Origin: a virus
Length of the DNA stretch: 64,000 bases
Virus record (IMG/VR): IMGVR_UViG_3300027861_000001
Location: 32,001-96,000 of that record
Reading direction: 5' to 3' (one strand)
The translations under genes and the position numbers were made by a program. Under the pieces are notes generated by a model. That model did not search any database. It had not been told where the DNA came from and saw only the letters and a list, made by a program, of their open reading frames with translations. This document shows, one piece after another, positions 1 to 64,000 of the stretch. How positions within the stretch are numbered: the first letter of the stretch is position 1; the number at the start of each line of letters is the position of its first letter.

Positions 1-2
1 AC

Positions 3-1229
3 ATTGACCTATGTACAGACGCAGTACCAGAAGAAACTATTAGGTTATTAAAACCATTTGGTTCTGTCTATACTATAGGCAGGAAGTTTGGTACTGTGGG
101 AGTGTTGTTGGCTGATGAAACAAAAGTAGAAGTAACAACCTACAGAACAGAAACCTATAGCAAAGACTCTAGGAAACCAGAAACTGTTTTCGAAAAGAGC
201 TTGATTAAGGATTTATGTAGGAGGGACTTCACCATAAACGCCATAGCACGTGACATAAAAACTGGTGAATTGATTGATCCTCGTAATGGAAAGAGAGACA
301 TAGGAAATAAAATTATAAGATGTACTCAACACAGAGATACGACATTTAGTGACGATCCTCTTAGAATGATGCGTGCTGTGAGGTTTGAGGCACAACTTCC
401 TGGTTTCAGTTTTGTAGAAAAAATAGATAACCCAGAAAGGTTAGAGATTGTGTCAATGGAAAGAATCAGGGAAGAATTAGATAAAATAATGAAAACTGAC
501 GAACCACACAGAGGAATTAGGAGGTTATGTTCTTTAGGGCTTATGAAGTATATAATACCTGAGTTGTTAGAATTGAAAACGATACCCCACGGAAAGCATC
601 ATTTCAAAGACCCATTTGATCATACAATGTTAGTTTTACAAAAAGGGGCTGTTGTTTCAAACGAATTATCATTTAGATATGCTTGTTTATTTCATGATAT
701 TGCTAAACCAGACACCATAAGTATGGATGAAACTGGGGTGCATTTCAATAACCATAACATTGTAGGTGCAGGTAAAGCAAAAACAATCATGAAACGGCTC
801 AGGTTCGACAAAAAGACTATTACAACCGTCAGAACTTTGGTTAACCATCATATGGAACCTTTACACTCACAAAAACTATTAGAAGACGCAACTGATAAGC
901 GTAAAGATTATTTGGTGGGTAGAATGGTGCGTAGGATTGGAAGGGAAAACATATATGACTTAATCAATTTGGTTAGGTGTGATATTCGTTCATCCAAAAA
1001 TCCAAAGCTTGATTTCTTAGATATCTTAGAAGAGGCAGTAAATAATCACTTTATTGTGGTTCCAGTTGTTAAGTCTCCTTTAAGCGGTAATGAAATTATG
1101 GACTATTTAAACATAAAACCTAGCCAAGAGGTTGGTAGATTAAAGAGTATCTTAGTTCAAAAGGTAATTGACGGGGAGCTAGGGTTTGATGATAAGGAAG
1201 CTGCCAAGAAACTTATCAAGGAATTGTGA
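3..1229 (+). CDS. cca: CCA-adding tRNA nucleotidyltransferase with HD domain (5' end outside window)
   Basis: Frame is open from the window start (IDLCTDA). Motifs: EVTTYRTE, DLCRRDFTINAIA, DDPLRMMRAVRF, ERIREEL and HD motif LFHDIAKP. Confidence 0.92.
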   Translation: MDLCTDAVPEETIRLLKPFGSVYTIGRKFGTVGVLLADETKVEVTTYRTETYSKDSRKPETVFEKSLIKDLCRRDFTINAIARDIKTGELIDPRNGKRDIGNKIIRCTQHRDTTFSDDPLRMMRAVRFEAQLPGFSFVEKIDNPERLEIVSMERIREELDKIMKTDEPHRGIRRLCSLGLMKYIIPELLELKTIPHGKHHFKDPFDHTMLVLQKGAVVSNELSFRYACLFHDIAKPDTISMDETGVHFNNHNIVGAGKAKTIMKRLRFDKKTITTVRTLVNHHMEPLHSQKLLEDATDKRKDYLVGRMVRRIGRENIYDLINLVRCDIRSSKNPKLDFLDILEEAVNNHFIVVPVVKSPLSGNEIMDYLNIKPSQEVGRLKSILVQKVIDGELGFDDKEAAKKLIKEL

Positions 1230-1501
1230 TGATAGACAAAGACCTACCAGCGTATGAACACTTCCTTATATGGTCAGAAAAGTATAAAATGGCACTCCAC
1301 TACCGATGTAATACTTGTGGAACAGTTTGTACATACGAATGGGTAGATAACGTTAAGCAAGATAGAACACCATGCCCTGTTTGCAAAGATTCACAGATTC
1401 CAACTTCTTCTCTTTGGGTAACAGCCTGTACTTTAGATGAGGAATTTCCAGTAGATGTTTGTGAGAAATGTGAACTTAGGTTTGTTTGTTGGACAGGATG
1501 A
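1226..1501 (+). CDS. Zn-ribbon protein with C-terminal CxxC-RFxCWT tag
   Basis: Two CxxC pairs; ends CEKCELRFVCWTG*. Confidence 0.75.
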   Translation: MMIDKDLPAYEHFLIWSEKYKMALHYRCNTCGTVCTYEWVDNVKQDRTPCPVCKDSQIPTSSLWVTACTLDEEFPVDVCEKCELRFVCWTG

Positions 1502-1752
1502 TGAAGCATAAAAACAGGTGTATAAGAATCACGCAAATTAAATATAGTACTCCATTTTGCTTGGCTGATGACAATGTCAAGAAGCATTTCTCACACTGCG
1601 TAGGAAGAAAGGGAAAGATAGTTGGTGGGACAGATGATTGGGTAAACATCGAGTTCTTAGACACCGGTGGTAAATTTCACTTTCATCCAGACGAGATTGA
1701 GTTATTTCCTTGTGAAGAATGTGAAAAAAGATTTAAATGCTGGACAACTTAA
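1498..1752 (+). CDS. small SH3/KOW-like protein with C-terminal tag
   Basis: Ends CEECEKRFKCWTT*; start overlaps the previous stop (ATGA). Confidence 0.75.
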   Translation: MMKHKNRCIRITQIKYSTPFCLADDNVKKHFSHCVGRKGKIVGGTDDWVNIEFLDTGGKFHFHPDEIELFPCEECEKRFKCWTT

Positions 1753-2019
1753 ATGAAACAACCTAAAGATGGGCAACGGGTAATTATTACACAGATTAAA
1801 TACGGTTCTGTGGATATTCTTGCCAACGACAGTACAAAAACTAACCATGCTGATTTCGTGGGAAAAGTAGGAATAATACATCGGGAAGCTGGTGATAAAG
1901 ATTGGTATTTGGTACAACTACCGTCTGGAAGTTGGAACCGCTTTCATCCAGAAGAATTTGTGTTATGTACAGAGAAGTGTAATGAGTGCAAAGCTAGATT
2001 TGTTTGTTGGACAGGGTGA
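1753..2019 (+). CDS. small SH3/KOW-like protein with C-terminal tag (paralog of 1498)
   Basis: Shares ITQIKY...G[RK]xG...FHP[DE]E with 1498; ends CNECKARFVCWTG*. Confidence 0.75.
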   Translation: MKQPKDGQRVIITQIKYGSVDILANDSTKTNHADFVGKVGIIHREAGDKDWYLVQLPSGSWNRFHPEEFVLCTEKCNECKARFVCWTG

Positions 2020-2291
2020 TGAAAAAAATAAAGGTGGGAGATAGGGTTAGACTTAAAAAGATACACAAGGGGTATCTTCCAGCCAACCTTGATGTAGAGT
2101 TTGCGTGGGAACGATGTTATATCGTATCTGAGGTATTTTTTAGACCATTAATAGGTTCTAAAACAGGGAACTATGTAACACTTATAAAGTTTAAAAGTTA
2201 CAACACCGGTGCGAGCAAAGCCAATCATTTTTCTCACACTAAAAAGACTTGTGAAAAGTGTAAATATAGATTTAAATGCTGGACTGAATGA
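2019..2291 (+). CDS. small protein with C-terminal tag
   Basis: KIKVGDRVRL N-terminus; ends CEKCKYRFKCWTE*. Confidence 0.75.
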   Translation: MKKIKVGDRVRLKKIHKGYLPANLDVEFAWERCYIVSEVFFRPLIGSKTGNYVTLIKFKSYNTGASKANHFSHTKKTCEKCKYRFKCWTE

Positions 2292-2545
2292 TGAATAGAA
2301 AATTTAAAATTGGAGATTTTTCTACAGTAAATAGAGTCGGATGCTACCCAAATGAGTTGGGGCGTATTGTACGGATTACAAGAAGCTGGAATGACAATAT
2401 TCTATATGAAGTAAAAATATGTGCTAGAGTTAAGAATGGTTTTATTTATGATAAAAAACTACATCCTGCAAGAAGGTTGTGTAAAGTAGACAACCCACCA
2501 AAATGTGAAGAATGTGAAAAAAGATTTAAATGCTGGACTACGTGA
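2288..2545 (+). CDS. small protein with C-terminal tag
   Basis: KFKIGD N-terminus; ends CEECEKRFKCWTT*. Confidence 0.75.
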   Translation: MMNRKFKIGDFSTVNRVGCYPNELGRIVRITRSWNDNILYEVKICARVKNGFIYDKKLHPARRLCKVDNPPKCEECEKRFKCWTT

Positions 2546-2793
2546 TGCTAAAAGAAGGTGATAAAGTATTTATAACAGGTATGGATGATTGGTGTGATTG
2601 TGTAGACTGCGTGGAAACATACTGGCAAGATGTACACAACAAACAAGCAACTGTAGTAATGTCGGTAATAAACGCACCAACTCTTGTCTTTACTACAAGC
2701 GATGGTATTAGATTTAGCATTAAAGACGTAACTTATGACGTTTGTGAGAAATGCGATGAATGCAAACATCGTTTCATATGTTGGACTAGTTGA
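2545..2793 (+). CDS. small protein with C-terminal tag (paralog of 25453)
   Basis: KVFITG..WCDCxxC; ends CDECKHRFICWTS*. Confidence 0.75.
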   Translation: MLKEGDKVFITGMDDWCDCVDCVETYWQDVHNKQATVVMSVINAPTLVFTTSDGIRFSIKDVTYDVCEKCDECKHRFICWTS

Positions 2794-3084
2794 ATGATAA
2801 AAAAAAGAATTAAAAAAGGAAGCTGTGTAATAGTAACACAAATACTGTATGGTTCATATGGAGTAAAAGCGTCTGACAGAATACTCCAAGACTACGCTCA
2901 ATACGTAGGAAAAGTGGCAACAGTTGAGGCATCAGATGTTGAAAAAGATGGTTTTTCAATTAAACATACACTAAAATTCAAATCTTTCGACGAAATAGTA
3001 GGAGGATTTTTTGTAGAGGAGCTTGAGGAGCTGGAAAAACCATGTGAAGAGTGCCCTGCAAGATTTCAATGTTGGACTAGTTAA
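2794..3084 (+). CDS. small protein with C-terminal tag
   Basis: VTQILYGS..VGKVA; ends CEECPARFQCWTS*. Confidence 0.75.
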   Translation: MIKKRIKKGSCVIVTQILYGSYGVKASDRILQDYAQYVGKVATVEASDVEKDGFSIKHTLKFKSFDEIVGGFFVEELEELEKPCEECPARFQCWTS

Positions 3085-3333
3085 ATGTTTTACGAGTTGG
3101 ATGAAATAGTAGATTCACTTGGTAAAACTAAATACTCGTCATGCTTAGTTATAAAGTATTGGTATTCTATAGTAGATTACAAAGAATATGTATTAGTCAA
3201 AAGAGGTTGCGAGGAATGTGAAGAACGTTTTAAATGTTTTACATCGAACACAAACATTCCACCACGAACAACACTAATGTCTAGAAATAGATTTAGTTTA
3301 TATAATACTTGGGTAATAGAAAGGGAGGATTAA
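3085..3333 (+). CDS. small protein with internal tag
   Basis: Internal CEECEERFKCFTS. Confidence 0.7.
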   Translation: MFYELDEIVDSLGKTKYSSCLVIKYWYSIVDYKEYVLVKRGCEECEERFKCFTSNTNIPPRTTLMSRNRFSLYNTWVIERED

Positions 3334-3675
3334 ATGAAACATATACCTAGAATACAAAAGGACTCTATTAAAAAGCTTAACTTGGAAATGAAAGAAGCTC
3401 AAGAGAGTGACCTTGTTAGCTGGTTAACAAACCAACTAGACACAATGAAAAATGAGAATCCAAAACTATACGAATACTTTACAATTCGTGCTCAAAGGTT
3501 CTCAGAGTCAACTATAGGTAGGCCAGATACTAATTTCATGGCAACATTTGCTTCTGAAATGTTGTTCATGTTGACTCTAATAGACCTATCATTAGATAAG
3601 CAAAAAAAGCTAGACAAAACGAATAAAAACTTGGAAACATTTATAAATGATATCGAAGGGCTGGACGAGTTCTGA
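3334..3675 (+). CDS. hypothetical protein
   Basis: 113 aa ORF with GGAGG SD, coupled to neighbours. Confidence 0.65.
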   Translation: MKHIPRIQKDSIKKLNLEMKEAQESDLVSWLTNQLDTMKNENPKLYEYFTIRAQRFSESTIGRPDTNFMATFASEMLFMLTLIDLSLDKQKKLDKTNKNLETFINDIEGLDEF

Positions 3676-4184
3676 TGAATGGGTTTGGTAAGGCAATTGA
3701 TAAAGTTGAAGCTTTTATCAACGCAGCAGAACAGAACAAAAACCTATGGACAATGTTAGAGGACATAGAAAAAATTCCTTGGTATAAACCTGTAGCTGAA
3801 AACCTGAAAGATTATGTTAGAAGAAAAGGCAGGTTATCAGACAAGCAAAAAAGCTATGTAACTTCCATGTATTTAGATTATTGTGTGATAACAGACAACG
3901 AAATAGAAAAGCAACGGGAAGCTAGAAAGTTGCTTTGGCGGATGCGAACAATGGAGTCAGACGCGTTTACGTTTAAGACGTGGAATAGAAGGTTTATATC
4001 TAGTTTGTGGGCACAGCATAAACCTTACACATTTGCACAGCTAGATACACTAAACAAAATTGCTACAAAATATAAACTAAGACTTTCTAGAGTTCCAGAA
4101 GTTGCTGATGAAGCATTTGATGGTTGGAACGTAGATTATCTTAAACAGAGGGAAGCAGAGAATGGAACCGTACATAAAGATTGA
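3675..4184 (+). CDS. hypothetical protein
   Basis: 169 aa ORF, TGATG-coupled. Confidence 0.65.
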   Translation: MNGFGKAIDKVEAFINAAEQNKNLWTMLEDIEKIPWYKPVAENLKDYVRRKGRLSDKQKSYVTSMYLDYCVITDNEIEKQREARKLLWRMRTMESDAFTFKTWNRRFISSLWAQHKPYTFAQLDTLNKIATKYKLRLSRVPEVADEAFDGWNVDYLKQREAENGTVHKD

Positions 4185-4392
4185 ACGTACAGTAATAGAG
4201 TTAAAGTATAACCCACAATATGGAGATAAAAGAATATGTATTTGTGGACATACTTACTACAGACACTTTGACACATACGAAGATATGTTAGCAGTTGGGT
4301 GCAAATATTGTATGTGTCGTGAGTTTAAGGAGGCAGAGCATGAAACGCAGTTAGGCTCGGATAGATTAGAGTAAAGCTCAATAGGCTATCCG

Positions 4393-4421
4393 TTGACATA
4401 TACTCAGGCATATGATATTAT
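4393..4421 (+). promoter_or_regulatory. sigma70-type promoter with extended -10 and GGCRTATG box
   Basis: TTGACA-17 nt-TATTAT, upstream of the MoxR gene. Confidence 0.8.
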
Positions 4422-4463
4422 AAGGGTGTTGAGGTCAAACTAAAATTAATTGGAGGTCGAATA

Positions 4464-5651
4464 GTGGACAATATTCCGGTAATGACTCAGATCATAAAAA
4501 AGTGCATCGAAGTAAAAAGGACGCCCCTGTTGTGGGGTAAACATGGTATTGGTAAATCTGATATCATAAGAGACATTGGAGAACAGTTGGGATTCGATAA
4601 GGTAATTGACTTGCGGCTGGGGCAGTTGGAAGTTGGTGACCTTATTGGGATGCCGGACAGAGAGTATTACTGTCCATCATGTAAAACTTCATTTGGAACA
4701 AAAGGTGATTTAATCTTTTGTCCTGTGTGTGAGGATGAAGGCAGAGGAAAGGTAGCAATCGCAGGCAGAACAATCTTTCTACCTCCAGATTGGTTACCAC
4801 AAAACGGAGAAAAGTATTTACTATTCTTCGACGAATTTAATAGAGGAAGGTTGGATGTTCAGCAGGCAGCTTTCCAAATTGTGTTGGATAGAAAAATCCA
4901 TCGTCACGTAATTCCTGACAATTGTGCAATTATTTGTGCTTGTAATCCTTCTGGTGGAAATTACAATGTTGAGGAATTGGATGAGGCTTTGATCGATAGG
5001 TTCATCAACATTAAGTTTTCTCTGAGGGCTGATGAATGGTTGAAGTGGGCTACTGATCATAATATTAATGAAAATATTGTGGACTTTATTATGACAGACA
5101 ATACCGCCCTCGGTGCTGATCCTATTGAAATTCCTGTTGAAATTAAACCTTCTCCACGCTCTTATGAGTTCCTTAGCAACGTAATTACAGGACTCGACAG
5201 GAACTATTGGTCAGCAACTGCGGCAATGATTGTTGGAGAAACCACCGCTTTACAGTTTATGGCAAGCCTTAAAACAGACCTTGATAAACCTGTTAGAGCA
5301 AAAGACATATTCGACAAATTCAACGATAAGAAAGACCCTTCAAAAGCTACTCCAACAAGAAGGAAAGTTATTGCTCAATGCAGAAAAACAGAAGGACAAA
5401 CAAGGTTTGATTTGCTTGACCAAACTATAAAAGAAATTGTGCGTGACTTGAAAGATGACCAAAGCAAAAAATACAATGAAAGTCAGCTTAACAATCTCGG
5501 CGATTTCCTTTTGTTGATTCCTAAAGACTTGGCATTTACTGCAATAAAAGACCTTTCCTTGATGAACGACGTAAACATGAGACTTCTATTGATTAGAACT
5601 GACCTATTCGACCTCATCAAAGGGGCTAGGGGAACTGACAAAGACGGTTAA
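4464..5651 (+). CDS. MoxR-like AAA+ ATPase with Zn-ribbon insertion
   Basis: Walker A GKHGIGKS, Walker B LLFFDEFNRG, ACNP, LDEALIDRF; CPSC..CPVC insert. Confidence 0.88.
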   Translation: MDNIPVMTQIIKKCIEVKRTPLLWGKHGIGKSDIIRDIGEQLGFDKVIDLRLGQLEVGDLIGMPDREYYCPSCKTSFGTKGDLIFCPVCEDEGRGKVAIAGRTIFLPPDWLPQNGEKYLLFFDEFNRGRLDVQQAAFQIVLDRKIHRHVIPDNCAIICACNPSGGNYNVEELDEALIDRFINIKFSLRADEWLKWATDHNINENIVDFIMTDNTALGADPIEIPVEIKPSPRSYEFLSNVITGLDRNYWSATAAMIVGETTALQFMASLKTDLDKPVRAKDIFDKFNDKKDPSKATPTRRKVIAQCRKTEGQTRFDLLDQTIKEIVRDLKDDQSKKYNESQLNNLGDFLLLIPKDLAFTAIKDLSLMNDVNMRLLLIRTDLFDLIKGARGTDKDG

Positions 5652-5662
5652 TTCCCCAAAAC

Positions 5663-5703
5663 AAGCTGGTGGTGTGTGTTAGCGAGGCATGCGCCACCAG
5701 CTT
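5663..5703 (+). other. long intergenic RNA hairpin between the MoxR and VWA genes
   Basis: AAGCTGGTGGTGTGTG pairs with CATGCGCCACCAGCTT (about 16-18 bp including GU); no U-tail. Confidence 0.65.
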
Positions 5704-5724
5704 ATCAATAAAGGAGAGAGAATA

Positions 5725-7269
5725 ATGGCAGAGAAAAAACAAGACACAAGCTATCTTGATAAGGTAGATGTTACTTCTCCAATTATAACTGATGCTTGCA
5801 TTGACCAAGAAATTATTCAGTTAGTATTGCTACATAAGTATTTTTATTCACACTTTTTACAGCAGTTTAGACGGCACATCATTAAAAAAGGTGACCCGTT
5901 GTGGGATAAAGTACCAACACTTGGTGTAAACATCACAGATGATTTACGTCCAAATTTATTTGTAAATGAGGCTTGGTATGGTAGTTTAACACCAGATGAG
6001 AAGCTAGCCGTGCTAGAGCATGAGGTTCTTCACATACTAAATAAACACTTAATAAGAAAAGAAGGCAGAGAACCTTATCTGTGGAATCTTGCTAGCGATG
6101 TTGCTATTAATCAATACATAAAAGGATTACCAAACGAGGGGCTTTGCCCTGATTGTAATATACTAGTCAGGCGCACAAGTGACGGTAAGTTACCAACACG
6201 TTGTAATGTATGTAACAGAGAGCTTGACCCTAAAAAAGATAAATGGGAAGCACTAGACTATCAAACTTTCAAGTTACTAAAAGATAAGAAATTACCTAAA
6301 GAAGAACCAACAGAATGTTATTATGACCTTATGAATGAAAACTTACCAAAAGAAACTATCCAACTTGGCATAAAAATGACTAAGGAAAAAACAAAAGGAT
6401 GTAAGGAGTGTGGTGGGTTTGGTAACTCAAACGATCCGCAACCAAGCGAAGAGCCACAAGACGGTGAGGGAAGTGGAGGACAGGGTGAAGAAGAATCCGA
6501 TAAGCACGGTTGTGGGCAGTTAGAAATAGATGGCGTAAAAGTTCCTATGACTATGGACCCACATGAAATTTGGGAAACTGGTTCTGATAATCAGGAAATG
6601 GCTCATGAAAAGATTAAAGAAATGGTTAGGTCTGCTCTTGATGAATCAAACCAAAGACAACAAGGGCATCTTCCAGACTTCTTAAGAGGTTTGATTGATT
6701 CGTGTATTGCTCATAAGATTCTTAACTGGAAATCAGAACTTCGTAGGTTCGTTGGTTATGAGGAATTTGCGAAGATGGAATCTACCAGAAAGAAAACCAA
6801 CAGACGATATGGTGTGTATCAGCCTGGAACTAGGGTAGTAAGGAAAGCACACATTGCTGTAATTGTAGATAGTTCTGGTTCTGTTTCTAATGACGAATTT
6901 GCTAAATTCTTTAAAGAAATAGAGTTTATGAAGAAGGCTGGTGTTGGTATCACTATTATTGAATGTGATGCTGATGTCCAATCTGTTTATGAGTATAAGA
7001 AACGACCAACTATCGAAAGAATTGGATATGGTGGCACAGACTTTAGACCACCTTTCAAGTTACTTGTTGATAAGAAGTATACACAAGGAAGGCATGGAAA
7101 CAACAAAACGTTTGAACTAAGAAAAAGTGTTGACTGCATCATTTACTTGACAGACGGTTATGGTAGTTTTCCTACGTTTGTTCCAAAACCTACTATTTGG
7201 GTTATGACTCCTAACTACCAAGACCCAAAGAATCCAGCTCTTGGTAAGGTTATAGTAATGAAAGACTAA
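5725..7269 (+). CDS. DUF2201-like metallopeptidase/VWA protein (MoxR partner)
   Basis: HEVLH, WNLASDVAINQ, C-terminal VWA with DSSGS, GGTDF and YLTDG. Confidence 0.88.
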   Translation: MAEKKQDTSYLDKVDVTSPIITDACIDQEIIQLVLLHKYFYSHFLQQFRRHIIKKGDPLWDKVPTLGVNITDDLRPNLFVNEAWYGSLTPDEKLAVLEHEVLHILNKHLIRKEGREPYLWNLASDVAINQYIKGLPNEGLCPDCNILVRRTSDGKLPTRCNVCNRELDPKKDKWEALDYQTFKLLKDKKLPKEEPTECYYDLMNENLPKETIQLGIKMTKEKTKGCKECGGFGNSNDPQPSEEPQDGEGSGGQGEEESDKHGCGQLEIDGVKVPMTMDPHEIWETGSDNQEMAHEKIKEMVRSALDESNQRQQGHLPDFLRGLIDSCIAHKILNWKSELRRFVGYEEFAKMESTRKKTNRRYGVYQPGTRVVRKAHIAVIVDSSGSVSNDEFAKFFKEIEFMKKAGVGITIIECDADVQSVYEYKKRPTIERIGYGGTDFRPPFKLLVDKKYTQGRHGNNKTFELRKSVDCIIYLTDGYGSFPTFVPKPTIWVMTPNYQDPKNPALGKVIVMKD

Positions 7270-7565
7270 TGAAAATCTTTAAAGTAAAAACATTTGGTAG
7301 TGGTATATCTATTAGGTGTAGTGCCGAAGATTGTGGTAATTGCAACATTAGGTTTAGGTGTTGGACAACTAACTACTTGGACTATACCGAAGCATATTAC
7401 TACTTTGAAATTGATAAATCTAGGCTACCGGCTGAGGATTGGGCAGTAAAAAAATTGAACCTTGGAAATAAATATGACACAAGAGGTTATTTCGCAGTAG
7501 TAAAAATACTTGAACTGTATTTGTTTGGTAGGGTAGTAAACAAATTCAAATCTGTGAGTAGTTAA
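7269..7565 (+). CDS. small protein with N-proximal tag
   Basis: CGNCNIRFRCWTT. Confidence 0.7.
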   Translation: MKIFKVKTFGSGISIRCSAEDCGNCNIRFRCWTTNYLDYTEAYYYFEIDKSRLPAEDWAVKKLNLGNKYDTRGYFAVVKILELYLFGRVVNKFKSVSS

Positions 7566-7567
7566 GT

Positions 7568-7996
7568 ATGGGAAAATCTATACCAATTCGAAAAGAATGC
7601 TTAGATAATAAGTTTATGTGTAATAGTTGTTCTGTGAGATACCTTTGTTACACAAACAGCTTACCTAGTAGAAAGTGCAGTGACTTAGAATATGCTTTTG
7701 ACTATAACAACACACCTTTTGAGTATGAAGATATTCTAGCTATTTGGGCAGCTGTTTATGGAGCAAATGACGGTTCCGACTGGTTTTGGGTAGTACAATT
7801 ATCTGGAAATAAATATTCATTAGTACGTGGTGGTTGTGACTATACAGGTTGGGACTGACAGAGTTGGGTTAGTTGCGAGTTCGCAACATCAACAGAAGAG
7901 GCAGCTAAGTTGTCACCTATTAAAGACGACGGCAGACCTATACAAGACACTTTGTTGAAACAAATAAAAGGTGAAATTCCTTATGGGACTGTTTAA
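7568..7996 (+). CDS. candidate selenoprotein (in-frame UGA at 7856-7858), also carries the tag
   Basis: Frame stays open for 45 codons after TGA to a TAA that overlaps the next ATG (TAATG). A hairpin follows the UGA. CNSCSVRYLCYTN near the N-terminus. Confidence 0.65.
7863..7893 (+). promoter_or_regulatory. SECIS-like hairpin
   Basis: Inner stem GTTGCG/CGCAAC with AGTT loop about 20 nt after UGA; outer stem GTTGG/TCAAC. Confidence 0.55.
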
Positions 7997-8223
7997 TGGA
8001 ATTACCAAAAATAGGTACTAGACTTATAGTGGTAAGCAACGAAGGAAGATGGTTGCCTAAAGGTGAGGTTGTAATATTTGATGGTACGTCTTACTCAGGT
8101 AACTGGATGATTATTACACCAGATGGTAGACGTTCGGGTGGGTGGTTGCCAGGAAGATTTAAAGTATGCCCAGCTAATACCTGTGATACATGTAAACAAC
8201 GATATAGGTGTTGGACTACTTAG
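7996..8223 (+). CDS. small SH3-like protein with C-terminal tag
   Basis: Ends CDTCKQRYRCWTT*. Confidence 0.75.
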   Translation: MELPKIGTRLIVVSNEGRWLPKGEVVIFDGTSYSGNWMIITPDGRRSGGWLPGRFKVCPANTCDTCKQRYRCWTT

Positions 8224-8958
8224 GAGGAAAACACTATGGATTTAAATGATATTTCAACAGAAGAATTAGAAGAAGAAGTCGAGAAAAGAAAGCGAGATGC
8301 CATACCAAAACCATTAAGTGTGATAGGTCTAACCGCTTTGACACGAATATGTAACGAATATATCAATGGATTAGCAGGTGGTTACCAAATTAAAGACGGT
8401 GAACATTACATCTTTGAAACAGCAATAGAAGCTGTATACGGTAAAGATGTGTGGGATTGGGTTAATTCACAAGACTGTATGTTGTAGGAAAATAAAAATG
8501 AAAAAGATAATAAACCTAATTAAAAACCTGTTAAACAGTAAACCAAAACAATCAAAGTATAATAACGTAGAAAAGAACGTGATGGATACGATAAAAGAAT
8601 ATGATAAAGGGCATCGTTAGTATGAGTAAAACACACGTAAAAGCATTTTTTAAGTTGTTTCTGGGTGTAGTAATAGTTCAATTACTGCTGGCACTGCTTT
8701 TTGTACCGTTCTGGAATATGTCTGTAGCTGAAACATTTACCTTTGCTAACAGTATAGAATATATTCAGGCACTTGGTGCGCTAGGAATATTTTGGTGCTT
8801 TTTACTTGTTACTCTAGTAATTAAATCGTTCGTAAGTTTGGTAACAGGTGCTATTGCTACTGTTCACATTACTAAAGCGTGGGAAACTGCCAAAGAAGAA
8901 GCTAGAAAAAAGATGGAAGAAAATATGGAAAAACTGGGCAAACATTTCCCTGATGATA

Positions 8959-9315
8959 ATGATGAATAAAAACGGATCGGGGTTAGGCGTGGAAAGTAAG
9001 TTTTTATGTTGTTACACTGAAGGAAACCCTTTGGAACTTGAATTTAAGTTTATTATAAAATTAGTTTACCGTGGTGTTTTCCAAAAGTATATACTTTACA
9101 AACGTGAAAACTTTCTTAATTACTTTGGTGATAAACGAAATCCATTCGAAAAAGATACGTACACGCATTTAGATTTAATGTACGAAAAGTTTTATATGGC
9201 AGGTTATACAGTAGATAAAAATTGTGATGATTGTAACTACAGGTTCTTCTGTTTTACTGATGAACCTATTTCGATAACTATCGACGCATCAGGGAAAAAT
9301 TGGATACTTTTATGA
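8959..9315 (+). CDS. protein with internal tag
   Basis: CDDCNYRFFCFTD; start position uncertain. Confidence 0.65.
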   Translation: MMNKNGSGLGVESKFLCCYTEGNPLELEFKFIIKLVYRGVFQKYILYKRENFLNYFGDKRNPFEKDTYTHLDLMYEKFYMAGYTVDKNCDDCNYRFFCFTDEPISITIDASGKNWILL

Positions 9316-9662
9316 AAAAGAAGTATTATCCTATAGTAACATTTCCAAGTAAATCCAGTAGTAAGGTTTATACTGTCTCAATGGATAATGATGGAGGATT
9401 AAGTTGTGATTGTCCTGCTTGGGTATTTAAAAAAGCTGGAGAAAGAATTTGTAGGCATATAAAAGAAGTCACAGCACAAGGTTTTGGTACAGTAGAAGGA
9501 AAGTTTGTTGTGTTAGTAGATTCATTGTCAAACAAAGAACCTATCTTCTGTAAAAAATATCCAAGGCAGTGTGATACTTGTAGTTTAAGATTTCCATGTT
9601 ATACAGCTAATACACCTGAGTTTTCTATTAAAGAATTGAGAAAAGAAGGTATTGTTAAGTGA
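9312..9662 (+). CDS. SWIM zinc-finger protein with tag
   Basis: SCDCPAW..CRH SWIM motif; CDTCSLRFPCYTA. Confidence 0.75.
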   Translation: MKKKYYPIVTFPSKSSSKVYTVSMDNDGGLSCDCPAWVFKKAGERICRHIKEVTAQGFGTVEGKFVVLVDSLSNKEPIFCKKYPRQCDTCSLRFPCYTANTPEFSIKELRKEGIVK

Positions 9663-9982
9663 ATTGGAATGATCAAACAAAGGAACAAAAACGGTATGCG
9701 TTAAATAAATTAGCGGCTGATGGTTCTGCTTTAGAACGAGGATATAAAGTTTGTATAGTAAACCAATCTGACCTTTCACATGAAGATTATACACACAAAA
9801 TATTTTGTGTAACTGGTTTTCGACCCATAAACGAGTCTTTATGCACAGATGATTCACTGGTTGTAGAATTACAAAGCGAAAAAATGGGAGGACTTAGTTG
9901 TTACGCTTGGCGTCTTCACATTATGGAAGATGAAGAAAGTTGTAATAATTGTCCAGCTAGGTTTAAATGTTGGACAGGATAA
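9659..9982 (+). CDS. small protein with C-terminal tag
   Basis: Ends CNNCPARFKCWTG*. Confidence 0.75.
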   Translation: MNWNDQTKEQKRYALNKLAADGSALERGYKVCIVNQSDLSHEDYTHKIFCVTGFRPINESLCTDDSLVVELQSEKMGGLSCYAWRLHIMEDEESCNNCPARFKCWTG

Positions 9983-10202
9983 TGAATTATTATGAGAAAG
10001 TTTTTTGAAAGAGTAGCTGACCACATACTGGTTTTTGCCTTTGGAATGGTATTAGGAGCAGCTGTGGCATGTACGACGTGCTTCTCTTTGTTTCTACTCA
10101 CCAACGAAACAAAAGAAGGTTATGCTAATGGATATGAAGATTGCAAAACAAGTATCATAGAGGCTATAGATTGCTTACCCAAATATAATTTAGAGGTGAA
10201 TA

Positions 10203-10802
10203 ATGATTAGGTTACGAACAAAAAAATCCAAAGGAACAACAGTGAAAGTAGTGGAAGAAATAGTAGAGAAAGTAGAAGTTCCACTCAAAGAAAAAATATC
10301 AATTGAAAAACTGGAAAATTTGTACATTACTAAGAATGTGAGAAGTTTGGAGTTATCAACTAAAGACATTACCGAACATGCTCGCACCTCATTAAAAATA
10401 ATGCAGGCAATTGAGAGTGTTGGACTTGATCCAATTGAAATAAATTCAAAATGGTACACTTATGCAATAACAGGAGATTGGCTTAGTGAAAGTATAATGG
10501 CTCCAAATCAACTTATACGCTTTCAATATGCTTACCCTATTCCAAAATTTGTTCAAGAAAACATGCAAAAAGTTCTTAAAGTCGTTGGATTACCGAACAA
10601 AGACAGAACTACAAAACACTGCTCTGCTTATATATATTCTGCTTCTCCTGTGTTAGGGTATTCACCAGATATCGACAGACGACCCGCCACAATATTAGCT
10701 GATCCGATAATGGCAGTTCATGTTTATGTACTTGGTAACTCCTACACCTACGAAGTGGGAACGTGGGATTTATCCATTGACTTAGATAATCTACCAGAAT
10801 AA
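10203..10802 (+). CDS. hypothetical protein
   Basis: 199 aa ORF with GAGGTG SD. Confidence 0.65.
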   Translation: MIRLRTKKSKGTTVKVVEEIVEKVEVPLKEKISIEKLENLYITKNVRSLELSTKDITEHARTSLKIMQAIESVGLDPIEINSKWYTYAITGDWLSESIMAPNQLIRFQYAYPIPKFVQENMQKVLKVVGLPNKDRTTKHCSAYIYSASPVLGYSPDIDRRPATILADPIMAVHVYVLGNSYTYEVGTWDLSIDLDNLPE

Positions 10803-10821
10803 AAAAAAAAGGAGAACAACA

Positions 10822-11151
10822 ATGAAAATTCGTAAAGGTTTTGTCAGTAATAGTAGTAGCACAAGTTTCTGTATCTTTGGAGCCTGTGTCAAGGAAGGTT
10901 GGGGAGAAAGTTTAGTAACTTTGAGTGCTGAGGAAATTGAAGATAGGTTACAAAATACTACCTTAAGATATGCAACTGGTGAGTCAGATGAAATTTATGT
11001 TGGGTTAAATTGGCATGATATGGACGACAACGAAACCAAACAAGACTTCATGCGACGAATAAGAAAGCTAATCTTGGACGCATTTCCAGAAATAACTGAC
11101 CAAGAATCCTTAAAAGTATATATGGAAGTGCAGGGGTGGTATGACGGATGA
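10822..11151 (+). CDS. MKxRxGFVSNSS-motif protein 1
   Basis: Starts MKIRKGFVSNSSSTSF. Confidence 0.85.
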   Translation: MKIRKGFVSNSSSTSFCIFGACVKEGWGESLVTLSAEEIEDRLQNTTLRYATGESDEIYVGLNWHDMDDNETKQDFMRRIRKLILDAFPEITDQESLKVYMEVQGWYDG

Positions 11152-11711
11152 AAATAAGAAATGGTTTTGTGTCTAACAGTTCTACAGCTAGCTTTATTGT
11201 TTTAATAAAACCTAAAAGAATTAAAGATGTAGAGTTTGTTTTGCGGTATGCAACAGGTGAGTATCCTGTATGTAAAACTGTGTCTAAAAGAAAGAAAGAA
11301 TTAAATAAAGAAATAAGTAAGCTGGACGAAGATATACTTTACGTTAAGGAAAAATACAAGGAACTAGATTCGCTTTATAGTGAGAATGCTTTTGATTTTC
11401 ATGAGTTGTGCCATGACATATCAAACATAAATAATTATAGAAAATCTATATTCGCTATTAGGACAATGAGAGAGCATCCATCAAAAATTAAGCTAAAAAG
11501 AACTTTCTACCACGACAAACTCAAAAATGTAATTGAAAACATTAAGGAAGCAAAGGTTGATTGCCAAAATGAGTTGAAAAGTCTAACTGGTAATGAAACT
11601 TGGAGTATTGTTAGTTTTCAAGATGATGCCAATTTCGGTAGAATGCAAGGAATGGTAGACGAGTTAGTTAAAGATGGAGACGCTATAATTATTTTGGAGG
11701 AAAGAACATGA
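11148..11711 (+). CDS. MKxRxGFVSNSS-motif protein 2
   Basis: Starts MKIRNGFVSNSSTASF. Confidence 0.85.
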   Translation: MKIRNGFVSNSSTASFIVLIKPKRIKDVEFVLRYATGEYPVCKTVSKRKKELNKEISKLDEDILYVKEKYKELDSLYSENAFDFHELCHDISNINNYRKSIFAIRTMREHPSKIKLKRTFYHDKLKNVIENIKEAKVDCQNELKSLTGNETWSIVSFQDDANFGRMQGMVDELVKDGDAIIILEERT

Positions 11712-12250
11712 AAACTAGAACAGGGTTTGTATCAAACAGTTCCAGTAGCTCTTTCGTAGTTTTATTTCCAAAAGTTCCAAAAACTGTTGAAGATGTTAAG
11801 AAGATGGTTTTTTCGAAAGATGAATCATTCTACCCTCGTCCATCTGGTTCAGACTTAAAAACGTGGAGAATAAACAAAGAATATTGGGAAGTTGAGGAAG
11901 TTGCCAAAACAATATTCAGTGATATACAAGAGCAGGAAGTAAATAATAAAGAAGCCATGCTTAATGAGGTGGATGGTGGTGTAAATCCAGATGATTTTAG
12001 GTCTGGTGTAGCAACCACTTATGAGAGAGGAGACGGAACTTCTTACACAATAAATGAGATAGATTGGAAAGCGTATTATAAAGCTGAACACAAACAAAGC
12101 AAGAGAATATTAGAGGCATTTTTAAAGAATAATACAGAAACGGCAGGTTATGTGTTTGAGTATTCAGACAACGATAGTGGTTATTCCAGTGCATTAGAAC
12201 ACGATGGTTTGTTTGAAAATCTTCCACACATCAAAACCAGTAAACACTAA
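11708..12250 (+). CDS. MKxRxGFVSNSS-motif protein 3
   Basis: Starts MKTRTGFVSNSSSSSF. Confidence 0.85.
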   Translation: MKTRTGFVSNSSSSSFVVLFPKVPKTVEDVKKMVFSKDESFYPRPSGSDLKTWRINKEYWEVEEVAKTIFSDIQEQEVNNKEAMLNEVDGGVNPDDFRSGVATTYERGDGTSYTINEIDWKAYYKAEHKQSKRILEAFLKNNTETAGYVFEYSDNDSGYSSALEHDGLFENLPHIKTSKH

Positions 12251-12264
12251 AAAGGAGAAAGTAA

Positions 12265-12588
12265 ATGAAAGTAAGGCAGGGATTCGTAAGCAATAGTTCA
12301 AGTAGCTCGTTCATAGTGTTGGTAAAAGATGAAACCATGTCGGCAGAAGAGCGAAGAGAAAAAAACATAGCAATATACAGAGAAGAATATGGAGAAGACT
12401 TCGACGAAGTTGCAGAGGATGGTTACATAAACAAGTGGTTAGCTGGGTACGAGAAAGAACACCAATATATTCTTCTAAAACAAAGTGTTGAGTATGGCGG
12501 AGAAGACTCGGTGACCGCTATAGTAACTGCTTTGTTAGATAAGCTAGGAGTTGCTACAGAAAATATAACGTTTGCGTGGGATGAGTAA
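12265..12588 (+). CDS. MKxRxGFVSNSS-motif protein 4
   Basis: Starts MKVRQGFVSNSSSSSF. Confidence 0.85.
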   Translation: MKVRQGFVSNSSSSSFIVLVKDETMSAEERREKNIAIYREEYGEDFDEVAEDGYINKWLAGYEKEHQYILLKQSVEYGGEDSVTAIVTALLDKLGVATENITFAWDE

Positions 12589-12589
12589 C

Positions 12590-12847
12590 ATGAAAATTAG
12601 AACAGGTTTTGTATCAAACAGTAGCAGTAGTAGTTTTGTTCTAACAAAAATGAATTTGTCACAACAACAACTTCAAAAAATTAGTGAGAAGATACGTTTA
12701 TTTGAAGGTGCGAGTAGTGATATGTACATTTATAATGGAAAAAGATTTTTTCACGGTGAGATGTCAATGCATGACATCGAAGCATTTGAAAATTTTCTTG
12801 TGAATCAACTAGGGGTTAGTGAGGAAGATTTCGAATTTAATCAGTAG
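12590..12847 (+). CDS. MKxRxGFVSNSS-motif protein 5
   Basis: Starts MKIRTGFVSNSSSSSF (start corrected to 12590). Confidence 0.85.
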   Translation: MKIRTGFVSNSSSSSFVLTKMNLSQQQLQKISEKIRLFEGASSDMYIYNGKRFFHGEMSMHDIEAFENFLVNQLGVSEEDFEFNQ

Positions 12848-12856
12848 GAGAACGAA

Positions 12857-13183
12857 ATGAAAATAAGACAAGGATTTGTGTCCAATAGTTCTAGTTCGTC
12901 TTTTATAGTTCTGAAAGAGAACTTGAATAATTGGCAGCTTAAACAACTGTATGAACATATGTCTGTTGGGAAAACATTGGGAGTGTATATTCCTTATAGA
13001 CCAATAGATAAACCATTCACAGATGACGATAGAATGTATGAAGGTATGGACGCTTGGAGCATAAATGAAGAAGTTAAAGACGACGGTAATACTTACATAA
13101 CAGGATATACTTCTATGAATAATTTTCCAATGGAGGATTTCTTAAAGAAAATTGGTGTTAAGGGTGTACTTTGGGATTACTAA
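12857..13183 (+). CDS. MKxRxGFVSNSS-motif protein 6
   Basis: Starts MKIRQGFVSNSSSSSF. Confidence 0.85.
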   Translation: MKIRQGFVSNSSSSSFIVLKENLNNWQLKQLYEHMSVGKTLGVYIPYRPIDKPFTDDDRMYEGMDAWSINEEVKDDGNTYITGYTSMNNFPMEDFLKKIGVKGVLWDY

Positions 13184-13198
13184 AAAAGGAGTAAAATA

Positions 13199-13558
13199 AT
13201 GAAAATAAGAAAAGGTTTTGTGAGTAATAGTAGCTCAACTTCGTTCTGTGTTTATGGTGATATTATCGAAGAAAGTGAATTAAAAGATATCTTTTCAAAA
13301 CTTGTAGATACGTGGAGTGATGAGGATGATTTGTATGCAATTTGTGAAGATTTGGAACTTGTGTTTCAAGACACGGGAATAGAAGTTATAGCCGGAGAAG
13401 ACTGTCTAGTGATTGGTAGAGGTTATGACACGCTACGCGACAACGAAACTGGGGCAGAATTCAAAACCTCCGTAGAGACAGCTTTAAAGGCAAAGCTTGG
13501 AGATGAAGCTGTAGGTAAAATGCACCTCAGTTATAACGAGGGAGAAATTTATAGTTAA
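13199..13558 (+). CDS. MKxRxGFVSNSS-motif protein 7
   Basis: Starts MKIRKGFVSNSSSTSF. Confidence 0.85.
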   Translation: MKIRKGFVSNSSSTSFCVYGDIIEESELKDIFSKLVDTWSDEDDLYAICEDLELVFQDTGIEVIAGEDCLVIGRGYDTLRDNETGAEFKTSVETALKAKLGDEAVGKMHLSYNEGEIYS

Positions 13559-13569
13559 AGGAGTAAGTC

Positions 13570-14589
13570 GTGGGAACAAAAACAGTTAAGTCACCAGAGT
13601 ATAATTATATCTTTAATGACGAAACAGGGTTCTTTTTAAGGTGGGGAAAGTCTCTAGAGGACGACCCACTTTACTCACCATACGGCCCAGAGATACTAGA
13701 TATAGAAATATCAACAATTTGCTCTCATGGGTGTTCGTTCTGTTATAAAACAAACAAGAGTGAAGGAATTAATATGACTTATGAAACCTTTACTAGTATG
13801 TTTGAAAAGTTCCCAAGTAACTTGACTCAGATTGCCTTTGGAATTGGGGATATTGACGGGAATCCAGACTTATATGATATTATGGATTATTGCAACCTAA
13901 AAAAAGTAATCCCCAACATTACTATCAACGGTACTAGGATGACTCCTGGGCATTATGACTCTCTATCACAGTTGTGTGGAGCAGTAGCAGTAAGTCTCTA
14001 TGATTATGACACCTGTTATAACGCTGTTAAGGAATTGACAGATCGAGGAATGAAACAAGTAAACATTCACTGTCTCTTGGCTGTTGAGACTTTGGAAAAA
14101 TGTTACCAAGTACTTAAAGATGTAAAAACTGATGAAAGACTGAGTGGTCTTAACGCTGTAGTGTTTTTAATTTTGAAACCAAAAGGAGAAAGAAACCACT
14201 TCACACAAGTAAAAGATAAAGAAGAATTTAAACGTCTTATTGATTTTGCTTTAAAGGCCGAAGTTGGTTTTGGATTTGATTCATGTACTGCTTCAAGTTT
14301 TCTAGAGGCAGTTAGCACAGAACCTAACTATGATACGTATAATTTGTTGTCTGAACCATGTGAATCTACTTTATTTTCATACTACATTAACGTTGAAGGT
14401 AAAGGATTTCCTTGCAGTTTCACCGAATCAGTTTCACCGTACAACGGTATTGACATCTTGAAAGTGGAAGACTTTATGCTTGAGGTGTGGAACCATGAAG
14501 AAACTTTATCTTTTAGAAATAAAGTATTAAGCAATCTTGATTGTAGAGGATGCAGAATGTGTCCTCAATATGATTTACAAATGGTATAA
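13570..14589 (+). CDS. radical SAM enzyme with SPASM/twitch-like C-terminus
   Basis: CSHGCSFC (CxxxCxxC); C-terminal CES..YINVEGKGFPCSF..CRGCRMCP. Confidence 0.9.
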   Translation: MGTKTVKSPEYNYIFNDETGFFLRWGKSLEDDPLYSPYGPEILDIEISTICSHGCSFCYKTNKSEGINMTYETFTSMFEKFPSNLTQIAFGIGDIDGNPDLYDIMDYCNLKKVIPNITINGTRMTPGHYDSLSQLCGAVAVSLYDYDTCYNAVKELTDRGMKQVNIHCLLAVETLEKCYQVLKDVKTDERLSGLNAVVFLILKPKGERNHFTQVKDKEEFKRLIDFALKAEVGFGFDSCTASSFLEAVSTEPNYDTYNLLSEPCESTLFSYYINVEGKGFPCSFTESVSPYNGIDILKVEDFMLEVWNHEETLSFRNKVLSNLDCRGCRMCPQYDLQMV

Positions 14590-14606
14590 ACAAGAGGAGA
14601 TTTGTT

Positions 14607-16079
14607 GTGAAAGCAGTTGTAAGAGAAGGTGTCGCACAAGGTAGCTACAGAGGTGGTGCTTACTATAACTATGATATGGTAAGAATACAGGGCAAAACTA
14701 TCGAAGTATCTACAATCAAAAACAGTGAATATGATTATATAACTATACCAAACGGAACTGACGAGCGTAGTTGGAGTTGGTTGAGAGAATGGCTTGTAAT
14801 CAACTCTGCCGGAGAGGTGCGAGAGGCAAGAGTAAGGTTACTAAAAGCTTTTGATGATGTTGATGTTAATACACCTGTTGTACTAGACATTTATACAGCT
14901 TTGAGGCTTGGTGTAGGTAAAGATCAAATGGTTGGGTTCAGTGTTGAAAGGGAAGGTAGGATTGCTTACGCCAGTAAACCTGAACACTTGTACGACATTA
15001 CAAAAAGACAACGAAGCTCACTACAGAGATATATACGTAGACAATTGAAATTTGGCACATCTCGTATCAAAGATCATGAGTTGGATTTACTTTGTCGTCA
15101 AGTTGTAAAAGTGTGTTATGACGGACAATTTACACTATTAAAAGGTGTTGCTATAGCAGATGCATACGAACGTCACGCTGGGTGCGACTCATGTATGACA
15201 GGTGATAGAACTTTAGTAGAAATGTACGCTATTAATAGTAATATTGAACTGGCTCTGTATCAATTCAACGGACGAGAAGCAAGGGCACTGTTGTGGACTT
15301 GTGATGACGGTATGAAAGTTCTTGATCGTATATATCCAAATGATGGTGGTCATATTGAAATTATGAAGGCGTGGGCAGCGGAGAATGGGTGGATATACAG
15401 AGTTAGTAACTCATTACCTGAAGACGATACTATAGAGTTATCAGATCGTAGTTTAAGGTATATAACTGTTAAACCTACACAAAATATACCATATTTGGAT
15501 ACTTTTTACCACGGAGAAGGAGTCAACGGTGGTATGATGGTATTGTCAAATGACGAAGATCATGGTCATTTTGTAGGTGACGGAGAGGGTGGATATACAT
15601 GTGAGTTTTGTGGCGCATATGTTAACCCAGATGATTGTTTTTGTGATAATGATGACTATATATGTGATTCTTGTCAAGATGAGTATTATGTACTATGTGA
15701 CAGATGTGATGAGTATGTTAATATTGAGAGTAGCCGAGCTACTGTAGAGGTAGATAATGAGATAATATGTCGTGACTGTCGCTCTGAATTAGATATAGTA
15801 GAGTGCTATCACTGTGGTTCTTTCACGCTCGATTATGTTGAAGTAGACAATAAGTATAATTATTGTGAATGTTGTGCTGATATTTATGCTGATGAGTGTG
15901 ATAAGTGTGGTAACCTTACAACTAATATAAAGGTTACTAATGATGATAGTTCTATCTGTCCTGATTGTTGGGACGAAAAGGCATACATATGTGATGGGTG
16001 TGGTAGTTTATTCGACGTAGATAATACAGAAGGAGGTTACTGTGTGGAATGTCAGTCAACCAGAAAAGAAACCATATAA
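14607..16079 (+). CDS. large protein with C-terminal poly-CxxC (tandem Zn-ribbon) region
   Basis: SCM..RALLW..DRIY..PYLDT core followed by about 10 CxxC units. Confidence 0.75.
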   Translation: MKAVVREGVAQGSYRGGAYYNYDMVRIQGKTIEVSTIKNSEYDYITIPNGTDERSWSWLREWLVINSAGEVREARVRLLKAFDDVDVNTPVVLDIYTALRLGVGKDQMVGFSVEREGRIAYASKPEHLYDITKRQRSSLQRYIRRQLKFGTSRIKDHELDLLCRQVVKVCYDGQFTLLKGVAIADAYERHAGCDSCMTGDRTLVEMYAINSNIELALYQFNGREARALLWTCDDGMKVLDRIYPNDGGHIEIMKAWAAENGWIYRVSNSLPEDDTIELSDRSLRYITVKPTQNIPYLDTFYHGEGVNGGMMVLSNDEDHGHFVGDGEGGYTCEFCGAYVNPDDCFCDNDDYICDSCQDEYYVLCDRCDEYVNIESSRATVEVDNEIICRDCRSELDIVECYHCGSFTLDYVEVDNKYNYCECCADIYADECDKCGNLTTNIKVTNDDSSICPDCWDEKAYICDGCGSLFDVDNTEGGYCVECQSTRKETI

Positions 16080-16098
16080 AAAAAACTTACCAGAGGTT

Positions 16099-16953
16099 AT
16101 GAGGGCAACGTCTTTAAAAAACCTATCGTGGTACTGTCATGCAGACATACCAACGTTGTTTAACGCTACAGGTGGAAACCATAACGACGAGTATGCGTTC
16201 AAAGATAACGGAAGTAAGATTCTAGCTGTTGCTCATTGTGACGTATCAAGAATCATAGAAAAGCAACGTCATTTTAGCGTAGCCAAACTTACAACTGATA
16301 CACTTATATACTCAACTTATTTAGATGATAGATTAGGTGTATACACAATACTTGAAGTGTTACCAAGGCTTGGTATTAATGTTGATGTTTTATTGACCAC
16401 AGACGAGGAAATAGCTAAGTCTACAGCTACGTTGTTTACACCTAAAAAAGAATACAATTGGATGGTAGAGTTTGATAGAAGGGGTGATGATGCCGTAACG
16501 TATCAATACGATTGGGAAGATATTATAGGAGATTATTTCCAAGTTGGTACTGGCACATTCTCTGATTTGAATGATTTAGACCATGTTGGTGTATGTGGAG
16601 TAAACGTTGGAGTAGGTTACCAAGATGAACATTCACCTTTTTGCTATATGTCAGTTGCGGAATATAGGCACCAACTAGCAAGGTTTGTGTCGTTCTGGGA
16701 TTACGAAAAAGATAATAGGTACGAACACTTTGAACAAGCCAGTCCAACTTTGTTAAATGATATCCCTTCAGTTGATATAACAGACGATGGGTGTGTTACG
16801 TGTCCTAGGTGTGCATCTCACTTTAATGTTGCAGACCTATACGAATGGCATAAATGGTTGTGTTGTCCTATGTGTGGTGAAGATATTGTAGAAACGAAAG
16901 AACACCTAGGCAACAGGGTTATAGATGATTGGGATGAGATATGGGAGCTCTGA
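16099..16953 (+). CDS. M28/M20-like zinc peptidase with C-terminal Zn ribbon
   Basis: AHCD, LDDRLG, DEE, EFDRRG and EH ligand pattern. Confidence 0.75.
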   Translation: MRATSLKNLSWYCHADIPTLFNATGGNHNDEYAFKDNGSKILAVAHCDVSRIIEKQRHFSVAKLTTDTLIYSTYLDDRLGVYTILEVLPRLGINVDVLLTTDEEIAKSTATLFTPKKEYNWMVEFDRRGDDAVTYQYDWEDIIGDYFQVGTGTFSDLNDLDHVGVCGVNVGVGYQDEHSPFCYMSVAEYRHQLARFVSFWDYEKDNRYEHFEQASPTLLNDIPSVDITDDGCVTCPRCASHFNVADLYEWHKWLCCPMCGEDIVETKEHLGNRVIDDWDEIWEL

Positions 16954-17244
16954 AATGCACGAAATATATACTCTTACTACTATCAGAAATAAAGCTTGGG
17001 ACACTGACACACGATGTGTTGGATGGTTCCCAAACTACGAAGATGCCGAATCAACAATAATTAGGTCTGGTGAACTATTGAATGAAGCTGGTTATTATGA
17101 ATATGCTGTCATAGAATGTATTAAGGCAGGTATCTACCAATACGACGATAACCCAGCTTGGTTTGCTTATAACTATAACCTTGAAACTTATGGAAAAATA
17201 GAAAGACCAGAAGACTTTGAACATGTTTGCGGGTTTGGAATAGG

Positions 17245-17520
17245 ATGAAAAACCATAAAGTGCTGTGTACCTACACTAAGGATGGTAGTTATTACTACAT
17301 GCTCTGGGATGAGGACGAACGTCGATTAAAGAAGTATTCACACGATAGGTATCCTTTGGATATGGTTGATAGTCTATTCAACAACACTCTTTATTATACG
17401 TATAGCCAACTAGAGTATATGAATATTCGTTACACAGAATGGATAAACGGTGGAGAAGATTTAGAACCAGAAAATTGTGACGCTTGTAAGTATAGATTCA
17501 TATGTTGGACTGAGGAATGA
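17245..17520 (+). CDS. small protein with C-terminal tag
   Basis: Ends CDACKYRFICWTEE*. Confidence 0.75.
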   Translation: MKNHKVLCTYTKDGSYYYMLWDEDERRLKKYSHDRYPLDMVDSLFNNTLYYTYSQLEYMNIRYTEWINGGEDLEPENCDACKYRFICWTEE

Positions 17521-17837
17521 GGGTATTAAACCAAACTAAATATTCAAGGTTCGTATGTTACTACGACGACTGTAATAGTTGTAAAATAAGATATAAGTGT
17601 TGGACTGGGGATATCACCGCATACGGCACCCTATATTACAAAATAAAAATAGAAGCATATGCTTTCTTTAGAGAAAAGTACGGTGCTGAAATAGACGACT
17701 ATGCTATTAGCGAAGCTTTTGAAGGTAAAAAAAGTAACCTTTTGAGCTTTTTTATTACAGGAGACCTTGATAGTACTGTTATTGCTTGTGAAGTGTTTCA
17801 CAGCAAAGAATGGAAAAGTTTTAGAGAAGGAGAATAA
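17517..17837 (+). CDS. small protein with N-proximal tag
   Basis: CNSCKIRYKCWTG. Confidence 0.7.
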   Translation: MRVLNQTKYSRFVCYYDDCNSCKIRYKCWTGDITAYGTLYYKIKIEAYAFFREKYGAEIDDYAISEAFEGKKSNLLSFFITGDLDSTVIACEVFHSKEWKSFREGE

Positions 17838-18098
17838 TATGGCAACACTAATCTTAGCAGTAGCATCTACATCAATATTAATTACTTTGTTAATTACTGT
17901 TCCATCGTTGATTTGGTTATTTACTAGACCAGCCACGGAGTTAAAAGTACCTAGAAAAATAGAGGCTTGTCCAGAGTGTGGAAAGGATATTTCAATTATT
18001 GGTACTTTGGATAAAAAAAGTAACACTATAAAAAACGAAAAAAAGTGCGGTTTTATAAAAAATTAATTGAGCCTCACTCCAGCACGATGGTGAGATAA

Positions 18099-18398
18099 AT
18101 GTATAGAAAGATTGATAGAATACCTCCCAAAACATTTCCAAAAGACGATTGTGATACATGCTTAATTCGTTTTAAATGTCATTCTTCTGCTGTAGATGAA
18201 GCTGGTTGTCGATTATCAGCAGAAGAGGCAGCAGATAGAATCTTCAAAACTATAGATGAAAATGGTGCTTACTGGAATAATATTGTCTCAAGTATTTTGA
18301 GAGTAGTAGCTGAAGATTGTGGGTATGATGTTGCTAATCATGTAATAGATTTATGTGGATTAGAAAGTTTGGGTTGGTGTCATGAAAGTGGATTGTAG
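18099..18398 (+). CDS. small protein with N-proximal tag variant
   Basis: CDTCLIRFKCHSS. Confidence 0.7.
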   Translation: MYRKIDRIPPKTFPKDDCDTCLIRFKCHSSAVDEAGCRLSAEEAADRIFKTIDENGAYWNNIVSSILRVVAEDCGYDVANHVIDLCGLESLGWCHESGL

Positions 18399-18672
18399 TG
18401 TAAAACTTAATGCTAATTATCCAGTTGAGTATACTGTAGATGGAGATGAATTGCTTCCTAGTGATACGAAAATTATTGAGCAAAGCGCAGGTAAAGTGTA
18501 CAAAATATTAAATATAAAAGAGGATAATCCAGACGAGCAGTTTGGAATAATCTACGAGGTTGGACAACTTAATGAAATTCCCGTAGTTTTCGCATACAGA
18601 CTAGAAATAGACCCAGCCTATATGAACGTATGCAACATTTGTGAAGAAAGGTTTAAATGTTTCTGTGAATAA
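18382..18672 (+). CDS. small protein with C-terminal tag variant
   Basis: Ends CNICEERFKCFCE*. Confidence 0.7.
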   Translation: MKVDCSVKLNANYPVEYTVDGDELLPSDTKIIEQSAGKVYKILNIKEDNPDEQFGIIYEVGQLNEIPVVFAYRLEIDPAYMNVCNICEERFKCFCE

Positions 18673-18716
18673 GACGAAGGAAGGTACATTCTAATATAGA
18701 GTGATTAGGCTTGGAC

Positions 18717-18745
18717 TTGACAAATTCATAGGCGTATGCTATTCT
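18717..18745 (+). promoter_or_regulatory. sigma70-type promoter with GGCGTATG box
   Basis: TTGACA-17 nt-TATTCT. Confidence 0.7.
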
Positions 18746-18782
18746 TAGAGTATGACTAAGGGTCTACTCGGTAGGTTGATAT

Positions 18783-19598
18783 ATGAGTATTACGAAGTTT
18801 ATAGAGATACACGATTACAGCACCCTTAACAAATATATGGCAGCTTTCTCACTAAAACATATGGGACTGCTAATTATCGTGTCAAGGGCGGGACTTGGAA
18901 AATCATACCTAGTAGAACAGAATCTCGAAGTAGAGGCACCGTTGTTACTAAACTCACACGTAACCCCACTTCGATTCTACCAACTGTTATATGAAAGAAC
19001 CCAAGAAGAAAAAGATTGTTTACTAATTATTGACGAAGCAGAAATGATGTTTCAAAACCCAAAATTAAAAACAATGCTGAAAATAACCTGCGATACACGC
19101 GATGAAAAGATAATTAAATACGATTCTACTTCTCCGTTGTTAGCAGGAGTTCCTAAAGAATTTTCCACAGAGGTAAAAACTGTTCTTTTACTTAACACAT
19201 TAAACCCATCAGACGAGCACATAAAAGCCATAATGTCAAGAGGACATTTAGTTTATTTTAATCCTCCAGATGTAGAAATATTAAATTACTTAAAAGGGTG
19301 GGGAGAAGATAAGGAAGTTATAAAGTTTATTGGTGACTTTGCTTCACACTCAAAATCTCTCAACCTAAGAACTTATGTTAAAGCCGTAGAATCTAAGAAA
19401 GCTGGGTTAAATTGGGAACAAGAGGTAATAAACGAACTTGATCTAGATAATCGTTTTCTTGTTATAAGAAGTTTAATAAAAAATTACAAGACAGACAAAG
19501 AGCGAATAATTGGTTGGACTAAGATTACCAGAGAATCACGTGCTAACTACTTTCGTTGGAAAAAACTATACGACAACAAAAACAAGAGAGGTAATTAA
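18783..19598 (+). CDS. P-loop (AAA+-like) ATPase with possible C-terminal HTH
   Basis: SRAGLGKS, LLIIDEAE, AIMSRG; C-terminal SRANYFRWK. Confidence 0.7.
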   Translation: MSITKFIEIHDYSTLNKYMAAFSLKHMGLLIIVSRAGLGKSYLVEQNLEVEAPLLLNSHVTPLRFYQLLYERTQEEKDCLLIIDEAEMMFQNPKLKTMLKITCDTRDEKIIKYDSTSPLLAGVPKEFSTEVKTVLLLNTLNPSDEHIKAIMSRGHLVYFNPPDVEILNYLKGWGEDKEVIKFIGDFASHSKSLNLRTYVKAVESKKAGLNWEQEVINELDLDNRFLVIRSLIKNYKTDKERIIGWTKITRESRANYFRWKKLYDNKNKRGN

Positions 19599-20446
19599 TG
19601 GGTTATAGAGGAAGAGGAAGAAAGATTAGGAACCACGCCAGAGAAGGTGTAGGAGATTCCTATTGGTATAAGAATGCGATTAACGATTTTATGAACGATA
19701 TAAAGCATGAAAAGGCCTATTCTACTAGCTACGGACTTAAAGTTCATTGGGAGTCTCCAACACGGTTGGTGTATAACGGAAATCCCATTCTTGTAAAAGA
19801 CGAAGCTGGGCAAATATTCATAACCAACAAAATTACACATCTTGGTGGAGTAAGTAATGATATTCCTAGAACATACTCCGACGCTATAGAAATGGTTTGG
19901 AGAGAATTAGTAACAAAAGGAATAGATTATAAGGTAGTAAATGGTTGGGCATCTCTGAACAATGAGGTTGTTGATCCACCACCAACTCACAAAACGGTTG
20001 GCGGATTGATCAGAAGTTTTGGTAAATATACAACTGACCAACTAAATGAAAAATATTGTTGGTGTGGAACACCTCCAGAATATATTATTGAAACACCATT
20101 AAATTTACTGTGGAGAGCTAAAAGACCTATTAGTTATCTAAAAAAGGTTGATGGTAATTTAACTATGGCAGCTAGGTATCACAACATATATAAGTGCGAA
20201 GACAAAGATACTTATATGTGTGATGTGTGTCCTGCTAAGTTTCAATGTCTTACACAAACTGAAACCTACAAAGGAGAAATCTTTTATATTAATGTCGATG
20301 CTTTTGTAGACTTAGAAATATTTAAGCTATACCCAGCAATGAAAAATAGCTTGCCATGTAGTGTACTGCAAAGTTTTTCTAAGTTGGGAGACTTATCCTT
20401 GACCGTTGCTGAAAGAGAAGCTACAGCAGAGGGAACTGATGAGTAA
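19598..20446 (+). CDS. hypothetical protein with internal tag variant
   Basis: CDVCPAKFQCLTQ. Confidence 0.7.
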   Translation: MGYRGRGRKIRNHAREGVGDSYWYKNAINDFMNDIKHEKAYSTSYGLKVHWESPTRLVYNGNPILVKDEAGQIFITNKITHLGGVSNDIPRTYSDAIEMVWRELVTKGIDYKVVNGWASLNNEVVDPPPTHKTVGGLIRSFGKYTTDQLNEKYCWCGTPPEYIIETPLNLLWRAKRPISYLKKVDGNLTMAARYHNIYKCEDKDTYMCDVCPAKFQCLTQTETYKGEIFYINVDAFVDLEIFKLYPAMKNSLPCSVLQSFSKLGDLSLTVAEREATAEGTDE

Positions 20447-21053
20447 AGCAACAGCCGCACTTTGTGATAAGTGTCCTCTAAATACAGAAGATGACACTGC
20501 TCTAAAGAATATTTTTGTTCCTAGTGAAATACACGACAAGTCTAGCATTATTCTTTTAGTTGAAGCCCCTGGATACTACGAGGCTAAGGCTGGAATTCCA
20601 TTGGTTGGACAGGCAGGTAATGACTTAATGGATGTAATTTATAACTTAGAGCTTAATCGTTCAGACTTCAACTTAGTAAACAGTGTAAGTTGTAGACCAA
20701 CAGCCATGAAGAACGAAAGAGTTATAAATAGAACACCGACGGACAAAGAAATCTATTGTTGCAATCAAAGATTGCTAGGTGAAATAAATAATATAGCTCC
20801 AGTGTCAATTGTTGCGATGGGTAAAGTACCTTACATTGCTTTAGGAGGAAGTAAGGAAGCTAAAGTAAAAGACATAGCAGGAACTACTTTTGATTTACAA
20901 GGTAATTATAAAGTGTTTGTTACTTACCATCCGGCAGCTATAGGTTATAACAAAAAAACACAGCTTGGAGAAATGATAAAGAAAAATATCTATGACCAAA
21001 TCTTAGCAGCAACTCTATTAAAACCAAAAGTAAAACAGTTTAGATTGCTATGA
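20439..21053 (+). CDS. udg: uracil-DNA glycosylase family 4 (Fe-S type)
   Basis: CDKCPL, EAPGYYE..G.PLVGQAG, CRP..NRTP, YHPAA. Confidence 0.9.
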   Translation: MSKATAALCDKCPLNTEDDTALKNIFVPSEIHDKSSIILLVEAPGYYEAKAGIPLVGQAGNDLMDVIYNLELNRSDFNLVNSVSCRPTAMKNERVINRTPTDKEIYCCNQRLLGEINNIAPVSIVAMGKVPYIALGGSKEAKVKDIAGTTFDLQGNYKVFVTYHPAAIGYNKKTQLGEMIKKNIYDQILAATLLKPKVKQFRLL

Positions 21054-21277
21054 AAAAAGAGTTTAACGTTGGTGACAAGGTTTGTATGTTCCCTAACGAA
21101 ATGTCAGCTGCTGGTAAAAAGGTAGGAGTAGGTGTAGTAATAGACACTAAGTCATACCGAGCCGATTACCCATACGAAGTAAGAGGTACTGGTTTTGTTT
21201 GGTCATCAGAAGAATTAAACCTTTGTTTAGGAAATTGTGATACTTGCAAAGCTAGATTTGTTTGTTGGACGAGCTAA
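21050..21277 (+). CDS. small SH3-like protein with C-terminal tag
   Basis: FNVGDKV N-terminus; ends CDTCKARFVCWTS*. Confidence 0.75.
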   Translation: MKKEFNVGDKVCMFPNEMSAAGKKVGVGVVIDTKSYRADYPYEVRGTGFVWSSEELNLCLGNCDTCKARFVCWTS

Positions 21278-21366
21278 ATGAAAAAGAAAAAATCAGTAAA
21301 AGATATAAAAAAGCAAAAGAAAACAAGAACCAAACGAAGAAGAAAGAATCGGTTAGGTGGAAAACG

Positions 21367-21681
21367 ATGACAGACGAAACCATTGCTGAGAAAACTAGAA
21401 TACTTACGTGTCAACTGGAATACAAAAATACTAAGTATTCTAAACCTTGTTTAACATGTAATGATAGGTTCAAATGCCATACAATGGTTGCGAAAGAGTT
21501 TGTAATGACAGAAATGTACTCAGGGTGGAAAGATCATTATATTGTAGCAGAAACTAAAGAAGAAGCACAGAACTGGTTCGATAAATTAGGATTTGAGTTG
21601 TTTGAAGAATATGGTGAATATAATCGTTTGGGTGACGAGTACGGTGAAAATACAGAGTGGAAAGAAATAGATTATAGATAA
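21367..21681 (+). CDS. small protein with internal tag variant
   Basis: CLTCNDRFKCHTM. Confidence 0.65.
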   Translation: MTDETIAEKTRILTCQLEYKNTKYSKPCLTCNDRFKCHTMVAKEFVMTEMYSGWKDHYIVAETKEEAQNWFDKLGFELFEEYGEYNRLGDEYGENTEWKEIDYR

Positions 21682-22312
21682 AAGGAGGTAGACATGTTCA
21701 ACAGAGGAGTAGAAAGTAGGGTAGGTAAGACAGCAGCCAAAATAGATAAGGTTTTGAGTGGATTCAACAAAATCGTATCTGACTTGGAAACAGCACAGGA
21801 AAAGTTCGCTGAAGCAGTAGATGAAGCAAATGTAGAAATTGCTAGGCTCAGCAATGTTGTTGCAGCGGCTGAAGATGGGATCAAAAGGACTGAAAAAGTC
21901 AAAAATAACATCAAAAAACTGGTAAGTTAAAGGAGCATATAATGGTAGTTCAAACAGAGTGGATACGTACGCCTAAAGAGTTGAGAGAGGATGGGTACAA
22001 CGTATTGTTCTATAACATATCTGGTTTCATCAAAGTTTGTCTTATTAGGAAAGAAGGACAGAACTTGGCTCGCGGTATAGCTATCTGTTCTTATTTTGAC
22101 AAATATGATAAACTTGAGGGTGCTAAACAGGCATTCAATAGAGCAGTAGCTGCGTTGGATACTGGTATTGGTAGTGAACCAATTAATACTTTCGGGAGAA
22201 AAGGTAAACTCAAAAAGCGACTTTCTTTAGCAAATGACTTTTTCTTTTGGAAGTCTGAACCTAATCCATACCTAAAAACTGCACACGAACAAGAGCTGGT
22301 TGAGAGACGGTT

Positions 22313-22573
22313 ATGGCGAATAGAAAAGCGGTTGCAAGCAAAAAAGAAATAAGAAAGCCCACAGTTGGACAAACTCTTATAGTAATTGAAGGTAAGGCGG
22401 GTATACCTACCGGAGAACTGGCTCATTTTCGTGATTCTTACAAGCACAACGGTGTAACTCTCTGGGTTGTAGACGGTATAAAAAACGGAACTTCTTTCTT
22501 TTCTTGGAGATTTGTCATTTGTGAAAAACCTTGTGAAACTTGTAAAGAAAGATTTAGGTGTTGGACAGCATGA
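22313..22573 (+). CDS. small protein with C-terminal tag
   Basis: Ends CETCKERFRCWTA*. Confidence 0.72.
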   Translation: MANRKAVASKKEIRKPTVGQTLIVIEGKAGIPTGELAHFRDSYKHNGVTLWVVDGIKNGTSFFSWRFVICEKPCETCKERFRCWTA

Positions 22574-23349
22574 AAATAAAAAAGTATTTTACATTGAAGC
22601 TGTTCTGGACGTTCATTTTCATTTATGTAATACATAATGGTTGTGACTTTGTCTGGTTCACAGTGGGTAGATGGACAGATATACATGTAGCCATAGTAAT
22701 TGCTGGTATAATTTTATGGTCGTTTGTAGCTGCTTTGGTATTGGAAAAATGGCATCATTAAAACTAACAACACCTTCTGGAAAATTGCTGTGGTGGCAAG
22801 TAGTGTTTGGTATCATTGGATTATGCTTATATTTTAAAGTTTGGAAATTTTGGGGAGTAAAAGAAAGAATAAACTTAACAATTTCTATGAGAAAATCTAT
22901 AGGTATAATACATAAAGACGAAAAATTAACTAAGGCAAAAGCTGTCGGGTTTGGATACTTTGTAATCACAGGAAGAATATTTAATTTACTAAGGTATAGA
23001 TAAAACGAAACCAATTGATGTAGTAATAATAACTGCGAGTTGTAAACAATGAGAAAGAGAACTAGAAAAACTAGAGTAACTCTTACAGAAGCGGAAAGAA
23101 AACAAAGAGATTTTCATAACACCGCATGGTTAGATGATCACTGGGGTATGCAAGGAACAGTGATGTTTTACCTTGGTAAGTATTGGGGGGTCAAAATAAA
23201 GGAAGATGGTGTATGTGTGCCTACCTTCTGGACAGAGGAAGCATGGGAGAAAAGAAAAACAGACATAGCTGAAGGTAAAAAGAAAAAGGAAAAAGAATCC
23301 ACCCCCAAAAGAAGAAAAAAAGTAAAAACTACTAAGAAGGCAAAGAAGA

Positions 23350-23853
23350 ATGCAAGTTAGTATAAGAGCATATGGGTGGTTTTGTATTGCTTGTGACTGC
23401 CCAAAACCTGTAGAGAAAGTAAGAGTAGTCAAGGCACCAAATAAAGAATTTATAGGTGTAATTTGTAATGATTGTTCTACAGAACTACACGATTGTTTCT
23501 TATATAAAAAGGGTGTAGAGTGCGATAGCTGTAAAGACAGATTCCATTGCTTCACAATGTCAGGAGCTACTGTACCTAAACCTTTGGAAAATGTTAAAAG
23601 CCATGAAATACAAAGTATTGCTCCTATAAAAACCGACAATAAAAGCATGGGGATTAAATCGTACACAGGACATTATCACTATAAATTAGACCAATCTTAT
23701 TGTGCTTATCCATATAGAGACGACTGTAATCACAGTTGGATGAGAGCCAATTACAGTGGAACCTCTTATACACGGTGTGAATATATGGAATATGCTATTA
23801 AAGAAGAAAAGTGGTATTGTTTGTATGGAGAAACAGTAAGGGGCAACAGATAG
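23350..23853 (+). CDS. Cys-rich protein with internal tag
   Basis: CDSCKDRFHCFTM. Confidence 0.7.
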   Translation: MQVSIRAYGWFCIACDCPKPVEKVRVVKAPNKEFIGVICNDCSTELHDCFLYKKGVECDSCKDRFHCFTMSGATVPKPLENVKSHEIQSIAPIKTDNKSMGIKSYTGHYHYKLDQSYCAYPYRDDCNHSWMRANYSGTSYTRCEYMEYAIKEEKWYCLYGETVRGNR

Positions 23854-23967
23854 GTGTGGTTATCAGAAGGTTAATCTGTTGTTTTAGGTGTAACAATATA
23901 GTCCCAAAAGCATCTTATTGTATACACTGTGGGGTTATGTTAATAAATAGACAAGAGAGGTTAGAAA

Positions 23968-24402
23968 ATGGAAAACATGAGTAATAAATGTTACGAGTGT
24001 CAATATAGGAGAGACCTGCCAGGATCAGCACACTCAAAATGTGTTCATCCTAATCTTCCTAAAGTAGTGGCAGACAACCCTATGATGGAAATGTTTTCTA
24101 TTTTAGGTGGAGTAGGTAGAACATTGGTTACTGGTGGTAAAGAGATAGATTTAAAAACAGCCTTACCAGCAGTTTCTGAGTTTCTAATGGATTCAGACGA
24201 GACCTCAATAAAAGTAAAGGGACACGAACATGGAATTAAAAATGGTTGGTTCATGTTCCCATATAACTTTGACCCAACGTGGTTATTAGAGTGTGATGGT
24301 TTTGAGGGGTGTGAATCTTGTGAACATAGATTTATTTGTGCAACCGAGTCTCCTAAAAAATGTTATAAACAGAAAGGTATTACACCTAATGATGCACATT
24401 AA
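23968..24402 (+). CDS. Cys-rich phage protein with tag variant
   Basis: CYEC..HSKC..GWFMFPYNFDPTWL; CESCEHRFICATE. Confidence 0.7.
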   Translation: MENMSNKCYECQYRRDLPGSAHSKCVHPNLPKVVADNPMMEMFSILGGVGRTLVTGGKEIDLKTALPAVSEFLMDSDETSIKVKGHEHGIKNGWFMFPYNFDPTWLLECDGFEGCESCEHRFICATESPKKCYKQKGITPNDAH

Positions 24403-24622
24403 AGATATTGGTTATGAGGATGGATGGAAAGAAAGACGTATATCACGTGAATCAGAAGAAGAAAGATTCATGAGGAAATGTAAAGAAATTTCCACCAACA
24501 CAGAAAAGTGTGATAAATGTGAGTTTCGTTATAAGTGTTATACGCTAGAACATAAAGAAACAACTTTATTTGGTGAGGATTTAGGTGCTAAATATCAAAA
24601 AATACGTCACGTAAAGAAATAA
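24389..24622 (+). CDS. small protein with internal tag
   Basis: CDKCEFRYKCYTL. Confidence 0.65.
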   Translation: MMHIKDIGYEDGWKERRISRESEEERFMRKCKEISTNTEKCDKCEFRYKCYTLEHKETTLFGEDLGAKYQKIRHVKK

Positions 24623-24636
24623 GTTGGAGAAAAAAA

Positions 24637-25134
24637 ATGAGAACTTTAATATCGGTGAACACGGTTGGTGGGAAAGAGCTTCTATCAAAGAGAAGTAAGC
24701 CAGTAAAGAAAGTAACTAAGGAAATAAGAAGCATAGTCGAAGACATGGTAAGAATCCGTGATGAAAGTCATGGAGAAGGTATAGCCGCTCCACAGGTAGG
24801 AGAATTGAAACGTATAATCGCATTGCGGTTAGGCTCGCGGGAAGTCATAGTAATAAATCCACGAATCGAAAGAAGGGATGCAGACACAGATGTAATTGAA
24901 GGTTGCTTAAGTGTTCCTTATTATTATTACACAGTAAGAAGACCTAATAGGTGTGCATTGATTGGAACTGACTTAGAGGGCAATGAAATAAGAATACAAT
25001 GTTATAATTCATTTCGCGCATCATTAGCTTGTCATGAAGTAGACCACTTAGACGGTATAACAATAGATAGAATAGGAATACAAGCACACGAAAAAGAACA
25101 AAAAGAGGAATCAAAACTTGCTTGGGCAGAATAG
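24637..25134 (+). CDS. def: peptide deformylase
   Basis: GIAAPQVG, EGCLS, HEVDHLDG. Confidence 0.95.
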   Translation: MRTLISVNTVGGKELLSKRSKPVKKVTKEIRSIVEDMVRIRDESHGEGIAAPQVGELKRIIALRLGSREVIVINPRIERRDADTDVIEGCLSVPYYYYTVRRPNRCALIGTDLEGNEIRIQCYNSFRASLACHEVDHLDGITIDRIGIQAHEKEQKEESKLAWAE

Positions 25135-25135
25135 T

Positions 25136-25453
25136 ATGATTGATCGTACCGGTTATGGTTTAGAGGACTTAAACACAGAAAGGTTTGAGAAAAGTAAAAA
25201 CCAACTTGATTTTTACTACCAAAAACTATCGTCTGGTGACAACTTTGTAGTTGTGGACAACGAAGGTGTAGACGTACCTAGTGGTACAGCTGGTAGTATA
25301 CTATATTTTAAGGGGAACGAGAATTGGGTTTGTGAGGTTAGATTGAATGAAGCTTCTGGACGCAAAGAAAGAGGTTTATTTTCTTGGCGCCTAGCTAAGT
25401 GTACAAAAGATTGTAATGCTTGTAATGCAAAGTTCTGGTGCTGGACAAACTGA
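25136..25453 (+). CDS. small protein with C-terminal tag
   Basis: Ends CNACNAKFWCWTN*. Confidence 0.72.
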   Translation: MIDRTGYGLEDLNTERFEKSKNQLDFYYQKLSSGDNFVVVDNEGVDVPSGTAGSILYFKGNENWVCEVRLNEASGRKERGLFSWRLAKCTKDCNACNAKFWCWTN

Positions 25454-25704
25454 TGAAATTAGAGAAGGCTGAAAAAGTATTCATAACAGGAAAAACAGAA
25501 GATTGGTGTGATTGTGAGTCTTGCCAAGCACTTTTTGAGGAAGAAGTAATAAATAGACAAGCTATTGTAGCACACAGTAGAAAGTCTTTCATACTTAAGT
25601 TGTTGTCTGGTCGTAGTGTACATATTAATTCCGTAACATATATACAGTGCAAAACACAACCCTGCGACAAGTGTGAATTTAGGTATAAATGCTGGACTAG
25701 TTAA
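25453..25704 (+). CDS. small protein with C-terminal tag (paralog of 2545)
   Basis: KVFITG..WCDCESC; ends CDKCEFRYKCWTS*. Confidence 0.75.
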   Translation: MKLEKAEKVFITGKTEDWCDCESCQALFEEEVINRQAIVAHSRKSFILKLLSGRSVHINSVTYIQCKTQPCDKCEFRYKCWTS

Positions 25705-25720
25705 AAGGAAGTTCAGGCAT

Positions 25721-25754
25721 AAAAATAGCTCGGTGAAAGCCGAGCTATTGTTTT
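25721..25754. terminator. bidirectional intrinsic terminator at the convergence of the two blocks
   Basis: AATAGCTCGG-TGAAAG-CCGAGCTATT flanked by A- and T-rich tails. Confidence 0.85.
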
Positions 25755-25767
25755 ATCTATGGCGATG

Positions 25768-25787
25768 AGTCTCAAAGTCTCACCCAT
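25768..25787. repeat. 20-bp direct repeat, copy 1
   Basis: AGTCTCAAAGTCTCACCCAT, identical to 49289-49308. Confidence 0.8.
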
Positions 25788-25833
25788 TCCCAAAAATGCA
25801 TGTGACAACAGTGGGTCTAAGCCTAGTGAGTTG

Positions 25834-25907
25834 CAAGGGTAATAGGATTCGAACCTATAATCTTCTCGGTCAAAGCGAGATGCATTAGCCAGTTATGCTA
25901 TACCCTT
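25834..25907 (-). tRNA. tRNA-Gln(TTG)
   Basis: Cloverleaf; anticodon arm TCTCG-CTTTGAC-CGAGA. Confidence 0.88.
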
Positions 25908-25946
25908 ATTTGGTTTTCTTCTCATATCTACACCACAGCGGAATAA

Positions 25947-26651
25947 TTAAATATCTAAAAAGTACAACTCCCAAGTATTGTCTTGTATTTCTACCCAACT
26001 GAAACTATCTTCAAAGTCACCACTATCTGCCAGTAACCCATCAAATTCAGTAGGACAGTGCGAGTGATTAACACATATTTTACTATTATGTTTTTTTGCA
26101 TATTCTCTTGCTCTAAGGTGCATTATACCTACGTTCGTACTCCAATCACCTACATAATCATGTTTCTTATCAGAAAGTGTTTTTCCTTTGAACGGTCTGT
26201 TAGTATGAAGATTGTATAGGAATACTAAAGAGTTAGGAAAACGATCAGCCCACCAGAACAGGAAGTTTCCTATGACTTTATAGAATCCTCCCCATATAAG
26301 GTCAAACTCCCATCCATGTCTGAACATCAGATTTCCATCATCATATTTCTTACACAGTTGTGTTCCTGGTAAATATTCTTGTTTTGCGTTAGAATCATGA
26401 TTTACGGCAACCCACACAGTTGTTAAACCAAGTAAGTTTCTTTGTTTACATGTTTCTTTCAACCGCAACCAAGTCTTAGATTTAAGTATGTTCTTCCACT
26501 TAGCCTTCCAAGGGTCTCCTATATCTCCGTTTAGTACGAGAACATCCGGTTTCTTCTGGTCTACTTTATCTAAGAACTTTGAGATTGGTATGAATCTTTC
26601 ATCTTTATCGTCTATATGAAAGTCACCACAAACAAGATAGTATTTATTCAC
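25947..26651 (-). CDS. calcineurin-like metallophosphoesterase (LpxH-like)
   Basis: GDFH, NGDIGD, NHD, HG, HSH. Confidence 0.8.
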   Translation of the reverse strand: MNKYYLVCGDFHIDDKDERFIPISKFLDKVDQKKPDVLVLNGDIGDPWKAKWKNILKSKTWLRLKETCKQRNLLGLTTVWVAVNHDSNAKQEYLPGTQLCKKYDDGNLMFRHGWEFDLIWGGFYKVIGNFLFWWADRFPNSLVFLYNLHTNRPFKGKTLSDKKHDYVGDWSTNVGIMHLRAREYAKKHNSKICVNHSHCPTEFDGLLADSGDFEDSFSWVEIQDNTWELYFLDI

Positions 26652-27207
26652 TCTCTCACCTCTTTCCTACTATTATAAACTCCTGTAAATCTCTTGGAGA
26701 CACATACCACATCCCAATTTTGTAATCAGCATAATCAACTTCTTTCTTCTGTAAATAAAATTTTACATTATCATCAGTCCTATACTCTATATAATATGCA
26801 CGATTACTATCAATTCTCCAACGCTGATCAACTGGTATATGTAAAGCATTTTTAATTATTTGATTATTAGATATCTCTACATAATCACCACGCCCACCAT
26901 GAACTATTCTTTTAAACCCAATTGTTACCTGTACATCGGTGTTTGTGGTTAACCAAAAGTTGCCACCGTTATGTGCATAGTTGTTCATTGCTTTCCTACT
27001 AAAGTCTTATTACTTCACTAACACCATGTCCACAACAGGCACTCGCTATTCCTTTCAGAGTACCAAGACAGGCATCTTGTCCTTTGTAAGGAAATCTATT
27101 ACACTTCTTACACGGTCTTGAATCATCATAAAGTTGATGGGTATCCTCATACAACCACTTATCACCTTCATACACAATAACCCATCCTCTAGAGTATGAT
27201 CGTATCA

Positions 27208-27396
27208 TTATTCCTCTCCTAAACGCTTATTCCAAAGTCTAATTGCCTCATATTTATTATCATCACTTACGCACGGTGTAACATCACACACATCGCTTCT
27301 ACATTCAACATAGAAAGTTGCAAATCCTTCATATCCACTACCAGCCCATACAGTAGGTAATTCTCCACAGAACGGACATGGTTTCAAGTCATCCAT
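27208..27396 (-). CDS. Lar-like restriction-alleviation Zn-finger protein
   Basis: LKPCPFCG...AIRLWNKR. Confidence 0.75.
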   Translation of the reverse strand: MDDLKPCPFCGELPTVWAGSGYEGFATFYVECRSDVCDVTPCVSDDNKYEAIRLWNKRLGEE

Positions 27397-28548
27397 TACC
27401 TTTCCTCCCCTAATTGCTTAATCAGTGCTTGCCAACCCTCGCTTCGTTTATGCCCCTCAATAAGACCATCAGCTATTATTTTGTTGTTTACCTTGACAAT
27501 ATATTTATAGTTCGAAATTTCAGCTAGCTCACTAATATTCCACATGTGAATTATTAACATATCTACTTCCCACCATTATCCACCGTTAACTTCCAACCTT
27601 CTTCTTTCATATCTTTTACTACGGTTTTCTCCATATTTACAAACCAGTTGCTTAGGTGGTTGCTTTCATGCTTTTGCTTCTTCGCTATCACTCCCAACAT
27701 GCGTGAGCCATCAGGTCGTTTGAGGGCTAGGATGGCACTGATATCACCATCTCTTGAACATTCCACAAGTATACATGTGCGGTTGTAATTCGGACTTCTA
27801 GGGTTTTCTCTGTCAGTCTTAAATGTCCTACTCCCACACTTTAAACAGAGAACATCCCTTATCGCCTCCTTTACTTCTTCATATTCGCTCATCTTTCACC
27901 ACCTTATAAATTGTATCTGCGAGGGTATCAAAATAGTTTTTATCACCATAAATAAAAACACCTTCACACAGATTAAAAACTTTTAACCTTTGACTGACAG
28001 TAAGCTTAGGCCACATCCACTCAAACAGTATATTCATATCTTGAGGTGGGAGTTGCATCAAAACCTCACCGTCAGGAGTGTTGTACGATATTACCTTGCA
28101 CGGTCCCATATGAGAACTCCATTCCCACCCCGCCCACTCGCATAGCTCTTGCCATTGCCCATCTTCCATCAGATACCTCCTGTTATGAAATTGCACCCCT
28201 AAACCAATAGAGGTGCAATCGTCTACCTATCATTCTTGATATAATGCCTTACGACACATATTGTTGTTATAAATATTACAACTGACACCACAAGTATACT
28301 AGCTAATACTACCATTCGTCTCCTCTGTTGTTACCGCTAAAGCTTCAACACCGTATAGTGCAACTAGCTTTATCTTTTCATCCGAAAGTTTACCAGTACC
28401 TTTTTTAAATCCCCATTTAGCTCTTAACCTCCCATTTTTCTTAATTTCTTCTTTAATATACCTTAATTCTGTTAAGACAAGCTTCCCTGCCCAACCAGGA
28501 ATTAATAATCTTTTAGCATAAAACTCAGTAAGATGTTTGTCTTTACCT

Positions 28549-28887
28549 TTACTCACAGCAGACCAACTCCCCTATATAGTTTGGAGGATTGTTTCGATTA
28601 TTACGTCTATCAACAGCTCGTTGTTGCGGAGTTTTGGCTGGTGGAGGTGGATGCTTTTTAATATGACACTCTGGACACAAAACTTGTATATTATCTCTGT
28701 CATCATGACCACCATCCTCAAGGTGAACTATATGATGACATTGCAATTCCTCAACCTCACTACACTCTTCACACTTACCAACCTCTGAACGTATCTCTTG
28801 TAGTTTTTTACTCCTCTCAATACCAGCTAATTCTAATATAACACGTTCACGATTAGTAAGTAGCTCTTTTGGGCCAAATCTATTCAT
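28549..28887 (-). CDS. HNH endonuclease
   Basis: CEEC..HHIVHLEDGG..NIQVLCPECH. Confidence 0.85.
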   Translation of the reverse strand: MNRFGPKELLTNRERVILELAGIERSKKLQEIRSEVGKCEECSEVEELQCHHIVHLEDGGHDDRDNIQVLCPECHIKKHPPPPAKTPQQRAVDRRNNRNNPPNYIGELVCCE

Positions 28888-29711
28888 CCTCTACTTCCTT
28901 TACAAGTTGGTTCCAATCTTCTTCTCTCAGCGATAACTCTTGAGTACGACAATCTCTAAACAAGCTATACTCGTTTCCTGACATACACGGGTACAAAGCG
29001 TTAACTACTTTTTTAAGTTGCGCTTTGGCTACAACATCAAACAGTCCTATAGCGTCTACTTCCCAATGTGGGTTCTTGTCTAATGCCTCAGTCCACACTT
29101 TTTCTGTCTCTTCCTTAGTTAATAAATAAGATACTTCTTTATCCATTTTACCATCCTATTCGATTTTCGTTCTTCAAACATATAACAGTCACCGAACGAG
29201 TTTTGATTCATACAGGAATAAATACACCTACCACAATCTTTCATCAAATACTCTCCCATTTATCATCAAGCCACCGCTTACCAAACTTTTCTTCCATTAC
29301 AAACGCTAACCAAAGTTTCTCACCTGAATCGAATACATTTGTTGGAACACAAACATAAGCCTCATCACAGTACTGCTCATTCATCCACGCAACGAAACAC
29401 AAGAAAGCTGCTTCGATGTAGAAGGAAGAATACACTATCTCATCCTGTAATGCATAATATTGTCCAATAATTTCCTGTAGTTGGTCTTGCCGTGGAAGCC
29501 AAATATGGTACGCATCGTCCGGTATTACTTGTGCAAAACAACTTCCATTAACTATAGTTTTACAACTGCACACTGGACAACCTGTATAATCAAGGTTTGT
29601 TACTTCAAGGCATTTCGTGCATCCGTGGAAATTTCTACTCTCGATTACATACTTCTCTTGTACCTCAGCACAGTTGCACATCTTAATATAAGTTTTTGAA
29701 TTATCCATTAC

Positions 29712-29978
29712 TTATCTCCATTCTACTTTTACACCAAAAACCTTAGACATTAACCAGTATCTAACCCTGTTTCTTTTACTCCTTTCTATGTGATAACAAA
29801 ACTTTAAAGTACCAAAATTATCACCAAAAGAAACTTCAATATTGTGATTTTCTAAATTAACCGACAGTGATCCCCAGTGATCATCTTGCTCACAAATATT
29901 TTCTACTTGTGTGAAGCACCTAAACCTATCTATACACGTATCACACTTGTTCTTTTTTTTTCTCCAAGGCTTTCTCAT
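29712..29978 (-). CDS. small protein with N-proximal tag
   Basis: CDTCIDRFRCFTQ. Confidence 0.7.
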   Translation of the reverse strand: MRKPWRKKKNKCDTCIDRFRCFTQVENICEQDDHWGSLSVNLENHNIEVSFGDNFGTLKFCYHIERSKRNRVRYWLMSKVFGVKVEWR

Positions 29979-30262
29979 AATCCCGCTTCTTTAACTTTGC
30001 GAACTGCTTCCTCTTCTGTTAGTTTTCCTTTCTCAACATCTCGAATCAAAGGATAGAGAACCCAGTGAATATCGACACACACAGCTAATAAGTCGTTTAT
30101 CTCGTCATACAACTCCTTAATGTTAGTAGACTCAGGTCGATCTGGATGCCAATTAAAGTAACCAAACCGTCTAGCTTTGCCAAGAGCTTTGAACACTTCC
30201 CCTACTTCTTCCAATAACTTGTCCTGAAGTCCACCTATATTCTTATAATCTTTATGACTCAT
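29975..30262 (-). CDS. MazG-like NTP pyrophosphohydrolase
   Basis: LEEVGEV...EINDL (EExxE...ExxD). Confidence 0.6.
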   Translation of the reverse strand: MSHKDYKNIGGLQDKLLEEVGEVFKALGKARRFGYFNWHPDRPESTNIKELYDEINDLLAVCVDIHWVLYPLIRDVEKGKLTEEEAVRKVKEAGL

Positions 30263-30282
30263 AATCTACTCCATTTCTTTTG

Positions 30283-30364
30283 CGGAAGGTGAGAGATTCG
30301 AACTCCCAAGGCTTTTATACCTGCTGTTTTCAAGACAGTTTACTTCACCAATAGCAGACCTTCC
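30283..30364 (-). tRNA. tRNA-Ser(TGA)
   Basis: Anticodon loop CTTGAAA; long variable arm. Confidence 0.85.
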
Positions 30365-30367
30365 ATC

Positions 30368-30652
30368 TTAACTCGTCCAACAGACAAATCTTGCAATACA
30401 ATCTTCACAATCAGGACACGGTAGTTTATCTATCTTTTCATGAAAATGCCTTAGCACTTCATACTTTATACCATTCTTCACTTCTTCATGAGTTTCGTAA
30501 CAATTGTTACAATCCCAGCATTCGTGTATCCAAGAGTCATAATCAACTATATCCCAAGAATTTAATTCGTTGTGTCTGTCTTTAGAAGTATAAACCCAAC
30601 CCCAACACACCCAAACTGAACCACAATAGTCGCATGTTCTTAAATTATTCAT
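30368..30652 (-). CDS. Cys-rich protein with C-terminal tag
   Basis: Ends CEDCIARFVCWTS*. Confidence 0.72.
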   Translation of the reverse strand: MNNLRTCDYCGSVWVCWGWVYTSKDRHNELNSWDIVDYDSWIHECWDCNNCYETHEEVKNGIKYEVLRHFHEKIDKLPCPDCEDCIARFVCWTS

Positions 30653-30929
30653 AATATAACATATCCAAGCTGTCAGTCCAGCACGGAAACTTATATTTAC
30701 ATTCGTCACAATTATAAGGTACTATTTCCCACGGATACATCCACACACTAAAGAAGAATGATGGATTGCTGGTTGTAATACTTACCAAATACAATTCACC
30801 TCTTGGTGCTTTAGTTTCAGCTGTTACGATTCTTACATCAAACTCTCTACTTGTAAATGTACCCTGCCAAGTCTCGTCCAAATGAACTCCATTTGGTAAA
30901 CAGACCTTGTCGTCAACTTCAAACTTCAT
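30645..30929 (-). CDS. small protein with near-terminal tag
   Basis: CDECKYKFPCWTD. Confidence 0.72.
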   Translation of the reverse strand: MKFEVDDKVCLPNGVHLDETWQGTFTSREFDVRIVTAETKAPRGELYLVSITTSNPSFFFSVWMYPWEIVPYNCDECKYKFPCWTDSLDMLYYE

Positions 30930-30933
30930 TTTG

Positions 30934-31006
30934 AGCCCCCAGTAGGAATCGAACCCACAACCTATCGCTTACAAGGCGATTGCTCTTCCAGTTGAGCTAT
31001 GGAGGC
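30934..31006 (-). tRNA. tRNA-Thr(TGT)
   Basis: ATCGC-CTTGTAA-GCGAT. Confidence 0.92.
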
Positions 31007-31011
31007 GTAGT

Positions 31012-31260
31012 TTACTTTCCTCTTATAGCAAGTATGAACAAAACTAACCACGCTGTTGCGTTTATGCATGTTGCCACTATTGATGCCACCAATCCCATAC
31101 TACCAAATACACCAGCCAAACAAAACAAGCACAATGCTGTCATACCTGAACTAAACTTACTTACATAAATACCCTGCAAAGCCATTTTAATTTGTGGGAT
31201 TAGCATAAATCCCAAAGACATTATCAAGACAGTAGTTACATAGTCCTGCCAAATCATCAC
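31012..31260 (-). CDS. PQ-loop/SemiSWEET-like 3-TM membrane protein
   Basis: LIPQI motif and three hydrophobic segments. Confidence 0.55.
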   Translation of the reverse strand: MMIWQDYVTTVLIMSLGFMLIPQIKMALQGIYVSKFSSGMTALCLFCLAGVFGSMGLVASIVATCINATAWLVLFILAIRGK

Positions 31261-31396
31261 TTACCCTTCTTTTTCTTATTCCTTTTAGTAACGGCGTTTT
31301 TATACATTTCTCCTAAACCACCACCGTGCCTAGGTATATTCTCTTTTTTAGTTTTTTGTTTCCTGTCTCTTCTTTGCCACTTGTATTCGCTTGACA

Positions 31397-32215
31397 TTAT
31401 GTTATCTCGTTTATAGATTCTATATTCGCTATGGTTATACCATTTATAGTGTCTGCGTGAACTAGTTGTATACCGTTCCTATAATGGTCAGCTAACGGAT
31501 TACCAACATCACCACCAGCCCAAGGATATGGTAGAAAGCAAGGTACTGGTGATTGATCATATGTTACCTCTAACGCAAACTTGGCTTTAGCAAGTACCGA
31601 AACAGAAGTACTCCATGCTACTGGTGGTTCCTGCCTTTGTGGATCACTATAAGTACTAACTTGAGATGTGAATCCAAACCCAAGAGTTGTGAACCCAGAC
31701 GTGTCAACCCAATCTGCTGCATATTGATTTCCAGTAAGCCTGTACCACTTATTTGTTGTTATTTCGTCTAAATGACAGGCTCCTATACTTAGTAGATGAT
31801 CATCACCTACAAACTGCATTGCGTTTCCGAAATTAAAAGAACCATCCAACCAACTTGGTAAGAATATACCCAAGTCACACTCATATACCCCTAAGTAAAG
31901 ATTTGGTAATGGTAAGGTTAACGTTTCAAAATTAAAAAGAAACCTAACATTTGTAATTGTAACTGAGCCTATAGTGCTTGTGTCAAAGCAGCAAACACTC
32001 CTTCTAACTCCAGTATACATCCCTGTTCTTTTAACTCCACCATATGTTGTGGCTCCTACCTCAACATAAGATTCCTCGTATTCATTAGTTGACCAAGTGT
32101 TGTGGTCAAACGATGTCCAAATATCGTAAGAATCTGTCATGTTCCCTGAACCACACTTTGCTGGATCATCTCCTGATACTGGATAATTCCAACTACCCGC
32201 TGTAAATATTCCCAT
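31397..32215 (-). CDS. putative virion-associated beta-sandwich protein
   Basis: Acidic, aromatic-rich, Lys-poor; RS..FDTS.I..TIT; C-terminal INGITIANIESIN. Confidence 0.5.
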   Translation of the reverse strand: MGIFTAGSWNYPVSGDDPAKCGSGNMTDSYDIWTSFDHNTWSTNEYEESYVEVGATTYGGVKRTGMYTGVRRSVCCFDTSTIGSVTITNVRFLFNFETLTLPLPNLYLGVYECDLGIFLPSWLDGSFNFGNAMQFVGDDHLLSIGACHLDEITTNKWYRLTGNQYAADWVDTSGFTTLGFGFTSQVSTYSDPQRQEPPVAWSTSVSVLAKAKFALEVTYDQSPVPCFLPYPWAGGDVGNPLADHYRNGIQLVHADTINGITIANIESINEIT

Positions 32216-32224
32216 ATTGTTCTC

Positions 32225-33340
32225 CTATGTTATATCCGTATCAGTCCAATCACCAGGTGTAAACGCCGCAGAAACACCATCAGCCTCATAACTCTCATTA
32301 CTATCACCAAAATCTCTACAAAAAGTTCCATCAGGTATCCAAAGAAGGTGGTCTTTATCTGCTGTTAATGATGGGTGACCAATTTCTATAGAGCAATCTC
32401 CAGTAAATATCGGGGTTATCGGTACTTGTGTTTCTTTATAAAATCCTTCTCCTTGTACCCCTTCCCACAACTCAATATCGTTTAAACTTGCTCCGCTCAC
32501 AAGTTTTATCGGACGATCATACACAAATCTAAGGTGTGTATTTATAGCTGGTGCTGTGGTTACACCACGACCAACAGTCCAACTTGTAAGATGCGGAGGA
32601 TCAAAATATACGTCACGATGGTACATTTGAACCTCTCCAAATGTTACATAGGGTTCAAATCTAATCCATTTTCCACTACTAGTCCACGGATCACCATAAG
32701 CTGGATACTCTATTACTTCTCTTATTCCTAAAACTAAATAAATGGTCTCTGTGTAAGATTGGCTATTAAAGATTGAAAGACCAGCAGAGTTTACGTTAAA
32801 AGTAACGTGGTTGTCGTCCACATAAGAGTCTAAGTCTATATAAGTATCACAGATTAACGTTGCGTTCTGGTTTATTGTCTTAAAGTCTGCCTCACTATGA
32901 TTAATCCCAGTAACAGTGTATAATCCTAAACTACAACCAGAGAGCCAAGAATAAGCACTATCTTTTTCACCATATACTTCCACTGCTAAACTTTGCAGTT
33001 CGTTAACACCATATCTTTCTGGATAACAAGAACCGTATCCGTATCTGTCAACTCCCCAAATAGTATGGTAACAACGAGAATACTTACTATCAGCCTCAGT
33101 AGATAATTCAACCGCTCCAGCGTAATGATAAAAAGATTGATAAGAGTCATGCCAATCTCCGCCCCAAGTGAACCAATAATAACCCCACTCGGTCTCTTCC
33201 CAGTTTCCATCTGCTTGAACTAGTTGTAATAGCGTCAATGGTGATGGGTGTGGGGAAAGAGACGTATCAAAAGCAGTCTCCGCACTAAGCACAATATTAC
33301 TAGGAGAAGCATTACTTCCGGCCCATCTTTCTGTCCACAT
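32225..33340 (-). CDS. putative virion-associated protein with C-terminal Ig-like domain
   Basis: Same compositional bias; the C-terminal ~100 aa resemble an SbsA/Big_5 Ig-like pattern. Confidence 0.5.
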   Translation of the reverse strand: MWTERWAGSNASPSNIVLSAETAFDTSLSPHPSPLTLLQLVQADGNWEETEWGYYWFTWGGDWHDSYQSFYHYAGAVELSTEADSKYSRCYHTIWGVDRYGYGSCYPERYGVNELQSLAVEVYGEKDSAYSWLSGCSLGLYTVTGINHSEADFKTINQNATLICDTYIDLDSYVDDNHVTFNVNSAGLSIFNSQSYTETIYLVLGIREVIEYPAYGDPWTSSGKWIRFEPYVTFGEVQMYHRDVYFDPPHLTSWTVGRGVTTAPAINTHLRFVYDRPIKLVSGASLNDIELWEGVQGEGFYKETQVPITPIFTGDCSIEIGHPSLTADKDHLLWIPDGTFCRDFGDSNESYEADGVSAAFTPGDWTDTDIT

Positions 33341-33579
33341 TAATGTTCACCTCCAGACTCTGTCCAACAACGAAATCTTTCTTCACACTTTTTACATCTT
33401 ATTTGGTTACACCCAATACCTTTGCTTCTAACAAAGTCATAATACTCGTCACACGCACCACGTTCCCTACACATTTCCCTTCTCCATTTGTTCAAAGGAA
33501 TCCAATCACACCAAGCAGTATCATAATACGTACATTTTCGTTGTATACAAAAATTATCTCTCTTTTGTTCGTCATTCAT
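33340..33579 (-). CDS. small protein with near-terminal tag; starts directly after tRNA-Pro
   Basis: CKKCEERFRCWTE. Confidence 0.7.
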   Translation of the reverse strand: MNDEQKRDNFCIQRKCTYYDTAWCDWIPLNKWRREMCRERGACDEYYDFVRSKGIGCNQIRCKKCEERFRCWTESGGEH

Positions 33580-33580
33580 G

Positions 33581-33654
33581 TCGGAGCAAAAGGATTTGAA
33601 CCTTTGACTTCTGCGCCCCAAACGCAGTGCTCTACCAAACTGAGCTATACTCCG
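33581..33654 (-). tRNA. tRNA-Pro(TGG)
   Basis: CTGCG-TTTGGGG-CGCAG. Confidence 0.92.
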
Positions 33655-34043
33655 TCGTACCAATTAAGTTGTTTAGCAGTTCTCCTTCTGTGACAATTAG
33701 CACACAGAACTCTACACTTATTTAGTTCCCTGCTTATCTTACCCCAAGAATAATTATTTTTTACCATATTGGAAACAGTATCAAATTTATCTATGCTTGC
33801 TCTGTGGTCAAAATCTAAGACTACAAAATCACTCTCACCACAATCCTCACATGGGTGAGTTAAACAATACTCTCTTAGTTTTAGATATTTTGTAAGTCTC
33901 CTAATCTTAGCGTTTTTATTTTTTGCTTTTTTAATTTTTTCTTTATTTTTATGATAGTAATTTCTATCATACACTTGTTTGCATGATCTACAGTATGGAC
34001 TATGTTTTAATCTATTGTTTTTACCGCACTTGTAACATTCCAT
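33645..34043 (-). CDS. HNH endonuclease
   Basis: CEDCG..LDFDH..KCRVLCANCH; stop codon lies inside tRNA-Pro. Confidence 0.85.
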   Translation of the reverse strand: MECYKCGKNNRLKHSPYCRSCKQVYDRNYYHKNKEKIKKAKNKNAKIRRLTKYLKLREYCLTHPCEDCGESDFVVLDFDHRASIDKFDTVSNMVKNNYSWGKISRELNKCRVLCANCHRRRTAKQLNWYDGV

Positions 34044-34190
34044 TTAATCAGTCCAACATCTAAATCTTTCTTTACATTTTTCGCATTTCATTCTGAAGCA
34101 AACAGCTTTTGCTGCTGGTGGTAAGTCTCTTACAGTGTCAAGTAAAGTCTTCACTAAAACAATACAGACAATAATAAATAGTAAATCCAT
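34044..34190 (-). CDS. 48-aa protein with N-terminal hydrophobic segment and C-terminal tag (below ORF-track cutoff)
   Basis: MDLLFIIVCIVLV...CEKCKERFRCWTD*. Confidence 0.7.
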   Translation of the reverse strand: MDLLFIIVCIVLVKTLLDTVRDLPPAAKAVCFRMKCEKCKERFRCWTD

Positions 34191-34774
34191 CTGCTGTTAT
34201 TTACTTATTGATTTTTTTCTACATAATCTTGATAACTGTCGTCCAACTCAATAGCTGTTTTTGCAGCAACAATTAGGGACGCAGCAAGCACTAGTGCTTC
34301 CTCAATTGTCAAATCAAAGCTTCCTTCTCTAACATATCCATGAGTAGCTCTATTCAAATCAATAGGATTTTCATACAGCATTACTCTAGTTCCTTCTAGA
34401 ATCACTAAAACATCAGGGCCTTCCCCCCAAGTACATTCAGCTCTCATTATATGCTCTCACTTTTCTGACCCACTCTAACCATAAGCTGTCTTCTTTTTTC
34501 TCAGCAGTGTTTCTTATGGTCATTATTTCTTCTCGTATGCTCTTTCCTAAGTCCCAACACTTTTCACAACAAAAGTTTGGGTAATCACACGTAAATCTTG
34601 GGTTATCTAGGTTACAATCATAGTCAAAAAGTACAGCACAAAACGTACAAACATCAACCTTACCACACATGACACACTCTTTAACGCTTACTCCTGTGTT
34701 GTTGCTGCGTCCACAAACATCACACACAGTTTCTGTTATTGTTATACTCTCTACTTTTTCTGTTCTCATTTTAG

Positions 34775-35347
34775 TTACTCTATGTTATCAACTAAACCCA
34801 TAAATAAAGCTTGATCCGCACTCAAAAAATTAGGATGGTCTGTTTTCATTAAATTATACCAATAGTCAGCCTTGTGATATTGTTCCTCGTCTGAAGTATT
34901 TTTTTCTGCATACACCTGAGCCGATTGAGTTGTTAACCCTTTCATGTACTCCATATATTCTTCGCTCCCCTTCATGTCTGTCTCCTGTGCAGAACGCATA
35001 CCGTGAACCATTAACCAAGAATGTTCACTAACTACTCTTTCATCGCACGTTTGAAGAATATCTAACATCATACTCATTGCGTGTCCATATACTTTACCAA
35101 CCACTCTAACACCTTTTGATTGAGCATATCTAATAGAAGCTACTATACCCAAGCCTGACTCCACATCTCCGCCAGGAGAATTCATTACTATAGTAATGTC
35201 ATTACATGCAACATCTACTTTGTTCGCTAATAGTAGAATATCTTGTGTTGCTATGGTTGCCATTACTGAGTCTACGTGTCCGGTTAGTACTATTATTCCT
35301 TGGTCACGAAGAAGTTTTCTCTCTTTGTCTTTTTCCTCAAATATCAT
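34775..35347 (-). CDS. clpP: ClpP-like serine protease
   Basis: MNSPGGDV, AMSM (catalytic Ser), MVHG, FLSADQALFMGLVD. Confidence 0.85.
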   Translation of the reverse strand: MIFEEKDKERKLLRDQGIIVLTGHVDSVMATIATQDILLLANKVDVACNDITIVMNSPGGDVESGLGIVASIRYAQSKGVRVVGKVYGHAMSMMLDILQTCDERVVSEHSWLMVHGMRSAQETDMKGSEEYMEYMKGLTTQSAQVYAEKNTSDEEQYHKADYWYNLMKTDHPNFLSADQALFMGLVDNIE

Positions 35348-35652
35348 TTACGATCTCCTACAAATTAATACTAAACACACCACCCACAACAACCAAATGA
35401 GACTTTCTCTGCTACTTTCTCAGCAATTTCATTATATTCGTTTATAGTTATACCATATTTGGTTAACACATCTTCGCTAGTTGGTTTAATGTCTGCCCGC
35501 ATGTCACCACAAGCATAATCTTCAGCAAGATGAGGAGCGTGATCATACTGGTCTACAAAGTCATCCATGTCTGCATTAATGTTATTTATACTAAATTTAC
35601 GCAATGCACAAAGAGCACTATAACTTTCTATCTTCAATTTCATCTTGATCTC

Positions 35653-35880
35653 CTATTCAGTATAACATTCAAACCTTACTTTACAATTATTACATTCTGA
35701 CATATCGAATTTTTTATTGTTTGTACACCAAATCCACGCACCGACGTTGTTCTTACATTTTGGACATGTGGTACAATACTTATCTACCCAAAACACATCT
35801 AAATAATCTTCATACGACAAAGGAAAACCACACTTTGGACAAGTTGCAAAAGCATATTTTTCCAACTTTTCCCTATCCAT
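35653..35880 (-). CDS. Zn-ribbon protein with C-terminal tag; starts directly after tRNA-Glu
   Basis: Ends CNNCKVRFECYTE*. Confidence 0.72.
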   Translation of the reverse strand: MDREKLEKYAFATCPKCGFPLSYEDYLDVFWVDKYCTTCPKCKNNVGAWIWCTNNKKFDMSECNNCKVRFECYTE

Positions 35881-35881
35881 G

Positions 35882-35954
35882 TAGTGCTAGGGGGAGTCGA
35901 ACCCACCGTTAGTAGGTTGAAAGCCTACTGTCATAACCGTTAGACCATAGCACC
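35882..35954 (-). tRNA. tRNA-Glu(TTC)
   Basis: GTAGG-CTTTCAA-CCTAC. Confidence 0.9.
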
Positions 35955-35960
35955 TAGTTG

Positions 35961-36043
35961 TGGTAGCGGTAGGACTCGAACCCACGTAGCCCGTCGGGCG
36001 TCTGATCTACAGTCAGATGCAATTGCCACTCTGCCACACTACC
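35961..36043 (-). tRNA. tRNA-Tyr(GTA)
   Basis: TCTGA-CTGTAGA-TCAGA; long variable arm. Confidence 0.92.
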
Positions 36044-36049
36044 TTTTTG

Positions 36050-36123
36050 TACCAACGGATGGACTCGAACCATCACTAATCCAATTTTAAGTCGGACGCC
36101 TCTGCCAATTGGGCTACGCTGGC
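36050..36123 (-). tRNA. tRNA-Leu(TAA), short variable loop
   Basis: TCCGA-CTTAAAA-TTGGA. Confidence 0.88.
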
Positions 36124-36129
36124 TTATGT

Positions 36130-36206
36130 TGGTGTCAGTGGAAGGAGTCGAACCTTCAACATTTCGGGTTTGAGCCGAACACCTCTACCAATTGGGTTAC
36201 ACTGAC
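36130..36206 (-). tRNA. tRNA-Leu(CAA), short variable loop, CCA encoded
   Basis: TTCGG-CTCAAAC-CCGAA. Confidence 0.88.
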
Positions 36207-36598
36207 TCGTCTAATTCATCATCATCTTCCGACATAATGCAATGCCCTGGACAATCTTCGGGGTTTTTCCCCATCCACTTTTCCACTGCTAGTATTCTAT
36301 CTTCTCCAAAAACGGTAAAGTTATATAATCCTGCAATCATAAGGAGATTTCCTAATCCTTTACCTTCTCCTCGTCTTTCTTCGTCTACTAATTCAAATAA
36401 GAGGTCTTCTGGAATTACTAACATATTACCACTTAACGCACCTCTCAACCACAACACCTCTGCCTTATCAGTCAAATAAAGATCACTATTGTCGTAATCT
36501 TTTTCTATATATCTTTCGTCAATTGGTAACTCTCCTTCTTTATAAAACGTTTGATCGCTATATATCTGCTTCCTCAGTTCGTCAAGAAAATCATCCAT
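36197..36598 (-). CDS. acidic hypothetical protein (stop codon inside tRNA-Leu(CAA))
   Basis: AGGAGG SD before MDDFLDEL. Confidence 0.65.
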   Translation of the reverse strand: MDDFLDELRKQIYSDQTFYKEGELPIDERYIEKDYDNSDLYLTDKAEVLWLRGALSGNMLVIPEDLLFELVDEERRGEGKGLGNLLMIAGLYNFTVFGEDRILAVEKWMGKNPEDCPGHCIMSEDDDELDESV

Positions 36599-36619
36599 TG
36601 AAAACCTCCTAAATTTATG

Positions 36620-36690
36620 CACACCCATAAGGATTCGAACCCCAAGTTGGTGGGCTGGAGCCACCCGTGTTACCGTTACACTATGGATGC
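36620..36690 (-). tRNA. tRNA-Trp(CCA)
   Basis: GGTGG-CTCCAGC-CCACC. Confidence 0.88.
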
Positions 36691-37042
36691 ATATTTATGT
36701 TTTATTTCTCCACTCATCATCAAAATAATCCATCAATTCGGAAATTGTTGCTGTACTAACATCACTCAACGAGGTAGGTAAATTATTGGCGGTCATAATT
36801 TTAACCCACTTGTCGTGCCCTTTTTGTGCTGCTGCTTTTGTATCATACATTTCAACTATTACCCAATCACCATCACTATACCTTGGATGTTTTACTCCAG
36901 TTTCGTAAGGTTGTCTAGAGTCTGTTACTTTACACGTGTCTACTACTAAGTCTCCATCTTTGTAATTGTCCACCACTCTTTGCTCATAAGTACCCACCAT
37001 ATCAAAATAGTCAAACATCCTTCCCTCCCAAATTTATTTCCG

Positions 37043-37113
37043 CGCCGTGTAGGGGTATCGATCCCCTGCTCCCACCTTGACAGGATGGCGTTCTACCTTT
37101 AAACTAACACGAC
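37043..37113 (-). tRNA. tRNA-Asp(GTC)
   Basis: CCATC-CTGTCAA-GGTGG; T-loop ATCGATA. Confidence 0.85.
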
Positions 37114-37618
37114 TTTCTTAGAATAAACGTTTCACCTAGCTACTGCGTTTACTCTCATTCTTACAAATTATACTTCTCCAAAAATTCAATAAGCTTTGGT
37201 ACATCTTCGTCTCTTAAAATAAAGTCTCCTACTTGTCCATCACGCCCGCGCAGTGCACTCCAAGCTTGTTTTATCCTCCACTTTAAGTCTGCCTTACCAG
37301 CTAAATACATATTAAAATAAATGTGTGACCTTTCTCTACCGTCTCGTTCTTTACCATCGTATATCTCTACTTCTACATCCATTGAATGTTCTTGTGCCAT
37401 ACAATCACAAGGGAACCTCACAACGTCATAATCATTACTACAGTAAATTTGTTCCATCTTTCTCCTTTATGTATTTCTTTAACAAATCAAGTTACAGCGT
37501 ACTCCACAAGAATGCGTATTTCATCGGTTGTAAACTCACAACCTAGTGTACAAGTGTTATCTTCATTCTCTATTATTTCATTTATTTCCACTGTAACTAC
37601 TCCTTTTACTTAATATGA

Positions 37619-37846
37619 CTAAACATAATCCCACGATTTAGTCCAACACTCAAATCTTTCTTTACAAAAGTTACATTTCCTATCGTCTACTAACCTTCTT
37701 CTACACTGCCTAAAGTAAGCATCATTACCAAAAATTTGTGCTTTCATTTCTTCCCACATTTCTAATGTGAGTGCATCATCTGTTGGGCCTAGCTTTTCCC
37801 CATACACCTTTTCAAAGATTTCTTTGGTTACTACTTCTCTATCCAT
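37619..37846 (-). CDS. small protein with near-terminal tag
   Basis: CNFCKERFECWTK. Confidence 0.7.
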   Translation of the reverse strand: MDREVVTKEIFEKVYGEKLGPTDDALTLEMWEEMKAQIFGNDAYFRQCRRRLVDDRKCNFCKERFECWTKSWDYV

Positions 37847-37859
37847 TCATCAATCCTTG

Positions 37860-37930
37860 AGGTAGTGGAGAGAATCGAACTCCCTTGCCTTGGGTTGCAA
37901 CCAAGTACCTAGCCAGTCGGACACACTACC
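37860..37930 (-). tRNA. tRNA-Cys(GCA)
   Basis: CTTGG-TTGCAAC-CCAAG; U73. Confidence 0.9.
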
Positions 37931-38332
37931 TAATCCCACAAATGTTGGTAATACTTACCAAACAGCTCTACTCCGGTTTGAATTCTAAGTTCAACAGCTT
38001 TTAAACCTTCACTATCTACGTCTATGCCTGTAGACACTAATCTATTCCCTTCTGTTACCATATCACCAACAACTGTGTAAAACTCATCCTCCCAATCTCT
38101 ATCTCTGATGTGGTTGAAGCACCAAATCATTTCATTCAAGGCTTCTATCCAACCTTCAAAAGTTCCAAAATCGCTAGGATACCCATGTGTTGTATCTCTT
38201 AACTGCTCCAACATAGGAACTATTATTTCAGCCAAAGTAGCGTCCATGCTCCATGTGTCTTCTGGACTCAGCTCTACTACTATGTCTCTTACACCACCTT
38301 CGTCTGGATACTCTCCCATTTCTACTTTCATT

Positions 38333-38695
38333 TTATTTTCCACCTATCATTTCAGGATTTTCACAAACATTACCGATTATTGTGATAGCAAACCCAGCTC
38401 TAATACTGTCAGAAACCCACGCTAGGTTAAATCCACAACTTTCATCCCACCATTTGACAACGTGTTCATACTTATAACCTTCTCTTTGTAATATGTCACC
38501 GTTGTATATTTCTACTCCATTTCTATCTTTAAGACCGGTGTACTCTCCAACTGTTTCAGGGTCTACGGGAACAGCACCCTTATAATGGTCATAAATGTAC
38601 GTTACAGGGCCTTCTTCTTCTGATGTTGTAAAATATCCACCATATACCCACTTACCTGTTTTTAGGCACTTACCCCTGAATTTAATTTCTTTCAT
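38333..38695 (-). CDS. YopX family protein
   Basis: MKEIKFRGK..WVYG..VGEYTGLKDRNGVEIYNGDI..IIGNVCENPE. Confidence 0.88.
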   Translation of the reverse strand: MKEIKFRGKCLKTGKWVYGGYFTTSEEEGPVTYIYDHYKGAVPVDPETVGEYTGLKDRNGVEIYNGDILQREGYKYEHVVKWWDESCGFNLAWVSDSIRAGFAITIIGNVCENPEMIGGK

Positions 38696-38707
38696 ATCTA
38701 TCCTTTG

Positions 38708-38780
38708 TGGACTCGGTACGACTCGAACGTACAACTTACTGCTTATGAGGCAGTTGCTCTAACCCTTGAACTACGAGTCC
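38708..38780 (-). tRNA. tRNA with CAT anticodon (elongator Met or Ile2)
   Basis: ACTGC-CTCATAA-GCAGT. Confidence 0.88.
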
Positions 38781-38938
38781 TTAATTTCTGAAACATTAAG
38801 TAATTCTATTCCGACTATACCACCGTCTTCATCAATATCTATTATAATGTCTTCAGTTATCTCTGTAGTCCTAGCTATTTCTTTGTCCGATACATAGACA
38901 TAAGCCGCTTCTGCTAATTTATCATATACTATTTTCAT
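38771..38938 (-). CDS. DUF2283-like protein
   Basis: MKIVYD..AAYVYV..DIDEDGGIVGIELLNVS. Confidence 0.8.
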   Translation of the reverse strand: MKIVYDKLAEAAYVYVSDKEIARTTEITEDIIIDIDEDGGIVGIELLNVSEIKDS

Positions 38939-39165
38939 TCTTTTGTCCAACATTTGAATCTAAGTTCACATTTACTACATTTGGTTTCATCTCGTTCTTT
39001 GTATTTACTACAATAAAAAGGACAACGAGACTGATTAGTGGAATAAATGTTTTTATCTAGCTCATAACAATACCCCAACCAGCGTGATATATACGACGAA
39101 ATTTTTCTAGGTGCTGGGTCTAGTTTTCTACAATCACCACATTGATTCCATATTTTTTCAACCAT
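38935..39165 (-). CDS. small protein with C-terminal tag; starts directly after tRNA-Lys
   Basis: Ends CSKCELRFKCWTKE*. Confidence 0.72.
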   Translation of the reverse strand: MVEKIWNQCGDCRKLDPAPRKISSYISRWLGYCYELDKNIYSTNQSRCPFYCSKYKERDETKCSKCELRFKCWTKE

Positions 39166-39166
39166 G

Positions 39167-39240
39167 TAGACGTAGAGAGACTCGAACTCCCAACTCCCAG
39201 TTTAAAAGACTGGTACTCTACCCAGTTGAGTTATACGTCC
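39167..39240 (-). tRNA. tRNA-Lys(TTT)
   Basis: CCAGT-CTTTTAA-ACTGG. Confidence 0.9.
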
Positions 39241-39249
39241 TTAATTTCT

Positions 39250-39405
39250 TTATTTAGTCCAGCATTTGAATCTTTTTATACAAGTATCGCAACCATTAAG
39301 ATTACTGTCAAGAATTGTACGACAAATACTTATAAAGCGGTCATCCATTTCTGCTTTTTGTTTATAATACAAAGCTAAATACTGAAGTTTTTCTTCTTTA
39401 GTCAT
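39250..39405 (-). CDS. 51-aa protein with C-terminal tag (below ORF-track cutoff)
   Basis: GAGG SD; MTKEEK...CDTCIKRFKCWTK*. Confidence 0.72.
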   Translation of the reverse strand: MTKEEKLQYLALYYKQKAEMDDRFISICRTILDSNLNGCDTCIKRFKCWTK

Positions 39406-39416
39406 TTTGTTCCTCG

Positions 39417-39490
39417 TACTAGCGGGAAGAGTCGAACTTCCAACACCTTGCTTCTAAGGCAAGTGCCTCTACCAATTGGGCTACGCTAGC
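39417..39490 (-). tRNA. tRNA-Leu(TAG), short variable loop
   Basis: CTTGC-CTTAGAA-GCAAG. Confidence 0.88.
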
Positions 39491-39948
39491 TCGCTTCTTA
39501 CCTTCATTAAAATTCTACCTAGTTTATTCTTTCCTTTTCCTTTACGCCTTACACGTTTTTCTCCAATGTATACGTAGCGAGGTGGAGGAGATACACCCCA
39601 AAACGTGTCTTTCCACCAGTTCCCTTCGTATAACCTTGCGTTACCTGTTTCCAGTAACCTTTCCTTTAAATAGGAATGATTAGTAAACTTTTGAGTAACT
39701 AAATCAGACATAACCAATAACTTAATTTCTTCCCAATCTGATCTTAACAAAACAGTTTTACCAACCTTCTTTGCTTTAGAAGCAGACTCGCAATTAAGTA
39801 TCTTTTCTCTTTCTTCCAAATCCAAAGTTTTGGCTGCTTGGTATGCATGTTCTACTGATGGATAGTTTACTCCATCTAACGTAACAACTGTTGACCAAAA
39901 ATTAGATAAAAATCTATGTTTTCCTACAAACTCTGTGATATCTTCCAT
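39481..39948 (-). CDS. NADAR (YbiA-like) family protein
   Basis: FLSNF..SVEHAYQAAK..KF..LLETG..DTFWG..GKNKLGRILMKVR. Confidence 0.92.
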   Translation of the reverse strand: MEDITEFVGKHRFLSNFWSTVVTLDGVNYPSVEHAYQAAKTLDLEEREKILNCESASKAKKVGKTVLLRSDWEEIKLLVMSDLVTQKFTNHSYLKERLLETGNARLYEGNWWKDTFWGVSPPPRYVYIGEKRVRRKGKGKNKLGRILMKVRSELA

Positions 39949-40176
39949 TTATAAAGTCTCTCCATTAACTAGTGGTAAATACTTGGCTGCATCTTCAATG
40001 TCTACTACTGGTCTGAGTAACACGTCAATTGTATAAGAATCAAACTTGAGTGAGTAACCTCTTACACATTTTTTATCGTGCCACATAACTCTGTGTATTT
40101 TAGCATCTACTTTAACTGGGTTATTATTTTTATCATATATACTATATACAGCTTGCATAATTCTCCTTTCTTTCTG

Positions 40177-40251
40177 CATCCTCGGAGAGACTCGAACTCT
40201 CAGCCTTTGGTTTCGAAGACCACTGCTCTAAATCCATTGAGCTACGAGGAT
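40177..40251 (-). tRNA. tRNA-Arg(TCG)
   Basis: Anticodon loop CTTCGAA. Confidence 0.85.
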
Positions 40252-40715
40252 TCCTATGTCTATTTTCTACGTACTTGTTTACTGCTATGTGGTTTTTGTG
40301 AACCTTTACCGTGACTGTAGGAACGTCCAGCTTTATTCTTTCTTGCCATCCAAGCACTACGAGAACGAACTTCGCTTCCATTTTTACAGTAAGGACAACC
40401 ACATTTCGTGTTGAACATGTGTCACCTCCTAGTGCGCCATCATGTTCCACCTCCTAAAAATTTAATATCCACTTTACCTTCTCCTAAAGAACCAATATAG
40501 GAACCCTAGTAGTGAGAGTAGTAAAGCACCAATTCCAATTACTTTTTTCATTTTACATATCTTCAACTTGTTCTACTCTCCATGAGTTACCACACTCAGG
40601 ACAGATAACTTGGTCAGACGCTAACAATAATAAAGCACACTGGTGAAGACAATCATGATGATTATAGTCCTCAATACAATCATGAAATTCACCGCACCGA
40701 CATTTTTCTTCCATC

Positions 40716-41429
40716 TTAACTCCCCCATCGACTTTGAGACTCCACCAAAATTCTTCCTTCTATGATAAAATCTTCCAAGTCATTTTCCACTAACCATTCC
40801 TTAATCCGAAGCATTCTTTGTTTTCTGTCAGTTTCTTCAACAAGAATAGCATCCCCCGAATCAACGTGTTTCTTTCCAAGTGCCAAGAACTCGTCCCTAA
40901 CTGTGCTTAAATAGTTAAAGTTCATCTCACACCACTTAGCTTTCTCCCCTTTGTCCCATCTCTCTTTTATTCTCTCGATATTCCAATCAAGTGGTGGTAA
41001 AAGAATGACAAACTTCTTTGGTTGTGGAGTATTTGATTTCTTATAAAGGTCTTTTGTCATCTTTACGATATTCTTATACTCTTTCTTTGATAACCAACCT
41101 AACTTTTCAAACGCTGACATATAAACAAGGTCATCAAAGCAACATCTGTCTCCAATAACGACAGAACTATCCGATTGAGTTTGAACGTATGCTAGATTTT
41201 CTCTATGTTCAACGCAATGAAGACCCATTCTCCATACCTGCCTAGTTACTTCATCATCTATGCTTTCCATATGAGCAATTTGCTCATTTACTTTGTGTGG
41301 GTCATATGCTTTCAAATCCTCAATTAGTGTAGACTTCCCAACACCATGAGGGCCACACAAATACAAAACCCTGTTGTTATCTTCAGTATTAAATATGTAC
41401 GGGTCTGGTGGAAACATTACCGGTGTCAT
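40716..41429 (-). CDS. deoxynucleoside monophosphate kinase-like P-loop protein
   Basis: GPHGVGKST, VVIGDR. Confidence 0.7.
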   Translation of the reverse strand: MTPVMFPPDPYIFNTEDNNRVLYLCGPHGVGKSTLIEDLKAYDPHKVNEQIAHMESIDDEVTRQVWRMGLHCVEHRENLAYVQTQSDSSVVIGDRCCFDDLVYMSAFEKLGWLSKKEYKNIVKMTKDLYKKSNTPQPKKFVILLPPLDWNIERIKERWDKGEKAKWCEMNFNYLSTVRDEFLALGKKHVDSGDAILVEETDRKQRMLRIKEWLVENDLEDFIIEGRILVESQSRWGS

Positions 41430-41746
41430 ATGAACTTCCTCACTTTGTTAAAGTTTATTTGCACTTTCTTGTTTCGGCTTGTATCCTCCCTGATACTCAC
41501 CTTAATAGTTGGTGTTAAGTAATTCGCAACTATTTCTGCACTTAAGTTATTACCGTTTTTCAAATTTAAATCTTTGAGATTTATAACCAGTGCTTCATCG
41601 CTAGTAAAACATTCGTAACGATGAGTACAATCGCTACAAACTTCTTCAGCATTTTTAGCTCCATGACAGTAAAATTCTTTTCTCCAGTTGTCAGTACGAC
41701 TAGTGTCTTTTACGAGGATTGTTTTCAATTTCTCCCTTCCTTTCAT
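41426..41746 (-). CDS. small protein with internal tag
   Basis: CSDCTHRYECFTS. Confidence 0.7.
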   Translation of the reverse strand: MKGREKLKTILVKDTSRTDNWRKEFYCHGAKNAEEVCSDCTHRYECFTSDEALVINLKDLNLKNGNNLSAEIVANYLTPTIKVSIREDTSRNKKVQINFNKVRKFI

Positions 41747-41984
41747 GACAATCTAATATTGTACCTGTATAACATGTAAAACGATTAGGACACACTTCAC
41801 AACTTTCTATTCTAAGTAAACTTTCAGAAGGATAAGTTAGAGTAGTGCGATATGAGTTTAAAGGATAAACATAATAATTGTTATAATTTTTTTCTCCGAT
41901 TATAAGCCCCATATCCCCAGCGTGTGAGCTTTGATACCCATGTGTATCTATAATCATTACTACATCATTCTTTTTTAATTCCAT
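41700..41984 (-). CDS. SH3-like protein with tag
   Basis: LKKNDVVMII N-terminus; CEVCPNRFTCYTG. Confidence 0.7.
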   Translation of the reverse strand: MELKKNDVVMIIDTHGYQSSHAGDMGLIIGEKNYNNYYVYPLNSYRTTLTYPSESLLRIESCEVCPNRFTCYTGTILDCHERKGEIENNPRKRH

Positions 41985-41991
41985 CTCTACG

Positions 41992-42067
41992 CGCCCCTGG
42001 AGGGACTCGAACCCCCGACGGTCTGCTTAGAAGGCAGATGCTCTGAATCCAACTGAGCTACAGGAGC
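41992..42067 (-). tRNA. tRNA-Arg(TCT)
   Basis: TCTGC-CTTCTAA-GCAGA. Confidence 0.92.
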
Positions 42068-42099
42068 ACAATGCAGACTAAGTGGGCAGAAAAGTTAAC

Positions 42100-42231
42100 T
42101 TAGCAGTTACCCTTTCCTCCACCTTTTCTAGGCCCAATTCCAGGGCCGCTTCTGTTTCCTCCTCCTCTTCCTCTTCCATCTCTCGGACCTCTTGAACCTT
42201 TCGTAGGCCCTGTTCCATCTCTTCCTGGCAT
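42100..42231 (-). CDS. Gly/Arg-rich DUF5320-like small protein
   Basis: MPGRDGTGP start after AGGAGG. Confidence 0.65.
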   Translation of the reverse strand: MPGRDGTGPTKGSRGPRDGRGRGGGNRSGPGIGPRKGGGKGNC

Positions 42232-42502
42232 CTTAGTTCCTCCTGTAAAAAATAGATAATGGATAATTCCAATATCTTTCAACACAAATTAATCTACACT
42301 TGGTTATTACTGTCTACTAACATTTGTATACAATATCTACATAAAACTAAGACAGGTAATTTATCATTTGTATAATTATAATATTTTATCGCGTGTACAT
42401 AACACACGTCTTTTCCGCACACCATGCAAATTTCTTTCCCTTCAAACTGATCATCCTCACAATCATCACAAATCACTTTTTCTTTTGTAATAAACTTCTT
42501 CA

Positions 42503-42754
42503 TTAAACCCCTGATGTTATGCACTTAAACCTGTGTTCGCAAAAACCGCATTTAGGATATGTACCAGCTGGTTGTTTGTATCTTTCTCTATGAATAACAC
42601 ACAAGATTCGCATCTTATTACGACAATTAGTACAATGCACTAATACTGCGTAACCGCTGGTATCTCTACAAAACCTATTTCTAGTAATTATGTTGCAATT
42701 TAAACATTGAAACAACGCACTATCATACGACCAATTAAATTCGTTATATTTCAT
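42503..42754 (-). CDS. Cys-rich protein with tag variant
   Basis: CGFCEHRFKCITS. Confidence 0.7.
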   Translation of the reverse strand: MKYNEFNWSYDSALFQCLNCNIITRNRFCRDTSGYAVLVHCTNCRNKMRILCVIHRERYKQPAGTYPKCGFCEHRFKCITSGV

Positions 42755-42765
42755 TTAAACTTTTG

Positions 42766-42850
42766 CGGAAGCAACAGGATTCGAACCTGTGAGGCTTTTA
42801 CACCTAGTTAGTTAGCAACCAACCTCCTTAAACCACTCGGACATACTTCC
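42766..42850 (-). tRNA. tRNA-Ser(GCT)
   Basis: GTTGG-TTGCTAA-CTAAC; long variable arm. Confidence 0.88.
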
Positions 42851-42854
42851 AATG

Positions 42855-42926
42855 TGGAGCAGGAGAGATTTGAACTCTCTTTTCCAGTGTGCAAGACTGG
42901 TGTTTTCCCAAGTAAACTACAACCCC
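42855..42926 (-). tRNA. tRNA-Ala(TGC)
   Basis: CCAGT-CTTGCAC-ACTGG; G3:U70. Confidence 0.88.
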
Positions 42927-42929
42927 TAA

Positions 42930-43277
42930 TTACACCTTTAACAAACTAAAAAACGGTATTATAATAGCGTTTGGTAAAGCTGCCTTCATATTATTTACTC
43001 CTGCTGGATTCATACTGTGCAAAAATATTGCTGGTGGTTGTTTGTTAGGATGTCGTTCCAACCACTTTGCTACTTCGTAACCTGACTTTTCATCTGATGG
43101 ACAAAACGCTTCACCACCAAGGTCATGATCTAACCATAAACTGTCCCACACTCCCTCGGTAAGTTTAAGGATACAATCATCCACCGTTTCCACACAAACT
43201 ATTTTTTCTTCGCTGAACTTTCTTTTAAAGTAAGTGTGCCTAGTTGTATCATCATCTAAAACAAGAATTCTTTCCAT
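42930..43277 (-). CDS. cyclic-phosphate-processing receiver-like domain protein
   Basis: ILVLDDD, LDHDLG, SGYEVAKWL, HSMNPAG. Confidence 0.8.
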   Translation of the reverse strand: MERILVLDDDTTRHTYFKRKFSEEKIVCVETVDDCILKLTEGVWDSLWLDHDLGGEAFCPSDEKSGYEVAKWLERHPNKQPPAIFLHSMNPAGVNNMKAALPNAIIIPFFSLLKV

Positions 43278-43288
43278 GATTACCTCTG

Positions 43289-43360
43289 TAGGAACGGTAG
43301 GAATCGAACCTACAACTTCCGGTATGTAACACCGAAGCTCTACCACTGAGCTACCGAGGC
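43289..43360 (-). pseudogene. tRNA-Val(TAC) with unpaired acceptor stem
   Basis: D, anticodon and T arms are intact; 5' GCCTCGG does not pair with 3' CGTTCCT. Confidence 0.7.
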
Positions 43361-43560
43361 TTATCTTTCTTTAGTATTTCTAAATCTTCTGGTCTACAAG
43401 CTGCTGAAGTATCACCATTTCCAAAGTTAACAAATACATACCAGTCATTCTTACTAGTTACTACTCCATGTTCAACATCTTTGAATGAACTTGCATGCTG
43501 TGGAATATACATAACCCTATCTCCAGCATCAAAACCTTCTGTTTCCATAATATCATCCTC

Positions 43561-43635
43561 TGGCACCTACGGTTGGATTCGAACCAACATGTCACCGGTT
43601 AACAGCCGGACGCTTTACCCATTAGCTACATAGGT
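43561..43635 (-). tRNA. tRNA-Asn(GTT), CCA encoded
   Basis: CCGG-CTGTTAA-CCGG. Confidence 0.88.
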
Positions 43636-43662
43636 ATTATCCACTAGACCCCTCCACTATAT

Positions 43663-43691
43663 ATAATATCATACGCCTAGCATTTTGTCAA
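43663..43691 (-). promoter_or_regulatory. sigma70-type promoter with GGCGTATG box
   Basis: TTGACA-17 nt-TATTAT on the - strand. Confidence 0.8.
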
Positions 43692-43722
43692 GCACTTTTC
43701 ATCGTCAATTTTTAGTGCCTAT

Positions 43723-43797
43723 TGGGGTGAAATAGCGGAATCGAACCGCTGCCTCCTGGGCCACAACCAAACGTTCTACCATTAAACTAATAACACC
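43723..43797 (-). tRNA. tRNA-His(GTG), G-1/C73, CCA encoded
   Basis: Loop TTGTGGC; two U-U mismatches in the acceptor stem. Confidence 0.8.
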
Positions 43798-43802
43798 ACG
43801 AC

Positions 43803-43848
43803 AAAAAAGGCTAGTACTTTGTTTGAACCTCAGTGACAAAGACTAGCC
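43803..43848 (-). terminator. possible intrinsic terminator or processing hairpin
   Basis: GGCTAG..CTTTGT / ACAAAG..CTAGCC followed by a T-run on the - strand. Confidence 0.5.
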
Positions 43849-44507
43849 GTTTTAACTACTCATAACTGTTTGTCACTACTCTTCTTCTTGTTTCTCAACC
43901 TCTCGCATTTTAAACGTATCTTCCCAGCTAGGTCTCTTGTTTGGAGCAAATGGTCTTTTGAGAGGTTTTCCCCATTGATCTACTTGAGGTCTACTGTCCG
44001 GTTTCTTTTCTTCAATCTGTTTCTCTTCAGGGGTTTCTTCCACCATTACTTAACCTCCAAAAACTTGCTAGTAAGGTCTTCTTTGGTATACATATTACTT
44101 ATGCTTATATTCTTTAAGAGGGCACCATGTTCTTCTAAGAACTTACTAACTCCGTGCTCTGTGTTAAGATGTTGTTTTATGCTTGTTCCACTTCTTCTGT
44201 TCCAAGTACCATCAGGATTAAGAACCAACCCCCACTCTGCATTAATTTCAAACATTATAACCCCCTATAAACATCCCCATGAAGGAGCTTTTTCCTGTCT
44301 TCATAAGGTGCTGCCTTTCTTCTATAATACTCATTTTCCACACAATTAATAACCCCTACAACACGATTAATAGTAAAATAATTAATGTCATCATAAGTTA
44401 ATTCTAGTAATCTTGTAATAGTATAATTCAAAGCTCCATCAACTTTCCCATCGTCAAACGTCTTTAATTGCTTAACCAGTTCATCGATTTGATCATCAAT
44501 CTCTGCC

Positions 44508-44750
44508 CTATCTTCTCGCTTTATATACGGCATCCTTATTCTCCTTTTTCCTCTGCTTCAACCTTTTTTGGTATATCTTTCTTCTACGTTTAATTGACGG
44601 TTTCTCGTAAAACTCTCTTACTTTTAATTCTCGTAGTATACCAGAATTATGCACAGCACGATTAAACCTACTCAACATAGAATCGAACCCAGTCATCCTG
44701 CATTCAGCTTCTCTTCTTCTTTCTGTATCAGTCAATTTTACTTCCGTCAT
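44508..44750 (-). CDS. rpsU: ribosomal protein bS21
   Basis: [37 protein letters not shown]. Confidence 0.9.
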
Positions 44751-45135
44751 CTTCTACTGTTATTAATTTCCACTCGAAATTGCCAGCTTTAATTGCCTTC
44801 TTAATGCTGTTCTGACGAGCAGTCGTCTTACTCTTTCCTTTCTTTATTTCAACAATTACCACTCTTTCAACTCTATTTTTAGACAACCCATCAAATACCA
44901 CAAAGTCAATCGGACTACCTAAGAACCTAGCGTCGCTAGGGTCAAACTCCCAACCAGGAAGATGTGGTACTAATTGTTCATAAACCTTACCTTCAATGGT
45001 GGCTCTACTCCTCTTAATTGCGTCCTGTCTAGCAAACTCTACTTTATCTTTCCAACGATGTTCTCTAACCAGTAGTAACACTAGCAAAAATAAAATTACG
45101 CAAACTCCAACTATCCCAAACATTAATTCAATCAT
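44728..45135 (-). CDS. Holliday-junction-resolvase-like endonuclease with N-terminal TM segment
   Basis: [30 protein letters not shown]. Confidence 0.82.
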
Positions 45136-46085
45136 TACTTGTTTTTTAACCTCTCTATCCTAGGAAGAAACCAGCGTGTTTCCCAATAGTTGGTTAATTC
45201 ACCAAAAGACTTAGAAGGTAAAGGAAGTAATGTATTATCCTTTTCGCATAAAAACTCTTGATAGTTATAAGATAGGGGGATTACATACACCCCACGCAAG
45301 TTTTCCATCCTCTGTGCCTTTGCATGTTTACCAAGTTTCTGAAATGTCTTTACAACTCCGTACCTATCTTTTACTGTACCGTCCTCGTTGTAATAAATTT
45401 CAGAATGTTTACCATGTGTCTTCTTATATTCTTCTCTAACCTTATCCTTCACACTTAGTGGGACAAGTACGGAAGAATAACCCTTTGTCGTGCCTAAGTA
45501 TTTAAACCCTTCTAATCTGTTATAAATACTCGACTTCCCGTACAAAGAAGTTACTGTATATAGTGCTAACTTGTGACCATACTTTTTCTCAAAATAAACC
45601 TGTACTTCTTCACTTTTTACAGACAACGCTGCAAGTTTACCGGTTAAATAGTTATTTAGTGGTGGAGTAGCAATACAATGTTGAACGTTCATTAGATAGT
45701 TTATTTTTTTATGCGTCCATTTATTCTCTTTCGTCCACCCTATATGTTTATCTCTAATCGGTATTGTCAAATCAGAAGAAAGACCTACGATTCCTAATAC
45801 AAATCCAGTTTCCTTATCCCTTATTAGGTAGTGAAATCTTCTTCCTACTTCTCCGCTAAGTGGGGCTGTTGACGTTATAACCCTTCCGTACCACCACAAA
45901 TCTTGTAGGTTTCCTGTATCACAAAAATCTATATAAGGTTGTATAGAACCTAAAGCAGGTACATTCATCTGCACTGTTTCCCAAACAGGTTTAATCTTTT
46001 GTAATCTGTCACTGTGTTTTACTAAATACTCTTCTTTGACTTCAGTTAATTTCTCTTTCAACTCATCTTTAGTAAATTCACTCAT
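45135..46085 (-). CDS. DUF4338/Druantia DruA-like protein
   Basis: GRRFHYLIRD..LGIVGLSS..RDKHIGW..GKLAAL..TSLYGKSSIYNRL..GTTKG. Confidence 0.7.
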   Translation of the reverse strand: MSEFTKDELKEKLTEVKEEYLVKHSDRLQKIKPVWETVQMNVPALGSIQPYIDFCDTGNLQDLWWYGRVITSTAPLSGEVGRRFHYLIRDKETGFVLGIVGLSSDLTIPIRDKHIGWTKENKWTHKKINYLMNVQHCIATPPLNNYLTGKLAALSVKSEEVQVYFEKKYGHKLALYTVTSLYGKSSIYNRLEGFKYLGTTKGYSSVLVPLSVKDKVREEYKKTHGKHSEIYYNEDGTVKDRYGVVKTFQKLGKHAKAQRMENLRGVYVIPLSYNYQEFLCEKDNTLLPLPSKSFGELTNYWETRWFLPRIERLKNK

Positions 46086-46323
46086 TCTTTTCTAAATCAC
46101 TAGCATATCCAACTTTTATATCCGGTTTCCTTTTTCTCCCAGTAATTCCTCTCTCCTCAGTAATATAAAATCCCGCACCTTTGTAGTGGCTGTGCCACAT
46201 AGATACAGTCTTATCTGCTTCACGTCCACATTTAGGACATTTATAAGTAGGTTTAGGTTCAAATTCCTTCTGACGGACTTCAAACTTACTTCCACAAGTA
46301 CAACGATACTCGTATATCGGCAT
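46078..46323 (-). CDS. FmdB-family Zn-ribbon protein
   Basis: MPIYEYRCTCG..CPKCG..KGAGFY. Confidence 0.85.
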   Translation of the reverse strand: MPIYEYRCTCGSKFEVRQKEFEPKPTYKCPKCGREADKTVSMWHSHYKGAGFYITEERGITGRKRKPDIKVGYASDLEKNE

Positions 46324-46597
46324 AATTATGTTCCTTCGGATAAACAACGTCCACTAAACAGCTCGCTCACGTCGTAAATTGGTATTGTGTCCTTAAACTC
46401 TACACCGTCATCCAGTATTACATTATATATTTCCCAATAAATAGGGTCTACTGAAACGTCTGTAGTATCAATCCAGTTTGTTTCTTTTAGATTCTCTGAA
46501 CCACAAAATGGACACGAACTTGTACTTGTTTTTATTACGGACACTAAATGCCCTCTTTCACAAAACTTAGCTATCATTTGTCACATCCTTTCTTTTG

Positions 46598-46672
46598 TAG
46601 TAGGAAGTGGACTCGAACCACTGAATCACGAGCTTATCAGACCCGTCGCTTAACCAACTTGCGTATCCTACA
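46598..46672 (-). tRNA. tRNA-Ile(GAT)
   Basis: Loop CTGATAA; 1:72 mismatch. Confidence 0.8.
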
Positions 46673-47240
46673 TCGATATTACACTACCCCACTGCTCTGC
46701 CATACCTTTTGCTATCCCTAGGAACGTCTTACTTCTCATCTTCGCCCTTTCAGGAGATGGTGCCATCCTCCACACTCTTTGTTCTCTGCCATCAACTATG
46801 TTGGTAGGTTGTAATAGTGGAAGATTTTTTAACCACAAACATGTGGCTTTTGTTTCACCGTGACCAAACTGCCAAGGTTGTATAATTTGATTTGGTTTTC
46901 TCCACTTAGTAGACATAATACCGATAGGATTTTCTATAGCTACAAACTTACATTGCGAATTAGCAAAAGACATAAAAAAGTCTATAGCTTGTTGTTGACT
47001 CCCATCAACTTGTTTTTCTTTAAACCACCTTGCTCCACTAACCGCTAAATGAGTACATGGAGGAAAAGCTATTATCATTTCCCACTTATTGTCTAATAAT
47101 AAACCTACATCCTGTTGTAAATGCCACTCAGGATGTCCTCCAGAGCATGGTTCTAAATCACAAGAAAACGCTTCAAAACCTAATCTTCTAAATTCTATTG
47201 TTACAGCTTGACTTTCTTCACACGCTATTAAGATTGACAT
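46668..47240 (-). CDS. phage DNA cytosine methyltransferase-like protein
   Basis: ILIACEESQAV, AFPPCTHLAVSG, IENP. Confidence 0.75.
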   Translation of the reverse strand: MSILIACEESQAVTIEFRRLGFEAFSCDLEPCSGGHPEWHLQQDVGLLLDNKWEMIIAFPPCTHLAVSGARWFKEKQVDGSQQQAIDFFMSFANSQCKFVAIENPIGIMSTKWRKPNQIIQPWQFGHGETKATCLWLKNLPLLQPTNIVDGREQRVWRMAPSPERAKMRSKTFLGIAKGMAEQWGSVISM

Positions 47241-47242
47241 TG

Positions 47243-47314
47243 TAACGGGGGTGGGGATCGAACCCACGTGGTCAAGTTTATGAGACTTGATGAGTAACCA
47301 ACAACTTCCCCGCT
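47243..47314 (-). tRNA. tRNA-Met(CAT), initiator-like acceptor, atypical D arm
   Basis: AGCGGGG/CCCCGTT acceptor; CAAGT-CTCATAA-ACTTG. Confidence 0.7.
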
Positions 47315-47552
47315 TCACTTTAATTCATATAAAATTTAAATACGTCTGGTTTATAAAGTTCAGAGTTTGCTTCATTAAACACATCTTGTATATCAGCAGG
47401 TGTATAATTACTTCCTTCTTCTAGGTTAATAAGTACACACTCAGATTGAATTATTGGATGCCAAAAACCATTTATCAATCCAAATGGAACGTAGTGCAAC
47501 CTTGCCCACTCTACATAACTATCTTTTTCTTCTTCGTCTAGGTGTTTCCACA

Positions 47553-47894
47553 TCATTTCCACTCTGTTGTCCAACACTTATATCGTTCGTCACAATAATC
47601 ACACTTTTTTGTATTTTTAGTTCTTTTTCTACAATCAGAAAAAAACATATCATCTTCAACTGGAGCAGCTAGATCACTACCTATAAACATAATTTGCTCC
47701 ATAGACACTGTTGAAGGACAACCATTTGCACAGATAGAAAGCCCACTACCAGCACTAACGTTAATAGTAGTACCATTACCACGATTAGCTGAATAAAGAT
47801 AATCGTCTGTTTTCCGCATTCTATAACTTTCCTTGAGGTCCACTAAACTCTTTTTTCTTTCTACGTGTTTTAGGTTTTTCCATGTATCCATCAT
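47553..47894 (-). CDS. protein with near-terminal tag
   Basis: CDYCDERYKCWTTEWK*. Confidence 0.7.
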   Translation of the reverse strand: MMDTWKNLKHVERKKSLVDLKESYRMRKTDDYLYSANRGNGTTINVSAGSGLSICANGCPSTVSMEQIMFIGSDLAAPVEDDMFFSDCRKRTKNTKKCDYCDERYKCWTTEWK

Positions 47895-48088
47895 CCATTA
47901 ACCACTTACACTTGTTTTTGTTTATCTCTTGGCAGGGTTGATCGCAAGGTATTTCTACAAAATTTTTGTTAACTATTTTTCCTTCTGCGTTAATATTAGC
48001 TGTAGTACAATACCAAGCCCCATCTCTGTACTCGCAATACTCACATTTATTAGCAATTTGTCTCTGTTTCATAGCTCACCCTCTTTGT

Positions 48089-48382
48089 ATAGCTCGACAT
48101 GACAGCCAGTGGTGGTTGGTTTCCCAAGAGCAAGACACACCAGTTCTGGTTTTTTCCTTTTTCTTCACTCTTATTGTCGTAAAGCTTAAACTTGAAGGAA
48201 TATTTATTCACGCCCTTCAATCGTGTTAGTCGTACTGTTCTTTAGTCTTAAGTCTGTAAATCAAAGACGGATTTCAGTCCGTTACAGTCATAGAATAGAT
48301 ATAATTCTATTGTTGTACACACCATCACTTCGCAGATAGTACTCGGCTACTTGTTTTCCAGCGTTTACGTCACACAAGCTAT
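48089..48382 (-). ncRNA. candidate ~290-nt structured ncRNA
   Basis: 5' ATAGCTTGTGTGAC pairs with 3' GTCATGTCGAGCTAT; several internal hairpins; no credible ORF. Confidence 0.65.
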
Positions 48383-48391
48383 TTATTTTTT

Positions 48392-48904
48392 TTAGTCTAC
48401 AAGATCAGTTGTTGCGTTTATTACTTCTAAACGCATTTCAATCTCGTCTAGAAGATCAATCCACTCCTTCATTCCAGCATTTTTAACTTTCTCATCGTAG
48501 AGTCTTACTACTGTTGGTGTTTTACCTTCCGTAACTCTACTGGTAAAGTTTCTAAGTCTAATTTGTCCGGTGTTGTCGTTCAAGGCTTTATACGTATTAA
48601 TCATTGTTTTTGCCAAACTTCTTCGAAGAATAAGAAGATCAGCAATGGTGTAGGTATCTTTCCCTACTGTTACTTCTATCGTAAGGTTGGTTCTATCTAC
48701 CTGTTTCTTCAACTCACGATACTCCACACCCAAATCCATATTTGCTTGAACTAGTGCCATTATTTCCTTTTTCTGTGTGTCCTCTGATTCAAATAAAGGT
48801 CTCTCAGTTGATACCATTGAAGCGTAGTCCTCAATTCTTTTTCGGTTTGCTTCCATCCTTTTTTCTACGACCTTCAGTTGTTTCAATCCTTGAATGACTT
48901 TCAT
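48392..48904 (-). CDS. DIP1984/DUF6847-like coiled-coil protein
   Basis: MKVIQGLKQL..VDRTNLTIEV..TIADLLILR..LEVINATTDL. Confidence 0.6.
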   Translation of the reverse strand: MKVIQGLKQLKVVEKRMEANRKRIEDYASMVSTERPLFESEDTQKKEIMALVQANMDLGVEYRELKKQVDRTNLTIEVTVGKDTYTIADLLILRRSLAKTMINTYKALNDNTGQIRLRNFTSRVTEGKTPTVVRLYDEKVKNAGMKEWIDLLDEIEMRLEVINATTDLVD

Positions 48905-48932
48905 GTTATTCTCCTTCTTTTTAATCTTGATG

Positions 48933-49004
48933 AGCGTCTGACAGGACACGATCCCGTACCCCCAGTTTGGAAAACTAGTATGCTACCAATTACACCACAG
49001 ACGC
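48933..49004 (-). tRNA. tRNA-Gly(TCC)
   Basis: CTAGT-TTTCCAA-ACTGG; U73. Confidence 0.82.
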
Positions 49005-49037
49005 GTATTTAATTGTATGTTGTTCCCTTACTATTAA

Positions 49038-49066
49038 ATTGTATCATACGCCAAGAAATTTGTCAA
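49038..49066 (-). promoter_or_regulatory. sigma70-type promoter with GGCGTATG box (head of the tRNA block)
   Basis: TTGACA-17 nt-TACAAT. Confidence 0.8.
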
Positions 49067-49288
49067 GCCTTTGCCTAAATTAATCCAATACCTAGCTGTC
49101 TTTTTCTGCCAATTGTAGTGCTAATGTAGCCAACGCACCTACACAAGTACCGGCTATTGTATACAACCCCTCTCCACTATCTACTGTAGTCCCCAAATAA
49201 GCCGTCAGTATAGCTATAACAATCAGTCCGAAACAAATAACCAAAACCTGTGGTCGCAAAAGCCTCTTCTGCACTACAACCTCCCTTT

Positions 49289-49308
49289 AGTCTCAAAGTC
49301 TCACCCAT
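49289..49308. repeat. 20-bp direct repeat, copy 2
   Basis: AGTCTCAAAGTCTCACCCAT, identical to 25768-25787. Confidence 0.8.
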
Positions 49309-49525
49309 CTCGAAACGCGTGAGATCACCTCGAAACACTTAAAATTTTACCCTGAAAATTTACCTGGTCAACTCGTGATTTTTGCGTTTTTCGTCAGGCA
49401 CATAGAGCATACATACTGGGCAGGTTTTATTTTTTTACCGGCTTGGTCTCTTACCCTTACTAACTGAAACTCAGCCTCACCGCAGTTACTACACACCGTT
49501 CTTTTTAAACCGTCCTTCATCATGC

Positions 49526-50116
49526 TTATATCCTTATTATCTGCTTACCCTTCTTTAAAGTAATTTCCAAATTGGTTAATTTCTTCTCTTCAAAATAAGC
49601 AACTCCATAACCTTTATGAATCATTGGTAGTGAAATACAAAACGTATTCTTGTGAAATTTTGTTTTGTAAGCATGGACGTGCCCAAAGACATAAATACTG
49701 GGACTGATATAGTTTAATAAATCCCTCAGAACAAGCTCACCTTTTCCTTCAAACATACCATAAGGTGCCTGATGGGTTACTAGGATATCTACATTAATCA
49801 TATGTGAAATATTAAGAACGCTACGAAAAGTTTTCTTATTTAATAATCCATTTAACCCAGCTATCGCTAATCCATTTATTACTTGATAAGACACTAACCT
49901 AGTAAAGAACTCAGCATTGTCATGATTACCTTTAACAAAGTAACCTTCTTTTTGCCACTTATCTATTATCTTAATGTTCTCTGGTGTTACATCCTCAGTA
50001 GTACCAACGTCTCCAACCGAGATAAAGAAATCAAACGGTTTTTCTGCTTCCAGAACAGCGTCTAATTCTTCAAACTTACCATGAACATCACCTATTAACA
50101 GTATCTTCGTCATCAT
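49526..50116 (-). CDS. metallophosphoesterase
   Basis: GDVHG, VGDVG, GNHD, TH, GHVH. Confidence 0.88.
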   Translation of the reverse strand: MMTKILLIGDVHGKFEELDAVLEAEKPFDFFISVGDVGTTEDVTPENIKIIDKWQKEGYFVKGNHDNAEFFTRLVSYQVINGLAIAGLNGLLNKKTFRSVLNISHMINVDILVTHQAPYGMFEGKGELVLRDLLNYISPSIYVFGHVHAYKTKFHKNTFCISLPMIHKGYGVAYFEEKKLTNLEITLKKGKQIIRI

Positions 50117-50534
50117 CTAATTTAACCTTACCGTCAGAACCAAACACAAAGTTGAATATATTAATTTGTCGATTGATTCTGTACCCTGAGCGTGTTATCA
50201 CATACTCGCAAAACTTTTTTTCTTCTTCTGTAACTTCTCTTTTAAGCTTCTCTTCTACTAAAGAAATCACTTGTGCGTCGTCCATACCCATAGCGCAAGA
50301 AAGCTTCTCCACTAACGAATTAAAGCTTCTATACAACGTAGCGAGATGGATGTCAAGCATCTGGGCAACCTCTTTAGGGGTGTACTGCTCTTTGAACAAA
50401 TCCAATATTTGCTGTTCCTTTTTTGTTAATAAATCTTGTTTATACAACGTTGAAGCTGCAATATCCAAGTCTAACCTATCATCTTCGCTTACTTTATAAT
50501 AATTCTTAATAATGAATTTAACAATAACTGACAT
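50088..50534 (-). CDS. HTH (LuxR/sigma-4-like) DNA-binding protein
   Basis: LTKKEQQIL..TPKEVAQMLDIHLATLYR. Confidence 0.65.
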   Translation of the reverse strand: MSVIVKFIIKNYYKVSEDDRLDLDIAASTLYKQDLLTKKEQQILDLFKEQYTPKEVAQMLDIHLATLYRSFNSLVEKLSCAMGMDDAQVISLVEEKLKREVTEEEKKFCEYVITRSGYRINRQINIFNFVFGSDGKVKLDDDEDTVNR

Positions 50535-50537
50535 TAC

Positions 50538-51281
50538 TTATCGCATCCACGGCTCTAGTTTCCTCGTCTTATCTAAGCAATGTTCTAAGAAGAAGCAGCG
50601 AGAACAGTCTCTTCCAAGGTGTCTAACATATACACCCGACCTCATTTTTTTCTCTAGCTTATCTAGCTCACCAGCCAGCATTTCAAAATCTTTCTCTGTC
50701 CTAGTAGTAACTAAATCCTTCATAGTTCCTAAGTGCCTAAGAATCAGACTACTTTCTGGTTCACCAAACAATTTACGATACGCATAACTATACATAGTAA
50801 ATTGTAAATCAAAGTCTAGTTGAAGTTGTGTAGGTTTCACACCAGTTTTATAATCTATTACTCTTTTTCTATCATCTATTTGGTCTATAACACCGATAAG
50901 TGTATGATTACCTATTGGTAATCCACCACCTGAAAAACCAAAGCGATACTCAAGCTCTTTTGGTGCTTTTATGCCTTTTACAAAGTTATCATAGTATGTA
51001 CCAAGCATTTCTTGACCTTTATCCAACTTTTTTATATACTCATTATTAACTGTATAACTGATGTTGGCTTGTGCATTAGCAGTAATCCACTCAGTCTTAA
51101 ACAGCTTTATCCAAGCATCTCTTGGTAAGTCATTAACATAACCTAAATGAATTGCTTTATGAACAGCTGTACCAAAAACAGATGCGGCTGTTTCTTGTAG
51201 TTGAACTTTCTTTATGTATCGCAAGTAGTATTGATACTCGCAAGCCATAAAACTATTCACCATTGTATACGAAAACCTCAT
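50538..51281 (-). CDS. PD-(D/E)XK RecB/Cas4-like exonuclease
   Basis: GTAVH, GVIDQID, IDYKTG, QFTMY, C-terminal CSRC..C. Confidence 0.88.
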   Translation of the reverse strand: MRFSYTMVNSFMACEYQYYLRYIKKVQLQETAASVFGTAVHKAIHLGYVNDLPRDAWIKLFKTEWITANAQANISYTVNNEYIKKLDKGQEMLGTYYDNFVKGIKAPKELEYRFGFSGGGLPIGNHTLIGVIDQIDDRKRVIDYKTGVKPTQLQLDFDLQFTMYSYAYRKLFGEPESSLILRHLGTMKDLVTTRTEKDFEMLAGELDKLEKKMRSGVYVRHLGRDCSRCFFLEHCLDKTRKLEPWMR

Positions 51282-51827
51282 TATACTCCTTTTTCAGTGG
51301 TTGGAATACCACCGGCTCTGCTTATGTGATAATTATCACTTACATAAAATTCTTTGGTTGCTTTCCACACATCCATATCGTTGTACACTTGTCGCATCTC
51401 TCGTTTCTTTTCCTTTATATCTAATCTATACTGGACTAGTGCCAACTTCTGCTCTTCGTTGTTACCAATTATTTTTACTTGGTCTACTATTTTTCCCTTT
51501 TTCTTTGCGTTTAATGCCTCCATAACACACTCTGCCTCATACAACCTCAAATCATCTTCCATTCCTTCACATTCAGCCCTAAGATCAGTTACCCTTCTTA
51601 ACAGCCTCGCATATTCGTCAGTGTCTGGTCTGCTAACTATCATAAATCCCCTTTACGTTTTTATTATACTTCTACTAAGCATCGGGAGGCCACCAAGGTT
51701 GTTCTTTGGTGTCCAATTTGCATATAACCATTTAAGTCCATCATAAACAGTAAGTTCTGGTCTAACCTCTTCATCTACCATATTCCAAAGCTCAAAACAA
51801 GCCTCAAACCACGCGTCCGATAAATTG

Positions 51828-52847
51828 CTATCCATCTGATTCATCAACCTCGTCATCTTGATTTTGTTCAATAGAAACGATGGACTCCGCAAGATATTTT
51901 ACCTTCAACTCTTCTTCAAACTCAGGATGTTCTAATACATAATCAGCAACTTTGCTCAAACCTTGCCACCTTAACTCAGTGCCATAATTATACCATGCTC
52001 CAGACTTTTCTAATATATTTGATTCTACACAAACCCTAAGTAAATCTTTAGTTTTATCAATACCTGTTAAATGACAAACATCAAACTCGGTAGTTCCGTG
52101 CGGTGTTACGTCGTCAAATTTAGCTTTCTGAACAATAACATCACTTATATGTCTTGCGTTTACTTTATCCACATCATGCTTATTCATTCTAATTTTCAAG
52201 TCTGTGTAATACTGTAACGCTCTACCACCAATGGGTTTTTCATATGCCATGAAGCTAGACCCCGACATGTCTATTCTTAAATGATTAACAACGATTAAAA
52301 TAGCCTCTCTAGTCCTAAGAACAATATTATTTTTATCCAAAAATCTACTTATTAATCTAGCTTTAGCACCTATCGCGTTATCGTCCGGTGTTAAACCACC
52401 TATAGAATCAACTATAAATACCTTAGCGTCTGAGTTTCTTAAAAGTTCGCTAAGAACATCAAGAGTGTCTTCTCCGTTGTCTGTCCTCCAAACAACCCAA
52501 TTATCAGAATTAACATCTACTCCGATAGATGTTGCATGCTCTGCTGAGTATGTTTCTAACGGAATTAAAACAGTCTCTAATCCTGCCCCTAAAGCACTTG
52601 CAGATATATGATAAGAAAGAGTAGTTTTTCCTGCCCCCTCTGGGCCATATACCTGAACAATAGTACCACCAGGAATACCACCGCCTAGAATTCTGTCTAG
52701 GCTTAAAATACCAGTAGGTAGCTTCCAACTAGCTTTACCTGTTGGAATATCAACACCAATCTTCTTTTTCTTTTTGTCTTTAGATGCCGGTTTAGCATCA
52801 TTCTCCTTTTTTATGGTTTGAACTATATCTCTTGCACTTTTCCCCAT
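51828..52847 (-). CDS. recA: RecA/UvsX recombinase
   Basis: TGILSLDRILGGG, GPEGAGKTT, IVDSIG, GGRALQYY, SGAWY. Confidence 0.92.
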   Translation of the reverse strand: MGKSARDIVQTIKKENDAKPASKDKKKKKIGVDIPTGKASWKLPTGILSLDRILGGGIPGGTIVQVYGPEGAGKTTLSYHISASALGAGLETVLIPLETYSAEHATSIGVDVNSDNWVVWRTDNGEDTLDVLSELLRNSDAKVFIVDSIGGLTPDDNAIGAKARLISRFLDKNNIVLRTREAILIVVNHLRIDMSGSSFMAYEKPIGGRALQYYTDLKIRMNKHDVDKVNARHISDVIVQKAKFDDVTPHGTTEFDVCHLTGIDKTKDLLRVCVESNILEKSGAWYNYGTELRWQGLSKVADYVLEHPEFEEELKVKYLAESIVSIEQNQDDEVDESDG

Positions 52848-53386
52848 ATCCTATCCTCCGAAATAACTTCGACTTTTACTCCTGCATCCCTTAACATGTC
52901 CTTACTTTTTAATCCTACTTTCCAAGCCTCAGTCCACTCTACACAAACTATCCTAGCTATTTTTGCGTTAATTAACTCTTTAGCACAATTAGGACATGGT
53001 ACAGGACAATAACAATAAAGTGTTGATCCCTCTATAGAAACTCCGAATCTGGCTGCTTGACAAATTACATTTGCTTCAGCGTGTACTGCTGGACAATGCT
53101 CCATCCCCTCTCCAGATGCGTATCCCATTTCTCTCCTAGGACAAATATCACTTTGTTTTGTAGGTTTGTAATCACCCTTACTGTCTCTGTACTCACAATG
53201 AGTAATACCAGAAGCAGGTCCATTATACCCAGTAGAAACTATGTGATTGTCTTTAACCGCAACAGCCCCTATTTTCCTAGATAAACACTTACTGTGCTCT
53301 GAAACTAAATTAGCTACCTTTAAAAAATGAATATCTAGTATTAACTGTCTTTGTCTTTCTTCTGCTACTGTTCTGTTACTAGTCAC
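52823..53386 (-). CDS. dCMP deaminase
   Basis: TGYNG, HAEAN, PCPNCAK. Confidence 0.92.
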   Translation of the reverse strand: MTSNRTVAEERQRQLILDIHFLKVANLVSEHSKCLSRKIGAVAVKDNHIVSTGYNGPASGITHCEYRDSKGDYKPTKQSDICPRREMGYASGEGMEHCPAVHAEANVICQAARFGVSIEGSTLYCYCPVPCPNCAKELINAKIARIVCVEWTEAWKVGLKSKDMLRDAGVKVEVISEDRIWGKVQEI

Positions 53387-53405
53387 TTATTACCGTCTCC
53401 AATCA

Positions 53406-55340
53406 TTATTTTGGTATTAAATATAACTGTTGCCTATCTGTATTATCTTCGGGGTGGTTTTCTCCACCCCACGCATCTTTAATTTCCAAATCCACTAATA
53501 TAGGAACTTGTTTAAGGAATTTCCTTGCACCTTCAATCATGGTATCATTAACAATGCGAGCCGCTATTATTGCATTTTCTTCAGGAACCTCAACGCACAC
53601 CTCATCATGAATTGTGTTTACAAGTCTACCACCAATTTTTTGTAGTGGATAGAACATTAGAATAATGGCTGTTTTCGTCATGTCAGCACTTGTACCTTGA
53701 ATTGGATGATTTTTTCCAACTCTTATATAATAATTTTCCAACCTTCTACGCTCTTTAAAGTCAATGTCCCTTTTACTAAGGTCTGGAAACCACCTACAAC
53801 GCCCACCAACAGTTCTAGTTAATCCTTTCTCTAAAGCCTTATTACCTGCGTTAGTTAAGTACTCAATCAGAACACTGTAAGTATTTTTATATCTTTCCAA
53901 ATGTTCAGCAGCCACACTTAAACTACAACCTATTCTTTCGGACAAGGTTTTAACTTCCATTCCATAAATGATTCCAAAGTTCAAAGTTTTTGCTGCCCTA
54001 CGAAGATCATCATCAACGTCCTCAGTATCATACATGTCTCTGGCTGTTGACCAATGCAAGTCTTCACCTTTAGCAAGAGCAGCTAGCATTAATGGATCAC
54101 CACTCAACTCAGCGGCTAATCTAAGCTCTATTTGAGAATAGTCAGCCACAATAAACTTACAACCTTTCTCTGGAACAAAACACGCTCTCAAGATTTTTCC
54201 GTCTTTTCCCTTCTTCTTTATATTCTGAAGATTTGGGTCTGAGCTGCTAAGTCTACCACTATCTGTCCCAGTTTGATGAAATCTGGCGTGTATCCTCCCA
54301 TCTTTAGCAATGTGCCCAAGCAAGCTCTCTCCGAATGTCTTTTCAACCTGCTTAACTTCCCTATAATCAACCAAGCTTTTTATAATTTGTTTCTTTTTAT
54401 CGTCATCACACATAGATATAGCATAAAGCAAAGTAGCGTTATTGGTCAATCCTTTTCTAGTTACTTTATTAGCTCTATTTAAGTCAATTCCTACCGCATC
54501 AAATGCTTCATTTACTTGTTGCCAACTATCTAGATTAAGAACTGGTGGTGGTTTAGGAACAGCGTTATTTTTGTACGGTGTTCCATCCTTCTTTATCCTC
54601 ACAGGTTTTGGTGGAGGTGGTAATGGAGCAGGAAGCTCATCACGTAAGAACCGACTCAAATTAAACACTCTCTCATTAATTTGTACTAATGTTTTTCTCC
54701 ACTTAACAGCATCAAGCTTTATACCAGCAATCTCCATATGAGCAATAGGTTCTATTAACCTAAACTCTAGGTTCGATATGGCAGTCATCTTAAACTCTTT
54801 TATATACCTTTGCTGATTCTTCATGATATCAATTAGATACCAAACATCCAGCGCGGAATACTCTAACTGCTCGTCAGTAAAAACACCATTCTCGTGGTCG
54901 AAGTCAACAAACGTTTGCCTTACCTGCTTATCAAGAGTAACATCACAATACTTCTTAACTAGCTGTAATAAGTTTGTGCGAACATTGTACATACCAGCAT
55001 GTAGTAATTTCTCAGCAATTTGTGTATCATATATTCCCTTTACTGATATGCCAGCTTTAACATATAACATTTTGTAATCAAAATTTGCATTTTGAATAAT
55101 TTTAGTATATGCTCTATCTTCTAACACTTCCTTAAGTGGGGATAAATCAACCTTCCTTGCATCAATTACGTATGCCACATCACCAACCAACAACTGAACA
55201 AGCAACAGTTTAACGTTATCATCTAAATAATCTAGTCCAGTAGTTTCTGTATCTAGAGGAATAAATTGTTGTTTCTTTGCTTCTTCAACTATATTAGGAA
55301 CGTCTTCTTGTTTAATAATATATTTGTATATTAAGTCCAT
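53406..55340 (-). CDS. polA: DNA polymerase family A with 3'-5' exonuclease
   Basis: DTETTGL, GRLSSSDPNLQN, DYSQIELR, AKTLNFGIIYG, IQGTSAD, HDE. Confidence 0.96.
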   Translation of the reverse strand: MDLIYKYIIKQEDVPNIVEEAKKQQFIPLDTETTGLDYLDDNVKLLLVQLLVGDVAYVIDARKVDLSPLKEVLEDRAYTKIIQNANFDYKMLYVKAGISVKGIYDTQIAEKLLHAGMYNVRTNLLQLVKKYCDVTLDKQVRQTFVDFDHENGVFTDEQLEYSALDVWYLIDIMKNQQRYIKEFKMTAISNLEFRLIEPIAHMEIAGIKLDAVKWRKTLVQINERVFNLSRFLRDELPAPLPPPPKPVRIKKDGTPYKNNAVPKPPPVLNLDSWQQVNEAFDAVGIDLNRANKVTRKGLTNNATLLYAISMCDDDKKKQIIKSLVDYREVKQVEKTFGESLLGHIAKDGRIHARFHQTGTDSGRLSSSDPNLQNIKKKGKDGKILRACFVPEKGCKFIVADYSQIELRLAAELSGDPLMLAALAKGEDLHWSTARDMYDTEDVDDDLRRAAKTLNFGIIYGMEVKTLSERIGCSLSVAAEHLERYKNTYSVLIEYLTNAGNKALEKGLTRTVGGRCRWFPDLSKRDIDFKERRRLENYYIRVGKNHPIQGTSADMTKTAIILMFYPLQKIGGRLVNTIHDEVCVEVPEENAIIAARIVNDTMIEGARKFLKQVPILVDLEIKDAWGGENHPEDNTDRQQLYLIPK

Positions 55341-55681
55341 TAAAGTGTCCCATCAGCACTAGTATATGTATAAGGCCCAGTTGTTGTTATAGTTGTCGTA
55401 TCGTAAGTAGGGTTGCTTGTTGTAGCCCAAGAACTCCCACCGTCCGAATACGTATACGGAATATTCCAAGCAGGTGTACTAGGATTAAGATTATCTTTTA
55501 GATGTTCTACTATTTGAATCAATGCAGCTTCTCTGCCTAACCCTTGTGCCATAAGAGCCTCAAACATTCCTTGAAGATTGTCATCTGAGAATATCTTCTC
55601 TTGCGTAAAACATTGAAATCTTTGATCACAAGTCTCACACAAACATTTTTTGGTTCCAGCTTTACTTTTGTGGTTTATCAT
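55340..55681 (-). CDS. protein with N-proximal tag
   Basis: CETCDQRFQCFTQ. Confidence 0.68.
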   Translation of the reverse strand: MINHKSKAGTKKCLCETCDQRFQCFTQEKIFSDDNLQGMFEALMAQGLGREAALIQIVEHLKDNLNPSTPAWNIPYTYSDGGSSWATTSNPTYDTTTITTTGPYTYTSADGTL

Positions 55682-56030
55682 TCTTTTCACACTCACAATT
55701 AGTACAAGAGTCAGCGTCTTCACTACACCCAAACGCCAAGTCAATATAGTTGTGTGCATCAAAAATAGTGTCTTTAACAGACTCGTTCTCAGGTGTTTTA
55801 CCTTGACTTTTAAGATTGTTCCATCTATCCATCTTCAGCATCAATAAGAACATTGCGCAATCTTGAGAACTTCGACGTGGATCGATGTCTAAAGTCTTAC
55901 AAAGAACATGCATCCTCTTAAAGTTACTCAGAACATCTGTTGTCGCATAATCGTGACTCTTTCCTATTAATAATTTTTGTCTTTCCTTCTCAATATCTTT
56001 TACTAATTTCTCAAATTCCTTTCCTTCCAC
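55662..56030 (-). CDS. DUF1599-like nucleotide-modification-associated protein
   Basis: KSHDYA..NF..KMDR..ESVKDTIFDAHNY. Confidence 0.6.
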   Translation of the reverse strand: MEGKEFEKLVKDIEKERQKLLIGKSHDYATTDVLSNFKRMHVLCKTLDIDPRRSSQDCAMFLLMLKMDRWNNLKSQGKTPENESVKDTIFDAHNYIDLAFGCSEDADSCTNCECEKNDKPQK

Positions 56031-56379
56031 TGCTAGTTCTCCTAATTATTTATTACTGGTACTATGTTTGGTAAAAATATGCTGCTAACTTCTAGTGTAG
56101 GATGATAATCTTTACTTATAACCACCCTAAAGGACTGAACACCACGAAGCATAGACTCACCCGCAAATAAAAGTGTATTTTCTGGAGTACCATCACTTAA
56201 AAGCGTATATTCACCAAGTAAAGCGATGTTTCCCAAACCTTCTACCAGCTCGCTATTTATAACCACAGCGATTTTATCCAAGTCTGCCCATATCTCTATC
56301 AACTTAATGTCTTTAACCTCGTTATCATCAATAAAAACTTTTGTGTTTTGATATGAACCATCACCTTTTATTATTAACA

Positions 56380-57315
56380 TTACCTTGCCACCGAAATTAA
56401 AGTTGCAGACTTACTACCTTTTCTAACTCTATTGACAGCACCACAAGCTTCACATCTATATGTTTGATAAATATTAACTGTAGCCCTATACGGTTTAGTA
56501 AGTTCTGTCAGTTTCAAACCACCACAATTAGCACAAACTTTCTCATCCGTGTCTAGGTACATTCCCATATTAGGGTGACTCTTAACCCAAGGACGTAATT
56601 TTATGTATACTTCCTCTAGTAGTTGAACATCTTGCCTATTATATACAACCATATTATCAAGAGACTCTTGGTCACCATTCATACATCCAGACCACAGCGC
56701 AAAAGAAGTTTTTATCTTGCTGTCACCAACAAGTTGAAACCCTAACCAATCTAGTTTGCGACTCGTAAAGTACATTTTTTTAGTCACTTTTAGTGTGTCT
56801 ATGCTCTGGTACGGTGATGGAGGTAGCATATCGTACATCATGAACCTTCCGTTCACCCAAGGTAAATCAAAGTTATCTCCATTGTGTGATATTATAATAT
56901 CTGCCTCGTCAATCAGCTCCCACAATGCTTTCACAACTTGTTTGTCGTTACCAGCTTTAGCATCCTTTGGTGATATACAAGCACTCATTACTGTGTCACT
57001 GAACAACCACTTCGCAGACCAACATATAATGTACGCCGGTCTAACAATTTGGTCAATACTAATGTTCTGTTTAAACAACCCCCAAGAATAAACTACGTTC
57101 GGGGCTGTCTCTATGTCAAATACCAGAATTTTAGCTTCTTTTTTCTCTGTTAAGGTCGTCATCAACCTAGTTATTTTGTTGTGAACAGCGTCCCTAGAGA
57201 AATTTTCCGAAAATTCGTTAGTCATCATTTCAGCAATTTTTGATTCGCTGAAACGTTGCTCATCAGCATGTAGGCTAACAAGCTTACTTACTTTTGGTTG
57301 TGTCCAATCAATCAT
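56380..57315 (-). CDS. DnaQ/RNase H-like 3'-5' exonuclease with Zn ribbon
   Basis: FDIETAP, HNGDNFD, YNRQDV. Confidence 0.85.
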   Translation of the reverse strand: MIDWTQPKVSKLVSLHADEQRFSESKIAEMMTNEFSENFSRDAVHNKITRLMTTLTEKKEAKILVFDIETAPNVVYSWGLFKQNISIDQIVRPAYIICWSAKWLFSDTVMSACISPKDAKAGNDKQVVKALWELIDEADIIISHNGDNFDLPWVNGRFMMYDMLPPSPYQSIDTLKVTKKMYFTSRKLDWLGFQLVGDSKIKTSFALWSGCMNGDQESLDNMVVYNRQDVQLLEEVYIKLRPWVKSHPNMGMYLDTDEKVCANCGGLKLTELTKPYRATVNIYQTYRCEACGAVNRVRKGSKSATLISVAR

Positions 57316-57324
57316 GTTTTCTCC

Positions 57325-57963
57325 TTACAACTCTCTTGCCCAATCCCAAGCATATTCGTATAAATGTAATCCTTTACTAGTTGCTATCAGTTCACCATCA
57401 TCAACACCTATAGCTTTTGCCATAGACTCTTTTAGCAACTGTAATCCACCTAGGTTCACAGGGAATCCTCCCCACAAATCCCATGAACGAAAATAAACAA
57501 AAAAGTTCAACTTACCTTCTTTTATTCTTGTATCAACAACACGCAGACATGGTGGATGTTCTTGATAAATAGAACCAACATCACCAATGTTCATCGTAAG
57601 TTGATTACACTCATGCCCGTCTCTGTCATACCTTAACAACACTTCAGTAAGTTGAGGAACCAAGTATTGCCCATAAGTATAAATCTCATTTGCTTCTAAG
57701 CAATTCCTAAGAAGCTCTTCACTGTGGTAATGTTCAATTTCCTTATCAGTGCAAGGGCTTGGAATTCCGTCTGGAATATCTGGTGCTAATGGTTTTGTAG
57801 ATGGTTGTTTAATTTGAACAGTTACAAAATCAAATTCCAATCTTCTTGTCCCTTCAAAACTCCCCTTATCAATAGTGTATATATTTCCTTTCTTTAAAAT
57901 CTCTCTGTTGCACAGAAAGAACGCTTCCGACAAGTCTCTTGCTTCAATTGTTGTTATGTTCAC
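57325..57963 (-). CDS. thyA: thymidylate synthase (short, archaeal-like type)
   Basis: YTYG, PPCLR, FRSWDLWGGFPVN, LHLY. Confidence 0.88.
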   Translation of the reverse strand: MNITTIEARDLSEAFFLCNREILKKGNIYTIDKGSFEGTRRLEFDFVTVQIKQPSTKPLAPDIPDGIPSPCTDKEIEHYHSEELLRNCLEANEIYTYGQYLVPQLTEVLLRYDRDGHECNQLTMNIGDVGSIYQEHPPCLRVVDTRIKEGKLNFFVYFRSWDLWGGFPVNLGGLQLLKESMAKAIGVDDGELIATSKGLHLYEYAWDWAREL

Positions 57964-58469
57964 TACTTATTCTTTCCTTTTTTAAGTCTATCATTTTCTG
58001 CTTGTAAAGCAAAAATTTGATCTTTTAGCTCCTTGTTTTCCATAGCTACTTGTGTAGCGTTTGAAATAAGACCATCTACTCTTTTGTAATCTATATACAA
58101 ATCATTTACTTCTTCTAATAGTGTAGACATTACCTCGAACGGGATTATAAGGTACTTTTCGTTGGTAAACTTAAGTTTCATTGCCCAAAACGGAAGAAAC
58201 TCCATTTGTTTAGATTGCTCTTTGTGCTTATCGAACCATTCTCTTTTTAAGGTCATTGATTTGGCTCTTGCGTCTGGTCTAGAGTAACCGTGTTTACACT
58301 CACCAACCATTAATTTTGATAACCACGGAAAGTCCCATCTACAATCTCCAGCCAACCTAGTTATCCCCTCAGTAGTACCATAAGCTCCTGACCTAGGAAC
58401 TCTCTTTCCATAACTACCAGCTAAATCAGCTGTTTCTCTTTCGAACTCTTGTCCTTTTTTGGTTGCCAT
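57963..58469 (-). CDS. Hjc-like Holliday junction resolvase
   Basis: KKGQEFERE..SGA..GD..ECK. Confidence 0.65.
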   Translation of the reverse strand: MATKKGQEFERETADLAGSYGKRVPRSGAYGTTEGITRLAGDCRWDFPWLSKLMVGECKHGYSRPDARAKSMTLKREWFDKHKEQSKQMEFLPFWAMKLKFTNEKYLIIPFEVMSTLLEEVNDLYIDYKRVDGLISNATQVAMENKELKDQIFALQAENDRLKKGKNK

Positions 58470-58483
58470 AAACTCCTCACTTA

Positions 58484-60001
58484 CTAAGTCGCACTACTGA
58501 ATCCACCATTATGCTTTTTAATCCCTTCCACTGTGTTCTTCTCAACATTTTCATACTCATCAGTAGCTTCGTCTAAAAAGTCTTCTACATCTTCCTCTGG
58601 AGGATCAGTCTCAGAAAATTTCAAACAAACTTCATCAAAATTAAGCTCCACTTTGTCTGTTGTCTTACCACCTCTGTTCTTGGCAATTGAGTACCACCCA
58701 ATATTTCTTTCTCTTAATTTTGTAGTACTGTTTCTGTGAAGTAGAACAACAGCATCAGCTTTGTTTTCAATGTCTCCGCTCTCTTTTAGATCATGTAATT
58801 CCGGTTCAGCACTTTCTGTTCTTCTTAACTGGCTAACTACAATGAAAGCAATGTTATTAGCTTTAGCAAAAGAAAAGAACTTGTTGACTATATCTGTTAT
58901 AGCTTTTCTTGTGTCCCCAAAATATTTCAAAGTTTGAAGATAATCAACCACGACAACATCAACAGGGTGATTTAACATGTGTCGTTTAACACTGTTAACT
59001 ATAAAATTACACGTCTGGTCACCCCTATCTTCTATCCATAAACCATCTGGTACTTCACTTATGAACATTTGTTGTGTATTAGCAATCTTCTTCAGTTCAT
59101 GGTTAGTAACAAGTGCTTTTTTCCAATCGTCTATTGATACACCCGCCTCAGCGCAAACTAGACGGTCAATGTACTGACCTTTTGTCATTTCTGGAGTAAA
59201 AACAAGAACTTTATCACCGTTTAAAATAAAATTAGTTACCATATTAGAAACCATAATTGACTTGCCTATATTAGTCTTAGCACCTAGTACCGTCAATTTC
59301 TGTTTACAAATCGCATCGTTCTTATCCAACCAGTAAAATCCTGACTTAACACCTTTATATTTAATTGGGTTTTCCTTCCTGTCCTTAAATCTATCATAAG
59401 CATCTGCCAATAAGGTATCTAACCTAACCAACCCATGAGTACTTAAAGTATTATCTAAAAGAACATTCTGCATCTGTGAAACTACCTCAATCAATTTAGT
59501 TTCATCAAAGCGTTTAGTTGTTTGTATTTTACTCGCTGCGTCTTTAAACTTGTTTAGTCTGTATCGTTCGAAAACTAATTTTACATACTCTTCCGTAATT
59601 TGTAGGCTAATGATACCTTCTGCTGCATGGAGTAGCTTCATTATGGTAGCTGGACCTCCAATATAATCAATAACCTGTGTACCATCTGGCATTGGGTCTT
59701 GCTTCTCAATCTCGTCTACTACTAACTCGTAAGTACAAACCCTTCTGGTCATACGAACGTTAGTTAAAATAGGAAAAATGATTCGATTTCTTTTCAGCGA
59801 AAAGTGTTCCTCAGTAAGTCCACTCTTTACTATTAAAGAAGCACAATCATCGTCCTGCATAAATATGCCAAGAACTGCATTCTCTGCGTCTTGATAAGAT
59901 ACAGAAACAACTTCTTCGTCTTCGTTTTCTATAGAAACAATGTCAGCTTGCGGTTCTGGATTATTAGCAAAGTCACTAAAACTACTACCTTCTCTTTCCA
60001 T
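58484..60001 (-). CDS. dnaB: replicative DNA helicase
   Basis: GAKTNIGKS, PEM, VVVDYLQ, SQLRR, LKESGDIE, KNRGG. Confidence 0.93.
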   Translation of the reverse strand: MEREGSSFSDFANNPEPQADIVSIENEDEEVVSVSYQDAENAVLGIFMQDDDCASLIVKSGLTEEHFSLKRNRIIFPILTNVRMTRRVCTYELVVDEIEKQDPMPDGTQVIDYIGGPATIMKLLHAAEGIISLQITEEYVKLVFERYRLNKFKDAASKIQTTKRFDETKLIEVVSQMQNVLLDNTLSTHGLVRLDTLLADAYDRFKDRKENPIKYKGVKSGFYWLDKNDAICKQKLTVLGAKTNIGKSIMVSNMVTNFILNGDKVLVFTPEMTKGQYIDRLVCAEAGVSIDDWKKALVTNHELKKIANTQQMFISEVPDGLWIEDRGDQTCNFIVNSVKRHMLNHPVDVVVVDYLQTLKYFGDTRKAITDIVNKFFSFAKANNIAFIVVSQLRRTESAEPELHDLKESGDIENKADAVVLLHRNSTTKLRERNIGWYSIAKNRGGKTTDKVELNFDEVCLKFSETDPPEEDVEDFLDEATDEYENVEKNTVEGIKKHNGGFSSAT

Positions 60002-62021
60002 AAATTCTCTTATCCTCTATCCTTAAATAATCCTCTACGTTTAAGGCTCCTTTTACCGCAATTTCAAACTTTCGAAGACCTTCTACCTCAAGAAAAGTAT
60101 CAAGGTCTGTTTTATCAGCACCACGTAAAGGTAGAAAAGCAACTTTCAAGTTCTTTATTACCTCACCTATAGAACGAGCCATAATAAATCCTGGCTTTCT
60201 TTTACCTGGTGATGCTTCATTGTCTGGAATTAAAATTACCTCTTTACCTTTTAACTCTTCTACCCATCGATCATCCCATCTACCAATACCTGCGGTAGCA
60301 ACACATGGAAATCCGTTCTGAACAGCTGCCATAGCTTTGAACTCACCCTCAGTTATAAGAACTGTGCTGCTATTTTTTATAACGTCATGGTTGAACAAAA
60401 AATTAGCTCCTCTAGCAGAGTAGTTGCCAGACAAGCTTAAGTACTTTGGTGTATTCGTTTTGTAAGAAAAAAGTGTCTCCAACATTCTACCTCTTATATC
60501 AGTAACTTCATCACCTACTATATAAGGAATAGTTACACGATTAGAGAGTAGTGGATACTGTTGAGAAATAACACCCGCATCACTGGCAATCGAATTAGCA
60601 TACTCACTATAATAATCTGCTGAACAGAAACCAATCCTAAAGTCATTTAAGGTTTTTTCCTTAAATCCTCTAGCTTTTAAGTACTCCAAAGCAACAGGTA
60701 AGTTACTGTGGAACTTATCTGTTAACTCTTTATAAAACTCTCTTATTTTTGGTACGTCAAGAACCTTCTGTTCAACTTCTTTTACTACATAACCTTCTTC
60801 TGGTATTATTCTCCCCTTACCGTTATAACAATGCCAACAGTTGTGTACAAGTACACCATTAACCGTATATTTATGTGAGTCCTCAATAGCCAAGTCATAG
60901 AAGTAGTCTTCACAATCTTCTAAAACTACAGTATCTACTTTTATACCATTAAACCAAGTATTTAAGCGTCTTGATATGCTGTAAGTGCTATTATTACTAC
61001 ACGCATCAGAAATCCAATTAATATATGTAGGTTTTTTTGTGTCTTTATAATAATTTTTAGCAAGATAACCCGAACAACTGTACCCACAATATGAAGCTAT
61101 TTCCTTTACTTGCATACACAATATTTCTGATGTTTGCCCTAGTCTATTGGATTTAACGCTATCGTTAGACGTATTATAACCGTCACCATCAAGAATACCT
61201 TTTAACAATATTTTAGCTCTATTTATAGGTAATGTCATTAATCCTAGTGGTATTTTTTTATTAGTACAACCATACCCAAACATTGAACCAAACAAGTAGG
61301 ACAAATAAACACTACTTATAGTTACTTTAGTGCAAGTTTTAGTTTTACTCATATATCTCCTAGGAGAAAAACCTTTTCTTGAAAAATAGTCTTCTACAAA
61401 TTTTATATAATCCTTTTCATTAGAGTTAAAAGCAAAACTTATTTGCCCGTAAGACGCACTACCTTCAGCAATATACAACCCTGACACTCTTAAGAACTCG
61501 TCGTCAGTATCAACTACAAAATATTTTACTATGTCACCAAAATATTTACTCAATAATGAAGCATCTACCACGATTTCTCTACGATCTTGTAAGTCATTTA
61601 TAACTGGATATACGAGTATGTCACCTTTTTTTAACTCTTCCGCACATTTTTCTTTTATATCAGTACCGTCTTGAACATACAGTATATGATCAGGAGTACA
61701 TATTATCGGTCTAGTCAATTGTTTAGAAATTATGGTAGCTTTTTTGTATACTTTATTCTTGAATGTTTTTACTACCTTATTAAACTTACCAAATTCGGAC
61801 AAAACCATGTCACCTTCGAGTACAGTATCTATGGTTTTATATCCTTCTCTAGTAAGTATCAAACTTGATTTATCAAAGCAACGCCAAACTAGTTTTTCTG
61901 TGTTGAAGTTAGCATCAGAACAACCGCAACAAGGACAAACACCTAAAAATTCTCCTCTATGCCGTTGCTTAATGACAAGGTCATCTACCATGCTCATTCG
62001 TACGTTCACGTGCCCTTCCAT
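59985..62021 (-). CDS. dnaG: DNA primase (Zn finger + TOPRIM) containing an intein
   Basis: YLKARG, IRGR, PKYL, ITEGEFKA; Zn finger split by an intein. Confidence 0.88.
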   Translation of the reverse strand: MEGHVNVRMSMVDDLVIKQRHRGEFLGVCPCCGCSDANFNTEKLVWRCFDKSSLILTREGYKTIDTVLEGDMVLSEFGKFNKVVKTFKNKVYKKATIISKQLTRPIICTPDHILYVQDGTDIKEKCAEELKKGDILVYPVINDLQDRREIVVDASLLSKYFGDIVKYFVVDTDDEFLRVSGLYIAEGSASYGQISFAFNSNEKDYIKFVEDYFSRKGFSPRRYMSKTKTCTKVTISSVYLSYLFGSMFGYGCTNKKIPLGLMTLPINRAKILLKGILDGDGYNTSNDSVKSNRLGQTSEILCMQVKEIASYCGYSCSGYLAKNYYKDTKKPTYINWISDACSNNSTYSISRRLNTWFNGIKVDTVVLEDCEDYFYDLAIEDSHKYTVNGVLVHNCWHCYNGKGRIIPEEGYVVKEVEQKVLDVPKIREFYKELTDKFHSNLPVALEYLKARGFKEKTLNDFRIGFCSADYYSEYANSIASDAGVISQQYPLLSNRVTIPYIVGDEVTDIRGRMLETLFSYKTNTPKYLSLSGNYSARGANFLFNHDVIKNSSTVLITEGEFKAMAAVQNGFPCVATAGIGRWDDRWVEELKGKEVILIPDNEASPGKRKPGFIMARSIGEVIKNLKVAFLPLRGADKTDLDTFLEVEGLRKFEIAVKGALNVEDYLRIEDKRIYGKRR
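60840..61880 (-). mobile_element. intein with LAGLIDADG homing endonuclease (347 aa)
   Basis: WR|CFDKSS..CTPDH..GLYIAEG..GILDGDG..YDLAIE..VLVHN|CWHC. Confidence 0.93.
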
Positions 62022-62522
62022 TCCTTTCCTCTTTTATCTTTCTCTGCTTTTGACATGTAGTGCATATTCCTGTCTTGTTTGTTTTCCTTATTTTCTCACC
62101 ACATATAGAACAAGCAGAACTTTTAAAGTTATATGGTCTAAGACTTTCAACCAACTCTAGCGAAGCAGGTTTTCCTCTTTTTTGCTTAGGTTCTGTATGA
62201 TAAGTTCTTTGTTGAATTTGGGCTAATACACGATTCTTTAGGTTCTTTAAAAAGATACTCTTTAGCGCAAACTTATTAAACCTATTACGTTCTGGAATAG
62301 CCCACAAGTCCAACAAAGCCTCAAAAACATCCATAGTGCTTGTAGCTTTCATAGCATCTCGTATTTCTTTGTCAGTGAAATACACATCTACCATCTCGAT
62401 GAAACATTGCTGCCATCGCTTAACAAACTCTTGTTTAACTGGAGCTTTTAGAGAACTCCAATCATCGCTTTCTTTTAACCTAGACCACCACCAAAGTAAT
62501 CTTTGATCACTCCTAGCGTTCA

Positions 62523-63272
62523 CTACTCATCCTTTTTGCCAACAACGTTGTAAAAAGTTTCACCATCAAGAATTCTTTTAGTATCTGCTGGTGCCAGTGG
62601 AGTAGTAACTTCTTTTACATCGTACAGTTGTTCTTTCCAATTGTCACCCAAAATATCAGCAACGCTTTCGCTGCTAGGTTTAGGAATACAAGTGGTTACT
62701 GAGTCCTTACCTGTACCACGTGTATCAAATTTAACATCGTAGCCGCTTAAGTCACCTAAGTCGTCATCTTGCTCAAAAGTTGCCAACTGCTTTATAACAG
62801 TTATCCCTTTCTGCATAATTTGAACTTTATCTTTTGGTGCACTAACCACGCTAGTTAAGTCTGCCCCACAAGTAGGACAATCTTCTACCCACGTATCATT
62901 CTCATAATACGCTACGTAACCACAATCCTCTGTTGGGCAAGCTTTAACTGGTGTTCTATCTATCACATTAAACGAATACACCGGTCTCACTTTCAGTAAT
63001 CCTGAATCATCTGTCGGTAAACTTTTGTTCCAAGCGCACACTGGACATGTATTCTGTCCTGAACACATAACACCTATACCATTACCATTATTTGCATTCG
63101 GAAATCCTTTATGTCCTTTAGGTACAAAGTGTTGCCAACTCTTTGTTGGTGCATCATCAACTACCCGCAATACTGTTTGATGCTGTGAGGTAATCCTTAC
63201 ATAGTCAGACCCAAAAGTTACTTTTGGTTTAGGTTTTGATTCCTCTGTTACTGTGTCATTAAAACTTGTCAT
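62523..63272 (-). CDS. putative single-stranded DNA-binding protein (gp32-like)
   Basis: H..C..CPVC Zn site, NVIDR, GYDV..GTG; located in the replication module. Confidence 0.6.
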   Translation of the reverse strand: MTSFNDTVTEESKPKPKVTFGSDYVRITSQHQTVLRVVDDAPTKSWQHFVPKGHKGFPNANNGNGIGVMCSGQNTCPVCAWNKSLPTDDSGLLKVRPVYSFNVIDRTPVKACPTEDCGYVAYYENDTWVEDCPTCGADLTSVVSAPKDKVQIMQKGITVIKQLATFEQDDDLGDLSGYDVKFDTRGTGKDSVTTCIPKPSSESVADILGDNWKEQLYDVKEVTTPLAPADTKRILDGETFYNVVGKKDE

Positions 63273-63803
63273 TTCCTCTCCTTCGCTTTCCTATTCTTTA
63301 TTTTGTGCTTCAGTTAAAATAATGCTTTCAGCATCCCTAATTCTACTTAGGAATTCAATCATAGTTTCAGGTAATCCAATTAAGCAATCATAACATCTTC
63401 GAACATGAGCCATTTGCTCTTTGTCAAGAATTATAAATCCAGACTTTTCATCTCTAACTGCGTCTGCAATATCTTTTGCTTTGAACATTTCTTCAGGTTT
63501 AAGTTTTAAATCTGGATGAAAACAGATAGTAGCTAAATTCTCTTGTACACTAACTGTCGTCATACCATCACCTGGTTGCCCTAGTCTATTTTCAACTCTG
63601 TACTCTCTAATGTCAATCTTAAACCCAGTCAATCCAATTTTGTCAACTCCGTCTTTCTTTTCCATATATTATCTCTCCCTTTCCTATTCATTAACTCTTT
63701 GTCTAAATTAGTTAATATTTGCTTTGGCATTTATTGCTATTTGTCACACTTGTCTTTTCTATTTCATACTGAACCTTTCCCCTTATTTTTAATCTATACT
63801 TAT

Positions 63804-63833
63804 ATTATACCACACCCACCCAACGGTTGTCAA
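63804..63833 (-). promoter_or_regulatory. sigma70-type promoter
   Basis: TTGACA-18 nt-TATAAT with TG extension. Confidence 0.7.
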
Positions 63834-63869
63834 GCCTTTCACCCAACTTCCATATTTTCTACCATACTA

Positions 63870-63898
63870 ATGATATCATATGCCTAGAAATTTGTCAA
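63870..63898 (-). promoter_or_regulatory. sigma70-type promoter with GGCATATG box
   Basis: TTGACA-17 nt-TATCAT. Confidence 0.75.
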
Positions 63899-64000
63899 GC
63901 CTTTTGACTAGTATTTCGTAGCTTCATTACTCTTTATGTTTTATTGGTTTTGGAATATCTTCCTTCTTGTCAGTCTCCCAATCGTACTTCGCTTTCGGAA

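Follow-up and report, generated by a model that had tools for sequence, protein, structure and literature searches.

The window analysed here, a 64-kb stretch of a viral genome, contains 41 called ORFs that share a 12-residue tag, C-x2-C-x2-[RK]-[FY]-x-C-hydrophobic-T; 27 lie on the plus strand and 14 on the minus strand (Table 1). This recount agrees exactly with the 41 tagged ORFs, on both strands, of an earlier sequence-only reading, whose strict pattern fits 39 of them. It also bears out a run of eight consecutive tagged genes (1226-3333), two short tagged ORFs of 48 and 51 aa, and the estimate of about 20 copies at the extreme C terminus, since 20 of the 41 tags lie no more than 2 residues from the stop. 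Variant ends were seen in two neighbouring carriers (C-H-S in 18099-18398 and C-F-C in 18382-18672). The position of the tag is free, being N-terminal, internal or C-terminal, and the largest carrier family in the window is KOW/SH3.

Table 1. Tag carriers and other genes discussed in the text, with the position of each tag.
Coordinates	Strand	Tag	Description
1226..1501	+	1460 (first Cys), terminal	carrier, Zn-ribbon body
1498..1752	+	1711, terminal	carrier, SH3-like; extra Cys in strands 1 and 2
1753..2019	+	1978, terminal	carrier, SH3-like; fourth Cys 4 residues upstream
2019..2291	+	2250, terminal	carrier, SH3-like; single extra Cys in strand 2
2288..2545	+	2504, terminal	carrier, SH3-like
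2545..2793	+	2752, terminal	carrier, SH3-like
2794..3084	+	3043, terminal	carrier, KOW/SH3 fold (modelled); single extra Cys11 in strand 1
3085..3333	+	3208, internal	carrier
4464..5651	+		MoxR-like AAA+ ATPase (family name from sequence and context); clade core gene, carriers on flanks; candidate reader
5689..7269	+		DUF2201 metallopeptidase and VWA-like protein; clade core gene; candidate reader
7269..7565	+	7332, N-proximal	carrier
7568..7996	+	7619, N-terminal add-on	carrier, UGA protein
7996..8223	+	8182, terminal	carrier, SH3-like
8956..9315	+	9223, near C terminus	carrier
9300..9662	+	9570	carrier, SWIM finger; tag kept in 7/7 orthologues
9659..9982	+	9941, terminal	carrier, SH3-like
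17227..17520	+	17476, terminal	carrier
17517..17837	+	17571, N-proximal	carrier
18099..18398	+	18150, N-proximal, variant	carrier; extra Cys downstream
18382..18672	+	18631, terminal, variant	carrier
19598..20446	+	20219, internal	carrier, 282 aa
20406..21053	+		uracil-DNA glycosylase (UDG), untagged in this genome
21050..21277	+	21236, terminal	carrier, SH3-like
21262..21681	+	21448, internal	carrier
22313..22573	+	22532, terminal	carrier, SH3-like
23350..23853	+	23521, internal	carrier, Cys-rich
23968..24402	+	24310	carrier, conserved body then tag
24293..24622	+	24509, internal	carrier
25118..25453	+	25412, terminal	carrier, SH3-like
25453..25704	+	25663, terminal	carrier, SH3-like
29712..29978	-	29945, N-proximal	carrier; extra Cys downstream
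30368..30709	-	30409, terminal	carrier, Cys-rich
30645..30929	-	30710	carrier, SH3-like; single extra Cys in strand 1
33340..33663	-	33396, near C terminus	carrier
34044..34190	-	34085, terminal	carrier, 48 aa
35653..35880	-	35694, terminal	carrier, Zn-ribbon body
37619..37846	-	37675, near C terminus	carrier
38935..39165	-	38979, terminal	carrier
39250..39405	-	39291, terminal	carrier, 51 aa
41426..41746	-	41638, internal	carrier
41700..41984	-	41801	carrier, SH3-like; sole extra Cys downstream
42503..42754	-	42550, near C terminus	carrier, Zn-ribbon-like
47553..47894	-	47603, near C terminus	carrier
50538..51281	-		PD-(D/E)XK nuclease; iron-staple layout Cys14 + Cys226/229/235, without the R-F...T residues
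55340..55681	-	55639, C-x-C start	core carrier adjoining DNA polymerase; tagged in 7/7 orthologues

The complete 149-kb genome has 293 called ORFs, of which 67, roughly a fifth, carry the tag. Enrichment over shuffled ORFs, a check proposed in the sequence-only reading, was pronounced: shuffling residues inside the ORFs of the whole genome gave a mean of 0.028 tagged ORFs (maximum 1), and a six-frame null gave 0.065. When the tag was masked, the 67 carriers sorted into 61 body clusters, in keeping with the unrelated bodies described earlier. Six genomes of a clade of uncultured phages hold 30 to 67 copies each, for a clade total of ∼355 copies on 218 unrelated bodies, while no tag was found in six sister phages or on any virion gene. 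As the earlier reading had supposed, no described family appears to account for the tag; no Pfam, NCBIfam or PHROG profile matched more than 2 of 71 tag segments, which are only 22-30 aa long, and ten scanned carriers gave no Pfam hit, including no PDDEXK hit. There were weak PHROG WhiB matches. We conclude that the tag is a portable motif, that it is confined to one phage clade, where it sits on accessory genes, and that it marks that clade.

The three tag Cys are accompanied by a fourth. None of 343 carriers lacked a further Cys, against 76-85 expected, and with one protein per body cluster the count was 0/212 versus 36/216 (p = 6e-12). The same held for metagenomic carriers, 239 of 241 of which have a fourth Cys, and for 40 of the 41 carriers from a profile search, a partly overlapping set. 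The numbers of extra Cys peak at 1 and 5, giving totals of 4 and 8. Together, the x2 and x5 spacing of the tag and a fourth Cys in the same chain make up the layout C...Cx2Cx5C, which upholds the Cas4/AddB-type spacing recognized earlier. In fresh add-on tags the fourth Cys lies 3-13 residues upstream. Among SH3 paralogues (n = 25) its sites, on neighbouring strands, are alternatives that exclude one another (p = 3e-5, for classes set after the alignment had been inspected and paralogues that are not independent): 13 have it where strand 5 ends, 12 have it in strands 1/2 and 1 has it at both, with strands assigned from a KOW/SH3 model (pLDDT 82.6). In both predicted models, confidence is lowest at the tag (pLDDT 53-68). 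We conclude that an in-chain fourth Cys is obligate; because each of the 343 carriers has a further Cys and the SH3 sites alternate, the site is closed in cis, contrary to the open fourth ligand of the sequence-only reading.

This layout equals that of characterized [4Fe-4S] sites. The AddB/Dna2 iron staple is a [4Fe-4S] site built from a distal Cys and Cx2Cx5C, with a structural role in AddB (PMC3439918). Tag carriers have the same layout as these and Cas4-like nucleases but no PD-(D/E)XK domain in the ten scanned, and carriers are short (median ∼93-119 aa), the phage nuclease being a separate gene; the staple occurs once per genome whereas the tag occurs 30-67 times, and the distal Cys of the tag is free in position, even downstream. 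Wbl proteins are small, carry a CxnCx2Cx5C [4Fe-4S] site, bind one partner (sigma domain 4) in a cluster-dependent manner and are sensitive to O2 and NO (PMC7363131). Of the known systems compared, they give the most useful working model of docking through a cluster-gated face, although the tag has neither the following G[VI]WGG motif nor a shared four-helix body, its bodies being unrelated folds. FNR combines Cys20/23/29, at the spacing of the tag, with a remote Cys122 around an O2-labile cluster whose loss disorders a sensory loop (PMC4672761), and FeoC has a [4Fe-4S] site of equal Cys layout (PMC8749426). Carriers differ from FNR in lacking CRP-type sensor and HTH domains, for which they are too short and of which the ten scanned gave no Pfam hit, and FNR and FeoC are single regulators whereas the tag is a module on dozens of proteins. 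SPASM domains join a radical SAM domain, which tag carriers lack; the phage's own radical SAM/SPASM gene (13570-14589) is separate from the carriers and untagged. By these precedents, the cofactor of the tag is probably a [4Fe-4S] cluster, and the Fe-S or redox role suggested earlier is plausible by analogy.

The sequence-only reading found the core enzymes untagged, which is true of this window; among relatives, however, 4 of 7 UDG orthologues carry a truncated four-Cys tag as a C-terminal extension, so the statement that no recognizable enzyme is tagged holds for the window only. The tag of the UGA protein is absent from other members of its family, and the add-on tags on UDG, leader proteins and the UGA protein carry their own fourth Cys. 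Judging from its Cys layout, the phage nuclease is likely kin of the tag motif, and nucleases of unrelated marine phages have the exact motif together with a distal Cys62. Among clade genomes, [RK][FY] is kept in 355 of 395 Cx2Cx5C sites, and R7, F8 and T12 in ∼90% of sites. Conservation of R-F and T beyond the needs of the phage's own nuclease staple hints at a shared reader, making docking on one putative partner possible, or these residues could merely pack the mini-fold.

The best candidate for such a reader is the MoxR ATPase and metallopeptidase-VWA pair. The pair is present in 6/6 near-complete tag genomes, adjoins carriers in 7/7 and was not found in six tagless sister phages. Because ∼20 other genes have the same clade-restricted pattern and the sister phages are divergent, this co-occurrence does not single out MoxR/VWA. 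Genetic evidence connects RavA-ViaA, a MoxR-VWA chaperone, with Fe-S assembly (PMC3893208). The clade similarly encodes a MoxR-like ATPase and a VWA partner, among carriers, but the phage partner is a DUF2201 protein that also has a metallopeptidase domain; MoxR-VWA pairs such as RavA-ViaA are not known to recognize a client tag, and binding to the tag is putative here.

Terminal copies have a further property. Trp is enriched in them (46/65 versus 48/278), and the terminal Trp codon puts a GGA 7-11 nt upstream of the following ATG, the same spacing as in untagged coupled genes. The terminal W-T codons appear to double as the Shine-Dalgarno site of the next gene, which would hold these copies at W-T-x-stop. 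The earlier proposal that selection acts on the peptide therefore stands in part: synonymous codons in the tag mirror genome-wide use, but Trp enrichment and GGA placement indicate selection that is not purely at the peptide level.

We propose that the portable unit is a four-Cys metal site with three ligands in the tag and the fourth from the same chain, which lies upstream in fresh add-ons or has moved to an adjacent strand within the carrier. The folded site would present a helix face of R7, F8, the hydrophobic residue 11 and T12 to one common reader, for which the MoxR/VWA pair may serve, and dozens of accessory proteins would be matured, switched or degraded together by iron or oxygen status. 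We lean narrowly towards such a face and joint control, and hold the whole explanation (four-Cys site, common reader and dual-use terminal codons) tentatively, at somewhat less than an even chance. Its furthest extension, a virus-wide cofactor-gated layer in which one fifth of the phage's proteins bear an oxygen- or iron-sensitive [4Fe-4S] module, MoxR-VWA/peptidase loads, recognizes or destroys these carriers and redox state switches the accessory proteome, is conceivable but on the unlikely side.

The alternative that survives best, though we think it rather unlikely, is a local metal staple (Fe-S or Zn) without a reader, which would stabilize each protein or make it oxygen-labile and would have spread by gene-end recombination. 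The in-chain fourth Cys, the staple geometry, the structural precedent of AddB, and the occurrence of tandem paralogues and of short DNA repeats at tags all agree with this. However, the ∼90% retention of R7, F8 and T12 has no counterpart in the same phages' nuclease staple, SH3 barrels and UDG also exist untagged, and retention on 218 unrelated bodies is much to ask of stability alone. It is improbable that the tag instead binds zinc through four Cys and acts as an address label directing its carriers into the capsid or a phage compartment. The T4 capsid targeting sequence is indeed one short signal on diverse, fast-evolving small internal proteins (PMC3012670), cargo much like the carriers; the capsid protein is highly conserved within the clade, and sequence matches among solved structures are confined to zinc knuckles (C2H2/GATA), which align with the first half of the motif. 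The T4 signal, however, is fixed at the N terminus, has no metal ligands and marks a few genes per genome, whereas the tag is position-free, Cys4 and on one fifth of all genes; its copy number varies from 30 to 67, and the published examples found of Cx2Cx5C with a distal Cys are Fe-S sites. A C2H2 or GATA finger itself was rejected, as the matches end at Phe and the second ligand pair is absent at finger spacing; no His enrichment was seen downstream of the tag.

A collective iron-sulfur sink or decoy, draining or occupying host Fe-S supply or sensors irrespective of carrier, would suit the very high copy number and complete four-Cys sites, yet one abundant protein would do without grafts on enzymes such as UDG, and we consider it very improbable. 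A three-Cys site completed by a partner or second subunit has in its favour that only three Cys are positionally fixed and that two of the 241 metagenomic carriers have three Cys only, one of the two coming from an unrelated element; it is largely refuted by the obligate, migrating fourth Cys and is scarcely credible. Equally hard to credit is a DNA- or RNA-level cassette (mobile repeat or translation-coupling signal) with an incidental peptide, since the terminal Trp and GGA effects that favour it explain only two codons, 80% of copies are non-terminal, codon use matches the genome and the fourth-Cys rule operates at the protein level.

The ligand chemistry of the tag is known; its genome-wide portable use is new within the family libraries and literature searched. 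If the proposed explanation is correct, this would be the first virus in which a cofactor site labels unrelated proteins by the dozen; infection would then be gated by redox state or iron, and the Fe-S supply of the host would be drawn on heavily. As a natural experiment, the migrating fourth Cys can show how metal sites are grafted onto new folds, and the self-contained Cys4 module of ∼20 residues is a potential protein-engineering part. The UGA protein has, in addition to its tag, an in-frame TGA at 7856-7858 that aligns to an invariant Cys.

The sequence-only reading had counted about 41 tag-bearing proteins (carriers), about 20 of them tagged at the extreme C terminus, and both counts were borne out: C-x2-C-x2-[RK]-[FYW]-x-C occurs in exactly 41 called ORFs of the window, with 20/41 at the extreme C terminus. 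Across the complete phage record (149,053 bp), of which the window covers bases 32001-96000, 67 of 293 called ORFs are tagged, compared with a mean of 0.03 when residues were shuffled inside ORFs, confirming enrichment. Tags are absent from the virion and glycan module (96-137 kb of the genome), and none of this genome's replication enzymes is tagged. Synonymous codons in the tag match genome-wide usage. We rejected both chance and a mobile DNA repeat as explanations for the copies. We also rejected the tag as a SPASM or radical SAM substrate; the radical SAM gene is missing from the clade core clusters.

In related records, pattern scans turned up many copies of this same tag. Across eleven fully read contigs there are 355 tags (30-67 in each near-complete genome), with the consensus C-[DEN]-x-C-x-x-R-F-x-C-[YFW]-T, and the carrier bodies, with the tag masked, fall into 218 clusters, including 155 singletons. 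Capsid identity is 65-78% within these tagged phages, and the sister group stands apart at about 50%; no tag occurs in six fully read sister genomes (77-97 kb), whose Cx2Cx5C sites are essentially just the single nuclease staple. A metagenome scan yielded 118 loci, of which 58 have at least two tags, and 57 of those 58 also have clade-homologous genes. Searching 1.84 billion representatives with a profile returned 41 small tagged proteins plus eight zinc-finger or repeat matches. The GTDB scan, whose one codon pattern detects only a subset of tag copies, gave 67 single matches; true tag genes lay on two contigs of one MAG only, both clade phage DNA, and the rest were chance. Tagged clade contigs L198 and L211 sit in a Rhodobacteraceae MAG (35-39% GC), probably by misbinning. 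Of 71 tag segments, each just 22-30 aa long, at most 2 matched any single Pfam, NCBIfam or PHROG family. An Atlas search gave no feature match to the tag; its weak structural match to a Cas4/PD-(D/E)XK cluster, over 29 residues (TM 0.53), is a lead only. We found no cultured relative, the top capsid match being 24-26% to Bacillus phages. The deep-branching partial genome G014 (L316-L320; capsid 65%), whose accessory region is mostly missing, contains two degenerate tags (81490-81868) over 90 kb. A 72-aa protein of an unrelated element (L404:5354-5572, L377:3073-3291) has the motif at its start, in single copy and with just three Cys, and some proteins (P0127, P0128) have two tags and three further Cys.

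Carriers differ in how firmly they hold the tag. The core carrier beside the DNA polymerase, for which a homologue search returned only itself, is present and tagged in 7/7 genomes, as is the SWIM protein. Four of seven orthologues of the uracil-DNA glycosylase (UDG) have a tag extension of roughly 30 residues, and the other three stop short of the tag. The UDG of the window ends in Q-x-x-L-[LF], which we take to resemble a sliding-clamp motif; in four relatives the extension follows it. In the UGA-containing protein the tag is an N-terminal add-on missing in five homologues. An N-terminal leader of 16 residues is common to seven tandem genes upstream of a radical SAM/SPASM gene; leader genes number 0-10 in relatives, and a few leader-family proteins are also tagged, at the C terminus.

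Coordinates of features in the window
Feature	Position	Strand	Remark
tRNA genes / CCA-adding enzyme	96-1229	+	
SH3-like carrier	2794-3084	+	modeled
Two unannotated genes	3334-4184	+	113 and 169 aa
MoxR-like	4464-5651	+	AAA+ ATPase
VWA	5689-7269	+	DUF2201 metallopeptidase-VWA
UGA-containing protein	7568-7996	+	in-frame TGA at 7856-7858
Leader genes and radical SAM/SPASM gene	10822-14589	+	
UDG	20406-21053	+	
tRNA genes / CCA-adding enzyme	25833-49004	-	
bS21	44508-44750	-	ribosomal protein
Core carrier	55340-55681	-	
Primase-like gene	59985-62021	-	678 aa

The sequence-only reading held that the tag leaves a fourth metal ligand open. All 343 carriers have more than three Cys, where untagged small proteins would predict 76-85 with three alone; an upstream Cys is missing from just 30 (134-145 expected), and every one of these has a downstream Cys. 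Taking one protein per body cluster, the fourth Cys is lacking in 0/212 versus 36/216 (p = 6e-12), and 239 of 241 metagenomic carriers keep the rule. The number of extra Cys shows peaks at 1 and 5, giving totals of 4 and 8. Of 25 SH3-like paralogues, 13 have their extra Cys 3-8 residues upstream of the tag and 12 have it in strands 1/2, with both occurring once (p = 3e-5, for site classes set post hoc). One such carrier was modeled (pLDDT 82.6) as a KOW/SH3 barrel, with NusG as top match (Z 8.5, rmsd 1.7, 56 aligned). Strands 2 and 5 both pair with strand 1 in this fold, which places the alternative Cys sites beside the tag. These patterns indicate that the fourth ligand is supplied in cis, by the carrier's own chain, and the in-chain Cys with its alternative SH3 sites refutes the open-ligand reading.

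A distal Cys plus Cx2Cx5C ligates [4Fe-4S] in AddB and Dna2 (PMC3439918), and the same arrangement binds [4Fe-4S] in Wbl proteins (PMC7363131), FNR (PMC4672761) and FeoC (PMC8749426). By this analogy, the tag probably carries Fe-S. Counting against Fe-S, the tag's sole PDB sequence matches are zinc knuckles, which span the motif's first half; zinc is the less likely occupant. Fold and PDB sequence searches returned no Wbl or FNR entries, which leaves room for a local likeness. The exact motif also occurs, together with Cys62, in unrelated marine phage proteins that are about 285 aa long and match PD-(D/E)XK weakly, and the nuclease encoded by the clade itself has Cys14 with Cys226/229/235; descent from such a nuclease tail would be the tag's likeliest origin.

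Beyond the cysteines, clade proteins contain 395 Cx2Cx5C sites, of which 355 show [RK][FY] at positions 7-8 and 352 show T/S at position 12; neither feature occurs in the nuclease staple. In the poor model of the core carrier (pLDDT 50.7; only generic helical fold matches, best Z 5.1), a helix begins at the R/F...T residues, and R7, F8, residue 11 and T12 would share one helix face. Such conservation is consistent with a face recognized by a single partner, as when Wbl proteins bind sigma, or it could reflect packing. As to a shared partner, the MoxR and VWA genes are present in 6/6 near-complete tag genomes, lie among carriers in 7/7, and were not found in the six sister genomes. RavA-ViaA has been linked to Fe-S assembly (PMC3893208). 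About 20 other genes have the same clade-restricted distribution, so the MoxR-VWA pair is a candidate reader only. Two unannotated genes lie upstream of the pair in 7/7 genomes; the sister phages yielded neither.

Terminal copies favor Trp at position 11 (46/65 versus 48/278 elsewhere, p = 2e-16), a count raised in this genome by tandem duplication; the figures are 13/28 versus 42/250 without this genome and 9/32 versus 27/209 at metagenomic loci. The Trp codon and the one after it yield GGA beginning 7-11 nt upstream of the abutting ATG, and untagged coupled genes have GGA in the same zone in 86/192 cases versus 28/192 in background. GGA at ribosome-binding spacing probably accounts for the fixed W-T-x-stop ending.

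The tag would work like an iron staple of the AddB/Dna2 kind, and possibly like the Wbl docking face, but it lacks the defining features of AddB/Cas4, Wbl, FNR, SPASM and C2H2 and those of the T4 capsid targeting signal (PMC3012670). Our literature searches found no system of this kind. The ligand chemistry is already known; the metal, partner and host of the genome-wide portable tag are inferred.

The in-frame TGA of the UGA-containing protein aligns with an invariant Cys in 5/5 homologues, the reading frame is conserved for 45 codons past it, and a 6-bp hairpin lies about 14 nt 3' (z -2.5 for 51 nt), making this a candidate phage selenoprotein. The TGA may also be a nonsense mutation; assembly error was rejected, since the source run (same sample) agrees. 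The clade core gene bS21 scored 42-45 bits against the best Chloroflexota and 29-35 in five other genomes, with uneven sampling, and leans weakly to Chloroflexota as host. The 23 tRNA genes, interspersed with ORFs, are accompanied by a CCA-adding enzyme; relatives have 26-37. The primase-like product is twice the length of those in relatives (about 330 aa), apparently by intein insertion. In L119, a large glycan-biosynthesis block lies within the head operon (about 121-133 kb of the genome, beyond the window), as it also does in relatives L164 and L235.

Follow-up and report, generated by a model that had tools for sequence, protein, structure and literature searches.

What does the TGA at position 7856 mean in the 64,000-nucleotide stretch of viral DNA considered here (the window)? 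An open reading frame that begins at ATG 7568 runs to ...VRGGCDYTGWD and is halted there by this TGA, as seen in the sequence and its translation; past it, the same frame continues for 45 codons (QSWVSCEFATS...PYGTV) up to a TAA at 7994–7996, and the last base of this TAA is shared as the A of the next gene's ATG at 7996. Reading under table 11 leaves a non-coding gap of 137 nt (7859–7995). The gap was searched as a possible home of a terminator or promoter, an explanation that was rejected since no terminator-like or promoter-like site lies there. The source phage genome is a complete record of 149,053 bp with direct terminal repeats and a GC content of 37.3%. The gene-caller version of the window protein is a fragment of 96 aa (P0002), cut at the UGA. 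An earlier interpretation made without database searches (the sequence-only reading) had drawn attention to the halted frame, its continuation into the overlapping start and the otherwise unexplained gap, all of which are present, and had proposed a 142-aa selenocysteine (Sec) protein with a C-x6-U site. This interpretation is supported by the Cys found in homologs, by the recurrence of the TGA in other sequences and by a covarying hairpin that is specific to the TGA forms, and comparison of these sequences makes it very probable that the gene encodes a 142-residue selenoprotein with Sec inserted at UGA 7856 (Table 1).

Table 1. Coordinates of the proposed selenoprotein gene and its parts in the window.
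Feature	Coordinates	Strand	Basis
Full ORF of the putative selenoprotein, 142 aa plus TAA stop, with UGA 7856–7858 read through	7568..7996	+	Sequence, translation, whole-length homology
Candidate Sec codon UGA (residue 97), next base C at 7859	7856..7858	+	Cys in homologs; same TGA in other sequences
Conserved family domain, residues 38–142, with invariant GGCDYTGWD-[C/U]-QS loop	7679..7993	+	Invariant columns and predicted secondary structure
Three-Cys tag CNSCSVRYLCYT, residues 18–29	7619..7654	+	Motif seen in translation
SECIS-type hairpin	7863..7893	+	Fold, shared core in other TGA forms, bSECIS criteria, covariance model

Global recoding of TGA was considered and rejected. TGA terminates 53 of the 260 greedy ORFs of the complete genome, and the coding density is not raised when TGA is read as sense, which agrees with the statement of the sequence-only reading that TGA is a normal stop elsewhere. 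In a scan of the 149-kb genome, this was the only site at which a TGA with the frame open before and after it is combined with a stem of 6 bp or more that bears a GU loop, and the scan yielded no further convincing UGA-plus-hairpin candidates in that genome.

When the read-through product (P0001) was used as a query, the search returned its own 96-aa protein and five homologs with 31–47% identity. All five read GGCDYTGWD-C-QSW and aligned through to the C-terminus, the Cys being enclosed by the invariant block GGCDYTGWDCQSW, so that the homologs carry Cys at the UGA and the similarity extends past it. At the DNA level, 28 IMG/VR loci bear the motif, and 27 of them have TGT or TGC at the UGA column. 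Searched with a profile, 1.84 billion representative proteins yielded 1,570 clusters at E ≤ 0.001 (625 at E ≤ 1e-10), and 154 family proteins were checked, of which 136 matched the strict form of the motif. Cys occupies the UGA column in 133 of these 136; of the other three, two stop at GWD (the window protein and P0140) because gene callers truncated both, and one has Trp. A further 18 of the 154 fall outside the strict pattern, with Cys at the column in all 15 of those listed. The sole Trp at this column among the 154 proteins is that of P0104 (Logan, 184 aa), possibly a TGA form that its gene caller translated under code 4. The statement of the sequence-only reading that homologs read CDYTGWDC is correct for the five first homologs, the IMG/VR loci and the 154 proteins, and the two patterns that had been named as speaking against a selenoprotein, homologs ending at GWD and Trp or another residue at the column, were encountered only as TGA forms truncated by gene callers and as the one Trp of P0104.

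The conservation of the family is not confined to the vicinity of the UGA. C90, G94, W95 and C97 are invariant in an alignment of 95 sequences (A3), and downstream of the UGA the family conserves QSW, AAKL, L129 and Q132; the window protein retains the family-conserved downstream residues Q98, S99, W100, K114, L129 and Q132. Searches with Pfam and PHROGs gave no match for the read-through product, Pfam gave none for the homologs (the 95 family members being among those searched), and a profile search of the PDB sequences returned matches at chance level only. The Pfam family DUF7574 (PF24459), hinted at by ESM Atlas feature neighbours of P0007, was discarded, as the genome has no match to it at E ≤ 10 and none of the 95 family members match at E ≤ 0.01. 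As far as these searches show, the protein family appears to be phage-specific. In some members, Cys and Sec forms alike, the conserved domain is preceded by N-terminal extensions of 100–250 aa (the loci with such long extensions include L032, L055, L058, L066, L067 and L085), and the domain is therefore modular. No conserved neighbour genes were found across 79 family loci.

The same TGA was looked for in other phages with exact DNA-pattern scans, in which the motif was followed by TGA or TGY and TGA was also placed at control codons. The motif followed by TGA was found in 7 viral contigs of IMG/VR, in 72 metagenome contigs and in 1 genome contig, belonging to a MAG, in total about 80 contigs with 65 distinct sequences. 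The motif followed by TGY was found in 75 viral contigs of IMG/VR, and therefore about 9% of the family there is of the TGA form. At the control codons, the first Cys of C-x6-C and the Trp of the motif, TGA was found in none of the IMG/VR viral contigs; in this family the TGA is specific to one codon. The frame stays open for 29–98 codons beyond the TGA in all of the TGA forms that are uncut by a contig end, and the peptide that follows in the other contigs is recognisably homologous to the Cys forms. About one third of the TGA-form ORFs in these other contigs end finally at TGA, so that in those phages, too, TGA acts as a stop. In at least 90% of 63 TGA forms the UGA is followed by C (alignment A2, column 4; window 7859). 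UGA followed by C is the weakest termination context, a leaky stop, and the UGA of E. coli fdhF is followed by C as in the window gene. The first codon past the UGA is mostly CAG or CAA (Gln), however, and is so in the Cys forms too, so that coding constraint and termination context are inseparable at window 7859.

The hairpin that the sequence-only reading had described downstream of the UGA, GUUGCG-AGUU-CGCAAC with an outer stem, is present, and 19 nt separate the UGA from its loop. Its upper stem pairs 7872–7877 with 7882–7887 around the apical loop AGUU at 7878–7881, and its lower stem pairs 7863–7867 with 7889–7893. When the 45 nt that begin with the UGA are folded, it is the minimum free energy (MFE) structure (−10.6 kcal/mol; z = −2.4; an equally good fold was reached by 4 of 200 shuffled sequences), and in a 61-nt stretch that starts 6 nt upstream of the UGA a different fold takes its place as the MFE structure. 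The consensus of Zhang and Gladyshev for the bacterial SECIS element (bSECIS), as summarised in PMC13188914, calls for an apical loop of 3–9 nt on an upper stem of 4–16 bp, a G in the first two loop positions, a distance from UGA to loop of 16–37 nt and an MFE of at most −7.5 kcal/mol. The window hairpin agrees with all four: the loop is 4 nt long, the upper stem has 6 bp, loop position 2 is a G and is followed by U, the spacing is 19 nt and the energy is that given above. When the same peptide was resampled with synonymous codons, 6 bp were reached in 3.6% of the resamplings (p = 0.036). The window hairpin by itself is only moderately unusual, and the case for Sec rests on the comparison of the family, not on the window fold alone.

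For this comparison, a SECIS-type hairpin was taken to be a perfect stem, 5 bp or longer, whose loop starts 20–27 nt after the U of the UGA and contains GU. Such a hairpin is found in 44 of 63 TGA forms versus 2 of 64 Cys forms (Fisher p = 1.4e-16), the sampling being unbalanced in that the TGA forms are mainly metagenome contigs and the Cys forms are from IMG/VR, and related sequences not being independent. The loop starts form a sharp peak at +23 in the TGA forms, whereas they are scattered in the Cys forms. Perfect stems of this minimum length are present in 57 of the 63 TGA forms, with 42 distinct arm sequences, and the loops are AGUU, GGUC, GGU or CGUGA; of these GGUC, which was found in many family members by per-sequence hairpin calling, is the loop of fdhF. 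A pair count in a fixed register over all 63 TGA forms showed only 56% of the cells paired, because the register of the hairpin shifts by 1 nt between subgroups, and this count was replaced by the per-sequence calling together with a subset in one register. In this subset of 18 sequences all six pairs vary in both arms, and the pairing breaks down once the partner columns are shifted; since the subset was selected for pairing, its 99% paired state exists by construction, which is not true of the variety of pair types. Synonymous resampling gave 2.75 bp expected for the Sec forms, where 5.98 bp are observed, and 2.21 bp expected for the Cys forms, where 2.08 bp are observed. The excess occurs in the Sec forms alone, and therefore the structure is selected at the RNA level, solely where the codon is TGA.

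The window takes part in this pattern. Its GCG-AGUU-CGC core and the offset of this core recur in L049, L071, L075, L088, L099 and L115, L088 having a 16-nt hairpin identical to that of the window, and the core is placed 1 base closer to the UGA than that of the main TGA group. A covariance model (R1) was built from 18 TGA forms, with the window and its subgroup left out, and its top match in the 64-kb window, with filters off, was 7856–7894 (12.6 bits, E = 0.14); with default filters the model missed the site. None of the Rfam SECIS families matched window positions 7800–7960 at E ≤ 10. The Rfam bacterial SECIS models are lineage-specific, so such an absent match carries little information.

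A tree of 117 family members was used to follow the Cys and Sec states. The two forms are intermingled within each of the two well-supported major clades, and at least 4 changes of state are forced by the starred (well-supported) branches and 30 are counted on the best tree, which is short and poorly resolved and in which the Sec forms were sampled mostly from metagenomes and the Cys forms mostly from IMG/VR. The interspersion implies frequent switches and, with them, transitional states, one of which might be seen in the window: a true Sec form that is undecoded in its present host, after the phage changed host or the host lost the Sec trait, and that yields a 96-aa product followed by a decaying relic. 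This would be hard to reconcile with the state of the gene, where the UGA, its UGA-C context, the hairpin, the 45-codon frame and the coupling of stop and start are all intact and the conserved downstream residues listed above are kept, and such a relic is considered very unlikely.

It is also highly improbable that the UGA is decoded without Sec, either through near-cognate read-through by Trp or Cys or by means of an opal suppressor tRNA or a reassigned TGA of the host. A leaky UGA-C and the general ability of downstream structures to stimulate read-through would agree with such decoding, as would the Trp of P0104, which may stem from a code-4 TGA, but the column is an invariant Cys, so that a Trp would stand in for an unvarying residue, and the size, spacing and G[G/U] loop of the hairpin are those of the bacterial SECIS model, with GGUC and AGUU loops recurring over covarying stems. 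TGA, moreover, is an ordinary stop in the genome, and many of the TGA-form ORFs in other contigs terminate at it. The phage is without a suppressor tRNA: among its 23 tRNAs are the normal ones for Cys (GCA) and Trp (CCA), and none has a UCA anticodon. The least probable explanation is that a Cys-form gene (intact with Cys, or a fresh pseudogene) has acquired the TGA by sequencing error or by a recent nonsense mutation, next to a coincidental hairpin. In its favour, TGT or TGC becomes TGA by a one-base change, the nearest relative is just 48% identical with no near-identical second assembly to compare, and the window hairpin alone has the modest p-value quoted above. Against it, such a hairpin is rare in Cys-form genes, the window has the exact core and offset of other TGA forms and, like them, C after the UGA, neither control codon (the other Cys and the Trp) was TGA in the scans, and the 45 downstream codons are undamaged as far as the coupled TAATG that is usual here. 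A miscall at the TGA is ruled out by indirect evidence only, namely the hairpin accompanying it.

With Sec as the preferred meaning of the UGA, decoding may be pictured on the model of E. coli fdhF. In the infected cell, host SelB together with GTP and Sec-tRNA(Sec) would bind the hairpin in the mRNA and hand selenocysteine to the UGA, which lies in the weak termination context UGA-C. Translation would then run on to the TAA and be coupled there to the next gene, and the product would consist of a genome-specific three-Cys tag at the N terminus and a small alpha/beta domain that is widespread in phages. The sequence-only reading had noted that tRNA-Sec and sel genes are missing from the window, and the same holds for the entire 149-kb genome: selA, selB and selD are absent from it, and the tRNA-Sec model matches ordinary tRNAs only, below its cut-off. 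tRNA-Sec is absent from two other TGA-form phage records as well. Since the phage is without tRNA-Sec, selA, selB and selD, the host would have to supply the Sec machinery. The added suggestion of a probably anaerobic host did not gain support from anything in the analysis. Within the phage collection, no sequence is more than 31% identical to the DNA polymerase of this phage, and a Ratteibacteria MAG that includes a TGA-form contig has no tRNA-Sec over the cut-off, the MAG being incomplete and the contig possibly mis-binned.

The structure of the protein was modelled with AlphaFold2 from 95 sequences (mean pLDDT 84.2, pTM 0.74). The core of the model consists of a helix (38–45), four strands (56–63, 72–78, 82–91 and 98–106) and two further helices (109–114 and 125–133). 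C90 lies at the end of strand 3 and U97 just before strand 4, where they flank the invariant DYTGWD turn, and according to the model a protein ending at the UGA would be deprived of a core strand and both C-terminal helices. Residues 1–30, which hold the three-Cys tag, are modelled with a mean pLDDT of about 47–56. Foldseek found nothing at E ≤ 0.001 in the PDB and BFVD. The best structural matches, from a wide VIA search, were the WGR domain of PARP1/PARP3, with Z = 5.2–5.7 over 80–93 residues, and cystatins, with Z of about 4; the values for WGR are under the 7–8 that is typical of the best chance matches. The model is like the WGR and cystatin-like folds in having one helix packed on a curved antiparallel sheet, and unlike them in that there is no sequence similarity and no counterpart of the C-x6-C/U loop, the scores being in the range of a common arrangement. 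The middling matches to WGR and cystatins do not amount to a family assignment. Because Sec normally replaces a catalytic redox Cys (PMC1794560), a selenol/thiol redox pair is suggested for this protein. The C-x6-U motif is probably a redox site; that C90 and U97, on the two arms of a beta-hairpin, would be a redox-active selenol/thiol pair forming a selenenylsulfide, in the manner of other selenoproteins with catalytic Cys forms, is a tentative proposal, somewhat more doubtful than not, and the biochemical function of the protein is a guess.

Ahead of the conserved domain, the window protein has a 37-aa N-terminal extension, and it is this extension that carries the three-Cys tag that the sequence-only reading had rightly pointed out. 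The homologs are without it and start, in alignment A1, near residue 29–38 of the window protein; as no family homolog has the extension, the tag would have been added in this genome to a widely distributed domain. The pattern of the tag, C-x2-C-x2-R-[FY]-x-C-[WYF]-T (residues C18–T29), is recurrent in this genome, and the same tag is present in four small ORFs nearby (7269–7565, 7996–8223, 8848–9315 and 9300–9662). Just upstream of the selenoprotein gene are a MoxR-type AAA ATPase (AAA_5) at 4464–5651 and then, at 5689–7269, a DUF2201 putative metallopeptidase with a VWA-like domain, for which the PHROGs label is 'HNH endonuclease'. Farther along the window, a 316-aa ORF at 45135–46085 (minus strand) has a Pfam match to DruA (E = 7e-28), the anti-phage defence protein of Druantia, and is thus a match to a defence-system component on a phage genome, and a primase-like gene (DNAG_N, DUF3854) at 59985–62021 (minus strand) is split by an intein with a LAGLIDADG domain.

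The insertion of Sec is well known in bacteria, archaea and eukaryotes. The closest parallels are the bacterial genes with a SECIS element inside the ORF, such as E. coli fdhF, which have an in-frame UGA where homologs have Cys and a hairpin directly downstream within the ORF, as is the case here. Unlike those genes, the one described here is on a phage without any Sec machinery, and unlike the bacterial selenoproteins, its family is without cellular annotation, Pfam model or Rfam SECIS match and its use of SelB is predicted. The only viral selenoproteins named in PMC8310308 are the glutathione peroxidases (GPx) of molluscum contagiosum virus and fowlpox virus. These are similar in being encoded by a virus, with UGA redefined as Sec by the machinery of the host, and the fowlpox enzyme is also similar in that its SECIS is within the coding region (PMC8310308); they differ in belonging to eukaryotic viruses, with a eukaryotic-type SECIS and genes captured from the host, whereas here the element is of the bacterial type and the virus is a tailed phage. 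The recoding of stop codons in phages (TGA to Trp, TAG to Gln) likewise has an in-frame stop read as sense, but it is genome-wide, in contrast to the single site seen here, where the codon stands against Cys, not Trp, and a suppressor tRNA is lacking.

No description of a phage-encoded selenoprotein was found in the literature covered, subscription journals being outside that coverage. The words phage, virus and viral appear nowhere in the text of a 2026 review of the prokaryotic selenoproteome (PMC13188914), and predicted tRNA-Sec genes have been described in huge phages with no selenoprotein named (PMC10747093). The proposed mechanism would be the known bacterial one, and a phage family that relies on host SelB would, as far as was found, be new. 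If confirmed, the finding would mean that phages exploit a specialised recoding pathway of the host and that such genes are systematically cut short by gene callers. Host prediction could then draw on the Cys or Sec state, which would restrict hosts to Sec-decoding bacteria, and a very conserved C-x6-[C/U] site would be opened to biochemical study.

On a wider scale, it seems likely, though less so than for the window gene, that GGCDYTGWD-U marks a selenoprotein family specific to tailed phages, with about 1,570 clusters of Cys and Sec forms (50% identity), translated entirely with SelB and tRNA-Sec of the host and having switched between Cys and Sec many times. If this is true, Sec recoding would be a regular part of phage gene expression, and the Sec state of such a gene would be a genomic marker that the host decodes Sec.

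Follow-up and report, generated by a model that had tools for sequence, protein, structure and literature searches.

Radical SAM maturation is known for short peptides (the RiPPs) and, beyond these, for a small number of dedicated enzymes, sulfatases among them. RiPP maturases such as SuiB, SkfB, TigE and CteB combine a CxxxCxxC radical SAM core with a C-terminal auxiliary Fe-S domain, and in RiPP systems the gene for one enzyme accompanies those for one or more ribosomally made precursors, all of which begin with the same recognition sequence; a gene for a protease or exporter usually lies close by, and a PqqD-like recognition element binds the leader. anSME and AtsB instead act on whole proteins, in which they modify a Ser or Cys of a short motif close to the N-terminus. 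T4-type internal-protein loci of large phages are tandem arrays of small hypervariable genes whose products all start with one constant peptide, a capsid-targeting sequence. Operons of the KpAvs2 type combine an Avs2 STAND NTPase, a radical SAM protein and a DUF6375 (PF19902) protein; for the anti-phage operon KpAvs2-Avap1-Avap2 of Klebsiella pneumoniae, it was left open what the radical SAM protein Avap1 and the small Avap2 do (Bechon et al., 2024; PMC11564622). Here we describe eight genes from a 149-kb marine phage that resemble each of these systems in some respects and differ from them in others.

Within the window (the whole 64,000-nucleotide stretch analysed), all seven consecutive + strand ORFs at 10822-13558 begin with MKxRxGFVSNSS(S/T)xSF, as an earlier note on this DNA had described, and they are the only seven in the genome (Table 1). 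When the complete 149,053-bp sequence was searched with a degenerate DNA pattern for FVSNSSS, exactly 7 sites were found, all in this locus; the reversed-pattern control gave 0 forward and 1 reverse. Residues M1, K2, R4, G6, F7, V8, S9, N10, S11, S12, S15 and F16 are invariant in the seven; for gene 5 we took ATG 12590 as the start because this start brings its tag into line with those of the other six. The tag codons vary synonymously, with AGY and TCN serine codons mixed at positions 9, 12, 13 and 15 and CGT, AGA and AGG all used for Arg4, so that it is the peptide and not the DNA that is conserved, in agreement with the earlier note. The K2 codon is AAA in every tag; AAA at codon 2 may reflect translation efficiency instead of recognition. 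The bodies are mostly acidic, as had been claimed (pI 4.2-5.2 in six of the seven), the exception being the 187-aa protein. Of the two paralogue pairs proposed earlier, proteins 1 and 7 are clear paralogues (37% identity over 93 aa, E 5e-15); the similarity between proteins 5 and 6 is weak and reaches only to about residue 47. The start of gene 2 (11148) overlaps the stop of gene 1 (11151), and gene spacing and overlaps suggest that the locus is co-transcribed; a promoter and terminator scan returned sites no commoner than in shuffled sequence. A megablast search of cultured phages with the region found no near-identical phage.

Table 1. Tagged genes and radical SAM gene of the locus (positions in the window).
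Feature	Coordinates	Strand	Length (aa)	pI	Remarks
Tagged protein 1	10822..11151	+	109	4.6	Body of the ~110-120-aa 'DDETG.QFK' family; paralogue of protein 7
Tagged protein 2	11148..11711	+	187	8.6	Helical or coiled-coil-like body
Tagged protein 3	11708..12250	+	180		phrog_7397, most widespread body family
Tagged protein 4	12265..12588	+	107	4.5	
Tagged protein 5	12590..12847	+	85		Length from ATG 12590; ORF lister start is TTG 12572
Tagged protein 6	12857..13183	+	108		Body in the second-largest body cluster
Tagged protein 7	13199..13558	+	119	4.2	Paralogue of protein 1
Radical SAM enzyme	13570..14589	+	339		Directly follows the seventh tagged gene

The eighth gene had been read as a radical SAM enzyme with SPASM/twitch-like cysteines, and profile searches bear this out. 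The protein matches Pfam Radical_SAM PF04055 (35.9 bits, 1.1e-8; cut-off 29.5) and phrog_7293 (2.6e-88); its SPASM score of 19.4 bits falls just under the 21.5 cut-off, and an Agrobacterium homologue scores 27.3 bits. The CxxxCxxC motif (C51/C55/C58) is invariant in 30 phage and 4 bacterial homologues. Four more cysteines (C239, C264, C282 and C331) are invariant in the 30 phage homologues, which suggests one auxiliary, twitch-like cluster; the full SPASM motif, in which seven cysteines serve two clusters, is absent from the enzyme. In the AF2 model (pLDDT 94), the conserved first ~40 residues fold into only three short strands. The solved structures closest to this model are SuiB, SkfB, TigE, anSME (4k37, E 3e-8) and CteB, with E values of 5e-11 to 5e-8. 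All five are modifiers of peptides or proteins, and the enzyme profile also aligns with the twitch region of BtrN (E 3e-4) and the core of SkfB. The enzyme is a member of the fold class of peptide and protein maturases. The analogy with anSME drawn in the earlier note does not extend to family membership, which we reject. The (C/S)-x-(P/A)-x-R motif of anSME clients is missing from the tag, as is any of the (C/S)xPxR type, the clients are not sulfatases, the phage enzyme has four extra conserved cysteines and not the seven or eight of anSME with its two auxiliary clusters, and NCBIfam anSME models gave no match to it. Pfam and NCBIfam searches also found no PqqD-like leader-binding domain in the enzyme, an observation that counts against its acting as a tag modifier. 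A search of 401 genomes (the class of one MAG) with the enzyme profile returned only generic radical SAM core matches.

Linkage of the motif to the enzyme across genomes had been set beforehand as the point on which the idea could be refuted, and such linkage was found: 72 of 80 loci centred on an enzyme homologue contain 1-13 tagged genes within 10 kb. All 320 tags in these 72 loci lie on the strand of the enzyme, the median gap between tag and enzyme is 363 nt, the median copy number is 3, and each of the 72 loci has tags no more than 5 kb from the enzyme. For five of the eight loci with no tag inside 10 kb, tags occur elsewhere in the same record, and in phage KP15 they lie at 66.9 and 70.9 kb with the enzyme at 90-91 kb. 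In the opposite direction, most adequately flanked viral contigs centred on the tag carry arrays of 2-14 tagged ORFs together with an enzyme homologue (35-63% identity), and all five tag-carrying cellular assemblies also contain the enzyme. A few records depart from the pattern: a 225-kb phage record that is 100% complete has a tag-like ORF and no enzyme homologue, and our search pattern found no true tag in two fairly complete enzyme-bearing records. Overall, tag and enzyme are strongly linked in both directions, in phages and in bacteria, and the link of the tag with this enzyme clade is tight and exclusive. No other gene of the window is conserved near the pair in the enzyme-centred loci, nor did we find a conserved protease or exporter there. 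The carriers include cultured T4-like phages of Klebsiella, Enterobacter, Cronobacter and E. coli.

In 531 distinct tagged proteins, which span 80-280 aa, the bodies behind the tag form at least 153 clusters with no mutual BLAST similarity. A search for tagged proteins of at least 329 aa found none, which is weak evidence. K2 and R4 are conserved at 99%, S9-N10-S11-S12 at about 100%, S15 at 96% and F16 at 95%, and a glycine stands at position 6 from the Met in 501 of the 531. The tag is under selection at the peptide level and fixed at the extreme N-terminus. A profile dominated by the tag matches 17,118 cluster representatives, almost all of them from large phages. The bodies themselves do not form the single family of substrates that the earlier note had envisaged: many have no detectable relationship, profile-profile alignment of two body families confines their similarity to residues 1-19, and similarity between phage and bacterial tagged families ends by residue 37. 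Neither Pfam, NCBIfam, PADLOC nor PHROGs assigned a function to any body. Protein 3, whose family ends in ...FEYSDNDxxYxSALEHxGLFxNLxHIxxSxH, matches phrog_7397 over its full length (1.7e-11); five other tagged proteins reach this family through the tag only, and protein 1 has no PHROG match. A tblastn search of phages with protein 3 was blank, a limit of sensitivity, since relatives of 28% identity were later found via the peptide pattern in KP15-, RB16- and RB43-type genomes. The AF2 model of protein 3 (pLDDT 87) begins its fold at residue 13, with residues 13-20 as the first core strand, and tag conservation could therefore be partly structural. Residues 1-10 are of low confidence, and such an accessible terminus would suit modification. 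The fold of this family had no match in Foldseek (best E 0.37) or in VIA-align against 48,161 chains (best Z 4.7); a sequence profile of the main body family had no match in the PDB, and the ESM Atlas returned only viral hypothetical clusters for it.

The pair also occurs outside phages. Full-length enzyme homologues of 29-34% identity are found on seven bacterial plasmids and retain most of the phage-invariant residues that were checked. In the four plasmid loci inspected, the enzyme gene directly follows that of a 131-133-aa protein starting MK(I/L)K(L/M)DFVSNSSSTSF, and a SMEK-NACHT (Avs2-like) NTPase, which matches Avs2 in PADLOC (8e-27), also lies upstream of the enzyme. Bacterial tags keep FVSNSSSTSF, with an invariant Asp at position 6 (33 tagged proteins, paired with the orthologous enzyme type) and Lys at position 4, and the bacterial tagged family is also chromosomal in Vibrio, Methylomonas, Roseovarius and others. 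In its architecture, the plasmid cassette, which joins an Avs2-like STAND NTPase to a radical SAM protein and small accessory partners, is akin in type to the KpAvs2-Avap1-Avap2 operon (PMC11564622). It differs in that the N-terminal domain of its NTPase is SMEK and not an Mrr nuclease, and its small proteins did not match PF19902. In the phage window, no STAND gene lies near the module; a search for DUF6375 (PF19902) in the whole phage genome and 401 genomes of one phylum found no match, although the controls were blank too.

Because enzyme and tag are found together in most related phage contigs and again within immune cassettes of the Avs2-like kind, they probably represent an undescribed protein-modification system, and a literature search found no published description of the pair. 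The proposal of the earlier note is partly supported, by the linkage and by the maturase-like structural matches; its clients do not form one family. We consider it reasonably probable that the eight genes constitute a two-component module in which the radical SAM enzyme modifies the N-terminal tag of seven clients. The enzyme, with a single twitch/SPASM-type auxiliary Fe-S site, would physically recognise and bind the invariant tag of each client (M-K-x-R-x-G-F-V-S-N-S-S-S-S-S-F, followed by a hydrophobic strand), and the tag rather than the body would be the part modified. Reductive cleavage of SAM would then allow the enzyme to take a hydrogen atom from the S-N-S-S-S core and so lead to a covalent change there. 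Candidates for this chemistry are oxidation of a serine, as by dehydrogenases of the anSME/BtrN type; a cross-link through a carbon-carbon or carbon-oxygen bond in which F7 or F16 takes part; and epimerisation. As to biological role, the bodies would do the actual work, probably in early host takeover or counter-defence, and their activity or stability would depend on the modification. Such a module would differ from RiPP systems in that its clients are folded proteins (80-280 aa, bodies unrelated, a confident fold in one case) and not short leader-core peptides, in that the conserved part and not a variable core is the likely reaction site, and in that the phage loci, carried by large phages of lytic type, have no conserved protease or exporter nearby.

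The same linkage, and the pattern of one enzyme with many partners, would also be explained if the tag were a docking handle and the bodies exchangeable adaptors that bring a host protein, nucleic acid or small molecule to the enzyme, the target being modified and not the tag. This would suit the wide diversity of the bodies, and Avap2 of the KpAvs2 operon does stably bind another protein (PMC11564622). We nevertheless regard it as unlikely, given that the enzyme's closest relatives with solved structures act upon the very peptide they bind, that an invariant S-N-S-S-S-S-S in a flexible end suggests a site of reaction more than a surface for docking, and that no third conserved component was found near the loci as a possible target. 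Very unlikely, in our view, is an enzyme-independent signal for sorting or fate (capsid targeting, degradation or secretion) to which the enzyme would merely be a frequent neighbour. The locus does resemble T4-type internal-protein loci in its architecture, and one tagged body of RB16 matches phrog_132, 'head-tail adaptor' (3.3e-10). Against this, the tag peptide is a different one, it is paired with an enzyme on whose strand every linked tag lies and close by, it has neither a Glu-type prohead-protease site nor a hydrophobic signal peptide, and the pairing survives at 30% enzyme identity in bacterial cassettes on plasmids, which have no capsid. Capsid targeting is rejected on these grounds (pairing on plasmids; no Glu cleavage site).

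That the tagged proteins are simply one fast-evolving paralogue family, with the N-terminus as its best-conserved part and an unrelated enzyme nearby, appears highly improbable: the core strand at residues 13-20 and the true paralogues in the window are compatible with it, but profile similarity stops at residue 19 or 37, body lengths range from 80 to 280 aa, and the linkage to the enzyme would be left without explanation. Finally, PflA installs a glycyl radical at the RVSGY motif of PFL or GrcA, and the enzyme might by analogy act on Gly6 of R-x-G-F. I-R-x-G-F-V loosely resembles the I-R-V-S-G-Y-A-V of glycyl radical proteins, G6 and F7 are ~100% conserved in phages, and PflA (3c8f, E 4e-6) is among the structural matches. 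This match is low in the list, however, the best ones being maturases, and the R-x-G spacing is one residue shorter than the R-x-x-G of R-V-x-G-[FYW]. To our knowledge, glycyl-radical activases also lack a C-terminal twitch/SPASM cluster. With Asp in place of Gly6 and Lys at position 4 in the bacterial tags, we disfavour the idea, which seems barely credible.

Hundreds of small proteins with no relation to one another carry this portable N-terminal tag, and a single enzyme appears to serve it. Its presence together with the enzyme in immune cassettes of the Avs2-like kind provides a concrete hypothesis for the radical SAM partner left unexplained in the KpAvs2 operon. A further and rather doubtful suggestion is that phages and bacteria may use the pair as a common biochemical currency in their conflict, with a counter-defence arsenal that depends on modification. 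In Avs2-like STAND cassettes, a tagged protein matured by the radical SAM enzyme would regulate or arm the immune NTPase, and large phages would carry their own maturase with whole sets of tagged proteins to mimic such host components, titrate them or block them. The system is open to experiment because cultured T4-like phages carry the tag, and the chemistry, once known, could be turned into a short, genetically encoded handle for modifying proteins at chosen sites. For the phages themselves, our findings suggest that some early genes now counted as 'dark matter' encode a family of effectors matured by an enzyme.

The seven tagged genes form a tightly packed array in which each ORF is preceded by a GGAG-type ribosome-binding site, with a 4-nt overlap at two junctions and gaps of 1-15 nt at the remainder. 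An earlier note described a near-invariant N-terminus across seven consecutive genes, and this is borne out: all seven proteins start with MKxRxGFVSNSS(S/T)xSF (the tag), with 12 positions invariant, and mean column identity over the whole alignment is 30%. For the fifth gene, the ATG at 12590 is a better start than the TTG at 12572 chosen by the ORF lister, and gives the tag the same offset as in the other six. Serine codons are a mixture of AGY and TCN at tag positions 9, 12, 13 and 15, and Arg4 is encoded by CGT, AGA and AGG. It is therefore the peptide, rather than a DNA repeat, which is under selection, as had been proposed. The source genome is complete at 149,053 bp, with direct terminal repeats; a degenerate DNA pattern for FVSNSSS matches it at exactly seven places, every one of them within the array. 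All but one of the seven proteins are acidic, in line with the earlier description. The two suggested paralogue pairs fared differently: the 10822 and 13199 proteins are clear paralogues, whereas those at 12590 and 12857 show little similarity past residue 47.

The product of the next gene had been read as a CxxxCxxC radical SAM enzyme with SPASM/twitch-like cysteines, and we agree with this assignment. The radical SAM motif is C51/C55/C58; four further cysteines (C239, C264, C282 and C331) never vary among 30 aligned enzyme homologues (A3), and another, C328, occurs often. The cysteine spacing is like that of BtrN, whose twitch domain carries one cluster and aligns with the enzyme profile; the core also aligns to SkfB. 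The structures closest to the predicted model (pLDDT 94, pTM 0.91) are SuiB, SkfB, TigE, anSME and CteB (E 5e-11 to 5e-8), which in every case modify peptides or proteins. The enzyme reached the cut-off of no curated NCBIfam model, and no PqqD-like domain is recognisable in it. Its N-terminal ~40 residues are conserved and contain three short strands, and one might speculate that they serve as a docking platform. In one related locus (L024) the reading frame of the enzyme homologue is interrupted by a TAG exactly where the invariant Trp25 would stand (FIR*GRAL versus FLRWGKSL), pointing to a recoded stop codon or to a sequencing error in a jumbo-phage contig; L024 and a further locus, L160, are on the same 547,943-bp IMG/VR contig.

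Features of the window and of related loci (L-numbers)
Feature	Coordinates	Strand	Basis or occurrence
Small ORFs with CxxCxx(R)(F/Y)xC(W/F/Y)T motif	8848-9315, 9300-9662, 9659-9982, 17227-17520, 17517-17837		flanking the module
Seven adjacent tagged ORFs, 85-187 aa	10822-13558	+	ORF listing
Radical SAM protein (enzyme)	13570-14589	+	Pfam PF04055 passes its cut-off; SPASM narrowly misses its own; phrog_7293 2.6e-88
490-aa protein, C-terminal third a run of CxxC zinc-ribbon-like pairs	14607-16079		directly after enzyme gene
Enzyme homologue with in-frame TAG	L024:5759-6766		
Tagged protein, phrog_132 match	L056:13924-14388		
Cassette gene 1, SMEK_N + NACHT/STAND protein, ~620-890 aa			4/4 inspected plasmid loci
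Cassette gene 2, untagged protein, ~121 aa, between STAND NTPase and tagged protein	L188:6210-6575, L189:5225-5587, L190:5213-5578		3/4 loci
Cassette gene 3, 131-133-aa protein, start MK(I/L)K(L/M)DFVSNSSSTSF			4/4 inspected loci
Cassette gene 4, radical SAM gene			after tagged gene, 4/4 inspected loci

The tag pattern picked out 77 loci in IMG/VR. In most of them 2-14 tagged ORFs form an array on one strand, and those with sufficient flank mostly also carry an enzyme homologue (35-63% identical). We also fetched 80 enzyme-centred loci after aligning the 30 homologues. At least one tagged ORF lies within 10 kb of the enzyme in 72 of these, and not one of the 320 tags is on the strand opposite to the enzyme. 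The enzyme is separated from its nearest tag by a median of 363 nt, and the number of copies has a median of three and a maximum of 13. The linkage on which the earlier note had staked its reading, that of a maturase modifying tagged substrates, is therefore present across genomes, and that reading is not refuted on this ground. Five of the eight loci lacking a tag within 10 kb carry tags elsewhere in the same record. In phage KP15, the tagged genes are at 66.9 and 70.9 kb and the enzyme at 90-91 kb, with the 5 kb on either side of the enzyme tag-free. The pattern gave only a false match in one 100%-complete enzyme-bearing record, and none in one 72%-complete enzyme-bearing record or in two short fragments. 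Among five tag records without the enzyme at the tag locus, it lies farther off in three; it is absent from one complete 225-kb tag-bearing record. Five 'cellular' assemblies with the tag all have the enzyme on the same contig, and most of these are 40-250 kb MAG contigs which look like binned phage DNA. The isolate assembly of Flagellimonas marina CGMCC 1.15774 includes a 178,077-bp contig (L165) with both tag and enzyme (28% identity, the same as KP15-type phages), and this is probably a co-assembled phage genome.

No other window gene is kept beside the tag/enzyme pair in related loci. The 490-aa protein encoded directly after the enzyme has a homologue in 1 of 158 related loci, so its gene falls outside the conserved module. 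The small flanking ORFs with the CxxCxx(R)(F/Y)xC(W/F/Y)T motif are a second 'tag' family of this genome; the motif is at or near the C-terminus (N-proximal in 17517-17837) and occurs in none of the seven N-tagged proteins.

The tag behaves as a portable module. Among 531 distinct tagged proteins from the loci, Gly6 (counted from the start Met) is present in 501, and positions unconstrained by the search pattern are also highly conserved (K2 99%, R4 99%, S13 89%, S14 82%, S15 96%, F16 95%), followed by Ile/Val at 17-18. With the first 22 residues cut off, the remaining bodies fall into 153 BLAST clusters, six of which are represented among the window's seven proteins, and profile-profile alignment of the two best-sampled body families covers residues 1-19 only. 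A tag-dominated profile of the seven proteins matches 17,118 representatives (50%-identity clusters, E <= 0.001). The pI is below 5.5 in 81% of 513 tagged proteins, and none of at least 329 aa was found, although this is weak evidence. Protein 3 belongs to the largest body family (phrog_7397, ~175 aa), which has a conserved C-terminal signature, SD.DG...EH...H. AlphaFold models protein 3 with confidence (pLDDT 87, pTM 0.79), but no solved fold matches the model. Confidence is low over residues 1-10, and the first strand of the core spans residues 13-20; the first dozen residues, including S-N-S-S, are thus predicted to be an exposed N-terminal arm. Only one tagged body has a functional label of any sort: that of a protein in a 176,788-bp T4-like, RB16-sized record (L056) matches phrog_132, 'head-tail adaptor' (3.3e-10, residues 64-147), and its KP15 equivalent is KP15_97. 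Three database proteins matching the tag profile (P0263, P0272 and P0326) have an internal tag at ~residue 110-145 and two matched stretches; these are probably adjacent tagged genes fused by gene calling, but may be real tandem fusions.

Seven full-length enzyme homologues (29-34% identical) turned up in a tblastn search of plasmids: five in Agrobacterium and one each in Rhodobacter and Rhizobium. Gene order was read in four of these loci and is that of a cassette. An 883-aa Agrobacterium cassette protein matches SMEK_N (4e-42), NACHT (7e-7) and PADLOC Avs2 (8e-27), and the N-termini of the three untagged small proteins are visibly alike. The bacterial enzymes retain the cysteines and most other checked phage-invariant residues. 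Around 300 close relatives of the tagged bacterial protein are named from Vibrio, Methylomonas, Roseovarius, Shimia and others. In this bacterial family the tag does not vary, and it differs from the phage tag in having Asp at position 6 and, for the most part, Lys at position 4; alignment of the body with phage family A reaches only ~residue 37. The pairing thus outlasts a fall to ~30% enzyme identity and the divide between phage and bacterium, and no other observation argues as strongly that the two would act on one another. The cassettes are similar in kind to the KpAvs2-Avap1-Avap2 operon, the Avap proteins being compared by published description. There, Avap1 is a radical SAM protein required against some phages and Avap2 a small KpAvs2-binding protein whose attempted deletion failed, hinting at toxicity according to the authors, who left both roles open (PMC11564622). 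No search for PF19902 (source genome, 401 genomes of one phylum, small proteins of the cassettes) produced a signal, but in the two genome searches the controls were likewise silent.

Most likely, the enzyme binds the exposed N-terminal arm of every client and carries out radical chemistry within the S-N-S-S-S core. The functional precedents nearest to the enzyme point to serine dehydrogenation (as with anSME and BtrN), a cross-link to a flanking phenylalanine (SuiB or cyclophane type) or epimerisation, a choice which sequence alone cannot decide. A glycyl-radical reading is disposed of by the Gly to Asp change at position 6 of the bacterial tags. The main rival to modification of the arm has the tag serving as a dock by which exchangeable adaptor proteins attach to the enzyme, which would then modify some other target.

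A full-text literature search, including the motif itself, found no account of the tag/enzyme pair, and the paper on the KP15 genome is silent on it. The system would be a new form of radical-SAM protein maturation rather than chemistry of a new kind; undescribed so far are the portable tag, the diversity of its clients and their distribution over phages and immune cassettes. The bodies would be the effectors of such a system. Small, acidic, quickly diversifying and encoded in an early region, they fit host-takeover or counter-defence proteins, a role which would also fit the finding that Avs2-like cassettes include a tagged protein.

Follow-up and report, generated by a model that had tools for sequence, protein, structure and literature searches.

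In animal mitochondria, transcripts are said to be punctuated by tRNAs, an arrangement reportedly described by Ojala, Montoya and Attardi in 1981. This tRNA punctuation model is restated in PMC8601606. We analyzed a 64,000-nucleotide window of the 149-kb genome of an uncultured marine phage, in which the tRNA region is interspersed with small genes. As judged from the sequence, the phage locus would resemble the mitochondrial arrangement in its long polycistronic transcripts, in tRNAs that directly flank the mRNAs, in mRNA ends defined by tRNA excision, and in the lack of a leader; a cut at the tRNA-Cys junction would also leave the 'UA' of a stop codon. [quoted passage not shown] In addition, its stop codons form part of the tRNA instead of being finished by polyadenylation, and C74 is retained in its tRNA genes.

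Like the present phage, phage T5 (NC_005859) has a region of about 25 tRNA genes mixed with small ORFs and genes for HNH endonucleases, and genes for a Clp-like protease and a nucleotide kinase lie close by. Four annotated T5 CDSs overlap the 5' part of a tRNA (T5.057 by 6 nt, hegC by 14, hegD by 23, and T5.069 by 24). In contrast to the present phage, all T5 tRNA genes encode CCA, the downstream CDSs start 18–25 nt away, many promoters and terminators are annotated in the region, and no annotated CDS abuts a tRNA 3' end. In phage T4, the tRNAs lacking CCA rely for maturation on RNase BN/Z and the CCA-adding enzyme of the host. The tRNA genes without encoded CCA in our phage similarly need a 3' endonuclease or trimming plus CCA addition, with the difference that this phage carries its own CCA-adding enzyme gene. 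To our knowledge, no T4 ORF starts at a tRNA 3' end.

Differential RNA-seq of P. acnes placed tRNA 3' cleavage 'always between the Cs' of CCA, and the authors regarded CCA-adding enzymes as able to complete partial ends (PMC3848588). A cut of this type after C74, followed by CCA addition, would leave an exact 5'-AUG at a C74-AUG junction. Leaderless mRNAs of Actinobacteria with a 5'-terminal AUG or GUG are translated without an SD (PMC3848588 and PMC6448022). In these known cases transcription starts at the start codon and tRNA excision is not involved. Text searches of the same two articles returned no report of genes freed by tRNA excision, and our literature search found no paper describing a tRNA-C-ATG gene junction. 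A related case of release by cleavage is MazF in E. coli (Vesper et al. 2011, as cited in PMC4681348), where an endonuclease cut just upstream of the AUG turns a leadered message leaderless, but as a toxin-driven stress response at ACA sites, not as constitutive tRNA maturation.

The tRNA region and the CCA-adding enzyme

Between 25833 and 49004, ARAGORN identified 23 tRNA genes, every one of them on the minus strand; Rfam added a partial tRNA at 43296-43354. These 24 tRNA genes and about 75 small genes share long, very compact minus-strand stretches. CCA is not encoded in 20 of the 23 ARAGORN genes, and N73-C74-A75 is found in 17; C74 itself is retained in all 23, as it is in 93% of tRNAs from phages of this kind. 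The gaps between genes and tRNAs range from -10 to +10 nt, and the 19 kb contain only two strong promoter-like sites, both consensus matches; we therefore infer that genes and tRNAs must be co-transcribed, so that tRNA excision must cut at the gene-tRNA junctions.

Table 1. Positions of junction genes, tRNAs and related features in the window (SD, Shine-Dalgarno sequence)
Feature	Coordinates	Strand	Remarks
CCA-adding enzyme gene, 445 aa	1..1229 (begins 108 nt before window)	plus	PF01743, PF12627, HD domain
94-aa Cys-motif protein	30645..30929	minus	Start 3 nt past C74 of tRNA-Thr
tRNA-Thr	30933..31006	minus	Then T-C-aaa-ATG
79-aa Cys-motif protein	33340..33579	minus	No SD; ATG begins at base 75 of tRNA-Pro gene
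tRNA-Pro(TGG)	33580..33654	minus	Positions 8-10 (TAG) end HNH gene; then A73-C74, ATG
HNH endonuclease gene, 132 aa	33645..34043	minus	phrog_2255, E = 6.7e-27; final two codons and stop within tRNA-Pro
75-aa zinc-ribbon/Cys-motif protein	35653..35880	minus	No SD; start is base 75 of tRNA-Glu
Four-tRNA array Leu-CAA, Leu-TAA, Tyr, Glu	35881..36206	minus	5-6 nt spacers; Leu-CAA positions 8-10 (TAA) end upstream gene; Glu then A-C-ATG
133-aa gene, no assigned function	36197..36598	minus	SD aggagg; stop inside tRNA-Leu-CAA
tRNA-Cys	37859..37930	minus	Base 1 is G of upstream TAG
133-aa gene (phrog_11543)	37930..38331	minus	Family match extends to final residue
tRNA-Met/Ile2(CAT)	38707..38780	minus	Positions 8-10 (TAG) end DUF2283 gene
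DUF2283 gene, 60 aa	38771..38953	minus	PF10049, E = 2.2e-15; stop inside tRNA-Met/Ile2
76-aa Cys-motif protein	38935..39165	minus	No SD; start is base 75 of tRNA-Lys
tRNA-Lys	39166..39240	minus	Then A-C-ATG
tRNA-Leu(TAG)	39416..39490	minus	Positions 8-10 (TAG) end NADAR gene
NADAR-domain gene, 155 aa	39481..39948	minus	PF08719, E = 5e-28; match up to residue 154; homologues share same end point
Aberrant tRNA-Val(TAC)-like element	43280..43360	minus	Positions 8-10 (TAG) end upstream 65-aa gene
65-aa gene (phrog_18065)	43351..43548	minus	Stop in Val-like element
Second strong promoter-like match	43663..43691	minus	Upstream of tRNA-Asn; consensus match only
tRNA-Ile(GAT)	46597..46672	minus	Positions 3-5 (TAG) end methyltransferase gene
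DNA methyltransferase-like gene, 190 aa	46668..47240	minus	phrog_757, E = 1e-70; no SD; start 1 nt past C74 of tRNA-Met2; stop inside tRNA-Ile
tRNA-Met2(CAT)	47242..47314	minus	Then A-C-a-ATG
Strong promoter-like match, sigma-70-like (TTGACA-17-TACAAT with TG)	49038..49066	minus	Just upstream of tRNA-Gly; consensus match only

Start codons abutting tRNA genes

The start arrangement is the interesting half of the observation. After tRNA-Pro, tRNA-Glu and tRNA-Lys, the ATG follows C74 directly and opens 75–79 codons, while the starts after tRNA-Met2 and tRNA-Thr lie one and three nucleotides further on. No credible SD match was found in the 20 nt upstream of any of the five, whereas downstream genes 12–29 nt from a tRNA mostly carry one, and an SD-like match precedes 49 of 55 genes of this phage with a 4–30 nt gap (about 80–90% of comparable genes). 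The gene after tRNA-Ser-GCT also starts without an SD. Four of the five abutting ORFs contain the motif CxxCxx[RK]FxC[WY]T. A first-pass annotation, made from the letters alone, had described these three discriminator-C-ATG starts without SD, the two near-abutting starts and a three-Cys tag in four of the five products; all of this, and every coordinate it gave, agrees with the ARAGORN and Rfam tRNAs and the ORFs.

On homology evidence, the abutting ATGs are the true starts. The N-terminus of the methyltransferase corresponds to the orthologous M[KR][IV]L[IV]ACEESQ start of 23 homologues, many of them with an SD. The alignment of the paralogues begins at residue 4 in the ORF after tRNA-Glu, residue 6 after tRNA-Lys and residue 14 after tRNA-Pro; within the last of these ORFs an internal ATG at 33474 is preceded by a good SD, and the homology of this ORF to the one after tRNA-Lys begins upstream of that codon. 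The gene after tRNA-Glu has no upstream ORF for translational coupling, being preceded by four tRNAs. Over their first 42 nt the abutting ORFs show no unusual lack of structure, and after tRNA-Glu this stretch of the ORF is more structured than in 95% of genes. For leaderless genes of promoter origin, the genome shows no enrichment (13 matches versus 12 in the background).

We consider it somewhat probable that tRNA 3' processing frees leaderless mRNAs from these junctions, as in mitochondria, and that the stop codons within tRNAs are a by-product of compaction. With only C74 of the CCA encoded, each tRNA would have to be cut on its 3' side, and the phage's own CCA-adding enzyme would then complete it. 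The cut would fall after C74, or possibly after N73, so that the downstream RNA of three genes would start with AUG or C-AUG and that of two more would carry 1–4 extra bases; the released RNAs would be translated as leaderless or near-leaderless mRNAs. Cleavage may occur after C74 and not after the discriminator, the RNase Z site taken by the first-pass annotation: C74 is widely kept, here and in such phages, and starts occur at +2 but never at +1.

Stop codons within tRNA genes

Seven of the 24 tRNAs supply the stop codon of the upstream gene, from positions 8–10 in five, positions 3–5 in tRNA-Ile and base 1 in tRNA-Cys (Table 1). The pattern exceeds chance: with a random reading frame, the probability of all seven overlapping genes ending no later than position 10 would be 0.0018. 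The arrangement is ordinary and explained by genome compaction, and its density alone is unusual in this phage. CDS-tRNA overlaps also occur in distant relatives and in a broad sample (726 tRNAs, 119 viral contigs), in which they peak at position 10 with 8–10 as the commonest triplet. The genome is compact throughout, with 90% coding and 107 of 282 gene starts (38%) lying -20 to +3 nt from the preceding stop. Comparison of three relatives revealed that the gene upstream of tRNA-Gln stops at 8–10, 8–10 or 0–2. Based on the T5 overlaps, the peak in the broad sample, the compact gene starts and a stop position that shifts with what the tRNA offers, we regard the stops as a side effect of compaction rather than a device. 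Compaction would push gene ends up to and into the tRNAs; frame permitting, a gene would lose its own stop and rely on whichever stop triplet comes first in the tRNA, mostly U8-A9-G10. RNase P cleavage would then deprive these seven messages of a stop codon.

The first-pass annotation had listed the same five stops at positions 8–10, all of which are present, although its 'Val' tRNA is aberrant and was not called by ARAGORN, and the two overlaps at the 5' ends of tRNA-Ile and tRNA-Cys are likewise real. It had read the whole as punctuation used for regulation. Leaderless release fits the true SD-less starts and the recurrent junction, but the regulatory part is unsupported; its own caveat, that compaction may explain the stop position, was borne out by stops that track the early triplet of the tRNA and by T5 and many other phages.

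Recurrence of the junction and alternative explanations

The discriminator-C-ATG junction recurs in more than 100 other phage contigs and in bacteria, and is strongly non-random. IMG/VR yielded 105 viral tRNAs ending in a C-ATG tail, and for 42% of them the frame set by that ATG stays open for 60 codons or more; the share is 8% among 872 other tRNAs and 4–5% in the other two frames (Fisher P = 3.5e-17). Among 656 unselected neighbouring tRNAs, starts number 0, 13, 3 and 2 (small counts) at +1, +2, +3 and +4 from the discriminator, are depleted from +3 to +11 and form a broad hump at +12 to +30. In these tRNAs, a long ORF follows the C in 13 of 28 cases with ATG, 5 of 7 with GTG and 1 of 16 with TTG. 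SD-rich contigs have 4 starts at +2, 2 across +3 to +12, and then a hump at +19 to +28. No spike of abutting starts was found among 216 CCA-encoding tRNAs; in relatives and T5, where CCA is encoded, downstream genes start 15–30 nt off with an SD. The abutting ORFs of other contigs include one whose HAD domain begins at residue 5, and others with P-loops and a lipoprotein signal peptide at the extreme N-terminus. In Microbacterium, tRNA-Gln-C-ATG leads into glmU, and in a Bacteroidota genome tRNA-Ser-C-ATG leads into fructose-bisphosphatase, with family matches from residues 2–3; tRNA-Gln-glmU and tRNA-Leu-response regulator junctions occur in actinobacterial genomes. The pile-up at +2 could partly reflect a hard compaction limit at C74.

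Tight packing without any processing-dependent expression is a rather unlikely alternative to leaderless release. Upstream genes would end normally on uncut transcripts, and the abutting genes would be translated from uncut polycistronic RNA independently of an SD, through an A-rich unstructured start or protein S1. The compactness of the genome and of its gene starts favours this, as do the position of C74 as the last conserved tRNA base, which makes +2 a natural limit, the SD-less start after tRNA-Ser-GCT, and the Val tRNA seemingly damaged at such a junction. In roughly half of the other contigs that have the junction, SD is little used, and their hosts may need neither an SD nor a free 5' end to initiate. 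However, an AUG that lacks an SD and lies 2 nt from a stable acceptor stem offers the 30S subunit a poor place to bind, and packing alone sits poorly with the depletion from +3 to +11, the absence of starts at +1, the +2 starts of SD-rich contigs, the use of ATG and GTG but not TTG, and the CCA-encoding tRNAs devoid of abutting starts. The tRNAs need excision in any event, so processed RNA species must exist.

It is quite improbable that the junctions are insertion scars, reflecting a preference of homing endonuclease or small cassette genes for tRNA borders, and thus target-site choice, not expression logic. The HNH gene overlapping tRNA-Pro, hegC and hegD in T5, and three deep overlaps in relatives, by ORFs with weak HNH, NUMOD3 or endonuclease matches and a common N-terminal domain, point in this direction, and of the 12 Cys-motif genes that the minus-strand tRNA region contains, 8 come first after a tRNA. 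Yet about 35 plus-strand Cys-motif genes have no tRNA neighbour, and most junction genes are not nucleases (NADAR, DUF2283, methyltransferase; glmU and fructose-bisphosphatase in bacteria). Insertion also does not account for translation of the abutting genes, and thus complements leaderless release without replacing it. Least probable, and very doubtful, is a dedicated switch in which the rate of tRNA maturation turns upstream genes off, through non-stop mRNAs and tmRNA tagging, and downstream genes on. Its logic follows from the anatomy; two distant relatives (L090 and L093) carry a tmRNA gene in their tRNA clusters, and low output would suit a homing endonuclease. Against it, no tmRNA gene was found in this phage, the upstream genes have no function in common, conservation does not extend to the stop position as such, and the overlaps fit frame availability (of 10 closely adjacent genes, 5 use the 8–10 triplet where 1 in 3 would be expected, a difference that is not significant).

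Analysis of the Val-like element revealed a 9-nt tandem duplication (TTCCTACCG and TTCCTACAG) between the T stem and the acceptor 3' strand. The Rfam match covers model positions 7–64 only, and the acceptor 3' strand (CAGAGGT) forms the SD of the next gene.

The tRNA region of the phage genome

The virus record comprises 149,053 bp (its bases 32001-96000 forming the window) with direct terminal repeats, is rated complete and has a G+C content of 37%. No RNA run was found to contain the phage DNA; the only run that does is a seawater metagenome, probably the sample of origin. Between approximately 26 and 64 kb in the window every gene lies on the minus strand, and ARAGORN located 23 tRNA genes there, all on that strand (see the table). 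A search of the whole phage genome returned no tRNA gene outside the array interval and no tmRNA, while Rfam confirmed the ARAGORN tRNAs and added one partial tRNA. Among 16 tallied 5' tRNA junctions, 14 have a gap of -10 to +10 nt to the upstream gene, and at five 3' junctions the next gene begins no more than 5 nt past the discriminator base. The tRNAs therefore sit immediately beside protein genes of the same strand and leave no space for separate promoters or terminators, which is a mitochondrial-type arrangement. Only two strong promoter-like sites were found in the tRNA region, and terminator-like sites were no more frequent there than in shuffled sequence. Compaction extends genome-wide, with 107 of 282 gene starts falling at -20 to +3 nt from the preceding stop in a crude gene call.

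No similar phage was found in INPHARED, where only tRNA-sized matches were obtained, and the replication proteins (polymerase, helicase, and primase) share less than 32% identity with anything among isolated phages. Single-protein scans of viral contigs for close relatives gave no hits for the kinase-like gene, the DNA polymerase, or the DIP1984-like protein; the ClpP-like protein yielded relatives of 27-51% identity only, and a scan of metagenome contigs with the NADAR protein gave generic homologues of at most 55% identity. The distant relatives used for comparison were obtained by aligning one protein and stand at 38-51% identity. The phage shares with T5-type tRNA regions a large tRNA array, small ORFs, HNH endonuclease genes, and some CDS stops inside tRNAs. 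Genes for a ClpP-like protease and a deoxynucleoside-kinase-like protein lie within its tRNA region, and in T5, too, genes for a protease and a dNMP kinase adjoin the tRNA region. The region also encodes a 316-aa protein matching the Druantia defence protein DruA (PF14236, E = 7e-28).

The 3' ends of the tRNA genes differ from those of T5. In T5 and the distant relatives nearly every tRNA gene encodes CCA, and downstream genes lie 15-30 nt away with a Shine-Dalgarno (SD) sequence, whereas in this phage CCA is not encoded by 20 of the 23 tRNA genes and five of the downstream genes follow without a spacer. C74 is nevertheless kept in all 23, the tails being CA (N73-C74-A75) in 17, CG in three, and CCA in three; the CA tail is rare among tRNAs of loci fetched for other reasons (8 of 248). 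The phage carries a gene for a CCA-adding enzyme, a class II nucleotidyltransferase in which PolyA_pol head, RNA-binding, and HD domains were recognised. The phage thus combines CCA-less tRNA genes with an available CCA-adding enzyme. No RNase Z-like gene was found in the phage.

Features of the tRNA region and of related junctions (window positions unless a fetched contig, L-number, is named)
Feature	Location	Strand	Remark
tRNA gene array	25833-49004	-	23 genes, ARAGORN
Partial tRNA	43296-43354		Rfam
'Val' element	43280-43360	-	tRNA-Val(TAC)-like
Gene after 'Val' element	42930-43277		115 aa
Start after tRNA-Thr	30929	-	
Start after tRNA-Pro	33579	-	Cys-motif ORF
Start after tRNA-Glu	35880	-	Cys-motif ORF
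Start after tRNA-Lys	39165	-	Cys-motif ORF
Start after tRNA-Met2	47240	-	methyltransferase
Cys-motif ORFs, examples in window	1196-3333	+	
Cys-motif ORFs, examples in window	29712-47894	-	
ClpP-like protease gene	34775-35347	-	
Deoxynucleoside-kinase-like gene	40716-41429	-	
DruA-like protein	45135-46085	-	
Upstream ORF, HNH endonuclease			phrog_2255, E = 6.7e-27
Upstream ORF, NADAR-domain protein			PF08719
Upstream ORF, DUF2283 protein			
Upstream ORF, DNA methyltransferase-like protein			phrog_757, E = 1e-70
ORFs overlapping tRNAs in other contigs	L089:18541-19494, L090:5418-6185, L094:12560-13255		
tmRNA, distant relatives	L090:19071-19421, L093:16710-17095		
tRNA(CTA), distant relatives	L089:17891-17968, L090:17644-17720, L093:16047-16118		
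glmU at base 75 of tRNA-Gln	L378:6309-7736, L382:3993-5450, L420:7450-7998		three Microbacterium species; family match from residue 3
Response regulator at base 75 of tRNA-Leu(CAA)	L340, L343, L383, L396, L434		five freshwater actinobacteria or close kin
Class 1 fructose-bisphosphatase			Bacteroidota genome; family match from residue 2
RlmKL-like methyltransferase			family match from residue 3
Aldo-keto reductase			family match from residue 1

Stop codons inside tRNAs

The first-pass annotation had reported five ORFs ending at tRNA positions 8-10 and two further stops overlapping tRNA 5' ends, and reading each junction on the minus strand confirmed all of its coordinates. The positions 8-10 triplet terminates the ORFs upstream of tRNA-Pro, Leu-CAA, Met-CAT, Leu-TAG, and the 'Val' element; in the remaining two cases the stop occupies positions 3-5 of tRNA-Ile, or a TAG supplies its G as base 1 of tRNA-Cys. 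The call of a tRNA-Val stood only in part: the stop at positions 8-10 and a cloverleaf with the anticodon TAC are present, but the element is aberrant, as a 9-nt tandem duplication (TTCCTACCG followed by TTCCTACAG) separates the T stem from the 3' strand of the acceptor. It is probably a damaged or decaying tRNA gene, and its acceptor 3' strand (CAGAGGT) doubles as the SD of the next gene.

In a random frame, the probability that all seven overlapping genes end by tRNA position 10 is 0.0018. TAG or TAA occurs at positions 8-10 in 16 of the 23 tRNAs and in the 'Val'-like element. By our tally, ten of these have a closely adjacent upstream gene; five of the genes use the triplet and five have their own stop 3-9 nt upstream, the split expected if a stop provided in frame by the tRNA always lets the gene lose its own. 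Of the seven overlapping stops, six are contained entirely in the tRNA and only the cut at tRNA-Cys would leave 'UA', so the mitochondrial completion of partial stops by polyadenylation has no counterpart here. Recoding of TAG as a sense codon was rejected: TAG is a normal stop (TAA 147, TAG 79, and TGA 56 among 282 genes) and the genome has no suppressor tRNA. Some distant relatives (contigs of 223-248 kb), in contrast to the phage itself, have within their tRNA clusters a phage-encoded tmRNA (two contigs) and an amber-suppressor-type tRNA(CUA) (three contigs).

Four of the upstream ORFs have named family matches (see the table), and the rest are members of two function-unassigned PHROG (phage protein family) groups and one orphan ORF. 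The family matches reach to within 0-5 residues of the C-terminus, indicating that the tRNA adds only two or three codons and the stop. The caution that compaction alone could explain these stops proved well founded. In the RefSeq annotation of T5, four CDSs overlap the 5' part of a tRNA by 6-24 nt, two of them HNH endonucleases, and the distant relatives have similar dispersed tRNA clusters with many stop-in-tRNA overlaps. Homologues of a membrane-protein gene located 5' of tRNA-Gln have their stop at positions 8-10 in two relatives and at 0-2 in another, where the tRNA is without the TAG, indicating that the stop position tracks whatever triplet the tRNA offers. In a set of 726 tRNAs drawn from 119 further viral contigs, most upstream ORFs of 60 codons or more terminate 1-10 nt 5' of the tRNA, and the overlapping ends fall at position 10 (11 cases), 15 (seven), 1 (four), and 22-24 (six). 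The phage is extreme in the density of overlaps (7 of 24 tRNAs, including the 'Val' element), not in kind. As judged from the gene arrangement, RNase P cleavage would have to strip the stop codon from seven upstream genes, which we take as a tolerated cost of compaction; nothing in the data indicates the regulatory switch that had been proposed.

Three ORFs of 232-318 aa in contigs of relatives overlap different tRNAs by 15-23 nt. They have a common N-terminal domain and weak HNH, NUMOD3, or endonuclease matches, and probably represent homing endonucleases lodged next to tRNA genes, a situation also seen in T5.

Start codons abutting tRNAs

Downstream genes follow two patterns, with either a 12- to 29-nt spacer and almost always an SD, or a start abutting the tRNA without an SD. 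As described in the first-pass annotation, three ATGs follow the discriminator and C74 directly (Pro, Glu, and Lys). The starts after Met2 and Thr lie 1 and 3 nt later. All five are ATG and none has an SD; the five genes thus show the sequence trait of leaderless mRNAs, an AUG or GUG start with neither SD nor 5' UTR. The three ORFs starting at base 75 are members of a family, with about 53 small ORFs in the genome, defined by the motif CxxCxxR[FY]xC[WYF]T, which in most cases sits at the very C-terminus. Their alignment with paralogues begins at residues 4 (Glu), 6 (Lys), and 14 (Pro), indicating that the abutting ATG, or a site very close to it, must be where translation begins. The methyltransferase start after Met2 is orthologous to the M[KR][IV]L[IV]ACEESQ start of 23 homologues encoded by other phages; in many of these homologues an SD is present. 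Mis-called starts were accordingly rejected for the methyltransferase and for the Glu and Lys ORFs. The ORF after tRNA-Pro also contains an internal ATG with a good SD, and an internal SD-led start is possible for this gene.

To assess recurrence, IMG/VR was scanned for a common T-loop followed by 11 free bases and CATG, which places the ATG at base 75 (offset +2 from the discriminator, N73). Among the 81 pattern matches inside ARAGORN tRNAs, this ATG begins an ORF of 60 or more codons in 31. The frame is open over at least 60 codons in 42% of C-ATG-tailed tRNAs (n = 105) versus 8% of 872 other tRNAs, and the other two frames of the C-ATG tRNAs are open in 4-5% (Fisher P = 3.5e-17). The cleanest test is provided by the 656 other tRNAs of the same contigs, which were not selected by the pattern. 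Here the first ATG of a long ORF lies at +1 in no case, at +2 in 13, at +3 in three, and at +4 in two, followed by a broad hump from +12 to +30; C74 is kept in 93% of these tRNAs. Long ORFs follow C+ATG in 13 of 28 cases, C+GTG in 5 of 7, C+TTG in 1 of 16, and other tails in 54 of 720, and no starts were seen at the CCA end of CCA-encoding tRNAs (n = 216). The +2 spike is present in SD-rich and SD-poor contigs alike, and many of these ORFs have clear N-termini, such as an HAD domain beginning at residue 5, P-loops spanning residues 9-16, or a lipoprotein signal peptide. The sample maximum is a 25.8-kb viral contig (IMGVR_UViG_3300034018_000565), in which four genes start exactly at +2.

The same scan of one genome per prokaryote species yielded 71 tRNAs, with the frame open in 32% versus 12% of other tRNAs from the same stretches. 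The tRNA-Gln-glmU and tRNA-Leu(CAA)-response-regulator junctions each recur in several cellular genomes (see the table), glmU being an essential gene. The junction also precedes genes for a class 1 fructose-bisphosphatase in a Bacteroidota genome, an RlmKL-like methyltransferase, and an aldo-keto reductase.

Proposed release of leaderless mRNAs by tRNA processing

In animal mitochondria, tRNA punctuation yields leaderless mRNAs. A full-text literature search found tRNA punctuation described in organelles only, and no tRNA-released leaderless mRNAs in phages or bacteria; transcriptome papers on phiKZ, Streptomyces, and M. smegmatis likewise contain no description of such mRNAs.

The reading that we favour, and hold to be slightly more probable than not from the sequence patterns, is that tRNA 3' processing releases leaderless mRNAs. 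The tRNA would be cut out of a mixed transcript at its 3' side and its end then completed, and a cut after C74 would leave a perfect 5'-AUG on the downstream RNA. Since the tRNAs must be excised and their ends completed, an RNA whose 5' end coincides with the AUG or lies beside it should exist, and the +2 spike, the lack of +1 starts, and the conservation of C74 together point to a cut after C74. A differential RNA-seq study of Propionibacterium acnes reported that the 3' cut in tRNAs falls 'always between the Cs' of CCA and noted that partial tRNA ends can be completed by CCA-adding enzymes (PMC3848588). The restriction of starts to AUG and GUG, with UUG avoided, and the gap between +3 and +11 would fit a leaderless and an SD-led mode of initiation that are distinct from each other. 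Pure compaction, in which ribosomes would initiate independently of an SD on the uncut transcript, could produce the same junctions, as C74 is also a natural limit of compaction and SD is little used in half of the other contigs. Promoter-derived leaderless genes are not enriched in the phage genome, and no weak 5' structure was seen in the abutting ORFs, whose 5' ends are not unusually open; both observations keep initiation on uncut RNA in play as a less likely rival.

Should release by 3' processing hold, gene callers and rules that forbid or trim CDS-tRNA contacts would mis-annotate real genes, tRNA 3' processing, possibly with a C74 cut, would acquire an mRNA-producing role, and phage tRNA arrays would serve as expression platforms besides supplying codons. 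Leaderless translation from processed 5'-monophosphate ends would also be shown. More tentatively, and with rather more doubt than belief, we suggest that excision just after C74 may be a widespread, undescribed leaderless-mRNA route in phages and bacteria with C74-only tRNA genes, forming a second discrete initiation mode beside SD. Here it would make the output of a DNA methyltransferase and of a set of small Cys-motif proteins depend on the maturation of tRNAs, and would leave seven upstream messages without a stop. The methyltransferase gene is promiscuous, with homologues in unrelated phages that mostly lack tRNA neighbours, and by our count, of the 12 Cys-motif genes that lie in the minus-strand tRNA region, 8 are the nearest gene 3' of a tRNA.
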